The notes under the pieces are model-generated. The model searched no databases, had not been told where the DNA came from, and was given only the letters and a program-made list of their open reading frames with translations. Positions 1-64,000 of a stretch of DNA of 64,000 nucleotides are shown piece by piece (the first letter of the stretch is position 1; every line of letters starts with the position of its first letter). The translations under genes were made by a program, and so were the position numbers. Source of the stretch: Candidatus Latescibacterota bacterium (GTDB lineage: Bacteria > Latescibacterota > UBA2968 > GCA-2709665); contig OZ252100.1 in assembly GCA_965248435.1 (NCBI GenBank), positions 1,728,001-1,792,000 of the forward strand. The letters run 5' to 3'.

Positions 1-1125
1 TTCCATTCTGCTCCCGCCTTTGACGTCCTCTTACCTATTGGCATCTCATTCTATACCTTTCAGACACTGAGCTACTCGATAGATGTTTACAAAGGGAGTA
101 GACCGGCAGAGAGACATTTTGGCATTTTCGCCCTCTATGTCTCCTTTTTTCCGCAGCTTGTTGCCGGTCCTATCGAGCGCTCGACCCGATTGCTACCGCA
201 ATTTCGTCGCAAGGTATCATTCGACCCGTACGAGGTCTCCAGTGGCCTGAGGCTGATGCTTTGGGGGCTGTTCAAAAAGGTTGTAATTGCCGACCGGTTG
301 GCCGTCCTCGTAGACGGAGTCTACAGCAACCCCGCATCTTTCGACGGCGTTCATCTGATTGTCGCGTCCTATGCGTTCGCTTTCCAGATCTATTGTGACT
401 TTTCGGGATATTCAGACATGGCCGTGGGTGCGGCTCGGGTGCTCGGATACCGGCTAATGGAAAATTTCGATCGTCCCTATGCCGCACGATCCGTCACAGA
501 CTTCTGGAAGCGATGGCACATATCCCTTTCTTCATGGTTTCGTGACTATTTGTACTTCCCGCTTGGCGGCAGTCGTGTGGCTGTTCCCCGGTGGACGTTT
601 AACATTCTGATTGTCTTCGTAGTTAGCGGTTTGTGGCACGGCGCGAACTGGACATTCGCGGCTTGGGGAATGTTGCACGGAATGTTCCTGATTTTCTCTC
701 GGCTGACCAGAGCTCTCCGAGGTTCGATCAGTGGCTGGATCTTTTCTGAGTCTGACTCGTTCCTCCTCCGCGCTACCCAAACGGTGATGACGTTTCATCT
801 CGTGCTTGTTGGATGGATCGTCTTTAGATCAGAGTCTCTGGCCGATGCGGCAGGCATCTTCCAAGCCATTTTCGCTCTAGAATTCGGATCTCTATTCGGA
901 AATCGGCTCTTGAACATGCCGATTGACTTTGGAGACCTGCTTATCGCCTGTGCTGCCGTGATCGTCGTAGAAGTAGTCGAGGCGATCCGGCTCCGTGGGA
1001 ATCTTGGCACTCTGCTTAGCCGAAGCCCCAGGTGGGCGCGTTGGACTGTCTACTATGCTGCGTTGTTAATTGTCTCCACTATTGGACGATTTACCGCTTC
1101 ACCCTTTATCTATTTCCAATTCTGA
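1..1125 (+). CDS. MBOAT family O-acyltransferase (AlgI/DltB-like), 5' truncated by window edge
   Basis: Frame is open from base 1 (LLPIGISFYTFQTLSYSIDVY); motifs FPQLVAGPIER, GLFKKVVIAD, YCDFSGYSDMA, FWKRWHISLSSWFRDY, GLWHGANWTF, C-terminal PFIYFQF. Confidence 0.93.
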   Translation, partial: FHSAPAFDVLLPIGISFYTFQTLSYSIDVYKGSRPAERHFGIFALYVSFFPQLVAGPIERSTRLLPQFRRKVSFDPYEVSSGLRLMLWGLFKKVVIADRLAVLVDGVYSNPASFDGVHLIVASYAFAFQIYCDFSGYSDMAVGAARVLGYRLMENFDRPYAARSVTDFWKRWHISLSSWFRDYLYFPLGGSRVAVPRWTFNILIVFVVSGLWHGANWTFAAWGMLHGMFLIFSRLTRALRGSISGWIFSESDSFLLRATQTVMTFHLVLVGWIVFRSESLADAAGIFQAIFALEFGSLFGNRLLNMPIDFGDLLIACAAVIVVEVVEAIRLRGNLGTLLSRSPRWARWTVYYAALLIVSTIGRFTASPFIYFQF

Positions 1126-2369
1126 TGAACCTACTATCAAATACTCGACCCTTTCTTAACTATATCTGCAATCTTGCGATATTTGTCTCCGTGTATTTGT
1201 TGACACTGACTTCGATAAACTATATTGCAGATGCAGGAAACCTATTTAGGCCCTCTCATGCGGTAGATATAGCGAAGTTGCTTGCCGAGAATTGGAATGT
1301 CGCAAATGTAGGAAACTATGACGAGCGAAGCCTGCAGAAGCACTATGTGGAGCTGATTGAGGAGAGGAAGGAAATCGTCGCTGTCGGCTCGAGTCGATCT
1401 TTACAAATACAGGCATCTCACGTGGGAACCCTGTCCTTCTTCAACAGCTCCGTCACTGGGGCCAGCCTGGAGGACCTTGTGGGTATCTACTATTTCTATC
1501 GGAGAAACGACCTGCTTCCTAAAGTGCTGCTGATAGGACTTGAGCCATGGTTCCTCAATCGACACCACGGGCAAACTCGGTGGAAGGCAATTGGCCCCTC
1601 AGTGGAAGAAGCGACAAAACTAATCGGCGTTCCGCTTGAGAGAGGTATTCAGGAATTCCCCACTCCGAGTTACCTCATGGAACTGGTCTTCTCAGAAAGG
1701 CATTTGGAATTATTCTCTCCTAGCTACTTTCAGCACTCTCTCGGAGACCTCTTCACCTATTGGACGGTGTTCCAAGGTTACGAGGGGCAATCTCTCGAGC
1801 GCCTTTTTGGCTTGATCGGAAAGGTCCCCGAATCAGACTTCTACGCTACGGATCGTCAAACCTCAACAGGACCCTTGAAACGGTTCGACGGCAGCCTGGT
1901 GTATCCGCTGAGCCATCGTTCCAGGACGATCGAGGAGGTGGCAAAGAGGGCATCAGGATACGCGAAGTGGTACCCGCCCTATTCAATGGCGAATTTCGAT
2001 CGGCTGGATCCGGACCTAAAGATATTCCTCCAAGCTTTTCTTGATCTGCTTAGGCGCGATGGTGTAAGGCCTGTTTTCCTTCTGCCTCCTTACCACCCCA
2101 AGGCTTACCAGACCCTTTCACAGGATTACCCCATTGTCAAGGATGTTGAGACATATTACCGAACGTTGGCCGCCGCTCACCACATCCCTCTTTTGGGCTC
2201 CTTCGATCCAAACCTTTGTGAGTGCACGGAGTCCGATTTCTTCGATCCCGTTCATCCCAAGCCGAGTGCGATTCGAAGGATCCTCTCTGCACAGAGTCTG
2301 CTTGCTTCTTTCGAGCCTATGAGCTCAGCCTACGTTCCCACCAAACAAAGTGCCTCACCATCTCGCTGA
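1125..2369 (+). CDS. SGNH-like extracytoplasmic partner of the MBOAT (AlgJ/DltD-like)
   Basis: ATG overlaps MBOAT stop (TGATG); N-terminal TM segment, GSSRS motif, NSSVTGA block, C-terminal DxxH (DPVHP). Confidence 0.65.
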   Translation: MNLLSNTRPFLNYICNLAIFVSVYLLTLTSINYIADAGNLFRPSHAVDIAKLLAENWNVANVGNYDERSLQKHYVELIEERKEIVAVGSSRSLQIQASHVGTLSFFNSSVTGASLEDLVGIYYFYRRNDLLPKVLLIGLEPWFLNRHHGQTRWKAIGPSVEEATKLIGVPLERGIQEFPTPSYLMELVFSERHLELFSPSYFQHSLGDLFTYWTVFQGYEGQSLERLFGLIGKVPESDFYATDRQTSTGPLKRFDGSLVYPLSHRSRTIEEVAKRASGYAKWYPPYSMANFDRLDPDLKIFLQAFLDLLRRDGVRPVFLLPPYHPKAYQTLSQDYPIVKDVETYYRTLAAAHHIPLLGSFDPNLCECTESDFFDPVHPKPSAIRRILSAQSLLASFEPMSSAYVPTKQSASPSR

Positions 2370-2464
2370 AATTGCCCCTACAAGCCTGGCTGCATCCGAA
2401 CGCTCCCAATCAAGATTCGTTCCGAATCCGTGAAACCCCTTTTGCACATAAATCGGTGAAATGG

Positions 2465-2477
2465 GGAAAAAATTTCC
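2465..2477. promoter_or_regulatory. Putative enhancer (bEBP upstream activator site) GGAAAAAATTTCC
   Basis: Imperfect dyad starting 111 bp upstream of the -24 GG at 2576; recurs at the same distance before other blocks. Confidence 0.6.
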
Positions 2478-2574
2478 CAGAATTGCCATACATCTCTGCA
2501 GAACAAGGCATCCCCGATCCGCTTTAGCCGCTAGCTGCGGACCCGATCCCCAACTGGCTCCCGTGTATGAAATA

Positions 2575-2590
2575 TGGCATAAATCTTGCA
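2575..2590 (+). promoter_or_regulatory. sigma54 promoter, block A
   Basis: TGGCATAAATCTTGCA: GG-N10-GC, close to TGGCAC-N5-TTGCW. Confidence 0.8.
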
Positions 2591-2611
2591 TTATAACCAC
2601 CTTGCGTAAGC

Positions 2612-2638
2612 TAAACGTTCTAGAAAACAGGCCGATAT
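2612..2638 (+). promoter_or_regulatory. sigma28 (FliA/SigD) promoter, block A
   Basis: TAAA-N15-GCCGATAT with exact consensus spacing. Confidence 0.8.
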
Positions 2639-2912
2639 AAGAAATAGCAGGCACAGGTCTGTATCCACCCTGATCCATGCCCCTTAAATGGTCACGCCAT
2701 CCCACCACCGCCGTTCTCCAATTTGCCCAGAGGTTTGAACCCTGTCACACATTTTATCTCGAACAGTCGAATGGTACAGGGCCTTCCTCAGTGAGTATGC
2801 GGGGAAAAATTCCCATCTCATTCGTCTCTCGACCCTTTCGGAAAATCCACGATACACAGTCGTGTAGGTAGGTCTCTAGATGATCCGGCAGATTCGTCAG
2901 CGCGATCCCGCT

Positions 2913-3587
2913 ATGAAGAAGACTGTAGATTACTTCGACTCCATCGCTGAAGACTACAACTCTTGGTTGAATCCATTCGATCTGGCCGCGCGGCAGGTCT
3001 GGTTCGCCAAACAGCTTGACCTGTTCAAGTTGCACGGAGAAGTGGCACTCGATGTCGGCTGCGGAGTGGGACACTTTTCGCAGCTGGTGATGGAACGCGG
3101 AGGCACTCCGGTTCCTCTAGACATTGCTGGAAAGCTGCTCTCTAAAGTGAAATGTGAAATGTCTAATTGCATTCAAGGAAACTCGCTCAAACTACCGTTC
3201 AGGGACAACTCCTTTTCCCTTGTTATCTCCTCCGAGTGCATAGAGCACACACTGGAACCTTCTCAAGCGATACGAGAAATGGTCCGAGTCCTTCGTCGAG
3301 GAGGGGTCCTTGTTCTAAGCACGCCCAATCATGCCTGGCGATGGTCCATCTATATTGCCGAGACCCTGGGATTCCGAAAATTCGCGGGCATTGAAAACTG
3401 GCTTACGCGTCACCAAGTACGAAAAGTACTAACTGAATTCGGTACGGAAATCGTTGTGGATGAAGGACTCCACCTCTTTCCATTTCAGCTGCGCTTCCTG
3501 TGGCCCCTTCTCGCGCGGTTCAACAGGCTTGGCCAGTCTCTCCGACATTGGATGATCAATCAGTGCTGGGTCGCACGGAAACTGTAA
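2913..3587 (+). CDS. Class I SAM-dependent methyltransferase
   Basis: LDVGCGVG motif I, LPFRDNSFSLV, ECIEH, RVLRRGG; alternative start at 2880. Confidence 0.88.
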   Translation: MKKTVDYFDSIAEDYNSWLNPFDLAARQVWFAKQLDLFKLHGEVALDVGCGVGHFSQLVMERGGTPVPLDIAGKLLSKVKCEMSNCIQGNSLKLPFRDNSFSLVISSECIEHTLEPSQAIREMVRVLRRGGVLVLSTPNHAWRWSIYIAETLGFRKFAGIENWLTRHQVRKVLTEFGTEIVVDEGLHLFPFQLRFLWPLLARFNRLGQSLRHWMINQCWVARKL

Positions 3588-3608
3588 CAGATAGAAGGCG
3601 GTGTTTCT

Positions 3609-4391
3609 ATGAAGGTCGTTATTCTTTGTGGTGGTAAGGGCACACGTCTGCGTGAAGAGACGGGGTACCGTCCAAAGCCTATGGTGGAGATCGGCGGTCG
3701 CCCGGTCTTGTGGCACATCATGAAACTCTATGCGCACTATGGGTTCAATGACTTCATACTCTGCCTGGGTTACAAGGGAGAGGTTATCAAGGAATACTTT
3801 CTGAACTACCACACGATGAACAAGGATTTTACGATCAACCTGGGATTTCGAAAAGGAATCATGTTTCACGGCAATCATGACGAAGAGGACTGGAACGTCA
3901 CACTGGCGGATACCGGTGCTGAAGCGCTAACCACGGAACGAATCAATCGCGTTCGGCACCACATCGGAAGTGAGCCGTTCATGCTGACTTACGGGGATGG
4001 CGTTGCAGATCTGGACATCGGCAGGTTGGTGCGGTTTCATCGCTCCCAGGGTCGGCTCGCAACACTAACCGGGGTTCGAGACGCTTCCCGTTTCGGCGTT
4101 GTTCAGTCGAATGGCAACGGGCAGGTCACGAAATTCAAGGAAAAGCCGAACGTCCAGGAGCGGATCAACGCCGGATTTTTTGTCCTCGAGCCCGGTGTGT
4201 TTGACACCTTCGAGGGGCAGACCGGGATGCTGGAACAAAGCCTCCCTCCGCTCGCCGAAGCAAATCAACTCTCGATGTTTCCCCATGATGGGTTCTGGCA
4301 TTGCATGGACACCCATCGTGATTACCTGAAGCTGAATCAATTGTGGGATCAGGGAGATGCCCCCTGGGAAGTCTGGGAGGATGACCGTTGA
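3609..4391 (+). CDS. rfbF: Glucose-1-phosphate cytidylyltransferase
   Basis: MKVVILCGGKGTRLREET..PKPMVEIG, LTYGDGVAD, INAGFFV, GFWHCMDTHRD. Confidence 0.93.
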   Translation: MKVVILCGGKGTRLREETGYRPKPMVEIGGRPVLWHIMKLYAHYGFNDFILCLGYKGEVIKEYFLNYHTMNKDFTINLGFRKGIMFHGNHDEEDWNVTLADTGAEALTTERINRVRHHIGSEPFMLTYGDGVADLDIGRLVRFHRSQGRLATLTGVRDASRFGVVQSNGNGQVTKFKEKPNVQERINAGFFVLEPGVFDTFEGQTGMLEQSLPPLAEANQLSMFPHDGFWHCMDTHRDYLKLNQLWDQGDAPWEVWEDDR

Positions 4392-4441
4392 GGCTTGTTG
4401 ATGGGTGAAGCGTGATCGCTTGAATTGTGCAGGAGTCTGAA

Positions 4442-5488
4442 ATGAATATTCTCGTGACAGGTCATCTGGGTTACATCGGCAGTGTTTTGACGCGAGTCTT
4501 GCACCGCTGCGGGTACACGGTCGTAGGCCTCGACACAGGCTATTTTGCGGACTGCTACATTTCGGAAGATATGCAGTTCCCAGACCGGGAACTTCAGAAG
4601 GACCTCCGGTCCGTAGAGGTTGAGGACCTGAGAGGGATCGACGCCATAATCCACCTTGCGGCGCTCTCGAACGATCCGATGGGTGAGCTGAGCCCCGCTC
4701 TGACTGATGAAATCAACCATCTCGCCACAGTCCAGCTGGCCCAGAAGGCGCGAGAAGCGAACATATCCCGGTTCATTCTCTCCTCGTCCTGCAGCATATA
4801 CGGCGCTGCAAACGGAAGCGCCCCGCTTACAGAAGGTGCTCCGCTCAATCCAGTTTCGGCCTACGCGGAATCCAAGATCCGTGCCGAAGGAGGACTATGC
4901 TCCCTGGCGAATGAGCACTTTTCACCTGTATTTCTACGCAATGCAACGGCATACGGGGTCTCCCCCAGGTTCCGCTTCGATCTCGTCGTGAACAACCTTG
5001 TAGGATGGGCTCTGGCAACTGGAAACCTCCAGGTCAAAAGCGACGGCAGTCCCTGGCGCCCACTCATTCACGTGGAGGACATTTGCTGTGCCTGCGTCGC
5101 AGCCCTTGAGGCTCCAAAAGAGGCCATCCACGCTGAAGCCTTCAATGTCGGACAGGATTCCGAAAACTTCCAGGTTCGTGACATCGTGAAAACGATTCGA
5201 GAAACCATTCCCAGCCAGGTGGAATTCACGGGGGAGAACCAAGGAGATTCCAGAAGTTACCGTGTCTCCTTTCAGAAGATCAAAGATAGGCTTCCTGGAT
5301 TTCGGCCGAAGTGGACGCTGTCCGATGGGATTGAAGAGCTGTATCAGGCCCTTCGAGAAATAGATTTGGATCTCTTTAGAGACAGGAGATTCTCTCGCCT
5401 GGATCAACTTCAATACCTGATGGCATCAGACTATCTCAATACCGATCTGTTCTGGAAAGGTGAACCGGAGGTACTGGCACATGATTGA
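4442..5488 (+). CDS. NAD-dependent epimerase/dehydratase
   Basis: TGHLGYIG Rossmann motif, HLAALSNDP, SSCSIYG, YAESK, RNATAYG. Confidence 0.9.
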   Translation: MNILVTGHLGYIGSVLTRVLHRCGYTVVGLDTGYFADCYISEDMQFPDRELQKDLRSVEVEDLRGIDAIIHLAALSNDPMGELSPALTDEINHLATVQLAQKAREANISRFILSSSCSIYGAANGSAPLTEGAPLNPVSAYAESKIRAEGGLCSLANEHFSPVFLRNATAYGVSPRFRFDLVVNNLVGWALATGNLQVKSDGSPWRPLIHVEDICCACVAALEAPKEAIHAEAFNVGQDSENFQVRDIVKTIRETIPSQVEFTGENQGDSRSYRVSFQKIKDRLPGFRPKWTLSDGIEELYQALREIDLDLFRDRRFSRLDQLQYLMASDYLNTDLFWKGEPEVLAHD

Positions 5489-5930
5489 AGGGGTTCTGAT
5501 CGTCCCGCTTCGACAGATTCCGGACGAGCGCGGCAAGATCATGCACATGCTCCGCGCTGATTCCGACCACTACGAGAAGTTTGGAGAAATATACTTTTCG
5601 GTGGCCTATCCAGGAACTATCAAGGGATGGCACCGCCATACACGCCAGACCCAAAACTATGCCGTCGTATCGGGGATGATCAAACTCGTTCTGTTCGATT
5701 CGAGGGATAACTCGCCTACGAAAGGGGAATTGATGGAACTCTTCATCGGCGAGGATAACTACTGTCTGGTCAAGATTCCTCCCGGTATCACGAACGGGTA
5801 CAAGACATATGGCGTAAGACCGGCCTTCCTGGCCAACTGTGCAACGGAACCGCACGACTCGCAAGAGATGATTCGAATCGACCCCTTCTCTACCGAGATT
5901 CCATACGACTGGGCACTCAAAAATCGGTGA
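5481..5930 (+). CDS. NDP-4-keto-6-deoxysugar 3,5-epimerase family (RmlC-like cupin)
   Basis: DERG, KGWHRH, VLFDSRDNSPTKG, IPPGITNG. Confidence 0.88.
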   Translation: MIEGVLIVPLRQIPDERGKIMHMLRADSDHYEKFGEIYFSVAYPGTIKGWHRHTRQTQNYAVVSGMIKLVLFDSRDNSPTKGELMELFIGEDNYCLVKIPPGITNGYKTYGVRPAFLANCATEPHDSQEMIRIDPFSTEIPYDWALKNR

Positions 5931-6814
5931 CCGATGTGACGAAAGTGAAGAGAATACTGATAACAGGAGGTGCTGGGATGCTGGCATCCGACCTGGCGCG
6001 GCATTTCGCCAGCGGAGACCAGTACGAACCACTTCCACTCTCTCGCACAGACCTGGATGTCACAAACGCTGATGACGTGAACAGCACACTGGAGGATGCC
6101 AGACCAGATGTGCTCATTCACACTGCCGCGCTTCACGTCGACGCGTGCGAAAAGGATCCTGATAGGGCGTTTCAAGTAAATGCTTGGTCAGCAAGAGGAC
6201 TTGCGCTGGCTTGCCAGCGTCACGGGATCACCTTGGTGCAGATCAGCACTTGTGGTCTCTTCGGAGATGATTACAGGGCCTATACGGAATATGACACCGT
6301 CACGCTGAAGACGGTGTATGCTCGGTCAAAACACGCAGGAGATGACTTCGTTAGGAATCTCTGCGAACGCCATTTCGTTCTACGCCCCGGATGGCTCTTT
6401 GGGGGCAGTACTCGCCACCCGAAGAATTTTGTGGCCAGACGATACGAGGAAGCCCTGGGAAGCAACTGTGTTCAAAGCGCATCAGACAAACACGGATCAC
6501 CAACTTACTGTGCCGATCTGGCGATGGGAATCGAGACCCTTCTGGAGACGAAGGAGTACGGGACGTATCACCTGGCGAATTCGGGCGGATGTTCGCGGGC
6601 TGAATACGTCAAGCACATCTTCGAATGCTTCGGACTCACGACCGAGGTGGAAGAAGTCGATTCACGCCACTTTCCTCGCAATGCCGATGTGCCCGACTGT
6701 GAGATTCTTGACAGCCTTAACGTTCGGTTCTTGGGACTCAACCCTCTTCCGCCCTGGGAAGACGCGTTAGAACGATACATCCGATCCATCAACACGGAGG
6801 TCTGCGTTCAATGA
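5927..6814 (+). CDS. NDP-4-dehydro-6-deoxysugar reductase (RmlD-like)
   Basis: ITGGAGMLA, VDACE..P..AFQVNA, YARSK, GSPTY. Confidence 0.88.
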   Translation: MTDVTKVKRILITGGAGMLASDLARHFASGDQYEPLPLSRTDLDVTNADDVNSTLEDARPDVLIHTAALHVDACEKDPDRAFQVNAWSARGLALACQRHGITLVQISTCGLFGDDYRAYTEYDTVTLKTVYARSKHAGDDFVRNLCERHFVLRPGWLFGGSTRHPKNFVARRYEEALGSNCVQSASDKHGSPTYCADLAMGIETLLETKEYGTYHLANSGGCSRAEYVKHIFECFGLTTEVEEVDSRHFPRNADVPDCEILDSLNVRFLGLNPLPPWEDALERYIRSINTEVCVQ

Positions 6815-7749
6815 GTGTTGTGCCCGTTACGATTCTGATGACCGTGAGGAACGGTGAATCCTTTGTGGAAGAGACAGTGTCGAGCATTCTGAATCAGACG
6901 TTCGGCGACTTCAAATTCCTGATCCTCGACAATGCCTCGTCTGACCGTACCCGGGAGATCATTCGAAGTTATCGAGATCCCCGGATCGGACTTATCGCAT
7001 TAGAAAGAGATATTGGCCAGACTGCAGCGCTAAACCGTGGGTTGGCACTTTCGAACACGCCCTATGTCGCACGCACAGACGCGGATGACATATCGCATCC
7101 TGATCGGCTGCAGATCCAGATGGATTTCGCAACCAAACATCCCGAGATCGCACTTATAGGGACTTGGTACGAAATCATAGACTTCCGTGGGACGATAGTT
7201 TCCAAGCGAAGACCTCCCTGTAAGCCTGATCAACTTTCAAAGCAAATCCTGTTGGACAACCCGTTTGCGCATTCATCGGTGTTGCTCAATCGATTGAAGG
7301 CACTTGAGTGTGGCGGATACAATCCAGCATTCAGCTTCGCCCAGGACTATGCACTATGGATAGAAATGGCATCTGGCTCCCCGGCAGCTATCCTCCCTGA
7401 ATTTCTCGTTCAGATAAGGAGGCACGGGCAACGCTCTACTGCGGACCCTTCGGTAGCCTTTCAGCGTGCAAGGGAGGCGATGGTGGCCGTCTTGGGAAAG
7501 GCAAACCGTTCCGTGGACAGAGGAAAAGTAGAAGCTCACGCCTGCCTTCGGTACGCCACAGTCGCCAAGGACACTGGACAGGTGAAAGAATCTCTGAATT
7601 GGTTGAAGCACGGCATCTCTCAGCATCCGTCGATGCTATTCTACAAAATGCCTACCATAGCGCCTATTTTCCTTCGAGCGGTCGTTAGCGATAAAGGATT
7701 TACAGCCCTTCGAAGAGTGAGGCGTCTTTTTCTGCAGGGCACGGCCTGA
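6811..7749 (+). CDS. GT2 glycosyltransferase
   Basis: SILNQTF, LDNASSDRT, ALNRGL, DADD, HSSV, QDYALW. Confidence 0.9.
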   Translation: MSVVPVTILMTVRNGESFVEETVSSILNQTFGDFKFLILDNASSDRTREIIRSYRDPRIGLIALERDIGQTAALNRGLALSNTPYVARTDADDISHPDRLQIQMDFATKHPEIALIGTWYEIIDFRGTIVSKRRPPCKPDQLSKQILLDNPFAHSSVLLNRLKALECGGYNPAFSFAQDYALWIEMASGSPAAILPEFLVQIRRHGQRSTADPSVAFQRAREAMVAVLGKANRSVDRGKVEAHACLRYATVAKDTGQVKESLNWLKHGISQHPSMLFYKMPTIAPIFLRAVVSDKGFTALRRVRRLFLQGTA

Positions 7750-8111
7750 ATGAAGCCTACACAGCTGCCGAAGGGAATGAGAGTAGGCGTAACAGGGGCT
7801 AGAGGATTCCTGGGCCGGCATCTTCTTGACGCACTCCGAAGCCAGCCAGTCGCGTTAGTGTGTCTAGATGATGATGTTCGCTCATCTGATTCGCCCAAAC
7901 AGGATTTCGACATTTTATACCACCTAGCCGCCGTTCTTCCAGCAAGATTCAAAGAAGATCCAAAACTGAGCTTCTCAGTCAATGTGGACTGCACGCGGTT
8001 CCAGAAGCAAAGATTTTCGCGAAGTGTAAATTGATACAAGAGCAACTCGGATGGGAGCCCAGGATGAAATTTGAAGAAGGGCTGCTCGAGATGATGCGCT
8101 CAACGAAATGA
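7750..8111 (+). pseudogene. NAD-dependent epimerase with large internal deletion
   Basis: N-terminal VTGARGFLG...YHLAA...VNVDCT joined out of frame to a typical C-terminus QLGWEPRMKFEEGLLEMM* (stop 8109-8111); catalytic YxxxK region missing. Confidence 0.8.
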
Positions 8112-8142
8112 TCAACCTACACCCCTTTTATCCGGTTGTCAA

Positions 8143-8922
8143 ATGAAAACACTTCTCAAAAATACAATCGCCGGTGTGTTCGGTACTCTCGGATACGATT
8201 TACACGTAGCACGCAAAAATGGATCAAAAGACTGGGAGGTCTTCGATAAGTTCATTCTCTCCTCCTACTACAACAAGAACAAAATACGTGAAGCCTACAG
8301 TAAATCTCTCGAGCGCACCGGCATGGAGTGGTCTGACAATTTCTCCAAGCAATGCCGACATTACATCCTACATCAAATGGCCCAGCACGCCATTTCCAAC
8401 AAAGGTGACTTTGCAGAGTGTGGCTGCTGGAAAGGACAATCTGCCTACCTGATCGCGAGTATTCTCGAAGAGAACGAATTCGAAGGTGAGTTCCACATCT
8501 TCGATTCGTTCGAGGGATTGTCAGATCTGTCCTCGGATGATGGAAACGAAAGGCGGAAACTTACTCGGGTGGGAATGGAAGCGCAGAGGAAATGGTTCGA
8601 TTCGACGGAGGAGGAAGTCTCCAAGAACCTCTCTGAATTCGAATTCGTGACTCTCTACAAGGGCTGGATCCCGGATAGATTTTCAGAGGTTCGTGAGAAG
8701 ACATTCTCGTTTGTACATCTCGATGTAGACCTCTACCAACCCTATGTCGATTCCCTTAAATTCTTCTATCCCAGGTTGGTAGACGGCGGCGTCATCTGTT
8801 TGGACGATTATGGCCTCACCCAATTTCCTGGGGCGAAAGCGGCCCTTGAAGAGTTCCTTCGTGACAAGACTTATAACCTATTTCTTGAAATGCCGACGGG
8901 TGGCGCATTTCTCATCAAGTGA
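8143..8922 (+). CDS. TylF/MycF/NovP family sugar O-methyltransferase
   Basis: GDFAECGCWKG, FDSFEGL, YKGWIP, VHLDVDLY, GGVICLDDY. Confidence 0.9.
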   Translation: MKTLLKNTIAGVFGTLGYDLHVARKNGSKDWEVFDKFILSSYYNKNKIREAYSKSLERTGMEWSDNFSKQCRHYILHQMAQHAISNKGDFAECGCWKGQSAYLIASILEENEFEGEFHIFDSFEGLSDLSSDDGNERRKLTRVGMEAQRKWFDSTEEEVSKNLSEFEFVTLYKGWIPDRFSEVREKTFSFVHLDVDLYQPYVDSLKFFYPRLVDGGVICLDDYGLTQFPGAKAALEEFLRDKTYNLFLEMPTGGAFLIK

Positions 8923-8987
8923 CGTGGAATCGCGATGAAATCTGATCGCCTTCACAAACGCAATGAAGATCCGAAAGAGGAAACGCA

Positions 8988-10100
8988 ATGAATCTTGACT
9001 TTCTGCAGATCGGATTCCAAAAGTGTGCGACGACCTTTCTCGAAAACAACGTCTATCCCTACAATCCTGGCATTCACTGCATTCAAGCCGCGAACAATGT
9101 TGATCTGGAACGCTCTCTCCTGAGAAGCCTGATACTTCCTGATGGATTGGAGTTCAGCCAAAAACTCGCAAACGATTCCATTTCAAAAACTTGTAGTAAT
9201 TTGTTTAGCGATGAAACAGTAAATGGAATCATGTTCGAGTCATTCACATTTTCGTATCAGCGCAGGTTTGACCGTAAGAGTGTGATTGATAGGATAAACG
9301 ATACGTTTCCAGGCGTTAAGGTTATAACCTTCGTCAGAAATCAGAAAACATGGCTCTTAAGTCATTACTCTCAGTATGTGAAATCAGGCGGATTGTTATC
9401 GCTGCACGATTTCATCGAATGTTTCATTTCTAATCCATACATGGAAAGCCACCACATTGACTGGTATCCGTTAATCTCGTACCTACACGAAGTATTCGGT
9501 AAAGAGAGAGTTTTAGTCTGCCTCTATGAGGACTTGAAGGGTTCTCCGCAGGATGTTGCAGACCAGATCTTTTCATTCTTGGGTGTGCAATCTACAAAGA
9601 TAAATCCAGACGTTGTCAACCCATCCTTGAGCCGTTACGGTTTGGGACTGAAGAGAATGCTGAATCACTTTCTAAGGTCTGACAATGGGGAATCTAGTTA
9701 CACCTTCAGAAGGGATCCCTACGAATCCCAGCCATCCTTCTACTCCAGGCTTAAACACAAAGTGATCTATAAAGCCTACAAACCAATCACGCATAGAATG
9801 TGTTACAAATTTGACCAAGTGCTTAGGTTGCGCAAGAAGGTAGAATTGAACGATACTCAAATTCAGAGAATATATGACAGGTACTCGGAGAGTAATGAAA
9901 AGTTGTCTAAACTGCTGAATGTTGATTTGTCTGGATATGGGTATCCACTTCCTAGAAGTCAAGCCCCAGAAGTGCCAGGTCAGCGTAACGTCGCGGCTCC
10001 GATTCAGTCGGAAGCTGTCGGTTTAGTGCCAAGATTGCTGAACAAAGGATTTCAGTTCGAATCGGCCGATGAAGTCGTCCAGCTCCTTCAGAGCGATTGA
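8988..10100 (+). CDS. Sulfotransferase family protein
   Basis: 5'-PSB-like IGFQKCATT, 3'-PB-like FVRNQ..WLLSHY, LYEDLK, FLGV; last ~48 aa after YGYPLP look like read-through. Confidence 0.8.
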   Translation: MNLDFLQIGFQKCATTFLENNVYPYNPGIHCIQAANNVDLERSLLRSLILPDGLEFSQKLANDSISKTCSNLFSDETVNGIMFESFTFSYQRRFDRKSVIDRINDTFPGVKVITFVRNQKTWLLSHYSQYVKSGGLLSLHDFIECFISNPYMESHHIDWYPLISYLHEVFGKERVLVCLYEDLKGSPQDVADQIFSFLGVQSTKINPDVVNPSLSRYGLGLKRMLNHFLRSDNGESSYTFRRDPYESQPSFYSRLKHKVIYKAYKPITHRMCYKFDQVLRLRKKVELNDTQIQRIYDRYSESNEKLSKLLNVDLSGYGYPLPRSQAPEVPGQRNVAAPIQSEAVGLVPRLLNKGFQFESADEVVQLLQSD

Positions 10101-10287
10101 CCAGCCTTGAGGCCTCATCCTCCTACATGCCGCTCAAGAAGGCTTGTGGCCCCTCTCTAGCACTACCTATCTATTCTAGAAAGACCCCAGATCCTCCGCA
10201 AGGGGGAAATGCCTTAGGCGTGCGTTCCTGTCCTGCATGCCAACGCGTGCCGGTCCCCTCGCGTTTTCATCAGAATTTTCCTGAGGT

Positions 10288-10300
10288 GGAAAAATCTTCC
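10288..10300. promoter_or_regulatory. Putative enhancer GGAAAAATCTTCC
   Basis: 113 bp upstream of the -24 GG at 10401. Confidence 0.6.
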
Positions 10301-10399
10301 TGAAATCGCCCCAGCGTCTCCTTGCTGTCCCCATCCGTCGTCCCCCTGACCCCGCCTGGCCACAGACTCAGCTCCCATTTCGTTCTGATGTACAAAATG

Positions 10400-10415
10400 T
10401 GGCATAAATCTTGCA
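10400..10415 (+). promoter_or_regulatory. sigma54 promoter, block B
   Basis: TGGCATAAATCTTGCA, identical to 2575-2590. Confidence 0.8.
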
Positions 10416-10444
10416 ATATAACCACCTTAGAGCATTGTCAGAAC

Positions 10445-10471
10445 TAAACGTTTTAGGAAGCCGGCCGATAT
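10445..10471 (+). promoter_or_regulatory. sigma28 promoter, block B
   Basis: TAAA-N15-GCCGATAT; spacer sequence differs from copy 1 but length is kept. Confidence 0.8.
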
Positions 10472-10658
10472 AAGAAATAGCAGACGTAAGTCTATATCCC
10501 ACACGAACTCAAGCCCCTTAGATGGTCGCGCCATCCCACAACGGTCGTTTTTCCGCTCTTCCCAGAAGTCTTGAAGACCCGTCTCACATTCTACCAGCTG
10601 TGCAAGTCAGAAAACCATCCGCTCACCGTAGTTGATGAAGTGAACACGGAGCTGCCCT

Positions 10659-12140
10659 ATGAGTCCCGCCATTCGGTCTGAAATCAAAGCTATCCATCCA
10701 TCCGAATTTCCGTATCCCTACCCTTCAAAGGATCCAGCCGGGCGAATCGCTCGCTACGATGAACTGGCCGAACGACGCGACGCGTTCCGGCGGCGCAACG
10801 CGTATTACCACTCGGAAATGGAAAAGGCATACCGGTTCGTCGTTCCAGAGGGTGCGTCCGTTCTTGAGATCGGTTGCGCGACCGGTGATCTCTTGGCAGC
10901 CATGAAGCCCCGTCGGGGTGTCGGAATCGACTTCAGCCCACGGATGCTGGAAGTTGCCAGTTCAAGGTATCCCCACCTCGAATTCCTGGAAATGGATGCG
11001 GGGTCGCTCCTGCCGGCCGAGACGTTCGACTACGTGATCATCTCCGGCCTCCTCGGAGATTTGGACGATATTCAACTCTTCTTCCAGCGACTGCGCCAAG
11101 TTACACGTCCCGAAACCCGAATCATTATCGACTACTACAACCATCTGTGGGAACCGATCGTGCGTCTGGCGGAATTCGTGGGTCTCAAAATGCCCCTGCG
11201 CTACCAAAACTGGCTACCCCTGAGTGACATTGAGAATCTGCTCTATCTGAACGACTATGAGGTTGTGAGAAAGTCACATCGCCTCCTCCTCCCAAAGCGA
11301 ATTCCCCCTTTCACGACGCTATTCAACCGGTTCCTTGCGAAATTGCCGGGTCTCAGAAAACTCTGTCTTGTCACGATGTTGGTGTCGAAGGAGCGAGGAT
11401 GGCTCCAAAATCCAGACGAGTTCACGTGCACTGTTCTTATCCCCTGCCGAAACGAGCGAGGAAATATACACGACGCCGTCAGGCGTACTCCGACCATGGG
11501 AGCCCACACCGAGCTCATTTTCGTAGATGGAAACTCCCAGGACGGGACGCCTGAAGAGATCAACAAAGTCGCGTCGAAGTACCCCGAAAAAGACATCAAA
11601 CTGATTCATCAGGGTGACGGTGTTGGCAAGGGTGATGCGGTTCGAAAAGGTTTTGCAGCTGCCTCCGGAGATGTGTTGATGATCCTGGACGCCGATCTCA
11701 CCGTACAGCCGGAGGATCTTCCAAAGTTCTTTAACGCACTACTGGAAGGCAAAGGGGAATTCATCAACGGCACTCGGCTCGTCTACCAGATGGAAAAACA
11801 GGCGATGCGATTCCTCAATTTGCTCGGAAACAGGTTTTTCGGCGCAGCTTTTACGTGGCTGTTGGACCAGCGCCTGAGAGACACTCTATGTGGTACGAAG
11901 GTGCTGTTCAAGAGGGATTATGAGAAGATCGCCAGAGACAGGGCCTTTTTTGGAGACTTCGATCCCTTTGGAGACTTCGATCTTTTGTTCGGAGCGGCGA
12001 AGCAGCATTTGAAAATCACCGAAGTTCCAATCCGCTACAAGGAGCGGACCTACGGTAGGACCAATATCAGCCGATTCAGCCACGGCTGGCTGTTGCTCAA
12101 GATGTGTGGCGTGGCTATGAGGAAGTTGAAATTTGTCTAA
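10659..12140 (+). CDS. Fused SAM methyltransferase-like domain + GT2 polyprenyl-phosphate glycosyltransferase-like domain
   Basis: N-terminal VLEIGCATG/GIDFS; C-terminal IPCRNE, VDGNSQDGT, GKGDAVRKG, LDADL, DTLCGTK. Confidence 0.88.
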   Translation: MSPAIRSEIKAIHPSEFPYPYPSKDPAGRIARYDELAERRDAFRRRNAYYHSEMEKAYRFVVPEGASVLEIGCATGDLLAAMKPRRGVGIDFSPRMLEVASSRYPHLEFLEMDAGSLLPAETFDYVIISGLLGDLDDIQLFFQRLRQVTRPETRIIIDYYNHLWEPIVRLAEFVGLKMPLRYQNWLPLSDIENLLYLNDYEVVRKSHRLLLPKRIPPFTTLFNRFLAKLPGLRKLCLVTMLVSKERGWLQNPDEFTCTVLIPCRNERGNIHDAVRRTPTMGAHTELIFVDGNSQDGTPEEINKVASKYPEKDIKLIHQGDGVGKGDAVRKGFAAASGDVLMILDADLTVQPEDLPKFFNALLEGKGEFINGTRLVYQMEKQAMRFLNLLGNRFFGAAFTWLLDQRLRDTLCGTKVLFKRDYEKIARDRAFFGDFDPFGDFDLLFGAAKQHLKITEVPIRYKERTYGRTNISRFSHGWLLLKMCGVAMRKLKFV

Positions 12141-12897
12141 CGCAACCATGGACATCTCAGGCCCTCGTCGGCCTGCCAGGTACTCAGGGGAAATTCGACA
12201 CGGCGAAGCCATCGCTGACCGTGCGGATGAAATTTGGGGTTGGGACCTGCCCACTGGACCCGCTCGATTGCAGCGAAGATCAGCCCTTCTGGTCCACCAC
12301 GCCGACATCAACCCGAACAAGAGGGTCCTGGAATTGGGATGCGGCACGGGATGCCTGACGAAATTCCTGGCCAAAACTGGCGCGAGAATCATCGCCCTCG
12401 ATCTTTCTCCTGATCTTCTGATCAAGGCAGAGACCAAGGAACTACCCCAGAACGTTTCGCTCCAGATCGGCAATGCAGAAGCGCTCGATTTTTCAAACGA
12501 GACCTTCGATGCCGTGGTGGGAAGCTCCGTACTGCATCACGTCCATACCGACATCGCGCTCGACGAAATTTATCGGGTACTTCGACCTGGGGGTAGAATC
12601 GCATTTTCAGAGCCAAACATGTTTAATCCTCACATCTTCATTCAAAAGAACATCCCGTGGATCAAGAGACTGTCTGGAGACTCTCCCGACGAGACGGCTT
12701 TTTTCAGGTGGCCGCTATTCAAGATGCTTCAACGAATCGGGTTTGACGACATCAGAGTCTCTCCCTACGACTTTCTCCATCCCCTTCTACCGAAGTTTCT
12801 CATCTCTCCTTTTGCGAGCCTTGGTATGAAATTGGAGCGACTACCGCTACTACGGGAGATTGCCGGTTCGCTCATCATAGGGGCGTTAAAAACTTGA
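12133..12897 (+). CDS. Class I SAM-dependent methyltransferase
   Basis: VLELGCGTG, GNAEAL, FDAVVGSSVLHH, RVLRPGG; alternative ATG at 12148. Confidence 0.88.
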   Translation: MSNATMDISGPRRPARYSGEIRHGEAIADRADEIWGWDLPTGPARLQRRSALLVHHADINPNKRVLELGCGTGCLTKFLAKTGARIIALDLSPDLLIKAETKELPQNVSLQIGNAEALDFSNETFDAVVGSSVLHHVHTDIALDEIYRVLRPGGRIAFSEPNMFNPHIFIQKNIPWIKRLSGDSPDETAFFRWPLFKMLQRIGFDDIRVSPYDFLHPLLPKFLISPFASLGMKLERLPLLREIAGSLIIGALKT

Positions 12898-14624
12898 AGA
12901 TGGAATCAACGCACGAATCTTCAGAAATTCACGGTTCTCCGATCGCTGGAGCCAAATGGTCCAGATACCTCCTTGCCGCGTTGCTGGTTCTGGCTGCGTG
13001 CGTCAGGTTCTACAACCTGGACGAAAGAGGGATCTTTGACTACGATGAAGCCTGGTATCTTCTGGAAGCCAAGACGCTCTATAACACTTTAGAGTTCGCG
13101 TGGGAAGGGGTGACAACAACAAGTGGCCCCAGGCCGGAACTGAAAGATTACTTAAGGGAGCGTGGAACAGTCCCCATTACATCCTTCAAACCCGGACACA
13201 CCCTGCTCATACTGTTGAGCTTCTTTCTACTTGGTCCACACGACTATTCGGGTTTTGCTGTCTCAGCAACCCTTGGGGTCTTAACGGTTTATCTGGTTTC
13301 CAGGCTGGCGACCAAAATGTTTGGGAGTCGCGTTGGGCTTCTAGCAGGCCTGATCCTGGCGGTTTCTCCGTTCCACGTTGGATACTCGAGAGCAGGGTAC
13401 GCACAGGCCAATTCTATCTTTTTCGCTGTTCTTGCAATTTACATCTGGTACATCCAGTATCGTTCGTCTGTTCCGAAAAATAGGCATCTCTTTGCCGCCG
13501 GCCTATCGTTGGGGTATGCGTTCACCTGTCACTTCAACCTGTTCATATTCCCTCCTCTCTTGCTCCTGTGTGATGTACTTGCTGTCAGAAGAAGATATGT
13601 AATACAACTCAAGAGACTCAGTATTCTAGCGATGGGCTTGGTGCTGCCCCTCCTCCTCTTCGAATTGCCAGCACGTCTACTACGACTTCTCGATCGTCTT
13701 CCCTCAGGTCAGCTTACTTATTTTGAGCAGTATTCGTACAGAAGCCAACTATCCCGACACCTACGTTTCTCACTCGAAGGCGCATATGCCTTTCTAGAGA
13801 AACTCTATTTGTCTGAAGGTCTCTTGCTCATTGCCGCAATAACGTTCGCACTGATATTAGGGGCTTACCGATTCCGTCATAGTTTCGAGCACAGATTCAT
13901 TATCAGTCTCCTTCTCGTGCCCGCACTTCCATGGTGCATACTATCGTGCGGGCTACCTCCCCTTTATAGAACCTTCGCAGTTACAAGCCCGGCATTGTCC
14001 ATCCTGGCAGCAGTAGGTCTCTTGCGGATCGTGACACACACGGAAAGGCTTCCAGGTATGTATCGCCTCGTCTTTCCATTGACTTGCGTCTTTGTCTTGT
14101 CGAACGGCCTATACAACCTCAAAGAACTGTTGCCTTTAAAGTCAACTTACAGAGAGGCAACCCACGCGTGGCTCAACTATATAGAAAAGAACGGAGGCCG
14201 TATCTCTTTTCTTCCTGGAAGTGTCTGGCCCATCTGGTATTTCTATCTTTCTACGCTAGCTGAAGATGCCGATGAGGTGGTGGACTTTTATCCCGGAGAG
14301 GAAGACGGTATGCCACCTGAAGGCGATTTCGATGCTCTGGACATAAAACGCTATCAGCGCGCTCTAAAAATTCGGCCAGACCTATTGGCCTATCTCAATC
14401 GAACCCGGGCCAGTTATCGACCGGTTGTACGAATTTTCAATCCCATCTCTGAAAAGCAATTTGCCTTCTCTGAGGTAGGTGGAAAGCAAGCAAAGAAATT
14501 CCGCGATGATCTGAATCAGATTTCAGCTTCAAAAACCATTGAGATCTATGATCTACGCTCCGAACACAGCAAGCAAGGTGTGGTTTCAATGCCAAACTCC
14601 GGAACCAAAAGGGGATATCAATGA
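12894..14624 (+). CDS. GT-C fold membrane glycosyltransferase (PMT/ArnT-like)
   Basis: First TM followed by RFYNL...DYDEAWY acidic loop, KPGH, many TM segments, GLLAGLILAVSPFHV. Confidence 0.8.
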   Translation: MKMESTHESSEIHGSPIAGAKWSRYLLAALLVLAACVRFYNLDERGIFDYDEAWYLLEAKTLYNTLEFAWEGVTTTSGPRPELKDYLRERGTVPITSFKPGHTLLILLSFFLLGPHDYSGFAVSATLGVLTVYLVSRLATKMFGSRVGLLAGLILAVSPFHVGYSRAGYAQANSIFFAVLAIYIWYIQYRSSVPKNRHLFAAGLSLGYAFTCHFNLFIFPPLLLLCDVLAVRRRYVIQLKRLSILAMGLVLPLLLFELPARLLRLLDRLPSGQLTYFEQYSYRSQLSRHLRFSLEGAYAFLEKLYLSEGLLLIAAITFALILGAYRFRHSFEHRFIISLLLVPALPWCILSCGLPPLYRTFAVTSPALSILAAVGLLRIVTHTERLPGMYRLVFPLTCVFVLSNGLYNLKELLPLKSTYREATHAWLNYIEKNGGRISFLPGSVWPIWYFYLSTLAEDADEVVDFYPGEEDGMPPEGDFDALDIKRYQRALKIRPDLLAYLNRTRASYRPVVRIFNPISEKQFAFSEVGGKQAKKFRDDLNQISASKTIEIYDLRSEHSKQGVVSMPNSGTKRGYQ

Positions 14625-15406
14625 TCGCGGCTTTGCTACTCGGCAGAGAGGGAAGCATAGGATTCCCAGGGAAGAACGTGTATCCGGTCCTTGGGCGGCC
14701 GCTTATGGCCTATCCGCTCCTCGCGGCGCAGGACGCCCACTATGTAGACCGCGTTTACGTGTCTACCGACTCTGAAAGAATCAAGCAGATCAGCCGAAGC
14801 TACGGAGCTCAGATCATCCACCGGCCCCCGCAGCTTTGCACAAAAGACGCGCTTTCGGAAGATGCCTACACCCACGGCTACCATCACATTCTTCGTGATT
14901 CTTGTGAAACCGTCGAACTGATGGTCCTCCTTTTCTGCAATGCCCCGACCATAACAGGGGAGCTGATTGACGAGGGTGTCGAGGCCCTTCGAGTCAATTC
15001 CGAGATAGACTCCGCGGTCTCTGTTTCTTGCTACAACATGTGGAGCCCCCTCCGCGCAAGGAAGCTTGGGGAGGATGGCCTGCTCCATCCATTCGTGCCC
15101 TTTGAGTCCATCGGGGATCCCTCGAAACTCAACTGCGACCGAAATTCCCAGGGAGACGTATACTTTGCGGACATGGGCGTATCTATCGTCCGCCCCTACT
15201 GTCTTGAGAATCACCGTGATGGCCTCCTCCCCCAAAAGTGGATGGGACACCGGATCTTTCCACTGAAACAGTGGGGAGGACTCGATGTAGACTCCGAATG
15301 GCAGATACCCATGGTCGAATACTGGCTCAAAGCCCACGGTGTCGAATCAGCGGAGGAGGACGACTCTATTATGACTCGCCAACTCCTCCAAACGCAGCTG
15401 CCTTAG
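14621..15406 (+). CDS. Cytidylyltransferase, NeuA/KdsB family
   Basis: GREGSIGFPGKN, LGRPLM, VYVSTDS, IHRP, LDVD. Confidence 0.82.
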   Translation: MIAALLLGREGSIGFPGKNVYPVLGRPLMAYPLLAAQDAHYVDRVYVSTDSERIKQISRSYGAQIIHRPPQLCTKDALSEDAYTHGYHHILRDSCETVELMVLLFCNAPTITGELIDEGVEALRVNSEIDSAVSVSCYNMWSPLRARKLGEDGLLHPFVPFESIGDPSKLNCDRNSQGDVYFADMGVSIVRPYCLENHRDGLLPQKWMGHRIFPLKQWGGLDVDSEWQIPMVEYWLKAHGVESAEEDDSIMTRQLLQTQLP

Positions 15407-15422
15407 CTTCGGTGCACGTACA

Positions 15423-16565
15423 ATGAGAATTCTGATGCTCAATCACGAATTCCCGCCTGTTGGGGGAGGTGCTGCGGGTGCCACCTCCAACATCGCCCGT
15501 GAATTGGCTGTGCTGGGCACAGGGGTTACCGTGATGACGACCGCCTACAACGGCCTCCCCCGGATGGAGGTCGTGGACGGTTACTCGGTCATTCGAGTGC
15601 CCGCCTGGCGGAGGGAGGCAAGCGAATCACATCCCCACGAGATTGCCTCCTACCTGACGAGTGCGTTCTGGAAGGCCTTTCCACGTTGCTTCCGATCGGA
15701 AAGTGACCTGGTCCACGCATTTTTCGGCGTTCCGTCGGGGGCCATAGGATATGCGCTCAAACGGCTGACTGGTTTCCCATACGTTGTCTCGTTCCGGGGT
15801 CGAGACGTCCACAACGGCAAGGGGCGTGATTCCAACGGCATCTCAGGTCCCCTCCGGGCCATAAGTAAGATCATCTGGCGACACGCTGATGCCCTTGTCG
15901 CGAACAGCCAGGGCTTGAAACAAATCGCCCTTCGTGTCGACCCTGGCATAGACGTTGATGTCATCCCCAATGGCGTCGACACAACCTGGTTCACACCAGG
16001 TCCTTCTGCCCACTCGGACCGCCCCCTGCGTCTCCTCTTTGTCGGTCGGCTGGAATCCTACAAGGGGCTTACCGACCTCTTCGAAGCTCTCCGGATCGTT
16101 GGCACTCGGACAAACAGACCCTTCACCCTTCAGGTCGTCGGAGACGGATCTCTTCGAAACAGCTTGGTCGACGCGGCCGTGAAAAGAGGCCTCGCCGATC
16201 GAATCAGTTTCAGGGGTGCAGTCCCGGGAGCTGAAATGCCTGACGTCTACCGGGACGCAGATCTCTTCATCCTCCCATCCATCGTGGAAGGCATGCCGAA
16301 CGCCGTCTTGGAGGCAATGGCCTCAGGGCTGCCGGTGCTTGCCACGCGTATTCCCGGCAGCGAAGATCTGATCGAGGAAGGTCAGACAGGTTTCCTGGTT
16401 CCCCCCGTCGATCCCCAGACCCTGGCAGATAGACTCTATACATTGATAGAAAACGATAAACTCAGGATCAACACGGGTAGGCGTGCCCGCGGCGAGGCCG
16501 AAAACCGGTCCTGGAGGCAAATCGCCAAATCCTACTTCGATCTCTATAAACGCGTCCTAGAATAG
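15423..16565 (+). CDS. GT4 glycosyltransferase
   Basis: EFPPVGGG, IPNGVD, FVGRL..YKG, EGMPNAVLEAMASGLPV. Confidence 0.93.
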   Translation: MRILMLNHEFPPVGGGAAGATSNIARELAVLGTGVTVMTTAYNGLPRMEVVDGYSVIRVPAWRREASESHPHEIASYLTSAFWKAFPRCFRSESDLVHAFFGVPSGAIGYALKRLTGFPYVVSFRGRDVHNGKGRDSNGISGPLRAISKIIWRHADALVANSQGLKQIALRVDPGIDVDVIPNGVDTTWFTPGPSAHSDRPLRLLFVGRLESYKGLTDLFEALRIVGTRTNRPFTLQVVGDGSLRNSLVDAAVKRGLADRISFRGAVPGAEMPDVYRDADLFILPSIVEGMPNAVLEAMASGLPVLATRIPGSEDLIEEGQTGFLVPPVDPQTLADRLYTLIENDKLRINTGRRARGEAENRSWRQIAKSYFDLYKRVLE

Positions 16566-16631
16566 CCCTGACCTCCTCTGGTAGATTCCAAGCGTAGAAT
16601 TCCGTAGCGAAACCACTTGATTGGACAATCC

Positions 16632-16644
16632 GGAAACTTTTTCC
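16632..16644. promoter_or_regulatory. Putative enhancer (C)GGAAACTTTTTCC(G)
   Basis: Dyad 112 bp upstream of the -24 GG at 16744. Confidence 0.6.
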
Positions 16645-16742
16645 GTATCCCGCCCAAAGATTCATATTCAATTGAGTTGGCTGTATTTCTTAACATACTG
16701 TTTTTATTGCCTATTAATGGGATCTGATTCACGGGCCTCAGT

Positions 16743-16758
16743 AGGTATACGAATTGCT
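16743..16758 (+). promoter_or_regulatory. sigma54 promoter (variant), block C
   Basis: AGGTATACGAATTGCT: GG-N10-GC with TTGCT; AT-rich tract between dyad and promoter. Confidence 0.6.
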
Positions 16759-17030
16759 GACTCTTCCCATCAAGGCTGCCGGAGTTAAACCCCGCCCCAT
16801 CCCTCGAACCTGCCATCCCGCCCGCGTAGGCCCTCCGGTGAACGCCATTCCCAGCCTTCCAACATCCCCTATAGTCGGCTCGTATTCACACCCTCGAAAG
16901 CGACGAATCCACATTTATTCGGCTTCTTTCGAGCAGATCGTCTGAAAATGTCCCCAACGATGCTGAAAAACTTCGTGCCTAAGCTTGACAGGGTTAATGC
17001 AGAACTTCGAACCTGTTTGAAGGGAAAACT

Positions 17031-18560
17031 GTGGATACCAGACGAGGTAATGTCTTAACGCTTGATGAACTGAGTAAGAAGGTGACGCAACTCAAGACTG
17101 ACGGATCAAGGATCGTGATGTGCCACGGTGTCTTCGACTTGATGCATATTGGACACATCCGTCACTTCGAGGAGGCCAAAAAATTCGGAGACGTTCTACT
17201 CGTGACAATCACACCGGACCGATTTGTGAACAAGGGCGTCCATCGACCTGCGTTCCCACAATCCCTTCGTGCGGAAGCGGTAGCGGCTCTCGAGGTTGTG
17301 GATTTCGTCGCCATCAATCCTCAGCCAACAGCTGTAGATACGATTCGTCTACTGAGTCCCAATGTCTTCTGCAAAGGCAGTGAGTATCTCAGCAATCAAG
17401 TTGACGCCGAGAGCAACTTGCATCCTGAGATCAAAGCAGCAGAGGAGGTCGGCGCTCAGATCCAGTACACGAATGGCGTTGTCTTCAGTTCTTCTTCGCT
17501 ATTGAATAGCCACATTCGCACTTTTCCTACAAAGACAGAGGCCTGGCTTGACTCCTTCAGAGCCAGATACTCCTCCAAGGATATCATCGAGAGCCTGGAC
17601 AGGCTCCGATCATTGAAGGTTCTGGTCGTCGGAGAGGCAATCATCGATGAGTATGTCTCTTGCGATGTGATCGGAAAGTCGACGAAAGATCCGGTGCTTG
17701 CCGGCAAGTACACTTCCACTGAGGCATTCGCGGGCGGGAGCCTGGCAGTGGCAAATCATCTGGCGGGGTTCTGCGAACGCGTGGGTCTCATTACCTGTTT
17801 AGGAGAGATAGAACGTCGCGAAGCGTTTGTCCGCGGGACCCTCTTGCCTAACGTAGAAGCAACGCTCCTCACGAAACACAGGTCACCCACGATCCATAAA
17901 CGGAGATTCGTGGACGCATATACTCAGAATAAACTGTTTGAGCTGTATGTGATGAAAGACAAATCGCTCGAAGCCGAGGATGAGGCCAAGCTTCTGGACG
18001 CGTTCGAAGCGCAATTGAAGAACTACGATGTTGTCGTTGTAACAGATTACGGTCACGGAATGCTTACCCCCTCTTCTATTTCGGCACTTTGTGAAAGTAC
18101 GCGTTTTTTGGCTGTGAATGCACAGTCGAACGCGGGGAATCGAGGATTTAATCCGATTTCCAAGTACGGCCGCGCCGACTACGTTTGCTTGGCACATCAC
18201 GAAGTCGCAATGGAGACCCGAATGCGCGAGGGCGATTACAAGGATCTGCTGACTGAAGTTGCGCAGCGGATCGATTGCAGCCGATTCACGGTGACGCTTG
18301 GAAAATCTGGAAGCCTGCACTACGAGGAGAATCGTGGATTTACGGAAGTTCCCTCATTTGCGACACGGGTCGCTGATCGGGTTGGTGCGGGAGATGCTGT
18401 CCTCGCACTTACATCGCTCCTCGTGGCCCAGGATGAGGCCTGGGACGTGGTGGGATTCATAGGGAACGTGGCTGGTGCGCAGATGGTCACCGAACTGGGG
18501 AATCGGGTCCCGGTGAGCCGGGTCCCCCTGGCGAAACACATTATTTCTCTCCTGAAGTGA
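17031..18560 (+). CDS. Bifunctional nucleotidyltransferase (N-term) / PfkB sugar kinase (C-term), RfaE/HldE-like with reversed domain order
   Basis: CHGVFDLMHIGH, VNKG..RP; DYGHG, DRVGAGDA PfkB signature. Confidence 0.88.
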   Translation: MDTRRGNVLTLDELSKKVTQLKTDGSRIVMCHGVFDLMHIGHIRHFEEAKKFGDVLLVTITPDRFVNKGVHRPAFPQSLRAEAVAALEVVDFVAINPQPTAVDTIRLLSPNVFCKGSEYLSNQVDAESNLHPEIKAAEEVGAQIQYTNGVVFSSSSLLNSHIRTFPTKTEAWLDSFRARYSSKDIIESLDRLRSLKVLVVGEAIIDEYVSCDVIGKSTKDPVLAGKYTSTEAFAGGSLAVANHLAGFCERVGLITCLGEIERREAFVRGTLLPNVEATLLTKHRSPTIHKRRFVDAYTQNKLFELYVMKDKSLEAEDEAKLLDAFEAQLKNYDVVVVTDYGHGMLTPSSISALCESTRFLAVNAQSNAGNRGFNPISKYGRADYVCLAHHEVAMETRMREGDYKDLLTEVAQRIDCSRFTVTLGKSGSLHYEENRGFTEVPSFATRVADRVGAGDAVLALTSLLVAQDEAWDVVGFIGNVAGAQMVTELGNRVPVSRVPLAKHIISLLK

Positions 18561-18566
18561 CGAAGA

Positions 18567-19565
18567 ATGAATAAGATTCGCACAGTATTGGTGACGGGCG
18601 GCGCCGGCTACGTTGGTGCGGTCCTGGTTCCCAAGTTGCTACACGAGGGGTATCGGGTGAGAGCCCTCGATCTCTACATCTATGGGGAGCACGTACTGGA
18701 CGCTGTCAAGGGCCATCCGTGTCTCGAACAAATCAAGGGAGATATCCGCAATCGCACCCTCTTAGAACGGGTTGTCGCGGGCTGTGACGCGGTCATCCAT
18801 CTGGCGTGCATTTCCAACGACCCCAGCTTTGACCTGGATCCCGAACTGGGACGTTCGATCAACTATGATGCCTTTCCAGCATTAGTGGAGGTATGCAAGA
18901 GGCAAGGTGTGCGTCGGTTCGTCTACGCCTCGTCTTCCAGCGTCTACGGCGTCAAAGCGGAAGACCAGGTAACCGAAAACCTGCCTCTAGAACCGCTGAC
19001 AGACTACTCAAAATACAAGGCGATGTGTGAAGATGTACTGCTGGCAGGACGCGAACCCGGGTTTGTGACCCTGATCCTTCGCCCCGCGACGGTGTGTGGG
19101 TATTCGCCCCGTTTGAGACTGGACTTGACGGTGAACATCCTGACCAATCACGCGTTCAACCGCAGGAAGATCACGTTGATGGGCGGCGAGCAGAAGCGCC
19201 CAAACATCCACATTGATGATGTTGCTCAGCTCTACCTCCAGTCTTTGAGATGGCCGGATGCACGCGTTGATGGGCAGATTTTCAATGCAGGTTATCAGAA
19301 CCTACCCTTGAGGGAAATTGCCGAGGTCGTGCGGAGCGTCGTCGGTAACGATGTGGAGATTGAGACGAAACAGACGGATGATCTGAGATCCTATCATATT
19401 TCGTCGGAGAAGATCAAGCAGGAGCTCGGGTTCAAGCCCAGCCATACGATTCAGGATGCTGTGAGAGATTTAGTTAATGCCTTTCGGGCTGGGAAGGTTC
19501 TCGAACCCATGGAGGGCATCCTCTATTCAAATATCAAGACGATGAAAGCCATAAAGTTCAAGTGA
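18567..19565 (+). CDS. NAD-dependent epimerase/dehydratase
   Basis: TGGAGYVG, HLACISNDPS, SSSSVYG, YSKYK, RPATVCG. Confidence 0.9.
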   Translation: MNKIRTVLVTGGAGYVGAVLVPKLLHEGYRVRALDLYIYGEHVLDAVKGHPCLEQIKGDIRNRTLLERVVAGCDAVIHLACISNDPSFDLDPELGRSINYDAFPALVEVCKRQGVRRFVYASSSSVYGVKAEDQVTENLPLEPLTDYSKYKAMCEDVLLAGREPGFVTLILRPATVCGYSPRLRLDLTVNILTNHAFNRRKITLMGGEQKRPNIHIDDVAQLYLQSLRWPDARVDGQIFNAGYQNLPLREIAEVVRSVVGNDVEIETKQTDDLRSYHISSEKIKQELGFKPSHTIQDAVRDLVNAFRAGKVLEPMEGILYSNIKTMKAIKFK

Positions 19566-19581
19566 AAGGGGTAACCACCAG

Positions 19582-20757
19582 ATGAAAGTGGAATATGCTT
19601 GCCTCAAGGAACAGTTCGCTGATTCCAACGAGATCAGTGGAAAGAATAATCGGCCGATGAAGGTGAGATATACTAGCATCAAGGAACAGTTCGCTGATTC
19701 GGATGAAATCATAGAAGAGATCAGAAGACTGGTCGCCAGGGGTGACTTCACTCTGGGTGCGCAGGTAGACGAATTCGAATCCAGGTTCGCCCAGCTAGTC
19801 GGAGCAAAGTATGCTGTTGGTGTCAACAGTGGGACGGACGCCTTGATGCTGAGCCTGAAGGCCCTTGGGGTCGGTCCGGGAGATGAGGTCATTACCGCTG
19901 CGAATACGTTTGTGGCCACCGCAGGAGCCATCAATGCTGTAGGTGCGCGGCCTGTATTCGTGGACGTTGCACCCTACTACACGATGGACCCAACTCGGGT
20001 CGAGGATGCGATTACCGAAAAGACGAAGGCCATTCTCCCAGTACACCTGACGGGTGAGCCGGCGGATATGGATGAGCTTCTGGCCCTGAGTCGTAAATAC
20101 GGGATTCAGATCGTCGAAGACGCCTGCCAGGCGATTCTAGCGGAGTATAAGGGCCGCAAAGCAGGAACCTTCGGAGCGATGGCCGGCTTCAGCCTGCACC
20201 CCCTGAAGAATCTAAACGTCTGGGGCGACGCCGGCATGATTGTTACGAATTCCGAGGAACACTACGGGGCATTGAGGTTGCTTCGAAACCACGGGTTGAA
20301 GAACAGAGACGAAATTGAGTTGTTTGGATACAACTCGCGTTTGGATACACTTCAAGCCATAGTCGGAAACTGGTTGATTGATAAAGTGGACCACATCACC
20401 GAAAAGCGAAGGGAAAACGCCCGACGATACGACGCGGCGTTCAATCTACTGAATGGATCACTCACACTCCCAACTCGGCGGACTCACGTTAAACACGTAT
20501 ATCACCTGTATGTTCTACAGGCTGAAGGTCGAGACGAGTTGCTCTCGCACATGACCGAGAACGGGATCTCGGTCAAGATCCATTACCCCATTCCGCTGCA
20601 TCTGCAGAAGGGTCTTGCCCATCTGGGATACAGGAAGGGCGATTTCCCGGAGGCTGAACGCCAGGCATCCTGTATCCTTACGCTTCCAGTCGACCAGCAC
20701 TTGACCGAGGATCAGCAGCAGGCGGTGATTGACGCTGTCGAGTCCTTTTACACCTGA
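19582..20757 (+). CDS. DegT/DnrJ/EryC1/StrS aminotransferase with duplicated N-terminus (second ATG at 19657)
   Basis: NSGTDAL, GPGDEVI, PVHLTG, EDACQA, FSLHPLKNL, GYNSRLD. Confidence 0.93.
   Translation: MKVEYACLKEQFADSNEISGKNNRPMKVRYTSIKEQFADSDEIIEEIRRLVARGDFTLGAQVDEFESRFAQLVGAKYAVGVNSGTDALMLSLKALGVGPGDEVITAANTFVATAGAINAVGARPVFVDVAPYYTMDPTRVEDAITEKTKAILPVHLTGEPADMDELLALSRKYGIQIVEDACQAILAEYKGRKAGTFGAMAGFSLHPLKNLNVWGDAGMIVTNSEEHYGALRLLRNHGLKNRDEIELFGYNSRLDTLQAIVGNWLIDKVDHITEKRRENARRYDAAFNLLNGSLTLPTRRTHVKHVYHLYVLQAEGRDELLSHMTENGISVKIHYPIPLHLQKGLAHLGYRKGDFPEAERQASCILTLPVDQHLTEDQQQAVIDAVESFYT
19604..19700 (+). repeat. Direct repeat TCAAGGAACAGTTCGCTGATTC x2 (19604-19625, 19679-19700), period 75 nt
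   Basis: Exact 22-nt match within a diverged 75-nt tandem duplication. Confidence 0.9.
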
Positions 20758-20766
20758 TAGGGCCAC

Positions 20767-21414
20767 ATGAATTTATCACGCCTATCTCCCATTCGTTTGG
20801 GGATCGACTTTGACAATACGATCGTCGACTACGACGACCTCTTTAGGGAGACGGCCAAGGCGTTTGCACACGAATTTCGCTCGAAGGAGGAACTTCGATA
20901 CCACGTTCGGACCCTACCGGACGGAGAAACCACCTGGCAACAGATTCAAGCCGAAGTGTATGGAGAGAGGGTATCGGAAGCGAAATCAGTCGAGGGGTTT
21001 GATGCTTTCGTGAGGCGTTGTGACGCACTCTCCGTCCCCATCTTCGTTGTAAGCCACAAAACGAATTTTGCTGCCCAGAATTCAGATGTGAATCTGAGGA
21101 AGGCGGCGCTGGAATGGATGGAATCGCAAGGCTTCTTCGATGATCCGGAGGCCGGCCTAGCGCGATCTCGCGTGTTTTTTGAGGACTCACGAAAGTCCAA
21201 GATCTCGAGGATTCAAGACCTGCGATGCACGCATTTTATTGATGACTTAAGGGAAGTGTTCCTCGAGGAAAAGTTCCCAGAAGGTATCGTCAAGATCCTG
21301 CTTTCAAAGCACCGTCAGGAAGAGTTGAATGGGATTCTCACATTGGGTTCGTGGCAAGAAATATCGGGGTTTCTTCTTGGCAGGGAGTTATCGGGAATTG
21401 TCAGAGCGAATTAG
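20767..21414 (+). CDS. HAD-superfamily hydrolase
   Basis: GIDFDNTI motif I, VSHK, THFIDD motif IV. Confidence 0.8.
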   Translation: MNLSRLSPIRLGIDFDNTIVDYDDLFRETAKAFAHEFRSKEELRYHVRTLPDGETTWQQIQAEVYGERVSEAKSVEGFDAFVRRCDALSVPIFVVSHKTNFAAQNSDVNLRKAALEWMESQGFFDDPEAGLARSRVFFEDSRKSKISRIQDLRCTHFIDDLREVFLEEKFPEGIVKILLSKHRQEELNGILTLGSWQEISGFLLGRELSGIVRAN

Positions 21415-22435
21415 AGAGACGATCCAGAATCGGTTCAATAGCAAATTGATCCGGTTGGAGCAGATAAAGAGCGGAAACAACCGGGTGCTGAAAGCCTGCT
21501 GCGAGAATCATCGGTACTTTCTCGTCAAGGTATATCCTTTGACAGAAGATGATCAGCGGGATCGTCTGGGTGTCGAATTCCAGGCGTTGACATTCCTCCG
21601 AAAGAATGGGATGGTCGCTGTTCCAAGACCTCTCCACGCGGAAAGGAAAGAGGGTTTTGCTGTCTACGAGTTTATCGAGGGAACACCGATTCGACAAAAC
21701 GGTGTGGGCAGAGAGGATATTGAAATTGTAACCGACTTCTTGAAGGAACTCTCAGAGCTTTCGTTACTTCCTAACAGTGCCTCTTTGCCTGCCGCTTCGG
21801 AGGCTTGTGGGTCTTACAGTTCTTACGCGAATTCGCTCGAGCGGCGATTGAAGAGACTGCAAGCCATTTCCAGCGAGACCTCCCTGCACGAAGAAGCACA
21901 GCTGTTCTTAGAAACAGAGTTTATCCCTGTTTTCGAGGACACCAGGGCGCATTACTACGAAGCGCTGTCTGCAGTCAGCCTGGATCCTTCCGAGGGATTC
22001 CGTCGGGACCAGATGACGCTCAGTCCTTCCGACTTCGGGTTTCACAACGCCATCAAGAAGGCCGCGGGCGGTATCGCCTTTGTCGATTTCGAGTACTTCG
22101 GGTGGGACGATCCGGCGAAGATGATCGGAGATTTCCTTCACCACGCAGCCTTTTCATTGTCTGAAGATCTGAAGCAGTTGTTTATGAAGAATATGCTGAG
22201 CGTGTTTGGCCGAGACGGATCATTGCCCGACCGGGTGCGGCTGGTTCATCCCCTCATCGGTCTGAAGTGGTGTATGATCCTACTCAATGAGTTCCTGCCC
22301 GGTCCCCTTGAAAGGAGAAAGGCAGGGAATGGTTCTCTGACTATAGAGGACGCTTTGAATGGGCAATTGATGAAGGCGAGAAGAAAGCTCTCTGAGGTTG
22401 TAGAACAACGTAATTTGACTTACGAGGTTGCCTGA
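21398..22435 (+). CDS. Aminoglycoside phosphotransferase/choline kinase-like protein
   Basis: GNNRV, LVKVY, YEFIEG, SPSDFGFHN, FVDFEYFGWDDP; start uncertain (ORF opens at 21329). Confidence 0.8.
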   Translation: MSERIRETIQNRFNSKLIRLEQIKSGNNRVLKACCENHRYFLVKVYPLTEDDQRDRLGVEFQALTFLRKNGMVAVPRPLHAERKEGFAVYEFIEGTPIRQNGVGREDIEIVTDFLKELSELSLLPNSASLPAASEACGSYSSYANSLERRLKRLQAISSETSLHEEAQLFLETEFIPVFEDTRAHYYEALSAVSLDPSEGFRRDQMTLSPSDFGFHNAIKKAAGGIAFVDFEYFGWDDPAKMIGDFLHHAAFSLSEDLKQLFMKNMLSVFGRDGSLPDRVRLVHPLIGLKWCMILLNEFLPGPLERRKAGNGSLTIEDALNGQLMKARRKLSEVVEQRNLTYEVA

Positions 22436-23257
22436 ATGGAGAACGACCGTCTGGATACCCGATCTCTGGAGTTGAGAAGAGACATCGTCTCTATGGTCGA
22501 ATATGGCGGCAGGGGTCATCTGGCCTCGGCATTTTCACTCGTAGAGATTCTGAGGGTGCTCTACGACGACATCTTGAAGGTGAGGCCGGGACAACCCGGT
22601 TGGTCGCACCGTGATCGCATGATCCTGAGCAAGGGGCACGGCTGCCTTGCGCTGTATGCGGTTCTTGCCGATAGAGGTTTTTTCGACAAAGAAGAATTCA
22701 AACGTGTCTGCAAATCTGACGGCATTCTCGGAGGTCACCCGGAATTCCCGAAGGTGCCCGGTGTGGAGGCGTCCACAGGCGCCCTTGGACACGGGATCTC
22801 GATCGGTATCGGCATGGCACTCTATGCCAAACACGAGGGGATGGGTCATAGGGTCTTCGTAGTGATCGGTGACGGGGAATGCAATGAAGGGTCCATATGG
22901 GAGGGAGCCCTTTCGGCAAGCAAACACGCGCTGGATAACCTTAGCGTCGTCATCGACTGTAACAAGATGCAGTCTTACGCCAGTACCTCAGAGGTCCTGA
23001 ACCTCGAGCCATTTACTGACAAATGGAAGAGCTTCGGGTTCGAGGTAAGGGATGTCGATGGTCACGATGTAAAGAGCATGGGCGAAATCTTTCGAGAGTT
23101 GCCTTTCAACCCGGGAAAACCGAGTGCCGTGGTTTGCCATACGGTTAAAGGCAAGGGTGTTCCCTATGTAGAGAACAATCTGTCCTGGCACCACAAAAGC
23201 CGAATGAAAGAAGAGGAAGTGTCATCGCTTTACGCGGACTTAAGGAGTGAAGCTTGA
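22436..23257 (+). CDS. Transketolase N-terminal (TPP-binding) subunit
   Basis: GHLASAFS, LSKGHG, STGALGHG, GDGECNEG, HTVKGKG. Confidence 0.93.
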   Translation: MENDRLDTRSLELRRDIVSMVEYGGRGHLASAFSLVEILRVLYDDILKVRPGQPGWSHRDRMILSKGHGCLALYAVLADRGFFDKEEFKRVCKSDGILGGHPEFPKVPGVEASTGALGHGISIGIGMALYAKHEGMGHRVFVVIGDGECNEGSIWEGALSASKHALDNLSVVIDCNKMQSYASTSEVLNLEPFTDKWKSFGFEVRDVDGHDVKSMGEIFRELPFNPGKPSAVVCHTVKGKGVPYVENNLSWHHKSRMKEEEVSSLYADLRSEA

Positions 23258-24198
23258 GAGCGACAGCGCTTGAGTGTGTCACGGAACAGGCTCGGATTGA
23301 CAACAGGATATTCTTCATCGGATCGGACCTTGGTGAAGGCACTCTTGATGAGTTCAAACAGGATATGCCGGACCGCTTCCTGATGGAAGGGATATCCGAG
23401 GCGAACATCATTGGGCTGGCGGCGGGTCTGGCACTGGAAGGTAAGATTCCATACGTAAACACGATTGCGACCTTTCTGACGCGGCGGTGCTTCGAACAGA
23501 TCGCCATTGATCTATGTCTGCATAATCTGAAGGTTCGACTGATCGGCAACGGGGGAGGGCTTGTGTATGCTCCACTGGGACCTACCCATATGGCGATCGA
23601 GGATCTGGCGATCATGCGTTCGCTGCCGAACATGACCGTCGTCGCCCCTGCGGATGCCGATGAAATGCGTCGATTGATGCCACTCACGGTGGATTATCCC
23701 GGCCCCATCTATATCCGGCTGGCAAAAGGCTACGAGCCCATCGTGACTACAAATGATGTTCCCTTCCAGATCGGAAGGGCGATTCCGATGCGTGAGGGGT
23801 CCGATGTGCTGATCGTGACAACAGGCATCACGCTGAAAATGGCTCTGTCAGCCTCAGAGCATCTTAGCCAGGCGGGCATCGAGGCCGCTGTCCTCCACGT
23901 ACCAACAATCAAGCCTCTGGACATCGATGCGATTTTGAATATGGCTGCTTCGGTCAGAGCGATCGTGACAGTGGAGGAACATACTATTACGGGAGGCCTG
24001 GGCAGTGCGGTGGCGGAAGTGATCTCAGAGGCAGATTTTGAAACACCTAAATTGTTTCGTCGGATCGGCATACCAGACACCTTTCCGGATCAATATGGAT
24101 CTCAGAAGAGCCTTATGTCTCGCTACAACATTACTCCAGAGGAGATTGCTTCCGTAGCCGAAAGAACTCTGGAAAAAGCGAAGAGATCCCTCTTTTAG
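23254..24198 (+). CDS. Transketolase C-terminal subunit
   Basis: GISEANIIG, LGPTHMAIED, YIRL, TIKPLD, VEEH..GGLGS. Confidence 0.93.
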   Translation: MRATALECVTEQARIDNRIFFIGSDLGEGTLDEFKQDMPDRFLMEGISEANIIGLAAGLALEGKIPYVNTIATFLTRRCFEQIAIDLCLHNLKVRLIGNGGGLVYAPLGPTHMAIEDLAIMRSLPNMTVVAPADADEMRRLMPLTVDYPGPIYIRLAKGYEPIVTTNDVPFQIGRAIPMREGSDVLIVTTGITLKMALSASEHLSQAGIEAAVLHVPTIKPLDIDAILNMAASVRAIVTVEEHTITGGLGSAVAEVISEADFETPKLFRRIGIPDTFPDQYGSQKSLMSRYNITPEEIASVAERTLEKAKRSLF

Positions 24199-24210
24199 AA
24201 AGGATTGCTC

Positions 24211-24873
24211 GTGGGAAAGCTCCTCAATCTTTTCACCCCGCTTCACAGACGGACCAAACGCGACTACTTGGGGCGGATGATGGATGACAAAGTGCATTGT
24301 ATGATGAAGGCAAAGGAGTATAAACTCGATTATTGGGACGGCGACCGGAGGTACGGATACGGCGGGTACGTCTACGATGGCCGCTGGAAGGGGGTTGCCG
24401 AGGAGTTTATCCAGATCTACGACCTGAGGAACGATTCCAGGATTCTGGACGTTGGGTGCGGTAAAGGTCATCTGCTTTACGAACTGAAAAAGCTGTTGCC
24501 GAACGCATACATTCAGGGCTTGGATATCTCCAGACACGGAATCGGAGATGCGCCGGAAGCGATAAAGGATTCCCTCTTCATCCATCGGGCTGAGGAGGCC
24601 CTCCCCTATGAGGACGACGAGTATGACCTCGTTATCTCCCTAGGATGCCTGCACAATTTGCGCCTCTTCCAACTTGAAACGGCAGTAGCGGAAATAGAGC
24701 GCGTAGGAAAAACGAAATATGTCATGGTGGAAAGCTACCGGAATGAACAGGAACTGTTCAACCTTCAGTGCTGGGCGTTGACCGCGGAAACATTCCTCGA
24801 CAAAGAGGAGTGGGTTTGGATTTACGACCACTTCGACTACACCGGGGACTACGAATTCATATACTTTGAATGA
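24211..24873 (+). CDS. Class I SAM-dependent methyltransferase
   Basis: YWDGDRRYGYGGY, ILDVGCGKG, GLDIS; GTG start after AAGGA. Confidence 0.88.
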   Translation: MGKLLNLFTPLHRRTKRDYLGRMMDDKVHCMMKAKEYKLDYWDGDRRYGYGGYVYDGRWKGVAEEFIQIYDLRNDSRILDVGCGKGHLLYELKKLLPNAYIQGLDISRHGIGDAPEAIKDSLFIHRAEEALPYEDDEYDLVISLGCLHNLRLFQLETAVAEIERVGKTKYVMVESYRNEQELFNLQCWALTAETFLDKEEWVWIYDHFDYTGDYEFIYFE

Positions 24874-24886
24874 ATCGGAGTAGATC

Positions 24887-25936
24887 TTGATTTCACGAGC
24901 TGTCAAAGCTGCAATCCTGGTCGAGTTGAATCAGCCGCTCGTCGTGGCCGATATCGAACTTCCAAAAGAGTTATGCTTCGGCCAAGTGCTGGTAAAGGTC
25001 CATTATAGTGGCATCTGTGGAGCCCAGATCAACGAGATCGAGGGAGCCAAGGGCCCGGACAAGTTTCTACCCCACCTGCTCGGTCACGAGGGTTCGGCGA
25101 CCGTGCTGGATGTAGGACCAGGCGTGAAGACGGTCAAGAAGGACGATCACGTCGTAATGCACTGGCGGCCGAGCAGCGGGCTGCAGTCGGAGACGCCGTC
25201 CTATCGCTGGAACGGCCGCGAGTTGAACGCGGGGTGGGTGACTACCTTCAATAACTATGCCGTTGTGTCAGAAAATCGCCTCACCCCCATCCCGAAGGAT
25301 TTCGACCTGAAACTCGCGCCCCTGTTCGGCTGCGCGGTGACAACGGCGATGGGTGTGATCAATAACGACGCCCGCGTCAAGATCGGGCAGTCCGTGGTGA
25401 TCTTTGGAGTCGGTGGCGTGGGACTAAATATCGCGCAGGCCGCCAGCATGGTATCAGCACATCCGATTGTTGCGGTGGATCTGTCTGATTCAAAGCTCGA
25501 GATGGCCAGGAAATTTGGGGTCACCGACGTGTTAAACGCCAATACGGCGTCCAACCTGGCAACACAAATCCTTGAGATTGTCGGGGAGCGTGGTGCGGAT
25601 GTGGTTGTGGACACGACAGGAAATTCCCGTGTGATCGAACAAGCTTACGAGCTGACCCATCCCGACGGAAAGACGATTCTTGTTGGTGTGCCCTCGAAGG
25701 GGGACAATATCTCCATCTATTCCCTTCCGCTGCACTTCAAAAAAGTCCTCACCGGCTCCCACGGGGGCAGCTCCGAACCCCACCTTGAGATCCCGCGCTA
25801 CATCCGTCTCTGCCGAACCGGCAGGATGCAACTGGACGGCCTCATCACCCACGAATTCAGCCTGGATCAGATCAACGAAGCCATTGAGGTGGTCAGCAAC
25901 CGCGAGGCCGGTCGAGTTCTTGTTGTTATGGATTGA
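24887..25936 (+). CDS. Zinc-binding (MDR) dehydrogenase
   Basis: SGICG, LGHEG, GCAVTT, GVGGVG. Confidence 0.9.
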   Translation: MISRAVKAAILVELNQPLVVADIELPKELCFGQVLVKVHYSGICGAQINEIEGAKGPDKFLPHLLGHEGSATVLDVGPGVKTVKKDDHVVMHWRPSSGLQSETPSYRWNGRELNAGWVTTFNNYAVVSENRLTPIPKDFDLKLAPLFGCAVTTAMGVINNDARVKIGQSVVIFGVGGVGLNIAQAASMVSAHPIVAVDLSDSKLEMARKFGVTDVLNANTASNLATQILEIVGERGADVVVDTTGNSRVIEQAYELTHPDGKTILVGVPSKGDNISIYSLPLHFKKVLTGSHGGSSEPHLEIPRYIRLCRTGRMQLDGLITHEFSLDQINEAIEVVSNREAGRVLVVMD

Positions 25937-25975
25937 GAGCTACTGGATCTTACGGCGATATGAAAGGTGATTTAG

Positions 25976-27085
25976 ATGGAGGTTCGTTATCTCGACCTGA
26001 GTGTGCGTGATCCTCTTCTCAAGAAGGACCTGTTGGGCGCGGTCGAAAATATTTTGAGACACGGTCAAGTCTTGCTGGGCCCTGAGGTGGAAGAACTTGA
26101 ATCGAAGTTGGCAGATTACTGTGACCGAAGATTCGCCGTAGGTGTCAGTTCCGGGACAGACGCCCTCTATCTGGCGCTTCGGGCCCTAGGCATCGGCCCC
26201 GGTGACGAGGTCATCACCACTCCCCTGTCGTGGATTGCGACGGTCAACGCCATCGTAGTGGCAGGTGCGACGCCGGTTTTCGTCGACATCGGCACCGATT
26301 TGAACATCAACGCCGACCTGATATCCAGCGCGGTCACGCCCCGTACCAAGGCCATCGTTCCGGTTCACTTTAGCGGCAAGATGTGTGATATGGACCGAAT
26401 CTGCACGGTCGCTGACGAACACGACCTTAGCATCGTTGAGGACGCAGCTCAGGCATTCGGGGCCCATTTAGGACCCGGTCGACGGGCCGGCTCCTTTGGC
26501 CGGGTTGCTTGCTTTAGTATGAACCCAATGAAGGTCCTCCACTCCTATGGCGAGGCGGGGGCGGTGCTCACCAACGACAAAACGCTCAGGGATACGATCG
26601 TTACTCTCCGTTATGCAGGAACCGTTAACCGTGAGGATTGTCACCATCCCTGCCTCAACTTCCGCATCCAGACAATCCAGGCGGCGCTTCTCTTGGTCGA
26701 GTTCAATCGGATTGATCGCATCGTCCAACGTCGCCGAGAAATCGCTGGGACATACGGTGAAGGCCTACGGAGTGTGGTCGAGTGTCCCCAGGAAGACCCT
26801 GGCTCCAGCCATGTGTACTATACATACACAGTCCAGGCAGAAAATCGGGACCAACTCAAACACTTCCTGGCAGGCAAAGGCATTGAGACCAAGATTCACC
26901 ACGCCCTGCTGGCGCCGAATCATTCCGCCTACAAAGGCAAGTTCAGGGTAAACATCCCAACTGCCGAGCGCTTACACAAAAGGATCCTCTCCATCCCTAA
27001 TCACGAGAAGATGACGAACGCCGAAGTCGAATATGTCATTTCGTCTATCCAGAAGTTCTATGGAGCCACGTTAGCAACGCGATAG
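25976..27085 (+). CDS. DegT/DnrJ/EryC1/StrS aminotransferase
   Basis: SSGTDAL, GDEVIT, PVHFSG, EDAAQA, FSMNPMKVL. Confidence 0.92.
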   Translation: MEVRYLDLSVRDPLLKKDLLGAVENILRHGQVLLGPEVEELESKLADYCDRRFAVGVSSGTDALYLALRALGIGPGDEVITTPLSWIATVNAIVVAGATPVFVDIGTDLNINADLISSAVTPRTKAIVPVHFSGKMCDMDRICTVADEHDLSIVEDAAQAFGAHLGPGRRAGSFGRVACFSMNPMKVLHSYGEAGAVLTNDKTLRDTIVTLRYAGTVNREDCHHPCLNFRIQTIQAALLLVEFNRIDRIVQRRREIAGTYGEGLRSVVECPQEDPGSSHVYYTYTVQAENRDQLKHFLAGKGIETKIHHALLAPNHSAYKGKFRVNIPTAERLHKRILSIPNHEKMTNAEVEYVISSIQKFYGATLATR

Positions 27086-27150
27086 CCGCGAACGATAATG
27101 TTTTGCTCCGTTCCGTCGCGCCTAATAAAGCGAGGCGAAGAGAAAAGTCG

Positions 27151-28353
27151 ATGAAATCATGCCACCTCTGTAGGACCGAGCCAGTTAGGGAACTGTTTGA
27201 TTTCGGAATGCAGCCAATTTCCAACCGTTATCTAATGAATCCTGACGATGACGAGTACACCTATCCTATGGCAGTCAGCCAGTGTTCCGAATGTGGGCTT
27301 ATCCAAATCAGCAACCCGGTGCCTCCAGCAGAGCTCTTACCTCCCTATGATTGGATCACATACAATGAGCCTGAAGAACACCTCGATCACATGGTGGATA
27401 TGCTATGCAACCTGCCCGGCCTAACAAACAAATCCCAAATTTGCGGTTTTACCTTCAAGGACGACTCATCCCTGACACGTTTGAAAAAGCGTGGATTCAA
27501 GCGCACCTGGAGAATAGATCCAAAGGATGACCTGGGCATTGATGACACGCGAGCAGGTATTGAAACTGTTCAACATCATTTCACAGATAGAGCAGCGAGT
27601 CGAATTGTTCAAAGGCGTGGCAGACCGGATGTCGTTATTGCCAGGCACATTCTGGAACACGCACAGGATCTGCGTGGATTTATGAAGGCGCTCAAACAGC
27701 TGGTCAGTCCTAAAGGGTATATCATTGTTGAGGTTCCTGATTCTACACAAGCCTTAAAGAATTTCGACTATGCGACCTTGTGGGAAGAACATTGCCTCTA
27801 CTTTACTCCTGAAACCTTTCAAAACTCCTTCGCCTTTGGAGGTTTCTCCCTCGTTGGTTTGGAGAGTTACTCATATCCTTTCGAGAACTCTCTGGTCGGT
27901 ATTATGCGGCTCCAAGGGGATCTAGCCTCTTCTTTCCCTGCTGAGCAGATTCTGGAAGAGGAGAGACTCAGAGCACAGACCTACTTTGATCGTGTTGAAA
28001 AGAGTCGCAAAACTTTCAACAAATATCTCTCAGAGTTTCGCCATCGCGAAGGTAAGATTGCGCTGTTCGGTGCGGGGCACCTTGGTTGCGCCTTTGTCAA
28101 TCTAATGGGACTAAAAAGTCAGATTGAATTCTTCGTAGACGACAACCCGAACAAGCGAGGACTCTTTATGCCTGGTTCCCACCTTCCCATCTATGGGTCC
28201 TCAGCCCTAGTTAAGAAAAACGTCAAACTCTGTCTGTTAGGTCTCAATCCCTTGAGTGAAGAGAGAGTAATTCTGAACAATTCTGATTTCACGAAAAGCG
28301 GAGGAATCTTCGCGTCTATCTTTCCTGGCAGCAAGCATTCAATGCGGCCGTGA
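27151..28353 (+). CDS. NDP-hexose C-methyltransferase-like protein
   Basis: N-terminal Zn motif CHLC...CSECGLIQ, RHILEH, EVPD, EEHCLYFT, FGAGH, VDDNPNKRGLFMPG; SAM motif I is degenerate. Confidence 0.82.
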   Translation: MKSCHLCRTEPVRELFDFGMQPISNRYLMNPDDDEYTYPMAVSQCSECGLIQISNPVPPAELLPPYDWITYNEPEEHLDHMVDMLCNLPGLTNKSQICGFTFKDDSSLTRLKKRGFKRTWRIDPKDDLGIDDTRAGIETVQHHFTDRAASRIVQRRGRPDVVIARHILEHAQDLRGFMKALKQLVSPKGYIIVEVPDSTQALKNFDYATLWEEHCLYFTPETFQNSFAFGGFSLVGLESYSYPFENSLVGIMRLQGDLASSFPAEQILEEERLRAQTYFDRVEKSRKTFNKYLSEFRHREGKIALFGAGHLGCAFVNLMGLKSQIEFFVDDNPNKRGLFMPGSHLPIYGSSALVKKNVKLCLLGLNPLSEERVILNNSDFTKSGGIFASIFPGSKHSMRP

Positions 28354-28461
28354 AGAATCTGACAGGCGGCGTTAATCAAGAGAAATAGAGGATTATTTTA
28401 AAACACAGAAATTCGAATACGTCACTCTATCCATTCGGAATTTAAACAACCCGATGAACCA

Positions 28462-28986
28462 ATGAACTATTCAATCGCTAGCGACGAGGTGCTCTACACC
28501 ACGGAGCCTGTGACCGCGGTGAATCACGCCGACATACAACGCCTCATAGGCCTCGCGGCAAAGAATCCTAGGCAACGGATCCGTCTTTGCGCTCATCCAG
28601 ATACCGAGGACCGCCTTCACGAAATGCTCATCGTACACGCCAAGGGCACCTATGTGAGACCTCACAAGCATCCTGGTAAGAGTGAGTCATTCCACATGAT
28701 TGGTGGCCAACTCCAGGTCGTCTTGTTCGAGGACGACGGACGAGTCAAAGACGTAATCAGCATGGATGAGGTGCGCTCGGGCGACACTTTCTATTATCGC
28801 CTTTCCGAGGGCTGGTTTCACACTGTTATTCCTACCAGTACGGTCGTCGTCTTTCACGAGACTACGAACGGACCCTTCAAGCGAGAAGAGACCCTTTTTG
28901 CGCCCTGGGCTCCGGAGGAGGACAATTATGAGGCCCAAGAGCATTATCTGAAAGAATTGTCTTTAACGACGAGGTCCCGCCCTTGA
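28462..28986 (+). CDS. WbuC family cupin metalloprotein
   Basis: NPRQRIRLCAH, LHEMLI, YVRPHKH.GKSES, WFHT, ETTNGPF. Confidence 0.85.
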   Translation: MNYSIASDEVLYTTEPVTAVNHADIQRLIGLAAKNPRQRIRLCAHPDTEDRLHEMLIVHAKGTYVRPHKHPGKSESFHMIGGQLQVVLFEDDGRVKDVISMDEVRSGDTFYYRLSEGWFHTVIPTSTVVVFHETTNGPFKREETLFAPWAPEEDNYEAQEHYLKELSLTTRSRP

Positions 28987-29144
28987 ACGGAAAAATTTTC
29001 TTTCCGTCCCGAGGGCCGGGAAAGAAGGCCTGGTCCTTACCTCACAAAGTCTCCAAGCTTTTCCATCGTAAGATACATAAAATAAAGTAGTTATATATAA
29101 ATCGACGTTCGAATTCCCTCTACCAGAGAAGCGGGCTACAGGAC

Positions 29145-29160
29145 GGGCATAGGAATTGCT
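29145..29160 (+). promoter_or_regulatory. sigma54 promoter, block D
   Basis: GGGCATAGGAATTGCT (GG-N10-GC); preceded by AT-rich tract 29068-29102 and GGAAAAATTTTC at 28989. Confidence 0.7.
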
Positions 29161-29190
29161 TACACTCCCAATCGTCTTTGTCCAAACCGC

Positions 29191-29218
29191 TAAGCGTCTC
29201 TAAAGCCATTGCCGATAG
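29191..29218 (+). promoter_or_regulatory. sigma28 promoter, block D
   Basis: TAAG-N16-GCCGATAG, 45 bp after the sigma54 GG (36 and 44 bp in blocks A and B). Confidence 0.6.
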
Positions 29219-29387
29219 TGTAGATATTGCAGGTAGCGTTGGTGCCGAATGGTCACCTTCTTAAAGCGCCTGCTCAAACTTGCGAGAAAGACGACGCGCC
29301 GATGTAGATGGACAGACTACGCGAATGTTCGAGTCATCCTTCTTGATCCGATCTTGAGTCCAGCTTAGCATAAGGAGAAAACACAAC

Positions 29388-30158
29388 ATGTCGTTCACTA
29401 AGGAGCAAATCCTGAATCATTACCGCTCCGAGGTTGAACAGCATGGGCTTGATGGCACAATTACCATTAAAGACGATCGGACCCGACGCCTGGAGGTAGA
29501 AGCCCTCTCTTCGTATATCCGAAATGGATATCGGGTCCTGGAAACTGGGTGCGGAAACGGATATGTTGCCCAAATGATCGTGGAGAAGTTTGAAGTAGAA
29601 CTCGATGGAATAGACTTTTCTCCGGAAATGATCGAACTAGCCCAAAAAAGGGAATTGAGGCAGGCCAGAGGACGCGTCAAGTTTACTCTGCAGGACATTC
29701 TGACCTTCGATTCGGTAGAGGAATATGATCTCGCAATCACCGAGAGGTGTTTGCAAAATCTGGTCTCCTGGGAAGATCAGAAAACTGCACTGGGCAACAT
29801 TGTGCGTTCTCTTAAACCCGGGGGGTATTTTGTTCTCTTGGAGTCGTTCTGGACAGGTCTGAACAACCTGAATGAAGCCCGGAGTGATCTGGACTTGCCT
29901 CCTATCGAGCCTCAATGGCACAACCTATTCTTTGATGAAGAGGAAACAAAGATTTATATGTCGGATTTGGGGTGTTCATATATCGACCAGAATCCCTTCC
30001 TGAGTGGGTATTATTTTGGATCCCGTGTTATGCTACCTGCCTTAATTCCAAAAGGCAAACCTGTATCTTCGAAAACAGTACTGAATGACTACTTCTGTAG
30101 TTTCCCCCCCTCCGGGGATTTCTGTCCGATGAAGATTTTGAGATTCGTCAAGAACTGA
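29388..30158 (+). CDS. Class I SAM-dependent methyltransferase
   Basis: RBS TAAGGAG; VLETGCGNG, GIDFS, ERCLQNL, LKPGG. Confidence 0.88.
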   Translation: MSFTKEQILNHYRSEVEQHGLDGTITIKDDRTRRLEVEALSSYIRNGYRVLETGCGNGYVAQMIVEKFEVELDGIDFSPEMIELAQKRELRQARGRVKFTLQDILTFDSVEEYDLAITERCLQNLVSWEDQKTALGNIVRSLKPGGYFVLLESFWTGLNNLNEARSDLDLPPIEPQWHNLFFDEEETKIYMSDLGCSYIDQNPFLSGYYFGSRVMLPALIPKGKPVSSKTVLNDYFCSFPPSGDFCPMKILRFVKN

Positions 30159-30180
30159 TCTTGTGACTAGGATCCCGAAA

Positions 30181-31291
30181 ATGGCAGAGGCTTCTCTTCT
30201 TGAATACTACCAGCAGAATAGTTTTAACCCTGTTCCTATTCCCCTGGAAGATCGGATTGCCTGGAAATCTCACTTTGAAAAGCGTCTAAACCTTTACGTA
30301 AGGCACCTGGGAATTCCGGTTTCTCTATTGCAGAATCGCTCTGTGCTCGAATTCGGTTGCAGAAGGGCGAATTGTCGAGTTGTCACAAGAAGATGTCGAG
30401 AGCTTTGAATCTCAAACTCTTTACGACGTCGTACTTGCCGAAGGGTTCCTGTTCACGTTGCCGACTCGGGCTGAGCTCATTCAAAAAATTTGCGCTTTGC
30501 TGAAACCAGGTGGCCTAGCTGTCATTTCATTCATCGACCGATACGGCTGCCTGCTTGAAATCACGCGAAAATTGATCCTGCACCGAGCGTGTCAACTAGC
30601 AGCGGTCGACGATCCTCACAGCAAAGCGTCCCTGGAAATCGCTAAGCAACTTTATGGGCAGGATTTCTCAAGAATAAGTGTTTCCCGGCCCTTTGAGGCG
30701 TGGTGGAAAGATTCTCTGGTAAACCCGCTGTTTTGCTCGCCATATCTTTGGAGTTATGAAGATCTTCTCCCTCTAGTGGAGGAGGTTGGTTGTGAGTTCT
30801 ATTCTTCTTCCCCCCAGTGGAATTCCACTGATCACTTTTCCTGGTACAAGCAAACTTCCGAAACAAACATTCGGCACCAACACCCCCTGAAAGATTGGGC
30901 CCGAGTTTTTCCCTACTTCATTACAGGAATTCGTCCCTTAAACAATATCGCCGTGCCTCCAACGCCTGAAGTGCTGAACTCAGTCTTTGAATTGACGACC
31001 CAGATTTCAGAATATGTTGCGACGTTCGGTGCGCAAATAGATTCAGTCATATATCCGCATTCACTGGAAATGTATCTCAACAAAAGCCAGGACCCAAGAG
31101 TCGTGCGCTTCAATTCAGAAATGAAGAATCTGTATGCGGCATCAAGATCAGACAAACTGGAAGACTTGGTTTCCGCCTATCATGAGTCGGGAGTTCTGAG
31201 AAATCTATGGGGGACACACTATCACTACATTTGCTTCAGCAAGCAGTTTAACTCCACTGTCGAGCCAAGGTCGGTCTTGCTCCCCACTTGA
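30181..31291 (+). pseudogene. Methyltransferase broken by deletion/frameshift at ~30360
   Basis: 5' ORF reaches motif I (RSVLEFGC) then runs out of frame; 3' ORF continues EDVESFE..YDVVLAEG..LKPGG. Confidence 0.75.
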
Positions 31292-31321
31292 TCTTGATTC
31301 TCCCTTCTGGAAAGAACAAAA

Positions 31322-32176
31322 ATGAAACCTTCGATATCCATCATCATTCCGGCCCTGAACGAAGAAGATTGCCTGGCGGATAGCTTGGAAATGGCCGTGG
31401 GCGCTGCTACCAACAAAGGTCTGGATTACGAAATTCTAATCTACAACGATGGGAGTGAAGACAAAACGGGGTTGATCGCCGACCATTTTGCTTCTCAAAA
31501 CCCTCGCATTCAGGTCATACATCATTCCCGGAACATGGGAATAGGCTACAGCTTTCGAAAGGGTGTTGAGTTGGCCGGCAATGAATACATCGGCTGGCTT
31601 CCCGGTGACACGAGCCAAAACGTCCTGCAAGCGGACGTAGAAAACATATTCGATGGCGTCGGGAAGGCAGAAATTGTCCTGACCTATGTCGCGTCAGATC
31701 GCAGGTCCCTATTCAGGCGGATGACCTCGTGGGGATTCATTAGAGCGTTGAATCTGATGTTTCGCCTGAAGATAAAGTACTATAATGGCGCCAACTTCTA
31801 TAAGGGCGAACTGATTAAGAGTGTTACAATGAGCACTGATGACTATGGCGCGCTGAGCGAGGTCTTGATCCGTTTGCTCAAATCTGGACATAGCTATGTC
31901 CAAGTAGGCATGGACAACCGGGATGTCTGTCAGAATTCAAAGGCGTTTCAAATGAATCACATCAATCGGGTTATCCATGCTGTATTCAGGTTGTTCTGGG
32001 AAATTCAAATTGCACCAGCTTTTGAACCCATAAGAAGACTTTTTCGGCCCGGTTCAAGGGTTGAAACAGAAGGGGGCAGGCGAGGTCCGCGTGCAGGCCA
32101 TCCTTTGACTGAGAACGATACGCCGATGGAAGTCAATCTAATTCGATACGATTCATCCTCAGTACACACCCAATAG
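31322..32176 (+). CDS. GT2, polyprenyl-phosphate glycosyltransferase (DPM1-like)
   Basis: ISIIIPALNEE, YNDGSEDKT, HHSRNMGIG, PGD. Confidence 0.85.
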   Translation: MKPSISIIIPALNEEDCLADSLEMAVGAATNKGLDYEILIYNDGSEDKTGLIADHFASQNPRIQVIHHSRNMGIGYSFRKGVELAGNEYIGWLPGDTSQNVLQADVENIFDGVGKAEIVLTYVASDRRSLFRRMTSWGFIRALNLMFRLKIKYYNGANFYKGELIKSVTMSTDDYGALSEVLIRLLKSGHSYVQVGMDNRDVCQNSKAFQMNHINRVIHAVFRLFWEIQIAPAFEPIRRLFRPGSRVETEGGRRGPRAGHPLTENDTPMEVNLIRYDSSSVHTQ

Positions 32177-32380
32177 TTCAGAACTCGCTTTTTCTACGAT
32201 CCACTCTGCCATCCCACCTACGCCCTTGCAGACATGCATTTCTTCACTTTCATACTTCAATAGAAGTCAGCTTGTCGTTCCATTTCTACAGTTCTGTAAA
32301 AGAGACATCTATTCTTGGGCAGGCCTCTAGCCCCTCGAAATCAGCACTTATTTGCCCAAGCGAGAATCGGTAAAACCGCG

Positions 32381-34024
32381 ATGTCGAAACCGATCACTGC
32401 AAAGGAAAAACGCAACTTGAAGCAGATTGCATCCCCTCACATCTGCGAGGAGCCATCTTCGGTGCACCACTTCTTGCAACAGCGACCAACGCCTAGGACT
32501 AAGCGCGCAACCATGTTGGCACTCGGGGGTATTCTTTGCGCTTTCATCTTCTATTCATCCGCCGTTCGAGATGGGCACGACTGGGGCGGCGATCATGCCC
32601 AATACATTCTCCACGCCCAGACCCTGCTGCAGGGTGCCAACTATGCTCCTCCCCCCGGATTCGTTTACAACCCATATCTTATGTGGGCACCACTGTCCTA
32701 CCCCCCCCTTTACCCGATCTTCATTGGCGGAGTCCTGGCCTTATTCGGCCTCAATTTCATAGCCCTCAAAATTCAAATAGTCATCCTCCTTTCCCTCGGA
32801 CTCTATGCCTACTGGCGTTTTGCCCGCAACAACCTGCCGGTAAATGTCGCCCTGGGGGCACTGGCCTTTTTGATCTTTTCTCCCTATCTCCTGAAGTTCT
32901 CCAACAAGATACTGTCGGATATTCCCTATCTTTCACTTTCGCTATATGCCATCCTGGCAGGCGAGCGTTTCTTCAAGCCTAAATCTTCTGTCTGGGATGC
33001 TCTTGTATTCTCATTCCTTCTGATATCCGCAATCTGTATGCGGAACGTCGGTTTCTCCCTAATCCTTGCTGTCCCTCTTTATGCCCTCTTCTTCAGACGG
33101 GGTCACCTGATCCGTGCTCTGATCATATCAGGAATAACATTTGCAGCCGTTTCAATCATCTCCTGGAAAATGCTGGAATTTTTCCTCGACCAGTCCAGCC
33201 CGAGTCCCACCCGAATCCTCCTTTGGTTCGCGGGAAACTTATGGCACCACTTTCCGTATCAACTCTCGCGCTGGCTCGCCCTCTATCCCCGTACGGGCTC
33301 AACAACTGCACTCATCTTCAATACGCCCGTCTTGGTATTGTATCTCGGTCTTTGCGTGGTGGGAGTAGTGCACGTGATCAGGGCGCGTGGTGTCAAATAC
33401 TGGGATGTCTACGCCGCAGTTTATGCGGCAACGATTCTTTCCTACGCGTGGGTCGTAAGTCGCTATCTGATTCCTCTGGTACCCCTACTGAGTATCTATG
33501 CCTTTAGCGGACTACGCGTTGTTGCCTTGTTGATCCGGAAGGCAATTCGGTTACCTTTTCGGAAGTCTTATCTGCTTAAAACCATTTATCGTTATCGATT
33601 TCTGTTTCCAGCGCTCCTCTATATCCCTCTCTTCTCCGTCTACTGGACTCACTACGCCCTCCAACCAGCCACACAGGGGGCCAATGTTCTGAAAGATCCC
33701 ACCGTCCGGGACCTCTTTGAAGCTGTTCAGAACCTCGATATTTCAGGAGCCGTTTTCGATCGCCCCAGAGTTCTGACCTTATTTACGAAAGTCCCGGGGA
33801 CCCTCTGCCACAACAAGCGCGGATACTACTGGCATCAAAAGGTTACGTGGGATCTCGCTATGCTGCTAGACCTTGCATCGCAGGGCAATATTTCTCACAT
33901 CATCCTCGACCGTGCGAAATCGGCCACTTGGATAGCCATATCTCCAATCGTTTCTCAACACCCTCAACACTTTAGGCTTTCCTACAGCAACATGGGTTAC
34001 GACATCTATCAAATCCTTCGATAA
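32381..34024 (+). CDS. GT-C fold membrane glycosyltransferase-like protein
   Basis: WGGDHAQY loop, YPPLYP, ILSDIPY, RNVG, RYLIPLVP; many TM segments; start uncertain. Confidence 0.72.
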   Translation: MSKPITAKEKRNLKQIASPHICEEPSSVHHFLQQRPTPRTKRATMLALGGILCAFIFYSSAVRDGHDWGGDHAQYILHAQTLLQGANYAPPPGFVYNPYLMWAPLSYPPLYPIFIGGVLALFGLNFIALKIQIVILLSLGLYAYWRFARNNLPVNVALGALAFLIFSPYLLKFSNKILSDIPYLSLSLYAILAGERFFKPKSSVWDALVFSFLLISAICMRNVGFSLILAVPLYALFFRRGHLIRALIISGITFAAVSIISWKMLEFFLDQSSPSPTRILLWFAGNLWHHFPYQLSRWLALYPRTGSTTALIFNTPVLVLYLGLCVVGVVHVIRARGVKYWDVYAAVYAATILSYAWVVSRYLIPLVPLLSIYAFSGLRVVALLIRKAIRLPFRKSYLLKTIYRYRFLFPALLYIPLFSVYWTHYALQPATQGANVLKDPTVRDLFEAVQNLDISGAVFDRPRVLTLFTKVPGTLCHNKRGYYWHQKVTWDLAMLLDLASQGNISHIILDRAKSATWIAISPIVSQHPQHFRLSYSNMGYDIYQILR

Positions 34025-34075
34025 CAACAGAGATACCGTGAACCGTATGTCTACTTTAATCTTAAAGAATCTGCT

Positions 34076-36025
34076 ATGTGTGGCATCTGCGGCATCCTGA
34101 ATAACGATCCTGCCGAGCCCGTCTCGGAAGACCTCCTCAAGGCTATGTGCAATGTAATCCGCCATCGGGGGCCGGACGATGAAGGCGCCCATATCGACGG
34201 GAACGTCGGTATTGGCGTTCGTCGCCTCAGCGTCATCGACGTCGCGGGAGGCAGGCAGCCCCAAAGGAATGAAGACGGAAGGTGTCACATCGTCTTTAAC
34301 GGCGAAATCTACAACTACGCCGAACTCAGGAGAACGTGCCAGGCGAAAGGGCATCGATTCTCCTCTCGGAGTGACACCGAAACGATTCTTCATCTGTACG
34401 AAGATTTAGGATTGGATTGCACGCTTCCTCTCAACGGCATGTTCGCCTTTGCGATTTACGATAGTCGCAATCAGAGCCTGATGCTTGCAAGAGACCGGCT
34501 TGGAATCAAACCCCTCTACTACGCAGACACCGGCTCCCATTTCGTCTTCGGATCCGAAATCAAGTCGCTTCTGGCTCACCCCCAAGTCTCCAGAGAAATT
34601 GATCCGATCGCACTCGATCAATACTTGGCCTACAAGTATATCCCAGGTCCCCGAACAATCTTCAAATCCGTCAGGCAACTCCCTCCAGGTCACATCCTAA
34701 TTTGGCGGAACGGCCACATCCAAATTCGACCGTACTGGAAGCTTTCATTCGCAAGCAGAGCGAAGGTGACCGAGCGGGAGGCAGCCGAGGAATTGACTGA
34801 ACGCGTGGAACGGGCCGTAAAGATGCAGATGGTCTCCGACGTTCCACTCGGTGTGCTTTTGAGCGGCGGCATCGACTCGAGCCTTATCGCCGCGACGATG
34901 AGCCGTCTGTCGAGCAGCCCGGTTAAAACCTTCGCCATCGGCTTCGAAGAACGGTCCTACAACGAACTCGACGCCGCACGCCAGGTTGCCGACCGGCTCG
35001 GCACAGAACATCACGAACTGGTCGTCCGCCCGAACGTTCACGATCTCTTTGAACAGGTCGTGGGTCACTTCGACGAACCCTTCGGAGATTCTTCAGCCAT
35101 CTTGACATACCTTGTCTCTCGGCTCGCCCGAGAGCGCGTAACCGTCGCCCTCTCAGGGACGGGTGCCGACGAACTCTTCGCCGGTTATGAGCGCTATTGG
35201 GCCACTCCCCTGGCTTCAGCCTATCATAAATTTCCTCGTGGCTTCAGGGAAGCCTTTGAGTGGGGCTTGCGCCGTCTTCCGGATGGTCACAGCAAAAGGG
35301 GTTGGGCGATGCGGGCTTCCCGATTTACGCAATCCGCTTCGGCACATCCCCTCTGTCGTCATCAGAGCCTCATCCGCCTCTTCTCACAGGCTGGCCGTAA
35401 GGCGCTCTACGCACCTGAATGTCTGCACAATCTCCTTCAGGAAGGAGCAGATCCCCTTGACAAACGGTTTGCCGCTTCCGATGCCACCTCAGACCTGAAC
35501 AGACTTCTCGATCTTGATACGGGAACCCTCCTCGCGGACGATTACCTGGTCAAGGACGACAGGATGAGTATGGCTGCATCCCTCGAACTTCGGGTGCCTT
35601 TCCTCGACCATACTCTGGTAGAGTTTGCGGCTTCCCTCCCGCCGAACTTCAAGCTCCGTGGGCTCACGACGAAGTATATCCTGAGAAAGGCAAGTCGAAA
35701 TCTTCTCCCACGTGATGTACTAAGGCGCCCTAAACGGGGATTTGAAATCCCTCTCGCCCACTGGATCGGCGGCGAACTCAGAAATTATACGCAGGACCTG
35801 CTCCTCTCTCCCCAAGCGAAAAGTCGGGGCTACTTCAATCCCAGAGCCGTTGAAGGGCTCATCGAGTCCCACACCTCAGGCCGAAAGAACCACAGTCGAC
35901 AAATCTGGGCACTCATGGTCCTGGAAATGTGGCACCGTGGTCATACAGATGTCCTATCCCTTCCTCAACGTAGTTTACACGATGAACAAACATCTCTAAG
36001 GCGTCGACCCTTTGATGGAGCGTGA
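34076..36025 (+). CDS. asnB: Asparagine synthase (glutamine-hydrolysing) family amidotransferase
   Basis: MCGICG, HRGPD, RRLSVID, FNGEIYNY, RDRLGIKPLYY, LSGGIDSS, DRMSMAASLELRVPFLD. Confidence 0.95.
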   Translation: MCGICGILNNDPAEPVSEDLLKAMCNVIRHRGPDDEGAHIDGNVGIGVRRLSVIDVAGGRQPQRNEDGRCHIVFNGEIYNYAELRRTCQAKGHRFSSRSDTETILHLYEDLGLDCTLPLNGMFAFAIYDSRNQSLMLARDRLGIKPLYYADTGSHFVFGSEIKSLLAHPQVSREIDPIALDQYLAYKYIPGPRTIFKSVRQLPPGHILIWRNGHIQIRPYWKLSFASRAKVTEREAAEELTERVERAVKMQMVSDVPLGVLLSGGIDSSLIAATMSRLSSSPVKTFAIGFEERSYNELDAARQVADRLGTEHHELVVRPNVHDLFEQVVGHFDEPFGDSSAILTYLVSRLARERVTVALSGTGADELFAGYERYWATPLASAYHKFPRGFREAFEWGLRRLPDGHSKRGWAMRASRFTQSASAHPLCRHQSLIRLFSQAGRKALYAPECLHNLLQEGADPLDKRFAASDATSDLNRLLDLDTGTLLADDYLVKDDRMSMAASLELRVPFLDHTLVEFAASLPPNFKLRGLTTKYILRKASRNLLPRDVLRRPKRGFEIPLAHWIGGELRNYTQDLLLSPQAKSRGYFNPRAVEGLIESHTSGRKNHSRQIWALMVLEMWHRGHTDVLSLPQRSLHDEQTSLRRRPFDGA

Positions 36026-36848
36026 ATTGGCTCTTTTGTCCGATCCGACATCAAATACTCTGTCGCAAGGACCAGCACAGTTCTGGGACCAGGAATGGGC
36101 AGACAAATGGCAGGACATGAAGGCGTTCAGCCCGGTTGCTCGACACACTCGCAGGCTGATTCGTAATCTCTTGGGCAGGCTGGCTTATCGATCTCTGGTG
36201 GATATTGGCTGTGGAATCGGGGTCCTCCTTCGTGAACTGAATGCTGACAGGGACTGTGTCGATCTTTGCGGGATAGACTTTTCTGAGGTGGCGATCTCTC
36301 TTGCGGGGCGGCTGACGCCAGCACGGTTCCATTGTGTGGATATCCAGCGGGAGTCTGCTCCGGAAACCTTCGACGTGGGCGTCTGCTCGGAAGTCCTGGA
36401 GCACCTGGAAGACGACGTGTCAGCCCTTCGGAACATCCGAAAAATGTGCCGCTTGCTGGTCGTAACCGTCCCGTCAGGTCCGCTCGGTGCATCGTCGCGC
36501 GCAATCGGACACGTTCGCCACTATACAAAGGATGATCTGGAGAGAAAATTGACGAGTTCGGGTTTTCGGCTTCGTTACTTGAGGGCCTGGGGTACGCCCT
36601 TCCACGATCCCCTTTACGCGTGGATACGAAGTCGGACCTCACAGGGTGTAACAATGGGCACCTACGGCCTGTTTCGTCGGTGCGTCTCCCAGGCACTCTA
36701 CCTGCTCTTCTTCCTGAATCTCTTCGACCGGGGGCATAAGCTCGTCGCGCTGGCCGAGCGCACCCAGGATGCTGGGCCGGGGGATCTGGTCCCCACGCCG
36801 AGCAATGCTGTTTCATCTCAAAACACGCCTACCCGACCCCATTCTTGA
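36015..36848 (+). CDS. Class I SAM-dependent methyltransferase
   Basis: VDIGCGIG, GIDFS, CSEVLEH, VTVP, GHVRHY. Confidence 0.86.
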   Translation: MERELALLSDPTSNTLSQGPAQFWDQEWADKWQDMKAFSPVARHTRRLIRNLLGRLAYRSLVDIGCGIGVLLRELNADRDCVDLCGIDFSEVAISLAGRLTPARFHCVDIQRESAPETFDVGVCSEVLEHLEDDVSALRNIRKMCRLLVVTVPSGPLGASSRAIGHVRHYTKDDLERKLTSSGFRLRYLRAWGTPFHDPLYAWIRSRTSQGVTMGTYGLFRRCVSQALYLLFFLNLFDRGHKLVALAERTQDAGPGDLVPTPSNAVSSQNTPTRPHS

Positions 36849-36930
36849 AGCCTCTGCTAGACCCTCAGCCCTTTCGTCCAAAACAATTCCTATCTCATTT
36901 ATATTCAGGTATTTAATCCAAAAACAGAAC

Positions 36931-36957
36931 TCAACCGACACCCATTCCTGCCGATAG
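36931..36957 (+). promoter_or_regulatory. sigma28 promoter, block E
   Basis: TCAA-N15-GCCGATAG. Confidence 0.68.
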
Positions 36958-36987
36958 TAATCATGGGGATTGGGCTCCGGATTTATC

Positions 36988-37003
36988 TGGTACAACACTT
37001 GCT
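36988..37003 (+). promoter_or_regulatory. sigma54 promoter, block E
   Basis: TGGTACAACACTTGCT (GG-N10-GC); degenerate dyad CCAAAACAATTCC 111 bp upstream (36878-36890) and GGAAAAATATTCC downstream (37140-37152). Confidence 0.75.
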
Positions 37004-37210
37004 CCCTTCTCTGCGTTGAAGGTCCTCTACCCACCATCCCATCTTCACGCCCCAACGACGAATTAAGCCATCCCAATAAATTTCAAATACTTATAGATAC
37101 TTATTCGGGGTATCTCCTTTGGCTCGGAACACCCATATAGGAAAAATATTCCTTCCTGTCTCCTTTATATGCCGGATGCGAGTCCGCCCGCTGCACGCAA
37201 AGGAAAACCC

Positions 37211-38974
37211 GTGATTATCCTCGGAATCGGTTTACAGCACGACGCTGGCGCGGCCCTAATCGCAAACGGCCAGGTCTTGGCCGCGGTCAACGAAGAGCGC
37301 TTGAATCGGAGGAAGCTCTACTGGGGCTGGCCGAAGCTTGCTGTCCAGGAGGTCCTGCGAATCGCAGGCTTCCGCGCCGAAGATGTCGAACTCGTTGCAG
37401 TCGCGAACACGACCCACAGCACATACGCTCCCGAATGGGAAAACCTCTATCCGAGAGATTTCAAGCGGCGCGCACTGATTCGCCTTTCGAGACTGGGCCT
37501 CGCCGGCGTCGTTGGAGGCTCGCAACTAGGCATCTCAGGCTACCGACTGCTCAACAGCAAACGTCTGCGCTATCTTGAAACTCGGCAATTCGAAGAATTC
37601 ATCCGAAAGGCAGGAATCCGAGCAAAGATCGTATATGTCGATCACCACCAAGCGCACCTCTCATCCGCCTACTTCACTTCTGGATGGGACACTTGCCTCG
37701 GCATTTCCCTGGACGGCGTAGGCGACGGTTACTGCTCCCGGATTGCGGTCTGCCGCGGGGGAAGGCTCTACCCGATCCACAAGATCCCTTTCTATCACAC
37801 TCCCGGGCAGTATTACGGCTTTGTGACTGCGTGGGCAGGATTCACGCCTGGAAGGCACGAGGGAAAGATCACCGGACTCGCGGCGCACGGAGATCCTGAC
37901 TCAGCCATCTCTATCTTCCGAGATAGGATCAGCTACGCCGAAGACAGACTCTCCTTCGTAAATCACGGCATGTGGGGCTGGGCCGAGTACGAACACCTTT
38001 CTCGTCTCTTGGAACCATTCGGAAAGGCGGATGTCGCTGCATCCGTGCAGGAGCACCTCGAAGACCTCGTAACGCGATACGTCCGTCAGGCCGTGGAAAA
38101 GACAGGACTGAGGAGAATTGCCCTGTCGGGCGGGATATTCGCGAACGTGAAACTCAATCAGAGAATACGAGAGCTGGAAGGCGTCGAAGATGTGTACATA
38201 CACCCGGGAATGGGAGATGGGGGTCTGGGCGTCGGAAGTGCCCTCGCCGCACAGGCAGATCGCTCTCCCATTTCGCCACAACGCGTCCCTAACGTTTACC
38301 TCGGCACAGATCTACCGTGCAATCAGATCGAAAGAGAACTGAGAGCCTGTCGCCTCCAATATTCCAGGTCTAATAACATTGAGCTGGAGATCGCGAAGCT
38401 GTTGGCAGAGGGTTACGTTGTAGCCCGTGCTAATGGACGGATGGAATATGGTCCGCGTGCACTTGGCAACCGCTCTATTCTCTACCAGGCCACAGATGCG
38501 ACCGTAAATGAATGGCTCAACAAACGTCTAAAACGCACCGAGTTCATGCCGTTTGCTCCTGCAGTCCTTCACGAACGCGTAGGAGACTACTACCAAGGTT
38601 ATCCTTCATCCGAGTATGCTGCCGAGTTCATGACAATGACCTACAACGTTACGGATCGGTGTATGAAAGAAGCTCCAGCGATTGTGCACGTCGATGGCAC
38701 CGCTCGGCCGCAAGTCGTCTCCGAAAGAACAAATCGATCTTTCTACAAAGTGTTAAAGGAATACGAGCGAATTACTGGCCTGCCTCAAATCATCAACACG
38801 AGCTTCAACATGCACGAAGAGCCGATCGTCTGCACGCCCTCAGATGCGATCCGTGCTTTTCGGCTCGGCCACCTCGACTTTCTGGCCCTGGGGCCATACC
38901 TGGCCCGAAATCCGAACCTCCAGAACGAGGCTCACCAGTTTCATAAATCGGAAGTTCTCAGCGGGCAGCCATGA
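37211..38974 (+). CDS. Carbamoyltransferase (NodU/CmcH family)
   Basis: HDAGAAL, EERLNR.K, HHQAH, DGVGD, EGKITGLAA, GRMEYGPRALGNRS, VHVDGTARPQ, NTSFN; alternative ATG at 37169. Confidence 0.94.
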   Translation: MIILGIGLQHDAGAALIANGQVLAAVNEERLNRRKLYWGWPKLAVQEVLRIAGFRAEDVELVAVANTTHSTYAPEWENLYPRDFKRRALIRLSRLGLAGVVGGSQLGISGYRLLNSKRLRYLETRQFEEFIRKAGIRAKIVYVDHHQAHLSSAYFTSGWDTCLGISLDGVGDGYCSRIAVCRGGRLYPIHKIPFYHTPGQYYGFVTAWAGFTPGRHEGKITGLAAHGDPDSAISIFRDRISYAEDRLSFVNHGMWGWAEYEHLSRLLEPFGKADVAASVQEHLEDLVTRYVRQAVEKTGLRRIALSGGIFANVKLNQRIRELEGVEDVYIHPGMGDGGLGVGSALAAQADRSPISPQRVPNVYLGTDLPCNQIERELRACRLQYSRSNNIELEIAKLLAEGYVVARANGRMEYGPRALGNRSILYQATDATVNEWLNKRLKRTEFMPFAPAVLHERVGDYYQGYPSSEYAAEFMTMTYNVTDRCMKEAPAIVHVDGTARPQVVSERTNRSFYKVLKEYERITGLPQIINTSFNMHEEPIVCTPSDAIRAFRLGHLDFLALGPYLARNPNLQNEAHQFHKSEVLSGQP

Positions 38975-39765
38975 CCAGTCTACGAGAACAGGGGAGCTAC
39001 GCCAAACAGCAAGCGTCTGCCGACTTCTACGGGAAATATTTCTGGAAGGAATATCAGATCCGAGAGGACACTTTCCTCGAATTTCTGATTTCCGAAATTG
39101 GGAAGGAACGTCTGGAAAGCGCACGGACACTCCTAGATATCGGAGCGGGTTCAGGTAGGTTCTCCATATTCCTCAAACTCAGATTTCCTCACCTTCAGGT
39201 GACATCAGTCGACTTGTCACCAGATAATGTGGCCACGATCCAGGCCAATTCAGAGGAAAGCGGTGTAGATCTTACAACTCAAACCGCCTCTGCCCTGGAT
39301 CTCCCCTTTCCCGATGATCATTTCGACCTCGTCATCTGCCTCTACATGCTTCAGCACACCGAAGATCCGGAGCAGGGCTTCGAAGAATCTGCCCGAGTCC
39401 TCAAGCCAGGAGGATCGGCCTTCTACAGTATTGGTAGAAACAATCGACTTGGCTCAATGCATCGGAGATCGCGATGGCTATTTACTCGTGTGCCCACGTT
39501 TCTCCGGAAGCCGTTCGTCGCACCTGCTTTCCCGCTCTATTGGGGTCTCATCCACCTTCTCAATCCTCAGAAGGCGTCACGGGGCGAACTCATGAAAGAC
39601 CTGATTGACTGGGTTTACAACCCCTTGCAGCACTTCGTCGATGAGCGTGAGATGCGCAGCTGGTTTGATCGCAACGGACTAACCTTTGAGCACCGCGGAT
39701 ATACAGGACTCTTCAAGAGCATGTGTCTGTGCAGGGGTACGAAAGGTCAGGGGGGACAGGCGTGA
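38971..39765 (+). CDS. Class I SAM-dependent methyltransferase
   Basis: LDIGAGSG, VDLS, LPFPDDHFD, RVLKPGG. Confidence 0.88.
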   Translation: MTSLREQGSYAKQQASADFYGKYFWKEYQIREDTFLEFLISEIGKERLESARTLLDIGAGSGRFSIFLKLRFPHLQVTSVDLSPDNVATIQANSEESGVDLTTQTASALDLPFPDDHFDLVICLYMLQHTEDPEQGFEESARVLKPGGSAFYSIGRNNRLGSMHRRSRWLFTRVPTFLRKPFVAPAFPLYWGLIHLLNPQKASRGELMKDLIDWVYNPLQHFVDEREMRSWFDRNGLTFEHRGYTGLFKSMCLCRGTKGQGGQA

Positions 39766-40766
39766 ACCGTAAGCTCGTCCACAATCTCGCAAAGATCGTC
39801 ATCACTTTCTCTCTTCTAATCTGGTTATTCTGGGAAATTGACCTTCGCGAAATGGTCGAACTGGGCAGGCTGTTTGATGTCCCGACCCTCATCTGGATCT
39901 TCGCGCTCTGTGTGATCGGGATCCTGCTAAACACGTGGAAATGGGCAATACTCCTCACCACACGGGGCCTTTCGGTCCCGTTTCGTCAGCTGCTGCGGCT
40001 ATTCTGGATAGCTGCCTTCTTTAATAGCTTCCTGCCCGGTCGCACGGGAGGTGACCTCGTCAGAGCCTACGGCATCGCTCGCGGTGCCCCGAACCGTATG
40101 CGAGCCGCCCTCTCGGTGGCGATGGACCGAGGGCTGAACCTCGTTGCACTCATCGGGATAGCCGTCACCGCAATTCTCATCAACCCAGGTGCGTTGCCCG
40201 GACCATTCCAGACCAGCGTCCTGGGTTTCGCAATAACGTTGCTTGCTCTGGTATTCCTGACCTTTTTTTTGAGTCTGAAGTTCTCTCGTGGACACGTTGG
40301 TAGTCCCAAGGTCCGAAGCTGTCTAAAAGAAATCTCTTCAAGCGGTGCAGACCTGCTTCGGAACCCGATGGTCCTCCTCACGACCCTCATTCTCTCTGCC
40401 CTCTATCAGACGACCGCGATTTCCGTAAACTATTTGGTGGCTCGAGGCCTCGGGCTGGAGGTTGATCCCTGGCCCTTCTTCTACCTCGTTCCGATCGCCG
40501 CATTGATAACCATAGTCCCGATTTCATTGAACGGTTTCGGTCTGAGAGAGGGAGCATACGTGTTTCTGTTTTCACATGTCGGTCTACCCAACGAAGCGGC
40601 CATGGCCATTTCCATAGGAGCCACGATTTGCATGATCGGGGTCAGCTCGATCGGCGGAATCTTCTACCTGCTTGCTCCTACTCAGGCTGAAGTGCAAACT
40701 TCCAAGATATCCGACTCTGGGCCCTTTCGGTCTATCGGAATAACGGAAAGATCAAGCCATACTTAG
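39762..40766 (+). CDS. Lysylphosphatidylglycerol-synthase TM domain (flippase-like) protein
   Basis: KW..LL, FFNSFLPGRTGGDLVR, SVAMDR, PISLNGFGLREG. Confidence 0.85.
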   Translation: MNRKLVHNLAKIVITFSLLIWLFWEIDLREMVELGRLFDVPTLIWIFALCVIGILLNTWKWAILLTTRGLSVPFRQLLRLFWIAAFFNSFLPGRTGGDLVRAYGIARGAPNRMRAALSVAMDRGLNLVALIGIAVTAILINPGALPGPFQTSVLGFAITLLALVFLTFFLSLKFSRGHVGSPKVRSCLKEISSSGADLLRNPMVLLTTLILSALYQTTAISVNYLVARGLGLEVDPWPFFYLVPIAALITIVPISLNGFGLREGAYVFLFSHVGLPNEAAMAISIGATICMIGVSSIGGIFYLLAPTQAEVQTSKISDSGPFRSIGITERSSHT

Positions 40767-40776
40767 AGGAAGGCAG

Positions 40777-42135
40777 TTGACAAAGCATCCTTTAGAAAAA
40801 ACGACTCCAAATTCCATCAGTCCGGCCTCGGGCTGGACTCGGGCAAAGGCCTTCATCACGCCGGAAATTGCCCTCTTAATCGCGATCCTATTTGGCGCCC
40901 TGATCGTACGTCTGGCCTTTTCCGTTTACGAACCTCCCACACTGGCAGGGGATTCGGCCTACTATCATTCCATTGCTGAAAACCTTTTGAGGGGTCAGGG
41001 TTACTCTCGAAATGGAGTGGAACCGACCCGATTTCGCACACCCACCTACCCCGTTTTCTTGGCAACGGTCTACTTGTTGTTCGGACATAGCCTCAAGGCA
41101 GTGGTTTACGTCCAGGCATTTCTTGGAGCCCTGACGTGTCTCTTAACCTATTTCCTTGCCAATTACGTATTTGGAAGACGATCGGGACTGATTGCCGCTC
41201 TGATTGTGGCATCCTATCCGGCCCTCGTCTATTACGATAACCGCATTCTGAGGGAGAGTATTACGACACTGCTATTGATCGGCTCCGTTTTAATGGTGGT
41301 GGATCGGCCCCAGCTGCAAAGATCGACGTCTCGCCTCCTTGTGACGGGCGCACTGTTGGCATTGCTAACGCTATGCAGACCTGAAATGCTGTTCGTCTCG
41401 TGTGTCATCATCTATTTAGTGGCCCGCCCTTTTCGTCATCCACGATTCTTGAGGCAGATACTGTTGATCTTGCTTCCCATCTCTATGGTCTGGATCCCCT
41501 GGACGGTGCGAAACTATGTCACATTTGGGACCTTGTCGCCTGTTAGGACCTCGCTGGGTGGTGCCCTTTGGTTCGGCAGTCGATGGGCCGACATCGGCGG
41601 CGACGACCACACCCCCGAGGCCCGGCAAGCACTTCAGAAGGAGACGAGGGAAATTGCGGATGTCCCTGAAGCTTCCATCGAACGACGATTCCAGGAAGAA
41701 GCGTTTCTGGATATGCGAGAAAGGCCGGCCTGGTATCTACATATGATTTGGAGAAAACTCACCTTCTTTTGGAAAGATGCCAATGGCGTCAATAGAACAC
41801 TCCCGGCCATCCACCCTCTGCTTGCTCGTACTGTCAACGCCTACTACTACTCGCTGATCCTGCTGGCTTTGGTTGGGGCCATTGCCGGGAGGCGACGTTC
41901 TGATTGGGTAATGCCTCTCGTAGGAGTAATCTTCACATTCATGATGACTTATGTGCTTCTGCACGTCAGGAACCGCTATCGTGTGCCTGTATTGCCTTTC
42001 CTGTTCGTCTTTTCAGCAGGTGGTTTCTGGATCCTTTATGACAACCTCAAAGCTTTTTATCGAAAAACATTCAATGCAGTTGGATGTTCGGAACGATCCA
42101 CCCGTGAATCCCGTGCGACGCACGCACACACATAG
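40777..42135 (+). CDS. GT-C fold membrane glycosyltransferase (PMT-like)
   Basis: GDSAYY..IAENL..GQGY, RTPTYP.FLA, ILRES, RP, PWTVRNY, RYRVP. Confidence 0.82.
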   Translation: MTKHPLEKTTPNSISPASGWTRAKAFITPEIALLIAILFGALIVRLAFSVYEPPTLAGDSAYYHSIAENLLRGQGYSRNGVEPTRFRTPTYPVFLATVYLLFGHSLKAVVYVQAFLGALTCLLTYFLANYVFGRRSGLIAALIVASYPALVYYDNRILRESITTLLLIGSVLMVVDRPQLQRSTSRLLVTGALLALLTLCRPEMLFVSCVIIYLVARPFRHPRFLRQILLILLPISMVWIPWTVRNYVTFGTLSPVRTSLGGALWFGSRWADIGGDDHTPEARQALQKETREIADVPEASIERRFQEEAFLDMRERPAWYLHMIWRKLTFFWKDANGVNRTLPAIHPLLARTVNAYYYSLILLALVGAIAGRRRSDWVMPLVGVIFTFMMTYVLLHVRNRYRVPVLPFLFVFSAGGFWILYDNLKAFYRKTFNAVGCSERSTRESRATHAHT

Positions 42136-42156
42136 TAGATCATTGGAGAGCGTGAG

Positions 42157-43077
42157 ATGGACGCCTATTCTGTTGAGAACCCGGTCTTAGCCGCAGACCC
42201 TCCAGGCGATGTTCCGTCTTCTGTTAACAAAGAAGTCGGACTTGTCAGCATCGTCATCCCCGCCTATAACGAGGAGGATGGAATCGCCAAGACCGTAGAA
42301 GGTATAAAGCACGTGATGGGAAGAACGGCCACACCCCACGAAATCATCGTTGTAGATGACGGATCCGAGGACCGGACGCCCGACAAGGCACGTTTTTCAG
42401 GCATTCGATCGATCCGTCACGACTCCAACAGGGGTTACGGTGCTTCGCTAAAGACTGGAATCCAAGCAGCCAGGGGAGAATGGATCATCATCACGGATGC
42501 TGATGGGACCTATCCAAACGTTCGTATTCCGGACCTCCTTAGACACGCAGGTGAATACGATATGGTTGTTGGCGCCCGCCAGGGAGGTGTTCCGCTTTTC
42601 CGACGACCGGCGAAATGGGTACTGGCGAAACTGGCGAACTATCTGGCAGAGACTCGTATCCCAGACATAAACTCTGGCCTCCGCATATTCCGCAAAGACC
42701 TGGCCCTGCGTTTTGCCCGTATTCTGCCTTCTGGGTTCTCCTTTACGACCACAATCACCCTTGCATCACTGTGTCACGGATATCGGGTGAAATACATTCC
42801 TATCGACTATCACAAGCGTACGGGACGGTCCAAGATCAAGCCGGTTCGCGACACCTACAACTTCCTCATGCTCATCGTGCGAACCACGTTCTATTTTAAT
42901 CCCCTAAAGGTATTCATGCCCATCGGCTTCCTCCTTTTCGGCTTAGGCATCACCAAAATGGTACACGAAGTCTTGGCAGCAGGCGGCCTGGCGGAAACCT
43001 CCGTACTCCTGATCCTGGCCGCCTTTCAGACGGTAGCGCTGGGACTTCTGGCAGATATGATCGACAAGCGGCTATGA
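42157..43077 (+). CDS. GT2, polyprenyl-phosphate glycosyltransferase with two C-terminal TM helices
   Basis: VSIVIPAYNEE, VDDGSED, NRGYGASLKTG, DADGTY, PDINSGLR, GFSFTTT. Confidence 0.9.
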   Translation: MDAYSVENPVLAADPPGDVPSSVNKEVGLVSIVIPAYNEEDGIAKTVEGIKHVMGRTATPHEIIVVDDGSEDRTPDKARFSGIRSIRHDSNRGYGASLKTGIQAARGEWIIITDADGTYPNVRIPDLLRHAGEYDMVVGARQGGVPLFRRPAKWVLAKLANYLAETRIPDINSGLRIFRKDLALRFARILPSGFSFTTTITLASLCHGYRVKYIPIDYHKRTGRSKIKPVRDTYNFLMLIVRTTFYFNPLKVFMPIGFLLFGLGITKMVHEVLAAGGLAETSVLLILAAFQTVALGLLADMIDKRL

Positions 43078-44345
43078 GCAACTCGACGGACATCCTCTAC
43101 GTCATTCCCCGTCCTGAGATTGGGGGCGCTGAACGTCTTCTCCTCACGCTCCTAAGGGGCCTGGATCGATCCCGATTCAGTCCCCACCTGATATGCCTCG
43201 ATGGATCGGGGAGCCTCCTCTCCGATTTCGAAGAGGTGACAGAAAGTGTCCATATCCTGCAACGCAGCCGGCCTGTGGACCCAAAGACACTTGGGGCCCT
43301 GGTGCGCCTTATGCGAGAGATTCGACCTGCGCTGGTTCACACCTATCTCTACATCGCAAACCTGTATGGCGGGTGGGGTGCACGTTTGGCCGGTGTACCC
43401 AAACTTGTTGTCTCTCAGTTCGGGCTCGGCATCGATCCGCAGCGTGGACGACTTAGATCATTACGAATGCGGGCACTCAACCTATTTATCGGACAGTTCT
43501 CAGATCGTCTCCTTGTCAACGCCGAAACGGTGGCCAGGCACATGTGGTTAGCCGGCTACCGTCCGGAGGACACCCGGGTCGTTTACAATGGTGTCGACGT
43601 TTCAAAACGTGCTTCGGAATCAAGGCGTGACGTCGTGCGTCGCGAACTGAACGTTCGGGACGATGAAATCCTCCTGGGTACGCTTTCGCGAATAGATCCC
43701 AAGAAAGATCTCGGCACCATGCTTCGAGCCGTCGCGCTGGCGGCCAGAACTTGCCCCAATATCCGACTCTTGATCTTGGCTGGCGGATTTTCGGAGTACT
43801 TGAGAGAACTCCGCGATCTTGCTCAGAAACTGGGGATTTCGGAGAAGGTCCACTTTCTCGACTTTCACCCTGATCCACTCACGATTCTCTCGACCTGCCA
43901 CATCTCTCTTCTGTCCTCCGTTACGGAAGGCCTTCCCAACGCTATACTCGAATCGATGCTTCTGAGCAAGCCTGTCGTGTCGACGAATGTCGGTGGAATT
44001 CCCGAGATCATAGAAAACGGTGTTGACGGCTGGCTCGTCCCTCCCAGAAATCCTGATCTCCTTGCCAAACGCATTGTGGATTTGATTCATAATCCTGGCC
44101 GTGCAATTCAAATGGGCGCAGCAGGAAGGAGAAAGGCGATGCGACATTTTACCGCCGACGCAATGATTCGGAATACCCAATCCGTCTATGAGGAGCTTCT
44201 CTTTCCTCCCTCTTCACGCTCAGGGACCACACCAACTCCGTCCGACCTTGTGTCCCTGGATACACCTCTCTTTACCGCGGCAAAATCGCCTGCAGCAAAC
44301 CGGAAAGTGCTTGAATCTTCGGATTCGGCAGTCATGGTCACCTGA
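43074..44345 (+). CDS. GT4 glycosyltransferase
   Basis: GGAER, VYNGVD, EGLPNAILESM, TNVGGIPE. Confidence 0.92.
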   Translation: MSNSTDILYVIPRPEIGGAERLLLTLLRGLDRSRFSPHLICLDGSGSLLSDFEEVTESVHILQRSRPVDPKTLGALVRLMREIRPALVHTYLYIANLYGGWGARLAGVPKLVVSQFGLGIDPQRGRLRSLRMRALNLFIGQFSDRLLVNAETVARHMWLAGYRPEDTRVVYNGVDVSKRASESRRDVVRRELNVRDDEILLGTLSRIDPKKDLGTMLRAVALAARTCPNIRLLILAGGFSEYLRELRDLAQKLGISEKVHFLDFHPDPLTILSTCHISLLSSVTEGLPNAILESMLLSKPVVSTNVGGIPEIIENGVDGWLVPPRNPDLLAKRIVDLIHNPGRAIQMGAAGRRKAMRHFTADAMIRNTQSVYEELLFPPSSRSGTTPTPSDLVSLDTPLFTAAKSPAANRKVLESSDSAVMVT

Positions 44346-44351
44346 GTCCAA

Positions 44352-45311
44352 ATGTCTGACCGTCCTATCAGTGTGCTTGTTGTCACTAGCATTTATCCGA
44401 CGAAGGAAGATCCTGGCCTCGGTGCTTTTGTCTCTTCCCAGATAGAATCACTAAGGAAGGCCGGACTGAAAGTCGATATCCTCTTTCTTGATGCACGCCG
44501 CTCCAAGTGGGAGCTTCTGAAGGGTATTTCACGAATTCGCAGGCTTACCGCTTCAGGCGACTATGACCTGATTCACGCTCATTTCGGTTACAACGGAATC
44601 CCCGCCTGCTTTGAACGCAGACTGCCGCTCGTCATTTCATTTTGCGGGACCGATCTCACGCATCCTCGCTTCCGTCCAATCTCGCAATGGGTCGCCCGTC
44701 GAGCCGACGCCGCCATCGTAAAGTCCGAAGGGTTACATCGTTTGCTCGGATGTTCAGCTTCGGTCATCCCCAACGGTGTGGAGCTGGCTCGGTTCCGTCC
44801 CACACGAAAGGAGGAGGCAAGGCGGATTCTGGGTCTGCGTGAGGATGTCCGATATGTTCTCTTTGTAGGAAATCCTAAGCGTCCGGAGAAGCGGTACGAT
44901 CTTGCTCAGGGGGTTGTAGCACGAGCCCGACGATCGGGCATCCCGTTCGAGCTCCTTGTGTTGAACAAACAGCCTCACCAGGAAGTGCCCAACTTTCTCA
45001 ACGCCGCCGACGTCTTGCTCATCACATCCAGCTATGAGGGTTCGCCCAACATCGTCAAAGAAGCGATGGCATGCAATCTTCCCATCGTAAGCACGGACGT
45101 CGGAGACGTTCGAAAGATATTGGCGAACACTCGGGATTGTATGGTGGACGATGCTATCCCAGAATCACTCGCGAATGGTCTCGTCTCCGTGACCCGAAAT
45201 GGGACACGGTCGAACGGGCGTTCCCACATCACGCATCTCTCTTCTGATGCGATCGCATCGCAAGTAATTGGCGTCTACCGCCGAGTACTTGAAGCAAGAG
45301 GCCGCGCATGA
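44352..45311 (+). CDS. GT4 glycosyltransferase
   Basis: IHAHFG, IPNGV, EKRYDLA, EGSPNIVKEAMAC. Confidence 0.9.
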   Translation: MSDRPISVLVVTSIYPTKEDPGLGAFVSSQIESLRKAGLKVDILFLDARRSKWELLKGISRIRRLTASGDYDLIHAHFGYNGIPACFERRLPLVISFCGTDLTHPRFRPISQWVARRADAAIVKSEGLHRLLGCSASVIPNGVELARFRPTRKEEARRILGLREDVRYVLFVGNPKRPEKRYDLAQGVVARARRSGIPFELLVLNKQPHQEVPNFLNAADVLLITSSYEGSPNIVKEAMACNLPIVSTDVGDVRKILANTRDCMVDDAIPESLANGLVSVTRNGTRSNGRSHITHLSSDAIASQVIGVYRRVLEARGRA

Positions 45312-46489
45312 GACTCGCGATGGTCGCACACACCTATTATCCACACGACGTTCGGGTGCGCCGTGAATGTGATGCCCTAGGCGACAGAGGAGATCGCGTA
45401 GACCTGATTTGTTTGAGAGATCAGGGAGAGCAGTCTTCTGAACGGATCGGCAACGTCACGGTTCACCGGCTCCCAATCCAACACGCCAGAGGTCAGGGAC
45501 AGGCCGCTTACATCCGAGAATACCTCGGTTTCTTTCTGCGCTCGTTCGCCCTCCTAACCCGGCTGTTCATCAGACATCGATATCCGATCGTGCAGGTTCA
45601 CAACCTCCCCGATTTCCTTGTCTTCGTCACCCTGATCCCAAAAATCCTTGGGGCCCGCGTGCTCCTGGACATGCACGACGTCACACCTGAGCTTTTTCAA
45701 TCGCTCTACGGAACATCGCAGTCAAGCCTCAAATTCGGCCTTCTCCGATTTGTAGAGCAAGTGAGCCTTGCATATGCCGACGCTGTCCTGACAGTAAATC
45801 GAAATATCCGCGACCTCTTTCTTGCGCGAAATCCCATAGCCCACAAGATAGAGGTCGTCATGAACGCCCCGGATCCCAGGTACTTTGATTCCTGTGGGTC
45901 CGGGGCGTCCTCCCCAAACGGTCACTTCAGACTCATTCACCACGGTCAGATCATTCGAAGGTATGACTTCGAAGTCGCCCTGGAAGCAGTCAGCATCGCC
46001 AGAGACAGAATTCCAGATCTTCGATTGGACATTTACGGGGACGGTGAAGCTTCCTATATCCGCGAACTTCTCGGGATCGTGGATTCAAGCGGCCTGAGCC
46101 GGTGCGTCAGGTTTCACAAACGCGTTCCCCTCGAGCAGGTCCCGGGGTTGATTCGGAGCGCCGATATCGGAATTGTGCCGTGTAAGCGTGATGTATTCGT
46201 AGATCAGGTCATGCTCCCTGTGCGCCTCCTCGAATACGTTGCCAGCGGTCTCCCGGCCGTGGTCTCCAGGGTTGGGACCGTCGAAGCATATTTCGACGAC
46301 GAGGAAGTTGCCTACTACCCACCCAGCGATCCCGATGCACTCGCCAACCGTATCGTCGAGCTCTACTCCGACCCACAGCGCCGGCTGGATATGGCCACAC
46401 GAGCCAAAAATACCTTCCGTATTTACGAATGGCCTCGTATGAAACTACGCTATTACAACGTCATCGATTCACTCGCGAAAATCAGGTGA
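45308..46489 (+). CDS. GT4 glycosyltransferase
   Basis: DVRVRRE, HNLPD, DMHD..PE, PVRLLEYVASGLP. Confidence 0.88.
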   Translation: MRLAMVAHTYYPHDVRVRRECDALGDRGDRVDLICLRDQGEQSSERIGNVTVHRLPIQHARGQGQAAYIREYLGFFLRSFALLTRLFIRHRYPIVQVHNLPDFLVFVTLIPKILGARVLLDMHDVTPELFQSLYGTSQSSLKFGLLRFVEQVSLAYADAVLTVNRNIRDLFLARNPIAHKIEVVMNAPDPRYFDSCGSGASSPNGHFRLIHHGQIIRRYDFEVALEAVSIARDRIPDLRLDIYGDGEASYIRELLGIVDSSGLSRCVRFHKRVPLEQVPGLIRSADIGIVPCKRDVFVDQVMLPVRLLEYVASGLPAVVSRVGTVEAYFDDEEVAYYPPSDPDALANRIVELYSDPQRRLDMATRAKNTFRIYEWPRMKLRYYNVIDSLAKIR

Positions 46490-46496
46490 GGAAGCC

Positions 46497-48134
46497 GTGG
46501 TTCTGCCTCAGAGGAAAACACTGCCGCTCGTTCTCTTGTTGGGGTTCGCTGCATTCATTTATATGAGTGCACTTACTCAGGGCGAGCGTCTCTTCGACAA
46601 TGACTACGACTGGATCTCCCAAGCACAGAGCGACTGGTCTGAGATCCTACAGGACATCTTCAGGCCGATGCCGCGAGACTGGGGATTTCAGAACCGGCCC
46701 CTGCAAGTTCTCTGCTTCAAAATGATCTACACGTTCTTTGGATACGACCCCGGACCCTACTATGCCTTCAAATGCTTCCTGTTCGCCCTCGTGACGTGTG
46801 GGATCTGTGTCTTTTGCCTCGGGCTGGGGTTCGGGCGTGCCGTCGGCTTTACTTCGGCAGCGATCTTTGCACTGTCGAGCCCGGTATTCTCCAGCACACT
46901 CTGGGTCTCAGACTTTGAGCTCCTTGCTCAGCTCTTCATTCTGTCTGCCTTCAGTTGCTTCCTCTTCTTGGAGAATCATCGTTGCTTCGAAGAAAACCGA
47001 GTGAAGTTCTACCTCCTTCAGGGTTTCACTTTGCTCTTTGCCATCTTAGGACACGCCGCCAAGGGGAGTGCGAAAATCGTTCCATTTGTCGTGTTGGGTT
47101 TCCTTTTGGTCTACAATCGACGACACGTAAAACGTCACCTTCTGCTTGTTATCCTGATTCTACTGACGATCGTTCCCCTCGTTCAACTCCTCGATGATCC
47201 AATTCCCCCTTTCGCCCCGTTCTCCGAGGATCAGTCAAACGGTTGGATGTGGAGACCGGCAAATTTGACTACCCTCCACATCCTCATTTTTGGAGACGTC
47301 AACATCCTCAGCGGAAGTGATGATTTTGCCTACAGTCTTTTGGGCGCCTTCTCCCCTGTCCTCTTGTGGAGTCTGGTCGTGGCGGCAGCCTTCCTCTTCT
47401 ACATACGTCGTTGGCCCTCAGCGCAAAGCACCCAGATTAGGCGTAGCATTGTTTTCTGCTCGATTTGGCTGGCCGTTGTCATCGTCTCTCTTTCCGCATT
47501 CCCCAGACTGCCATACGAATTCATGTCCCGATATGTCACCGTCGTCCTCGTTCCAGCCAGCGTGCTCACAGCGATCATTCTCGTTCACGCTGTAGCACTC
47601 ACGCCTGAACGCGTAAGGCGATATGCCGGCGGACTGCTCTTGCTCGTAATTCTAGGACATAGCATCATCAACTTCGGCCACGTCCGGCATACGCGCGAGT
47701 ATCTCGGTCAGATCATGATCTCCTATGACCGGGCACGAACGTCCATTTCAGAGACCATACAGAATGCGACAGTCTTCCTCCTCGACTATACGTTCAGCTA
47801 CAACCGTCCACTGGGGGATGGAAATCTCTACGTCAAAAATCGTGGGTGGCCGCACGAGGCAGACCTTTCGCGTCCGCTATACGTGCTGGCCCATCACGAT
47901 GGCGACATTGAAAACATCGACTACGACCCGGTCGTGAAAAAGATCTCGAAGCCCCTTCAGCTGCTGTCCAACAACGGATCCCAGGTCCGAATCGGCATTC
48001 GTCCGATCCGGGTCTTCCACAGTTTGACGGATGGGTTCTACGATCGTTGGATCTATGGCAGGTCGGAATCGATCATGTCTGTTCTCTTTCACGTCGTCCT
48101 CGAACCTCACGACCCCCAAAAGGCGCTAAAATGA
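46497..48134 (+). CDS. Multi-TM membrane protein, probable GT-C fold glycosyltransferase
   Basis: TM1 followed by acidic DNDYDW loop and RPL motif, about 11 hydrophobic segments, late RY motif. Confidence 0.55.
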   Translation: MVLPQRKTLPLVLLLGFAAFIYMSALTQGERLFDNDYDWISQAQSDWSEILQDIFRPMPRDWGFQNRPLQVLCFKMIYTFFGYDPGPYYAFKCFLFALVTCGICVFCLGLGFGRAVGFTSAAIFALSSPVFSSTLWVSDFELLAQLFILSAFSCFLFLENHRCFEENRVKFYLLQGFTLLFAILGHAAKGSAKIVPFVVLGFLLVYNRRHVKRHLLLVILILLTIVPLVQLLDDPIPPFAPFSEDQSNGWMWRPANLTTLHILIFGDVNILSGSDDFAYSLLGAFSPVLLWSLVVAAAFLFYIRRWPSAQSTQIRRSIVFCSIWLAVVIVSLSAFPRLPYEFMSRYVTVVLVPASVLTAIILVHAVALTPERVRRYAGGLLLLVILGHSIINFGHVRHTREYLGQIMISYDRARTSISETIQNATVFLLDYTFSYNRPLGDGNLYVKNRGWPHEADLSRPLYVLAHHDGDIENIDYDPVVKKISKPLQLLSNNGSQVRIGIRPIRVFHSLTDGFYDRWIYGRSESIMSVLFHVVLEPHDPQKALK

Positions 48135-49837
48135 ACGTTCTCGGTATCCACGACGGCAAAGACGCCGGGGTATGTCTTCTGGTTGATGGGCGTCCCGTCT
48201 ACGCGGCGAATGAAGAACGATTCTCGCGAAAGAAGCTCCACTTTGGGTTCCCGTTTCTTTCCCTTCGCGATTTGATGGAGACCACGGGCGTCCGACCTCG
48301 GGAAATCGACCGAGTCAGCATCGGGTTCGAGGCCATGGTCGAGACAGAGGACTATCCCATCTATCGCGACATCGATGACGCCACACTCATTCAAAAGATC
48401 TTTGCAGGCACCGCGAGGCTTCTCGGTCCCGTGACCGCATCGAGGGCGTTCGTAGATGCCTCCAAACAGGTGCTCGCCTTTCTTAGCAGCAACAAGCAGG
48501 TCCTTCAAAAGTCCCTCAGGGAGTTCGGTATCGCGGCCCCGATCGAGTTTGTTGATCACCATCGAAGTCACGCCGCGTCGGCCTACTATACCTCCGGCTT
48601 TGGAGACGCCCTCATCGTCACGGCAGACGGAGGCGGCGACGGCCTCGCAGGAAGCATCTATACGGGGCGCGACGGAAAGCTGAATGCGCTCTCGGAATGG
48701 CCGCGCGTCCACTCCCCCGGGAATTTTTGGTTCCTGATTACCTATATCTGTGGTTTCAATCCGATCAAGCACGGCGGGAAGATCACTGGCTTGGCTGCAT
48801 ACACCGTGAGCGAAGAGGCTCACAGGGTCCTTTCCGAATTCTACGGCTACGATCCAGTCAACCTTTGCTTCGTCAACAAGAAGCATCTCCTGTTCAGGGA
48901 TGCCCACGTCGCGCTCCGGAATGCACTGGAAGGGTTTACGATCGAAGAAATCGCCTACGGTGCCCAGAAAGTCCTTGAAGACACAATGTTAGGCGTGATG
49001 CGGGCGGCGGTCGCGCGCACAGGGCTCTGCCGTGTTGCGCTGGCGGGTGGCACCTTCGCCAACGTTCGCTTGAATCAGAAAATCCTGGAATTGGACGGTG
49101 TCGAAGAGATCTTTGTCCATCCGCACATGGGTGACGGGGGTGTCGCTTTAGGCTCTGCGCTCAACGTGACCTCACGCATTACCGGCCTGCGACCTTATGC
49201 TATCGGGGATGTCTACTGGGGAAATGCTGCGCCGAATCGAACCATCCAGAAAACCCTAGAGAGTAGTCCTGTGGCTGTAAGGGAGCTACGCGACCCCGCG
49301 GATGAGATCGCCGATGCGCTCGCCCAAAAGAGAGTGGTAGGTCTTTTCAACGGCCGTATGGAATTTGGACCACGAGCCCTCGGCCATCGGTCCATTCTTG
49401 CGGAACCGACGGATCCCACGATGATGGACTGGCTCAACAAGCGGCTCGAGCGGACGGAGTTCATGCCCTTTGCCCCCATCATCATGGAGGAGGATGCACC
49501 GCTCTACTTCAAGAATCTCGATCCGGGGCGTTTAGCCGCGCGTTTTATGACGGTCTGCTTCGACGTAACAGATCACGGAAAGAAGATGGCACCAGGCATC
49601 GTCCACAAAGACGGCACAGCGAGACCGCAGATCGTCAATGCGGCACATAATCGCTATGTATACGATGCCTTGAAAAAGCACAAGCAGAAGACCGGACTGT
49701 CACTGGCAATCAACACGAGCTTCAACAAACACGAAGAGCCGATCGTCTGTCACCCCAGGGATGCGGTGCAGGAACTTCTTCGAGGGGGCGTAGATGTGCT
49801 ATTTATCGAAGATTACAAAGTGGAGAGGCAGACGTAA
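48131..49837 (+). CDS. Carbamoyltransferase (NodU/CmcH family), second paralog
   Basis: NEERFSR.K, HHRSH, DGGGD, GKITGLAA, GRMEFGPRALGHRS, VHKDGTARPQ, NTSFN. Confidence 0.94.
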   Translation: MNVLGIHDGKDAGVCLLVDGRPVYAANEERFSRKKLHFGFPFLSLRDLMETTGVRPREIDRVSIGFEAMVETEDYPIYRDIDDATLIQKIFAGTARLLGPVTASRAFVDASKQVLAFLSSNKQVLQKSLREFGIAAPIEFVDHHRSHAASAYYTSGFGDALIVTADGGGDGLAGSIYTGRDGKLNALSEWPRVHSPGNFWFLITYICGFNPIKHGGKITGLAAYTVSEEAHRVLSEFYGYDPVNLCFVNKKHLLFRDAHVALRNALEGFTIEEIAYGAQKVLEDTMLGVMRAAVARTGLCRVALAGGTFANVRLNQKILELDGVEEIFVHPHMGDGGVALGSALNVTSRITGLRPYAIGDVYWGNAAPNRTIQKTLESSPVAVRELRDPADEIADALAQKRVVGLFNGRMEFGPRALGHRSILAEPTDPTMMDWLNKRLERTEFMPFAPIIMEEDAPLYFKNLDPGRLAARFMTVCFDVTDHGKKMAPGIVHKDGTARPQIVNAAHNRYVYDALKKHKQKTGLSLAINTSFNKHEEPIVCHPRDAVQELLRGGVDVLFIEDYKVERQT

Positions 49838-49867
49838 GGAGGCGTGTGAGGAGACGAGCGGCTCGGA

Positions 49868-51709
49868 ATGATTCAGACCCGAAAGCACATTCCACAAATC
49901 CTCCTGGTTTCCGCATTCGCCATTGTCGCGTTCAGATGTGCCTGGGTAACAGATGACGCCTACATCACCTTCAGAACGGTTGACAACCTCATTCACGGAT
50001 ATGGACTTACGTGGAACACCGCTGACAGGGTTCAAACCTATACCCATCCCCTGTGGTTGCTTCTTTTTGCTTCCGTCTATTTCTTCACACACGAGGCATT
50101 CTACTCCAGCATATTTCTCTCCCTCTTCGTTTCAATCGCGGGCTTCTCGATATTCGTATTCGGTTTAACCTCCAACTTCAGATCGGCTCTTCTTGGTGCT
50201 CTGCTCCTTACAAGCTCAAAGGCGTTCGTAGATTACTCCACCTCCGGTCTGGAGAACCCGCTTTCCCACCTGATACTCGCCCTCTTTCTCTATTTCTACT
50301 TTAGGCGGTCCAGAAGTCGATCGACCCTCGTGCCCCTCTCGCTCCTCGCTTCTCTGGGAGCGTTAGCCAGGCTCGACCTCCTGCTCGTCTTCTTCCCATG
50401 CCTTGTCCATGCATTCCTGGCATCGCCCAAATGTGATAGAAAACCTGCGCTGATCGCCGGAGTCCTTCCCCTGATGTTCTGGGAGTTTTTCTCGATCGCT
50501 TACTACGGTTTTCTCTTCCCAAATACCGCCTACGCAAAACTGAATACCGGCATTGAGGGCTTCGAGCTTGCCGAGCAGGGCCTCTATTACCTATGGAATT
50601 CGCTTACGATGGACCTCATTACGCTGCCAACGATCGCGGTCGGAATTTCCCTCTCGCTTGCGAATAGGTCGTGGAAACACATCTCAGTCGCAGCAGGTTG
50701 CCTGCTGTATCTTGGGTATGTCGTGACTATCGGCGGCGATTTCATGAGCGGTCGGTTTCTGACTGTGCCCCTCTTCTGCTGCGCGACGCTGATCGCGAGA
50801 AGCGCCTTTTCGGAGCAAAGGCTCTGGATCCCATCGGCAAGTACGGCGCTTCTGGTCGGGCTCTTGTCTCCCTATACGCCTTTACTCAGCGGCGCTGATT
50901 ACGGAACGAAATCCGGAGCGGTGCGCGACAGAGGCATCGAGGACCAACGCGGATTTCTCTACCGGCACGCGGGCCTTCTGAACAGGAACGGGATCGGCGA
51001 ACCGACACATCATTGGGTAAGCGACGGTCTGGAGGCAAAACGTCAAGCGCCGTGTCTGGCAACTGAAGGTGCAGTAGGATATTATGGGTATTATGCAGGA
51101 CCCGAGGTACACGTCCTCGATGTAAATGCCCTAACGGATCCTCTTTTGGCGAGGATGCCTGCCTTTAGTCAGGTGGATTGGCGGATCGGTCACTTCGTGA
51201 GGAAGATCCCACCAGGATACAAAGAAACACTACTTTACGGACAAAATTACATCAGGGACGCAAAACTTGGAGAGTACTTCGATAAGCTGAGACTAATAAC
51301 GCGAGGGGACATCTTCGATGGGGACCGATGGGCTGAAATCTGGAATGTAAACAGCGGGCAGTATGATCATCTGTTGAACTTCGAGGCCTACAGACATCAA
51401 TACATTGGCCATCGGCTTGCAAAGCACGGCAGAAAGAAGGAAGCCTTGCGCATGCTCAAAACTTCAATTTCATCAGACACGACGCGTGCAGACGGCTGGT
51501 ATGTTACTGCAACGATTTGTCTGAAGGCGGGAGAGCTCGATAAAGCCCTTGATGCGCTAACCAGGGCAATCCAACTCGACCCGCTGCAGAACGTTTATCG
51601 GGACCAGCTCATTAATCTCGGCAGGGCCTACTACGCGGAAGGCCGCATCGATACAGCGCTGGCCATATACGACGAATTTCAAAGATTGAAAGCAATGCAG
51701 CCAAGATAG
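49868..51709 (+). CDS. AftB-like (arabinofuranosyltransferase-type) GT-C protein with C-terminal TPRs
   Basis: DDAYITFR, YTHPLW, TSGLENPL, PNTAYAK, GGDFMSGRF, LTDPLLAR, RIGH; TPR-like end (ALDALTRAIQLDP, NLGRAYY). Confidence 0.75.
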   Translation: MIQTRKHIPQILLVSAFAIVAFRCAWVTDDAYITFRTVDNLIHGYGLTWNTADRVQTYTHPLWLLLFASVYFFTHEAFYSSIFLSLFVSIAGFSIFVFGLTSNFRSALLGALLLTSSKAFVDYSTSGLENPLSHLILALFLYFYFRRSRSRSTLVPLSLLASLGALARLDLLLVFFPCLVHAFLASPKCDRKPALIAGVLPLMFWEFFSIAYYGFLFPNTAYAKLNTGIEGFELAEQGLYYLWNSLTMDLITLPTIAVGISLSLANRSWKHISVAAGCLLYLGYVVTIGGDFMSGRFLTVPLFCCATLIARSAFSEQRLWIPSASTALLVGLLSPYTPLLSGADYGTKSGAVRDRGIEDQRGFLYRHAGLLNRNGIGEPTHHWVSDGLEAKRQAPCLATEGAVGYYGYYAGPEVHVLDVNALTDPLLARMPAFSQVDWRIGHFVRKIPPGYKETLLYGQNYIRDAKLGEYFDKLRLITRGDIFDGDRWAEIWNVNSGQYDHLLNFEAYRHQYIGHRLAKHGRKKEALRMLKTSISSDTTRADGWYVTATICLKAGELDKALDALTRAIQLDPLQNVYRDQLINLGRAYYAEGRIDTALAIYDEFQRLKAMQPR

Positions 51710-51737
51710 TTCACACTCCGATCATTCGAGCTGATAC

Positions 51738-51782
51738 AAAAAGGAGCTGTCCCGGTCCCATGACCAGACGGCTCCTTTTTTT
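51738..51782. terminator. Bidirectional intrinsic terminator closing the island
   Basis: AAAAA-GGAGCTGTC...GACGGCTCC-TTTTTTT between convergent genes. Confidence 0.88.
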
Positions 51783-51808
51783 AGTTGAAAGCTGCTTTCA
51801 CTCCAGCC

Positions 51809-52168
51809 CTATTTCCCTAGCAGCCTCTCGATCTCGTCGATCACTTGGCCAACCTCGAACGGCTTTCGGATAAACCCTTTAGCGCCGGCCTCCTTCAAGC
51901 TCTCTTCTCGCTCGTCGTCTACGTTAGCAGACACCACGACTACCGGGATGTTCGCTCCCTTTTTCTGAATGAAGTCAAGGAATTGTTCCCCCGTGATTTC
52001 TGGCATGGACAAATCCAGTAAGATCATGTCCACGCGTTCCTTCGTCAGGAGGGAGACGGCCTCTCGAGCCGACGACGCTGTAAGAGGCGTTAGGCCGTAT
52101 GTGTCGATGATCTCTTCCAACAGTTCTACGACCGCCGGCTCGTCGTCCACAATAAGGATCCGTTTCAT
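51809..52168 (-). CDS. Single-domain CheY-like response regulator
   Basis: ILIVDDE, LLDLSMP (phospho-Asp), VVSA, KPF. Confidence 0.92.
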   Translation of the reverse strand: MKRILIVDDEPAVVELLEEIIDTYGLTPLTASSAREAVSLLTKERVDMILLDLSMPEITGEQFLDFIQKKGANIPVVVVSANVDDEREESLKEAGAKGFIRKPFEVGQVIDEIERLLGK

Positions 52169-52284
52169 CTATCGGCCTCGACCTGTTACACAGATTCACA
52201 CTTGTGCCCTGGAAATACAGAGTTCCCCAGGAATGTACGTTTACAAATGCAGCAATAACATAGAGTTGTGTAAACACTCTGTCC

Positions 52285-52300
52285 TGGCACGACGCTTGCA
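52285..52300 (+). promoter_or_regulatory. sigma54 promoter of the lipoprotein operon
   Basis: TGGCACGACGCTTGCA, full consensus match, 60 bp before ATG 52360. Confidence 0.85.
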
Positions 52301-52359
52301 ATTGTGATCATTCGAAACCTGGATCGGCAATTCCCATCGTTTCATTTGGGCATCGGATC

Positions 52360-53721
52360 ATGACACTTCGAATCCTAATATTATGTATGCCCGCGTTCTG
52401 CGTGAGCGCCTGTGGAACCTACGCCACTCACACTGGTGCCTTCCGTCGCAGTCTCGCGAACGAAGAATACGATCAGGCCGTTCAAAACTTGAGCAAATCT
52501 GGCCCTGATCGCCTGCTTTACCTCCTCGATCGCGGGCTCATTGCCCACTACCAGAGCCGTTACCGCCAATCCAACACCTTCTTTGAAGAGGCCGAGCGCC
52601 TCGCCGACCAGCTCTTTGCCCGCTCGGTAAGCCGTGAATTGACCTCACTCATCACCACTGATGCCGTGAAACACTATCGTGGAGAGGAATTCGAACTCGT
52701 CTTCATCCATTACTACAGAGCGCTCAACTACTGGTACCTGGGGTTTCCGGAAGATGCCCTCGTCGAGAGCCGAAAGGCGAATCTGAAATTGGCCTATCTC
52801 GCGTCCTCAGCGGACTCCGAGGCGAACTACAGGAACGACGCCTTCATACACTACATGACTGGACTCTTCTACGAGGCAACGGGTGAACTCAACGACGCTT
52901 ACGTTTCCTACGTAAACGCAGAAAAGGCATACGAGTTCTATGAGATGGCGTTCGAACTACCCCCGCCGAAGTCTCTCAAAAGCGACATTATCAAGGTAGA
53001 TCGGGCCCTTCACCGATCCGTGACCCCACACATCAGGTTTGCTTCGGCGACCCTCGATGACCTAGACACCACATCTAGAAACGGTGAGCTTGTCCTATTC
53101 TCGGAAATCGGCTTTGTCCCAAGAAAGGCAGAACGAGAAATCGATTTGCCATTATTCAGCAACGACATCGAATGGAAAGATAAACATCAAATCGAAAAAC
53201 TCTCAAGAAAAGTTGCGCGCCGATACCGAGCTCCCCATCCGCACTACCGGGAGGTTGAGTACTGGCTCCGAGTCGCCATCCCCACCTACATTGAACTCGA
53301 GCCCAGGACAAGATTCGTGAGACTCAGTGCCGCCGGTAGATCCGCTCAATCCGTTCCTGCTGAAGACCTTGCGGCCATCGCACGTCTTACGTTCAAAGAC
53401 AAACAACCGGCGATCCTCTCAAAGACGGTAGCACGCGGTCTCACCAAATATTTCGTCACCAGGGGGGCCAAAAGAAAGAACAAGCTTCTTGGGTTCTTCG
53501 CCAATCTCTTCGCGGCGGGCACAGAGGTGGCCGACACCCGAAGTTGGGTCTCATTACCTCACAACATACAGATCAGTCGCCTCGCGATCCCGCCTGGAGT
53601 TCACGATGTGAAGGTAGAAGCTCTGGACATCCACGGCAGCGTGATTACGGAAAGGATGTTCTCCGGGATTGAGGTCCAGCCTGGAGCCCGAACCTTTCTG
53701 AACTTCAGAACATTCAACTAA
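52360..53721 (+). CDS. COG3014-like lipoprotein
   Basis: Lipobox VSAC; LLYLLDRG, SNTFFEEAE, YRGEEFE, ALVESR, ADTRSW.SLP. Confidence 0.78.
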   Translation: MTLRILILCMPAFCVSACGTYATHTGAFRRSLANEEYDQAVQNLSKSGPDRLLYLLDRGLIAHYQSRYRQSNTFFEEAERLADQLFARSVSRELTSLITTDAVKHYRGEEFELVFIHYYRALNYWYLGFPEDALVESRKANLKLAYLASSADSEANYRNDAFIHYMTGLFYEATGELNDAYVSYVNAEKAYEFYEMAFELPPPKSLKSDIIKVDRALHRSVTPHIRFASATLDDLDTTSRNGELVLFSEIGFVPRKAEREIDLPLFSNDIEWKDKHQIEKLSRKVARRYRAPHPHYREVEYWLRVAIPTYIELEPRTRFVRLSAAGRSAQSVPAEDLAAIARLTFKDKQPAILSKTVARGLTKYFVTRGAKRKNKLLGFFANLFAAGTEVADTRSWVSLPHNIQISRLAIPPGVHDVKVEALDIHGSVITERMFSGIEVQPGARTFLNFRTFN

Positions 53722-53742
53722 TCGCAAGGATAGGAGGAAGAC

Positions 53743-54546
53743 ATGATTAAAAGAACAGCCGTTCAGACGGCCCTACTCTCGTTCTTGCTCCCGATCCCCT
53801 TTTCGTTCGCCGCCGACGTGCCTACACGGGGTTCGGTTGTCAACATCGTGGAATGGGATGGTGGGCAACTCCCTCCTGTCTACGAGCGGTCGAGTCAACT
53901 GCCGCTCACGATGGAGGATATCATTCAGCTCAGCAGGAGCGATTTCTCGCCGGGGGCAGTCGCCCGAATGATACAGGAGCGCCGATATGCGGGCGACGTC
54001 TCGGCGAATGGGCTCATCGAAATGAGAAGTGCAGGCGTCGCGCCGAACGTCTTGCAGGCCATCTCCCTTCACGCCCTCGCCCCAAACCTGCGACTCCATC
54101 TGAGCATCCAGGTGAGCTTCGAGGGCACCTCGTCGCAGGCTCGGAGGCGTTATCTCTACGTCCTGATCCCCGACGGTGAGATTGAGAGGGTCTTCACGGC
54201 AGACCTGGCCACACTCCTTACCGGACACTGGCAGCGAGATGTCCAGCTGGACCTTACTGACCCCGTGCTGCCCAAGCAGGTCCGGCAGCTCACGTTCTCG
54301 GGGAGCGTGCCCCTCAAGCGCTACGGCCAAAAGAGGATCCGAGTCCTCACGTCGTCAAAGCCCGATGTCTACAATTCGGGTGACATCCCGGATTCTGAAA
54401 AGGACGGCGTTCAGATACACCTGATCGATTATCCCAGCAGTTCTCTTCGACAGGATTGTCGGCTCTTCGTTCGCTTCAGACAGGATAGGGTAATTCCCTA
54501 CAAGTGGGAAATGGGTGGATCCTACGTAGAATGTGAGTGGAACTAG
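53743..54546 (+). CDS. Secreted hypothetical protein
   Basis: RBS AGGAGG; signal peptide ending SFA-A; LTMEDIIQLS...GLIEMRSAGV repeat-like segment. Confidence 0.7.
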   Translation: MIKRTAVQTALLSFLLPIPFSFAADVPTRGSVVNIVEWDGGQLPPVYERSSQLPLTMEDIIQLSRSDFSPGAVARMIQERRYAGDVSANGLIEMRSAGVAPNVLQAISLHALAPNLRLHLSIQVSFEGTSSQARRRYLYVLIPDGEIERVFTADLATLLTGHWQRDVQLDLTDPVLPKQVRQLTFSGSVPLKRYGQKRIRVLTSSKPDVYNSGDIPDSEKDGVQIHLIDYPSSSLRQDCRLFVRFRQDRVIPYKWEMGGSYVECEWN

Positions 54547-54566
54547 ATCGAGAGGAGGAGATCAAA

Positions 54567-55157
54567 ATGAAAACTGCAATCAGCCTGTCCGCCCTTTTGT
54601 TCATCCTTGGATGCGCCGGTCCCCGGGCCTTTACAAAGGGCACCTATCAGGACCCTGAAGCCATCGCCCTTCTTGACGATCGCTTCAGCGAGAACGACAT
54701 GCAGCTCATCGCGAAGAAGATTGTCGGTTCCTTTGTTGCCTCGGGGCAGAAGATCGATACCGGTGAAGCACCCGTTATTATCGTCGGCAAAATGAGGAAC
54801 CGTACGACTGAACACATCGACATGAAAGCCCTGTCGAACAAGGTCCGGACAGCACTCCTGCAAAGCGGCCAATACCGATTCACGGACGTGGAAAACCGCC
54901 GAGGCATTGCAGAGGAGTACGACTACCAGCAGTCCGGATATGTCGATCCGAGCGAAGCGAAAGGGCCTGGAAGCCAGGTCAGTGCCGACTTCTTGCTCAC
55001 AGGCACGCTGACGTCCAACGTCCAGCAGGTTGGGAAGAACAAGCTGGTCTACTACAAGGCGACCTTCCACGTCACGGATCTCCTCACGTCAGAAATCGTC
55101 TGGACAGACGAGAAAGAGATCCGCAAATCTTACAAGAAACGGAGCATCGGAATCTAA
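54567..55157 (+). CDS. Penicillin-binding protein activator LpoB-like lipoprotein
   Basis: Lipobox LGC; RNRTTEHID, ADFLLTG, EIVW.DEKEIRK; RBS GAGGAGG. Confidence 0.82.
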   Translation: MKTAISLSALLFILGCAGPRAFTKGTYQDPEAIALLDDRFSENDMQLIAKKIVGSFVASGQKIDTGEAPVIIVGKMRNRTTEHIDMKALSNKVRTALLQSGQYRFTDVENRRGIAEEYDYQQSGYVDPSEAKGPGSQVSADFLLTGTLTSNVQQVGKNKLVYYKATFHVTDLLTSEIVWTDEKEIRKSYKKRSIGI

Positions 55158-55177
55158 CATTGGGAAGGAGGTTGCAC

Positions 55178-55708
55178 ATGAAACGCCTCTCAGTAATCTT
55201 TGTCCTGCTCCTGATCTTTGGGTCCGAAGTCCAGGCGCAGGAATCCGGGCGGACCGACGGTCCCGAGGGGAGTGAATTCAACAAAGGCGGGTATCCTTTC
55301 GGGGGTCCGCCGGGTCGATTCTACCTGGACTCTACATTCGGATCAGGCGTCTCATCGAGCCTGTCTGGTCTACTCTATGGATTGGATATCGGATTTGAAA
55401 AAGATGAGTGGCTGGGGATAGAGGGAAGTTATACCTATCTCTCGGATCGTAAGCTGTCCATCATCCATCTGGGTTCCAGACTCGCCTACCCGACGGAACC
55501 TTTCGTCTATTCCTTTACCACACACGCAGGCCTGTATACTTCGGGCGAAGGAGACAGCCATTTCGGTATCGCCCCAGGGGCGGAAATCGACGTGATTCTG
55601 AACGATCGGTTTCGAGTCGGGCTGAGCTACAAACACGATTTTATCTTCGAGAACAACACGACAACAGAACTGGACAGGGTCACCGCGGGGCTGCGTTTCT
55701 ACTTTTAG
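55178..55708 (+). CDS. Small outer-membrane beta-barrel protein
   Basis: Signal peptide VQA-Q; alternating strands; C-terminal AGLRFYF beta-signal. Confidence 0.75.
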   Translation: MKRLSVIFVLLLIFGSEVQAQESGRTDGPEGSEFNKGGYPFGGPPGRFYLDSTFGSGVSSSLSGLLYGLDIGFEKDEWLGIEGSYTYLSDRKLSIIHLGSRLAYPTEPFVYSFTTHAGLYTSGEGDSHFGIAPGAEIDVILNDRFRVGLSYKHDFIFENNTTTELDRVTAGLRFYF

Positions 55709-55714
55709 TAGCGA

Positions 55715-56308
55715 TTACCGATCGCCAAGACAGTCCACGAGGGCCTGGCTGATATCAAAAAGGATTCTATGGGGAGTATTGGAAACATCGATGCGTCTAA
55801 GCTTGTCCATCGTATAATGCGCCAGCGTCTTTTCGGTCTGGTGATCGTAAACCTTGAACCGGTTCTGAATAACTTCCTCGTTCGCATCGTCTACGCGATG
55901 ATCCAGCAGCGCCCGCCCGTAGAGTCGCTTGACCAGTATATCTCTATCGGAACTGTCTAGCGAGAGAATCAGGCGCACGTCCAGATCCTCCTCCACGGCC
56001 TCGGCCTGGGAGAGCGTGCGGGGCAGACCGTCCAGCACGAGTATGTGCTTATCCGGGTCAAACTTTCCCGAGGACATCAGATTCTGCATGTGCTTGTGCC
56101 AGAGTTGAATAGTATATTCATCCGGCACAAGCTCTCCTTTCCTGATACACGACAGCGCAAGTTCTCCCATCTCGCTGTGCGGAGAAAGGGACCGAAACAT
56201 ATCTCCGCTCGATACGTGGCAAAATCCTGGAATCCTCGCCAGGATGTCACCCCACGTACCTTTGCCCGAACCGGGCGGGCCAAAGATCAAAATCGTTCGA
56301 TAGTGCAT
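55715..56308 (-). CDS. adk: Adenylate kinase (short LID type)
   Basis: GPPGSGKGT, HVSSGDMFR, GELVPD, LDGLPRT, RVDD. Confidence 0.88.
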   Translation of the reverse strand: MHYRTILIFGPPGSGKGTWGDILARIPGFCHVSSGDMFRSLSPHSEMGELALSCIRKGELVPDEYTIQLWHKHMQNLMSSGKFDPDKHILVLDGLPRTLSQAEAVEEDLDVRLILSLDSSDRDILVKRLYGRALLDHRVDDANEEVIQNRFKVYDHQTEKTLAHYTMDKLRRIDVSNTPHRILFDISQALVDCLGDR

Positions 56309-56435
56309 CAGGCCTGAATCCCTCCAGTCAAAAACTTGTTGATGAAACAAACGAATCGGCCCGAAAAAATCAAGCCCTTTCTGGGTCGATAAACAAACGA
56401 ACAACGCATCCACTTGGAAATCGCAATTGGAAAAG

Positions 56436-56474
56436 CAAAAAACCCCACGTGGATTCGAGTTCGCCACGCAGGGT
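56436..56474 (-). terminator. Intrinsic terminator after fliM
   Basis: Minus strand CCCTGCGTGG-loop-CCACGTGGGG-TTTTTT. Confidence 0.78.
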
Positions 56475-56527
56475 AATCAAAGTATCCTTTTTGGTCGGAA
56501 GCTACATCTCGACTCCTCAGACCCGGT

Positions 56528-57577
56528 CTACATCTCCATTGTCTCCGTCCTCTCGACCTCCGTCATGTAGTTGGACTCGTCCGCCTTTACGATCTTTTCC
56601 GTAAGCTGAATCGCGCGACGTTTCCCCGAAAGGCCGAGCCGGCCCAAAAACTTCGGTCGAGCTCCCACAAAAACGATGGAATCTTGAGTAATCGGCGTAT
56701 CCAGTCTCAAGACGTCCCCTTCCCTGAGATTCCGAACCTCGCCAAGGCTGATCTCGGTGCGTCCCAGCAGAATTCGCACCGGTGCAAATACCCGGTCCAG
56801 CTGGAGCAGACGCTCCTCCTTCGTGCTTTCTCGCCTTCCCTTTTCCCGGCTCGCCCATGTCTGAACGTTCAGGTAGTTCATAACCGGTTCCAGGGTAAAA
56901 TAGGGATAGCAGAGATTGACGAGTCCCGACGCGTGCTGAGAGTTGACCTCGAATGCGATCAGGACGACCGTGTCCGATGGAGCTGCAACCTGCATGAACT
57001 CCGGGTTCGTCTCCAACTCGGCATCGGAGACCTGGATCTTGATCAGCGGCTCCCAGGTCGCCTCAAGATCTGCTAGCGTCCGAGTCACGACTTTCCCCAT
57101 CACGGTCCGTTCAATGCTCGTTAAGGGACGTGCCTCCGAAGGCGGATTGCCTCCAGTCCCACCGAACTGCCGATCGATAAACGAGTACGCCACCGGAAGT
57201 GAGAAGTCGATAATGGCCGGACCGCCCAGGGGTTCGATCGTAAACGTATAAGAGCACGAAGGGTTGGACAGTGACATGATGAATTCCGCGTAGGTCGTCT
57301 GGTCTACGAATGCGATATCGCAATCCACAACCGAGCGCTGCATCGTTGAGAAGGATGAGGCCATCATCCTGGCCAAGTTGGAGTGAAGGTTTTCAAGGGT
57401 GCGTTGCTGGTCCTTCGACACGCGGGCCGGATGCTTGAAATCGTACGTAATAATCGGTCGTGAAGAGGATGCACGCATCTCGCTCGGAGAGAGGCCACCC
57501 CCGCCCCCATCCCCCTCATCCGACCCTGTGGCGGTCAACAGCGCATCGATCTCATCTTGTGACAGGATATCTGGCAT
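56528..57577 (-). CDS. fliM: Flagellar motor switch protein FliM
   Basis: N-terminal LSQDEIDALL CheY-binding peptide, YDFKHP.RVSK, QTTYAEFI.SLSNP, ETNPEFMQV, C-terminal SpoA domain (GDVLRLD). Confidence 0.95.
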   Translation of the reverse strand: MPDILSQDEIDALLTATGSDEGDGGGGGLSPSEMRASSSRPIITYDFKHPARVSKDQQRTLENLHSNLARMMASSFSTMQRSVVDCDIAFVDQTTYAEFIMSLSNPSCSYTFTIEPLGGPAIIDFSLPVAYSFIDRQFGGTGGNPPSEARPLTSIERTVMGKVVTRTLADLEATWEPLIKIQVSDAELETNPEFMQVAAPSDTVVLIAFEVNSQHASGLVNLCYPYFTLEPVMNYLNVQTWASREKGRRESTKEERLLQLDRVFAPVRILLGRTEISLGEVRNLREGDVLRLDTPITQDSIVFVGARPKFLGRLGLSGKRRAIQLTEKIVKADESNYMTEVERTETMEM

Positions 57578-57625
57578 CGATCAAACCCTCATCGTGCGAA
57601 TAAATCCGAAATCTCATACTCCATA

Positions 57626-57654
57626 AAATTAGGTCTCTCGAAAGCGTCTGTCAA
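57626..57654 (-). promoter_or_regulatory. Possible sigma70 promoter of fliM
   Basis: Minus strand TTGACA-N17-TAATTT. Confidence 0.5.
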
Positions 57655-57696
57655 GACCGGGTCTACCCGGTTTCCAAGAAAATCCGTTATATATTA

Positions 57697-57712
57697 AGCA
57701 AGTTTTGTGCCA
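57697..57712 (-). promoter_or_regulatory. sigma54 promoter of fliM
   Basis: Minus strand TGGCACAAAACTTGCT. Confidence 0.82.
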
Positions 57713-57830
57713 TCATAACCGATCGGCTCTTTTCACTTGTGCGAGTTTAGTCAGAATGGCATTGCGATGACCCTCCTGGCGTCCTATCTTCATTCGGCCG
57801 CTTTGCCGAACGAACGAGACGGAGGGACTA

Positions 57831-59066
57831 ATGGTCATCCGGGATCCAATCCACGGCGATCTTTTCTTTACCGAGGCGGAGCGTCGCCTGATGGACACCC
57901 CTCAAATGCAGCGCCTTCGGGGCATCCGTCAAACGGGAACGGCCCACTTTGTCTACCCTGGATGCGTCCACACCCGGTTCGAGCACTCGCTCGGTACGAC
58001 CGCGATGGCGAGGCGGATCCTTGGCTCCATCAAGCAGAACGGGTGGGAAATCTCCTCCGACCAGGAAGCCGTTGTTGCCCTGGCGGCGCTCGTCCACGAC
58101 GTCTCACACCTCCCTTTCGGCCATACCTTCGAAGACGAGCGCAGGCTCTTCCCCCGTCACGATTCAGTAGAGCGCCTGACCGCCTTCCTCTCGCAGAAAG
58201 AACTGGGGTGTGCGATAGAGGCGTCCGGCTTCCGAGAAGATCTGATTGGCCTCCTGACCGACCCCGCGTTCGATCCACCCTGGATGCGGCAGATCGTTTC
58301 CAGCACGGTCGACGCCGACCTGCTGGACTACCTCAGACGAGATGCCTATTTTGCAGGTCTAAAGCAGGACTACGACGATCGGATCCTCAGTCACTTTACT
58401 GTTGAGGACGAAAACCTGACCATCGACGCCAGAAAGCTCAGTACCCGTACCGAGCTCCTCCACCTCCTCCGCCTCCGCTATTTCCTGACCGAGCGCGTCT
58501 ACACCCATCACGCCAAACTGATCTCCGGAGCGATGATTGCCAAGGCCGTTGAATTAAGCGTAATGCAGGGCCTGACTGAGGCGGCCCTTTATGAGCTGAC
58601 CGATGATTGTCTTCTGAAGAGTTTGTCGGAAAATGATGATCACCGCATAAGCTCGCTAGCAACCGGTGTCGTGCAGCGAAAACTCCTCAAGAGAGCTTAC
58701 GTCCTCTCAGAATCAGAGATCGGCCGCACGGGTCGAGACGAAATGATCGGGACCTACCACCGATCTGCAGAAGCAAGGGCACGTAAAGAGAAGGAGATTG
58801 CAGACGCAGCAGCCCTCGAGTCCCACGAAGTCATTCTCTATTGTCCAGATGTTTCGTTCATCAAAGAGGCCAGAGTTTTTGTCAGAACCAGGGACGGACT
58901 TCGTCGCCTTAACGAGCCGACCGACAGCCCGCCCTTCGACGTAAAAGCCCTAGAGGATCAGTATGAGAGGCTCTGGAGATTCTATGTCTTTGCTCCGGAA
59001 GGCCATCAAAACCGTGTGGTCAACGTTTGCGAGAAGAGCATCGGAGAGCGGAATGCACGCTTCTGA
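57831..59066 (+). CDS. HD-domain phosphohydrolase (COG1078, dNTPase-like)
   Basis: IRDPIHG, QRLRGIRQ.G, YPG..HTRFEHSLG, HDVSH.PFGH, DADLLDYL.RD. Confidence 0.9.
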   Translation: MVIRDPIHGDLFFTEAERRLMDTPQMQRLRGIRQTGTAHFVYPGCVHTRFEHSLGTTAMARRILGSIKQNGWEISSDQEAVVALAALVHDVSHLPFGHTFEDERRLFPRHDSVERLTAFLSQKELGCAIEASGFREDLIGLLTDPAFDPPWMRQIVSSTVDADLLDYLRRDAYFAGLKQDYDDRILSHFTVEDENLTIDARKLSTRTELLHLLRLRYFLTERVYTHHAKLISGAMIAKAVELSVMQGLTEAALYELTDDCLLKSLSENDDHRISSLATGVVQRKLLKRAYVLSESEIGRTGRDEMIGTYHRSAEARARKEKEIADAAALESHEVILYCPDVSFIKEARVFVRTRDGLRRLNEPTDSPPFDVKALEDQYERLWRFYVFAPEGHQNRVVNVCEKSIGERNARF

Positions 59067-59076
59067 CCCCTCAAAG

Positions 59077-61458
59077 TTAACGACGAAGTGCCATCGCTCG
59101 GCGGTGCGCCCTCCTGGCAAATTCGTCGTCCTCCGGCCAAAGGTTTTCGAACGTTCGATATGCCCTCAACGCACCCTCCCTGTCACCATCTTCCTCGAGT
59201 AGACCCGCGAGCGTGAAATAGGCCTGGGCGAAACTGGAATCCATTCGAATCGCCTTGCGGCAGGAGGCGTGGGCTGCTGGTCGGTTTCCCATACGACGGT
59301 GGATGATCGCAAGGTTGTTGTAGACCTGTGGCGACGATCCTCCCAGCGACTCCAGCCTCCGATACGCCGCTTCCGCGCCACTCAAGTTTCCTTCTGACGC
59401 ATACGCATCCCCGAGGATGGGATAGACCTGCTTCAACCGTTTCTGGGCCCGGCGTATGTAGGCCGGATGGCCCTTCCAGACCTCGAGAAAGGACTCGTAG
59501 GCATCCGCCGAAGACGGGTAGTCCTCCATATATATGTAGAGTCCTCCCAAGCTGTAATACACCTCAAACATCTTCGGGTCGAGCTGCAGCGCCTTTTGGT
59601 AGCCCTTGAGGGCCTGGTCTAATGCCCCTCGTTCCGCATAGATCAGTCCCATATTGTGGTGTGCCGCAGCACTCCACGCACTCCGATCTTCATAGATCTT
59701 CAGGGCGCGATCGATCTCACCCGTTTCTTTGAATACCGCCGCCAGGTTGTTCAGGAGGGTCCCATCCTCGGGGAAAATTTCTAGTCCCTTCAGGTAGCTC
59801 CTTTCAGCAGCTTGATAATCCCCCAATGCGGCCTCTGTACGTCCCAGGTTGTTGTAAACAGCCGGCAAATAAGGTTGGAGCGCGCGGTAGGCTTCGTAGA
59901 CGGATCGCGCGCCCTCGTTATCCCCTTGTGCCGACTTCGCCTCGCCAAGAAGCAGATAGACCCTGTGATCAAAACGACCCGCTTCCATTGCTCGCAATGC
60001 CTCTGCTTCCTGTTGCGCGCTTTCGCCGTTGTGCTGCGCCTCGAATGCCCGGGTCAGGTGCCGTTCGAACCCGACCATCTTCACGCACAGGAAGATCCCC
60101 ACCAGGACCGCGACCGCACCCACAGCGGCCGATGTCCGGACCCACATTCCCGAGGCACTGCGCGCGTAATCATAACTTCTCATCGGACGTCCCGCCAGAC
60201 CCAGGGCGACCCAAAACACGAACGATGGCCCGACCTCTGAACGCGGAAAGCTGAAGAAAGAATGGCACAGGAGCGAGAGCAGACCCGCCATCATGAACAG
60301 CGCAAGGATACGATCTTCTTCCTCACCCCTGTTCAGCTTTTGAAATACCTGCACCCCTACTGCCCACAACAGCCAGATGAATAGGGCGAGACCAGGCGTT
60401 CCCAACTCCGACCAGATCCAGAGAAAATCGTTGTGGGGCCTACGCGGCGCCGAACCCAGGACCAGGACGTCCCCTTGATCGTAGACCGGATAGTAAACAG
60501 ACCAGTTCTGCAACCCGACACCCGTAAGAAGGTTTTCCTGAATCATCTCAAGCGTATGCCACCAAATGTTTAGCCTGCCTCGATCCGCCCCCGGTTTTGC
60601 GAGCGAAGACACCGTGCTTCCGATCCCCACCTTCTTTTCGTCAAGACGGTGCAAGCTCAAGTCTGTGTAGCGGGCAGGTGTGAGACTTACCAGGACGACC
60701 AGACACAACAACACGAAGGCGGCCGTGAATTTCTGTCGAGTCAAACGCCGCCAAAGCAGAGACAGGATTGAACCACCCTCTCTCTTTCCACAAAACCAGG
60801 CCAACGCAAGCCCGGTACAGGCGGCCGTAGATATTCCTAGCCATGCACCGCGCGAACGCGTGAGGACCAAAAATGCTGACATGCAAGCGATCGCCCCGAC
60901 ACCGAGCAACCAGTCTCGTTTTTTGTCTCTCAAAAACAAAGAGGCCGAAAGGGGTATGTTCACGGCCAGGTACATCGCAGCGACGTTTCGAAAACCAAAC
61001 GTCGCGCTTGGACGCCCGGCAGAAGGGTACAAAGCCCACCCAACTCCAAAATGCTCCAGGATGCCAATCACAGATACGCATAGTCCCCCAATCGCACTAA
61101 AGCGGAGCAGACTGAGGGTCTGGGTCGGGGGCACCAAAGCGGCCGCCCCCAAAGCGACAATTCCATATCCTACGTGTGTACTGAGCGTGATGAGCGCTTC
61201 AGAGGGATTAATACCTCGAACGGACTGCAGAGATGTCAGAAATAGGTAAGCCAGCAGGGGTAGGACGAAGGGGGTGTTCCGAGGTAGGTAAAAGCGACGT
61301 GCCGTAAAACAGGAGAGGGCAAGGCCGAAACAGATAACCTGGAGTAGAATCAACCTTGGGGTATCAACAGAGAGGCCCGGCACATACAGGACGGGCATAA
61401 CAACCAGGCCCACTCGAACAATCCAGGCACCCGCTTGGGAACCGGACCAGCGTTTCAC
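59077..61458 (-). CDS. O-antigen ligase family (Wzy_C) membrane protein with C-terminal TPR array
   Basis: RPSATFG.RN, LTRSRGAWLG, GRLNIW, GVGLQNW, PHNDFL..WSELG; several TPRs (YNNLG, HHNMG, YNNLA). Confidence 0.88.
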   Translation of the reverse strand: MKRWSGSQAGAWIVRVGLVVMPVLYVPGLSVDTPRLILLQVICFGLALSCFTARRFYLPRNTPFVLPLLAYLFLTSLQSVRGINPSEALITLSTHVGYGIVALGAAALVPPTQTLSLLRFSAIGGLCVSVIGILEHFGVGWALYPSAGRPSATFGFRNVAAMYLAVNIPLSASLFLRDKKRDWLLGVGAIACMSAFLVLTRSRGAWLGISTAACTGLALAWFCGKREGGSILSLLWRRLTRQKFTAAFVLLCLVVLVSLTPARYTDLSLHRLDEKKVGIGSTVSSLAKPGADRGRLNIWWHTLEMIQENLLTGVGLQNWSVYYPVYDQGDVLVLGSAPRRPHNDFLWIWSELGTPGLALFIWLLWAVGVQVFQKLNRGEEEDRILALFMMAGLLSLLCHSFFSFPRSEVGPSFVFWVALGLAGRPMRSYDYARSASGMWVRTSAAVGAVAVLVGIFLCVKMVGFERHLTRAFEAQHNGESAQQEAEALRAMEAGRFDHRVYLLLGEAKSAQGDNEGARSVYEAYRALQPYLPAVYNNLGRTEAALGDYQAAERSYLKGLEIFPEDGTLLNNLAAVFKETGEIDRALKIYEDRSAWSAAAHHNMGLIYAERGALDQALKGYQKALQLDPKMFEVYYSLGGLYIYMEDYPSSADAYESFLEVWKGHPAYIRRAQKRLKQVYPILGDAYASEGNLSGAEAAYRRLESLGGSSPQVYNNLAIIHRRMGNRPAAHASCRKAIRMDSSFAQAYFTLAGLLEEDGDREGALRAYRTFENLWPEDDEFARRAHRRAMALRR

Positions 61459-61459
61459 G

Positions 61460-62856
61460 TCAGTAGGCCCCTCTAGCCAACAGCACCTTAGGGATCGTTT
61501 TCAGAATGATCTTGATATCCAGCAAAGGGGACCAGTTTTCGATATAGTAGAAGTCGAAGCGCAACGTCTCGTCGAAACTCAGGTCGCTCCGCCCACTGAT
61601 TTGAGCCAGACCCGTCAACCCGGGGAGCACCTCAAATCGCTTCCACTGCCAGCTTTCATACCGATCCACCTCAGATGGAAGCGGGGGACGCGGACCACAA
61701 CACTCATTTCGCCTTTGATCACGTTTATGAGTTGAGGAACTTCATCGACGCTGAATTTCCTAATCAGTCTTCCGATTCGAGTGATCCGCGGATCTTGCTT
61801 TATCTTGAAGAGCGCACCCTCAACCTCGTTCAATCCATCAAGTTCAGTCCTCAGCACCTCCGCGTCCTTGCGCATAGATCTGAGTTTGTAAATCATGAAA
61901 GGTCGTGCCTTTTTTCCAATCCGCTTCTGTCTCCAGACGACGGGTCCCTGGGATTCGAGCCTGATCAATGCGGCCGAGATGCCTATCAGCGGAGAAACAA
62001 CAAGCAGAGAACCGAGCGCCAGCAGTAGATCGATCGTTCGCTTCAAAATACGACTCGAGCGAAGGAAAATACGCTCTTCCAATGCAAAGATGGGTACCCC
62101 GGCCACTTCACGGACCTGAATCTGGCTGGTCAGCATGTGGAACAGCGTCGGGACCATGCTGAACTTCACCCTGGAATCCTGGCAGGCCCCCATAAGGGTC
62201 ATCACTCTGGAGGGATCGGCGTCCCCCGCCGTAATCATCACCTCATCCACCGGGCTGGATCGGAGCCTCTCGCTCACAATTTCGGGATCTGTTTCATCGA
62301 TCAGTCCAACCGGTGCATAGCCCAACTCTGGGTTCTTGCTGAGCAAGGTGTGAAAAGAGTGGCCAAAATGGCCGTTGCCCAAAATCAGCACACGGGTCAA
62401 ACCCACGCCCCGCCTGCGCAAGGCCGTAATGACCGTGTCAAAGCCGAGACGCCAGAACGTTAAGATGAAGATGCCCAGCAGCCAGGAAACGGCAATAACG
62501 ATTCGAGAATACGTCTCTATCGAGTCACCGGGAATTCTGCCCCTGATGGCAAAACTGACTGCCGCCGCAATCAGGTGGGAAAGCGTCACGGCCTTCACAA
62601 CCGCAAAGAAATCGTCGATGCCAAAAAAGGGCTGCTTCAGCCTGTACATGCCGGAATTGTAGAGCGTAACGAACCCCACGAACCCGATGAACACGGAAAA
62701 TCGCAGATACGTCCCAAAGTCCGCTTCCGGCGGTGTGGGAAAAACAGGAAGGTGGAACCGGGCCCAGTAGGCCAGCAGGAAGGCAGAAGCCAAAAATCCC
62801 GTGTCCAACGTGGCCAAGACCACCTTAAACACTGCCCGTTCATTTATCCGCGTCAA
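61460..62856 (-). pseudogene. Priming undecaprenyl-phosphate sugar phosphotransferase (WcaJ/WbaP family) with 1-nt frameshift near 61697 (real or sequencing error)
   Basis: KRTIDL, YKLRSM, DPRITRIG..IRKFSVDEVPQL.NV.KGEMSV; expected VGPRP reads GTT GT GGT CCG CGT CCC; C-terminus PGLTGLAQISGR...YIENWS lies in the next frame. Confidence 0.88.
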
Positions 62857-62937
62857 ACAATGCCTCCGTCGACAAACAAATGGCCCTCCTTCTGCCAGAT
62901 AAAGAAAGGCCGCACGACAAACTGCCGGTCCAGTCCT

Positions 62938-63471
62938 TTATCCGCTTCCAGAGCGTTTCCCTCGATGTTTGAATTCATCGAAAATGGGGAACTGGGAGCG
63001 GCCTCTTTCTTCCACAGCCTTGTGGCACGAAGGACAAACAGAAATCAGATTGTCTGACCGATTGGCGTCGCTGGCAGCCTCGAACATCCTGGCTGGCACC
63101 AGGTGATGAACATCGAGTCGACGCCCGAGTGCCTCCTCCGATCGGCCGCAGATTCTACAGCGGAAGCCGTCTCGCCTTCTCGTGCGTGCGGCCTCTATCT
63201 TCCAGTTGCCGCCCCGAAAGGCCGGCCGGCCCGCCAATTGAACGGCAGTCGACTCATCTTCTCCAGACTCCCACGCTTCGCGGCAGTGGTTACCACAAAA
63301 ATGCAGCTCGAGCCCCTTTTCGGCGTACCATCGTGGTACGGAGAAGGGTCGCCTGCACCCGCGACACCGCACGTCCACCCGATCCGTTCTTCGAACCTTC
63401 GGCTCCTCAACAAAAGCGAACCGAATCTGGGAGGACAGCTCAGTAGCCTTCCGACGCCTCGCTCTGGGCAT
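62938..63471 (-). CDS. HNH endonuclease with N-terminal Cys4 zinc motif
   Basis: CRGC...FCGNHC; GGNW, RDGFRCRICG, LDVHH.VP, NLISVCPSCH. Confidence 0.85.
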   Translation of the reverse strand: MPRARRRKATELSSQIRFAFVEEPKVRRTDRVDVRCRGCRRPFSVPRWYAEKGLELHFCGNHCREAWESGEDESTAVQLAGRPAFRGGNWKIEAARTRRRDGFRCRICGRSEEALGRRLDVHHLVPARMFEAASDANRSDNLISVCPSCHKAVEERGRSQFPIFDEFKHRGKRSGSG

Positions 63472-63488
63472 CACCAATTCGCGAACAG

Positions 63489-64000
63489 CTAGAATTCGGG
63501 GACGATCACTGTTACCGTACTGTCGCGGGGAAGCGTCTCTTTCGTGAAGATGTCTGCAAGGGTTTGGGCATCCCGTACCTGCTCCAGCTCAAGAAGGGCC
63601 TTGACCACATCAAGCGTGTCTACGTCCACGACGACCGTATCCGCGAAGGCTCGGCTGCTCCCGCTGCTCAGGTCCCTTAGATGGGCAACGAACTGCCGGG
63701 TCCCGGTCGGAATCTGCGAAATCGTCACCAGGCGTCCGACCAAGCCCTCCTCTAAAGAACTGAACCCATCACCAAGACTGACAGATGCCAGGGGCAGCAT
63801 GTTCAAGTCGGGATGATGGGGCTCCTCGATCACTTCCAGGATATCCAGGACCGAGGAAGCGCTCAGCGAGGCGAGTCCCGCGGCGCTCAGGCTTGCTTCA
63901 GCCGTGTCGATCACCGCCTGGAAATCCACCCGACCCCCGATCCGAACCAGTCCGATCGGAATCAAGCGAGTTTGATCGGCCACGATGACCGAGTCTGCTG
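63489..64000 (-). CDS. Hypothetical protein, 5' truncated by window edge
   Basis: Frame open to the window end; ends just upstream of the HNH gene in the same orientation. Confidence 0.6.
   Translation of the reverse strand, partial: ADSVIVADQTRLIPIGLVRIGGRVDFQAVIDTAEASLSAAGLASLSASSVLDILEVIEEPHHPDLNMLPLASVSLGDGFSSLEEGLVGRLVTISQIPTGTRQFVAHLRDLSSGSSRAFADTVVVDVDTLDVVKALLELEQVRDAQTLADIFTKETLPRDSTVTVIVPEF

Follow-up and report, generated by a model that had tools for sequence, protein, structure and literature searches.

We propose, with a probability of roughly 0.55, that in motile Latescibacterota the flagellar cascade drives the synthesis of a lipid-linked glycan that would be transferred to secreted surface proteins, so that swimming cells, or their flagella, would be coated with glycoprotein. 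The genes concerned form a glycan island of ~110 kb in a Ca. Latescibacterota genome (G000), which makes up ~2% of that genome and consists of nine sigma54-headed blocks. The window, that is, the whole 64,000-nucleotide stretch of DNA that was analyzed, covers five of the nine, and the island starts ~57 kb upstream of it. An earlier sequence-only reading of the window had described a five-block island of ~50 kb; the five blocks are indeed present, but the size applies only to the part that lies in the window.

These five blocks all lie on the plus strand. Block A (2880..10100) encodes methyltransferases, a glucose-1-P cytidylyltransferase, epimerases/reductase, a GT2 and a sulfotransferase, and block B (10659..16565) encodes a methyltransferase-GT2, a methyltransferase, a GT-C (PMT_2), a cytidylyltransferase and a GT4. 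Block C (17031..28986) contains an HldE-like gene, an epimerase, two DegT aminotransferases, a split transketolase, a dehydrogenase, a C-methyltransferase and a WbuC cupin, and block D (29388..36848) contains methyltransferases, a GT2, a GT-C and an asparagine-synthase-like amidotransferase. Block E (37169..51709), with two carbamoyltransferases, an LPG-synthase-type membrane protein, an AglJ-like GT2, three GT4 and GT-C proteins, is the conserved core of the island.

The five sigma54 and four sigma28 sites that the sequence-only reading had reported were all recovered on the coding strand. In block A, an enhancer-like GGAA-N5-TTCC box (2465..2477, score 19.5) lies 108 nt upstream of the sigma54 -24/-12 site (2575..2590), which is followed by a sigma28 site (2612..2638) and a CCATCCC leader element (2697..2703). 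The same elements recur in the promoters of block B (10288..10537: box 10288-10300, sigma54 10400, sigma28 10445, CCATCCC 10531), block C (16632..16819: box 16632-16644, sigma54 16743, decayed sigma28 16786, CCATCCC 16797 and 16813) and block D (28989..29218: box 28989-29001, sigma54 29145, sigma28 29191, without CCATCCC). In block E (36931..37152), the order is reversed, with sigma28 at 36931 and then sigma54 at 36988, CCATCCC at 37034 and 37068, and the box at 37140-37152. The box and the leader element are new findings of the present analysis. The reported decay of the block C sigma28 site is borne out by the orthologous block in two relatives (G045 and G004), which has an intact or near-intact site. 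When scored with matrices trained on sites outside the island, the window sigma54 sites ranked 24, 28, 91, 58 and 26 of 2407 in their order along the window, and the sigma28 sites ranked 16, 17, 34 and 21 of 2407.

The loose GG-N10-GC pattern alone is uninformative, occurring in 1541 of 2407 upstream regions versus 1522 after shuffling; the actual window sites are strong. A genome scan of the kind suggested with the sequence-only reading placed the stricter patterns well above shuffled DNA: GGYA-N6-TTGC was found in 93 of 2407 upstream regions genome-wide versus 17.9 shuffled, and in nine of the 26 island regions (mean 0.17 and maximum 2 in 300 shuffles), while the strict sigma28 (FliA) pattern was found in 19 of 2407 versus 1.5 and in five of 26 in the island (mean 0.03, maximum 1). 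A second glycan locus, used as a negative control, had neither the sigma54 nor the strict FliA pattern in any of its 37 upstream regions. In favor of an origin of the motifs by chance or by duplication of a single stretch, the loose motif is at background level, and promoters A and B are duplicates (identical at 216 of 289 aligned positions), so that these two are not independent cases. However, the sites are enriched relative both to shuffled DNA and to the remainder of the genome (Fisher p of ~1e-6 and 2e-7), and the motifs are conserved in six genomes whose intergenic regions have diverged beyond alignment by BLAST. Enrichment together with conservation at orthologous blocks refutes this explanation, to which we assign a negligible probability.

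Across these six genomes, a sigma28 -10 hexamer lies downstream of the sigma54 site in 18 of the 20 promoters other than those of block E, and upstream of it in all six block E promoters. The promoter cassette also recurs in other genera and in a second family, and in metagenomes 12 of the 50 first ORFs behind the strict tandem pattern are flagellar or chemotaxis genes.

The box was first spotted in G000 and then tested in two relatives (G004 and G008), where all 10 island sigma54 promoters carry it with at most one mismatch over the eight fixed positions, seven of them without mismatch. A matrix built from these ten boxes matches upstream of eight of the nine island promoters in G000, compared with nine of 110 other sigma54 promoters, including those of a flagellin and flgF, and seven of 730 non-sigma54 regions. 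In block E, the box is located downstream, at +153 to +157 in six genomes. It is thus common to the island, flgF, one flagellin, flgB (conserved in G000 and G008, weaker) and a flagellar-type activator operon, upstream of which it is conserved in G000, G004 and G008. It is absent from the sigma54 promoter of the stand-alone fliM (56528..57712, minus strand), whose sigma54 motif, also noted in the sequence-only reading, is present at 57712-57697 (rank 29 of 2407), and the match at fliO in G000 is only weak. A four-gene operon following the island (52285..55708, plus strand), which encodes an LpoB-family lipoprotein and an outer-membrane beta-barrel-like protein, likewise has a sigma54 site without a box. 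We infer from these distributions that the box is an activator binding site, and the best candidate for the activator, the one of ~21 activators that was profiled, would be a REC-AAA-HTH protein encoded at C1:4,057,291. Its orthologues (65-78% identical) occur in only six of 40 relatives, and in G004, G008 and G038 the gene is located 3-7 kb from flgB.

The genome encodes FliA, RpoN and FlgM, and the same sigma28 motif occurs at five flagellin genes and flgM. One flagellin gene and fliL are located 20 kb before the island, with housekeeping genes between them, and this order is shared by G004 and G008; the main flg-fliD cluster lies ~100 kb from the island. Among 53 genomes examined, the island marker was found in all 11 FlhA-positive genomes. 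In one genome (G041), flhA and fliA are split. Another (G038) has no flhA, a broken fliA and a ~12-kb island remnant, and is losing the flagellum and the island in parallel. The island is confined to relatives with flagella or in the process of losing them, which suggests a special sugar coat of swimming cells. The earlier claim that the glycan belongs to the flagellar programme thus appears well supported at the sequence level as far as co-regulation is concerned, by the regulators, the shared sigma28 motif, the box, the conserved cassette and the co-distribution.

We also considered the possibility that the sigma54 control, although genuine, is part of a broader envelope or life-stage regulon, in which sigma28 plays a minor role, and that the co-distribution arose because non-motile, possibly host-associated lineages lost these genes together. 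Several further box-bearing sigma54 promoters precede genes without flagellar annotation, the island sigma28 sites score lower than the flagellin ones and that of block C is lost, and the non-flagellated genomes are confined to a few lineages (G001, g2, g3 and g6), which may have lost many genes jointly. However, orthologous blocks retain their sigma28 sites in different genera and families, and the box at flgB, flgF and a flagellin, the parallel decay in G038 and the tandem pattern in metagenomes also argue against it, so that we regard this possibility as very improbable.

If flagellar control holds, the next question concerns the acceptor. LpxC was found in none of 41 genomes, and LpxB and WaaA were not found in G000 (97% complete), while the positive controls matched; these genes stand for the lipid A-Kdo acceptor pathway expected for an LPS O-antigen locus. 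The group therefore seems to be without ordinary lipopolysaccharide, and because the lipid A-core acceptor is missing, the glycan would go to exported proteins. Candidate enzymes for this transfer adjoin the island. A Wzy_C + TPR protein (59077..61413, minus strand), a candidate oligosaccharyltransferase, is the first of eight up to C1:1,830,000, and it is followed by an initiating polyprenyl-phosphate sugar transferase (61460..62856, minus strand), whose operon has a sigma54 site without a box. The Wzy_C-TPR family has 8-11 matches per genome in seven of 41 genomes, and its structure matches 7tpj (WaaL fold; Z 23.6, rmsd 4.4, 345 aligned). The Wzy_C domain and the catalytic Arg/Arg/His (R186/R188, R280, H327) are present in 19 of 19 members. 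By-eye mapping to PMC3643930 found the PglL-type Asn and GxG in 19 of 19, His in 13 and Pro in 18, and the PglL-specific Glu in none; Wzy_C_2 was matched by only two of the 19, and PglL_A was not among the matches listed (25 of 33 families). No flagellar promoter of its own was detected for the Wzy_C-TPR array.

Giant Ig-rich proteins of ~1,700 residues also adjoin the island and occur in the same seven of 41 genomes as the Wzy_C-TPR family. Two of four giants tested have a C-terminal TIGR04183 sorting domain (40 bits versus a cut-off of 23), SprA is present in 41 of 41 genomes and SprA_N scores over its cut-off, which together identify the giants as probable type IX secretion cargo. One paralogue has a sigma54 site and a box in four genomes, and others have sigma28 sites.

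Based on these results, the island would act within the flagellar programme through one repeated promoter cassette per block. A flagellar enhancer-binding protein on GGAA-N5-TTCC, ~110-150 nt upstream (downstream in block E), would open the sigma54 promoter, and after export of FlgM, FliA would sustain most blocks from the second promoter. The initiating transferase, soluble GTs and an ABC or Wzx-type flippase would then produce a heavily decorated lipid-linked oligosaccharide, to which GT-C enzymes would attach side groups in the periplasm, and the adjacent Wzy_C-TPR enzymes would move it onto exported proteins; the type-IX-secreted giants nearby are most likely among these targets. Points against this model are the lack of a detected flagellar promoter for the Wzy_C-TPR array, the boxless sigma54 site and the split gene of the initiating transferase, the missing PglL-specific Glu and the few Wzy_C_2 matches, the Pse/Leg-type genes of the upstream blocks, the lower scores of the island sigma28 sites, the absence of the box from fliM with its weak match at fliO, and the small number of lineages to which the non-flagellated genomes belong.

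The island, or its Pse/Leg blocks, could instead feed cytoplasmic glycosylation of flagellin or hook by GT-TPR enzymes. A nonulosonate (Pse/Leg) pathway was found in G000, where the upstream island blocks encode PseB, PseI, NeuB and NeuC above cut-off, a LegC-family aminotransferase and a DUF4910/NAT-FkbH cassette (pseC is split); two soluble GT2-TPR proteins are encoded in the flg-fliD cluster, a flagellin gene lies near the island, flagellin middle regions contain 15-34% Ser+Thr, and precedents are described in the available parts of PMC3120886 and PMC4020848. However, no cytoplasmic flagellin glycosyltransferase of the Maf or GT-TPR type was found in the island, the GT-TPR pair being separate from it; PF01973 (Maf-type) had no match in the genome, with a control that matched only archaea and held no Maf-bearing genome; and the complete island of G004 showed no Pse orthologue. 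The conserved core is of membrane type (GT-C, AglJ-like and flippase-like proteins), and such enzymes work outside the cytoplasm, a route that type-III-exported flagellin bypasses. The one paper listed on flagellin glycosylation via a lipid carrier (PMC3931799) is flagged as retracted. We therefore consider flagellin an unlikely acceptor. The earlier suggestion of a non-flagellin target is favored by the lack of a Maf-family match, by the GT-TPR pair in the flagellin cluster and by the adjoining transferase-like and secreted-protein genes, but it has to accommodate the Pse/Leg-type genes outside the window.

A lipid-anchored or free polysaccharide, such as a motility slime or a glycolipid other than LPS in the outer membrane or in a flagellar sheath, with the Wzy_C-TPR proteins as polymerases or lipid ligases, appears still more doubtful as the product. 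Unassigned transferases resemble O-antigen families (LIC13510 and PFTS below cut-off, WbuX above), the ABC transporter is closest to the HepA and MsbA models (both below cut-off), and an MBOAT + SGNH-like pair is present; according to the available part of PMC3643930, simple sequence comparison cannot separate WaaL from PglL, and the Vibrio sheath is described as outer membrane in that of PMC6504787. Against this stand the missing LPS genes, the TPR tail and the location beside secreted proteins, which fit the protein O-transferases in the parts seen of PMC2943079 and PMC3643930, and the 8-11 paralogues, which suggest many acceptors.

Flagellar regulons are known to hold a few flagellin-glycosylation genes. 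In Helicobacter pylori, the 'intermediate' flagellar class is sigma54 plus sigma28, and HP0366 is PseC. This class includes HP0366/HP0367 (PMC2864241, in part), so that sugar-pathway genes sit within a sigma54/sigma28 hierarchy there as well; however, that case involves few genes and cytoplasmic flagellin glycosylation, whereas here we see nine repeated cassettes over 110 kb, mostly membrane-type enzymes and an enhancer box. The islands of Pseudomonas aeruginosa and Shewanella oneidensis, as far as the sections of PMC4020848 and PMC3120886 show, are also variable sugar-gene clusters linked to flagella, with PseB-type genes and a flagellin gene near, but they sit among flg/fliC genes (nine ORFs in PA103); the present island is ~10x larger and has GT-C enzymes and a flippase, no match to Maf was found, and separate GTs are encoded in the flagellin cluster. 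The FlrA/FlrBC/FliA hierarchy of Vibrio cholerae shares a kinase and REC-type activator, one sigma54 flagellin, several sigma28 flagellins and enhancers that may sit downstream of the start, but the classes described in the sections seen of PMC6504787 include no glycan island, and its sheath is LPS, the genes for which were not found here. S-layer loci of Paenibacillus alvei (WsfB) and Geobacillus (WsaB) and PglL-type transferases resemble our locus in the Wzy_C + TPR transferase, initiating transferase, ABC export, methyltransferases, asparagine-synthase homologue and nearby targets; those systems have one transferase, and flagellar control is unmentioned in the excerpts of PMC2943079 and PMC3643930, unlike the 8-11 paralogues, type-IX-secreted candidates and flagellar promoters found here. 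The hormogonium polysaccharide of Nostoc (PMC6495340, in part) is likewise a glycan of a motile stage.

In the present case, a membrane-assembled glycan appears to be wired into the cascade block by block and kept or lost with the flagellum. If this is true, it would represent a motile-stage envelope in a lineage in which lipid A genes were not found, and would tie flagellar control, type IX secretion and protein glycosylation together. As a tentative extension, the cascade of this LPS-less two-membrane lineage might build a second structure, a type-IX-secreted coat or flagellar sheath of the ~1,700-residue proteins, split between sigma54 and sigma28 like the flagellins and glycosylated with the island glycan by the 8-11 dedicated oligosaccharyltransferases, with the CCAUCCC leader as an undescribed post-initiation control. 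The candidate enhancer sequence, activator and acceptor proteins are testable in E. coli without culturing the organism. Two details of the window may be added: the initiating transferase is split over two frames in this assembly (in relatives, it is a single ORF of 465-481 aa), and the sixth long gap (7750-8142), in block A, is an epimerase-like gene remnant, as judged from its translation by eye.

All nine promoter sites that the sequence-only reading had assigned to the island (five sigma54 and four sigma28, or FliA, sites), together with the sigma54 site of fliM, were found where it had placed them. Its GG-N10-GC motif proved uninformative, as it occurs at background level (1541 of 2407 upstream regions versus 1522 of 2407 after shuffling; the set is approximate because genes, 4806 on contig C1, were called with a simple purpose-made caller). 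Fuller motifs were enriched in the island: GGYA-N6-TTGC occurs in 9 of its 26 upstream regions, which include some missed gene starts, versus 84 of 2381 elsewhere (Fisher p 2e-7), and five of the 26 have a strict sigma28 pattern, versus 14 of 2381 (Fisher p 1e-6). With matrices trained outside the island (the sigma28 training set takes in five flagellins and flgM), the window sigma54 sites rank 24-91 and the sigma28 sites 16-34 of 2407. Both signals are present in 17 regions, seven of them within the island. Neither occurs in any of the 37 regions of a second, 90-kb glycan locus (C1:4,255-4,345 kb). A loose tandem pattern was matched in all 41 genomes, mostly by chance, and was used only for locating sites; that the island motifs are themselves chance matches is a negligible prospect. 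At C1:1,720,420-1,720,461 (stretch L015), the -35 of the sigma28 site and the -12 of the sigma54 site overlap directly, which would make occupancy by the two polymerases mutually exclusive. As a raw count, an IHF consensus fits 3 of the 9 promoters with 0-1 mismatch.

Of the regulators named in the same reading, the source genome (5.67 Mb, 97% complete, with the window at C1:1,728,001-1,792,000) encodes one RpoN, one FliA above the cut-off and FlgM, and it has about 21 sigma54 activators. There are also eight flagellin-family genes, one of them at the FlgL position, and the closest relatives of the window fliM (79-88% identity) are mostly Ca. Latescibacterota. Twelve further sigma70 paralogues of about 290-335 aa, spread over C1, score under the FliA cut-off.

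The five blocks of the sequence-only reading stand, and its extent of about 50 kb does not: the island has nine sigma54-headed blocks over about 110 kb, starting at C1:1,670,749, about 57 kb ahead of the window, with nearly all genes on one strand. Among the products of the upstream blocks are an ABC transporter resembling HepA/MsbA, WbuX amidotransferases, transferases weakly like O-antigen families and the nonulosonate enzymes PseB, PseC (split), PseI, NeuB, NeuC and a LegC-family enzyme. The blocks in the window specify enzymes for CDP-sugars and amino sugars, numerous methyltransferases, one sulfotransferase, two carbamoyltransferases, GT2/GT4 enzymes and several GT-C proteins. The supposed sixth intergenic gap (window 7750-8142) is an epimerase gene remnant; this gene, the initiating transferase (window 61460-62856), a methyltransferase (window 30159-30420) and pseC (C1:1,677,759-1,678,897) are split or truncated, through decay or assembly error. 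Promoters A and B are duplicates (216/289), and a BLAST search with promoter A against 40 relatives gave no match, its sole match being the duplicate within the same genome. An Rfam search of the window gave no matches. The first island gene (C1:1,670,820-1,671,100; L012) is a short ORF that lacks annotation, contains a single hydrophobic segment and follows the first promoter; its start is kept in G004, G008 and G045. Two 327-aa HTH_38 transposase ORFs, which we take to be IS30-like, lie within the island (L013:8728-9711 and L014:3793-4776), and a 75-nt tandem duplication, with copies 76% identical, lies at an aminotransferase gene start (window 19561-19710).

When the nine island promoters were aligned, a palindrome of the form GGAA-N5-TTCC (the box) emerged upstream of the sigma54 site, at a distance of 108-154 nt. 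Because the box was first seen in this genome, its island is not an independent test. In two relatives, G004 and G008, all ten island sigma54 promoters, chosen regardless of the box, carry it with 0-1 mismatch, seven with none. A matrix built from these ten scores 8 of the 9 promoters in our island, and elsewhere in the genome 9 of 110 other sigma54 promoters and 7 of 730 non-sigma54 regions. The ninth is the block E promoter; there the box follows the start, at +153 to +157, and does so in six genomes from two families. PMC6504787 describes enhancers in a downstream position for Vibrio FlrC. G004, from another genus, has five promoter cassettes in an island of about 77 kb at the same locus, and G008 has five across two contigs. 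In G045, from another family, a list partly selected by score, box or sigma28 gave five sigma54 sites and a sigma28 site at the block C orthologue. The sigma28 -10 hexamer comes after 18 of 20 non-E promoters and before all six block E promoters. The island middle differs between genomes; its flanks and block E change little. Judged by this sequence conservation, the cassette is a real, conserved regulatory architecture.

Elsewhere, the box was found at one flagellin gene, at flgF, at flgB (with a weaker site), at a giant secreted-protein gene and at an operon encoding a REC-AAA-HTH activator together with a PAS kinase, where it is kept at -111 to -113 in G000 (the source genome), G004 and G008. 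Orthologues of this activator (65-78%) occur only in G004, G005, G008, G036, G037 and G038 among the 40 relatives, and in three of these six it is 3-7 kb away from flgB. It is the best candidate so far for the protein that would bind the box, with one of the 21 or so activators profiled. As a lead only, its HTH may resemble that of FlbD; FlbD and FlgR models scored it under the cut-off, and we found no paper on the FlbD/ftr consensus. Several other box carriers lack a flagellar annotation, as might be expected if the island belonged to a wider, non-flagellar programme, which we consider improbable.

FlhA was found in 11 of 53 genomes of the order and the block E carbamoyltransferase in 13, and all 11 are among those 13. 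One carrier without an intact FlhA call, G041, has flhA split across contig ends and fliA present. In the other, the complete genome G038, flhA is missing, the stretch between the fliK and flhG positions is deleted, fliA is broken and the island is down to about 12 kb of partly broken genes. This deletion (G038:C1:4,510,001-4,530,000; L187) takes out hook, motor and export genes, and the lineage is apparently losing motility; assembly error could also account for the losses. G001, a complete genome of the same genus, has neither flagellar marker nor island. The losses are concentrated in few lineages. Type IX secretion did not disappear along with flagella and island, as SprA is present in 41 of 41 genomes. 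Flagellar co-regulation of the island as such is highly probable.

What the glycan is attached to is less certain. We found no LpxC, LpxB or WaaA in the source genome, where positive controls matched, and no LpxC in any of the 41 genomes of the order; the lineage is apparently LPS-less but with type IX secretion, and an LPS O-antigen is therefore an unlikely product. Directly past fliM come the initiating transferase, which is split here but intact in relatives, eight genes of the Wzy_C-TPR kind and three large proteins whose C-termini look type-IX-like. Scoring of 25 candidates per genome gave 8-11 matches to the Wzy_C-TPR family in each of seven genomes, and no match in the other 34 of the 41. 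One member is predicted to have a WaaL-like fold (Z 23.6), and catalytic residues are kept in the 19 members aligned. Foldseek with the transferase returned a list taken up by TPR matches, phmmer with its membrane part matched no PDB chains, and an Atlas search gave an unnamed cluster of 62 members. In excerpts of PMC2943079 and PMC3643930, the S-layer transferase WsfB has the same Wzy_C and C-terminal TPR build, PglL-type genes often adjoin their targets, and WaaL and PglL are difficult to tell apart from sequence. The last point leaves some room for a non-LPS glycolipid or free polysaccharide as the product, which seems rather unlikely.

The giants, Ig-rich candidate type IX cargo of about 1,700 residues, are confined to the same seven genomes; the source genome has four, 55-62% identical, one of them split. 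One has a sigma54 site and box in G000, G004, G008 and G038; the next has a sigma28 site that is intact in G038 and, at the matching position, in G008, but decayed in G000; another has a strict sigma28 site. This split mirrors that of the flagellins (one sigma54, five sigma28). The third and fourth paralogues lie just ahead of the second glycan locus (all within C1:4,229,756-4,345,000), and that locus has no flagellar promoter motifs. D-S/T-x sequons are not clearly enriched in three of the four giants (13 versus 9.8, 10 versus 10.5 and 13 versus 10.3); the remaining one, of 1282 aa, has 15 versus 6.8. The modelled first 1000 residues of a giant (pLDDT 68, pTM 0.47) matched nothing more specific than Ig chains, at TM 0.08-0.14 and with mastigoneme and S-layer proteins among them, and this does not count as evidence.

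Flagellin itself is a rather unlikely acceptor, slightly ahead of the glycolipid or free polysaccharide. Two soluble GT2-TPR enzymes are encoded in the flg-fliD cluster, 100 kb from the island, and the family search gave no Maf-type match. We favour, with a probability of roughly 0.55, a scheme in which a flagellar activator would open the sigma54 promoters, FliA would sustain transcription, and a lipid-linked glycan would be transferred onto exported proteins, forming a motile-stage coat or sheath. These readings are not mutually exclusive: sugars from the Pse/Leg blocks, for example, may go to flagellin as well.

Sugar genes within flagellar regulons are already known: H. pylori HP0366 is placed in the intermediate flagellar class (excerpts of PMC2864241), and flagellin glycosylation islands are known in Pseudomonas and Shewanella. 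In literature outside subscription journals, we found no publication that deals with the locus or with this feature of the lineage, and no report of such scale, of a repeated enhancer/sigma54/sigma28 cassette, of a membrane-type pathway, or of the transferase array or lipid A gene absence seen here. A strict sigma54-then-sigma28 pattern had at least 119 matches in metagenomes; 80 loci were taken, six omitted, and the rest gave 58 patterns, of which 50 precede an ORF. Among these 50 first ORFs, twelve are flagellar or chemotaxis genes and two belong to sugar pathways. The tandem is thus common in flagellar settings and in this sample seldom stands ahead of glycan genes.

Six genomes supplied 26 leaders, and 19 of these contain a further element, CCATCCC, on the sense strand and at variable distance, versus 20 of 1391 background regions; genome-wide it has no strand bias (54 sense versus 53 antisense). 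It is not obviously an ops-type antitermination element acting through a NusG paralogue, since just one NusG was found; given this, the island may rely on its repeated internal promoters in place of antitermination. The pairing of CCATCCC leaders with a nearby sigma28 small RNA was dropped, as whole-length duplex folding without a control was uninformative. At C1:2,390,300-2,390,720, a box, a sigma54 site and a top-ranked sigma28 site precede a 59-aa ORF that could be placed in no known family. A four-gene operon with an LpoB-family lipoprotein (window 52285-55708, plus strand) has a strong sigma54 site that recurs in G004, G037, G038 and G042, and its genes are candidates for flagellar periplasmic parts.
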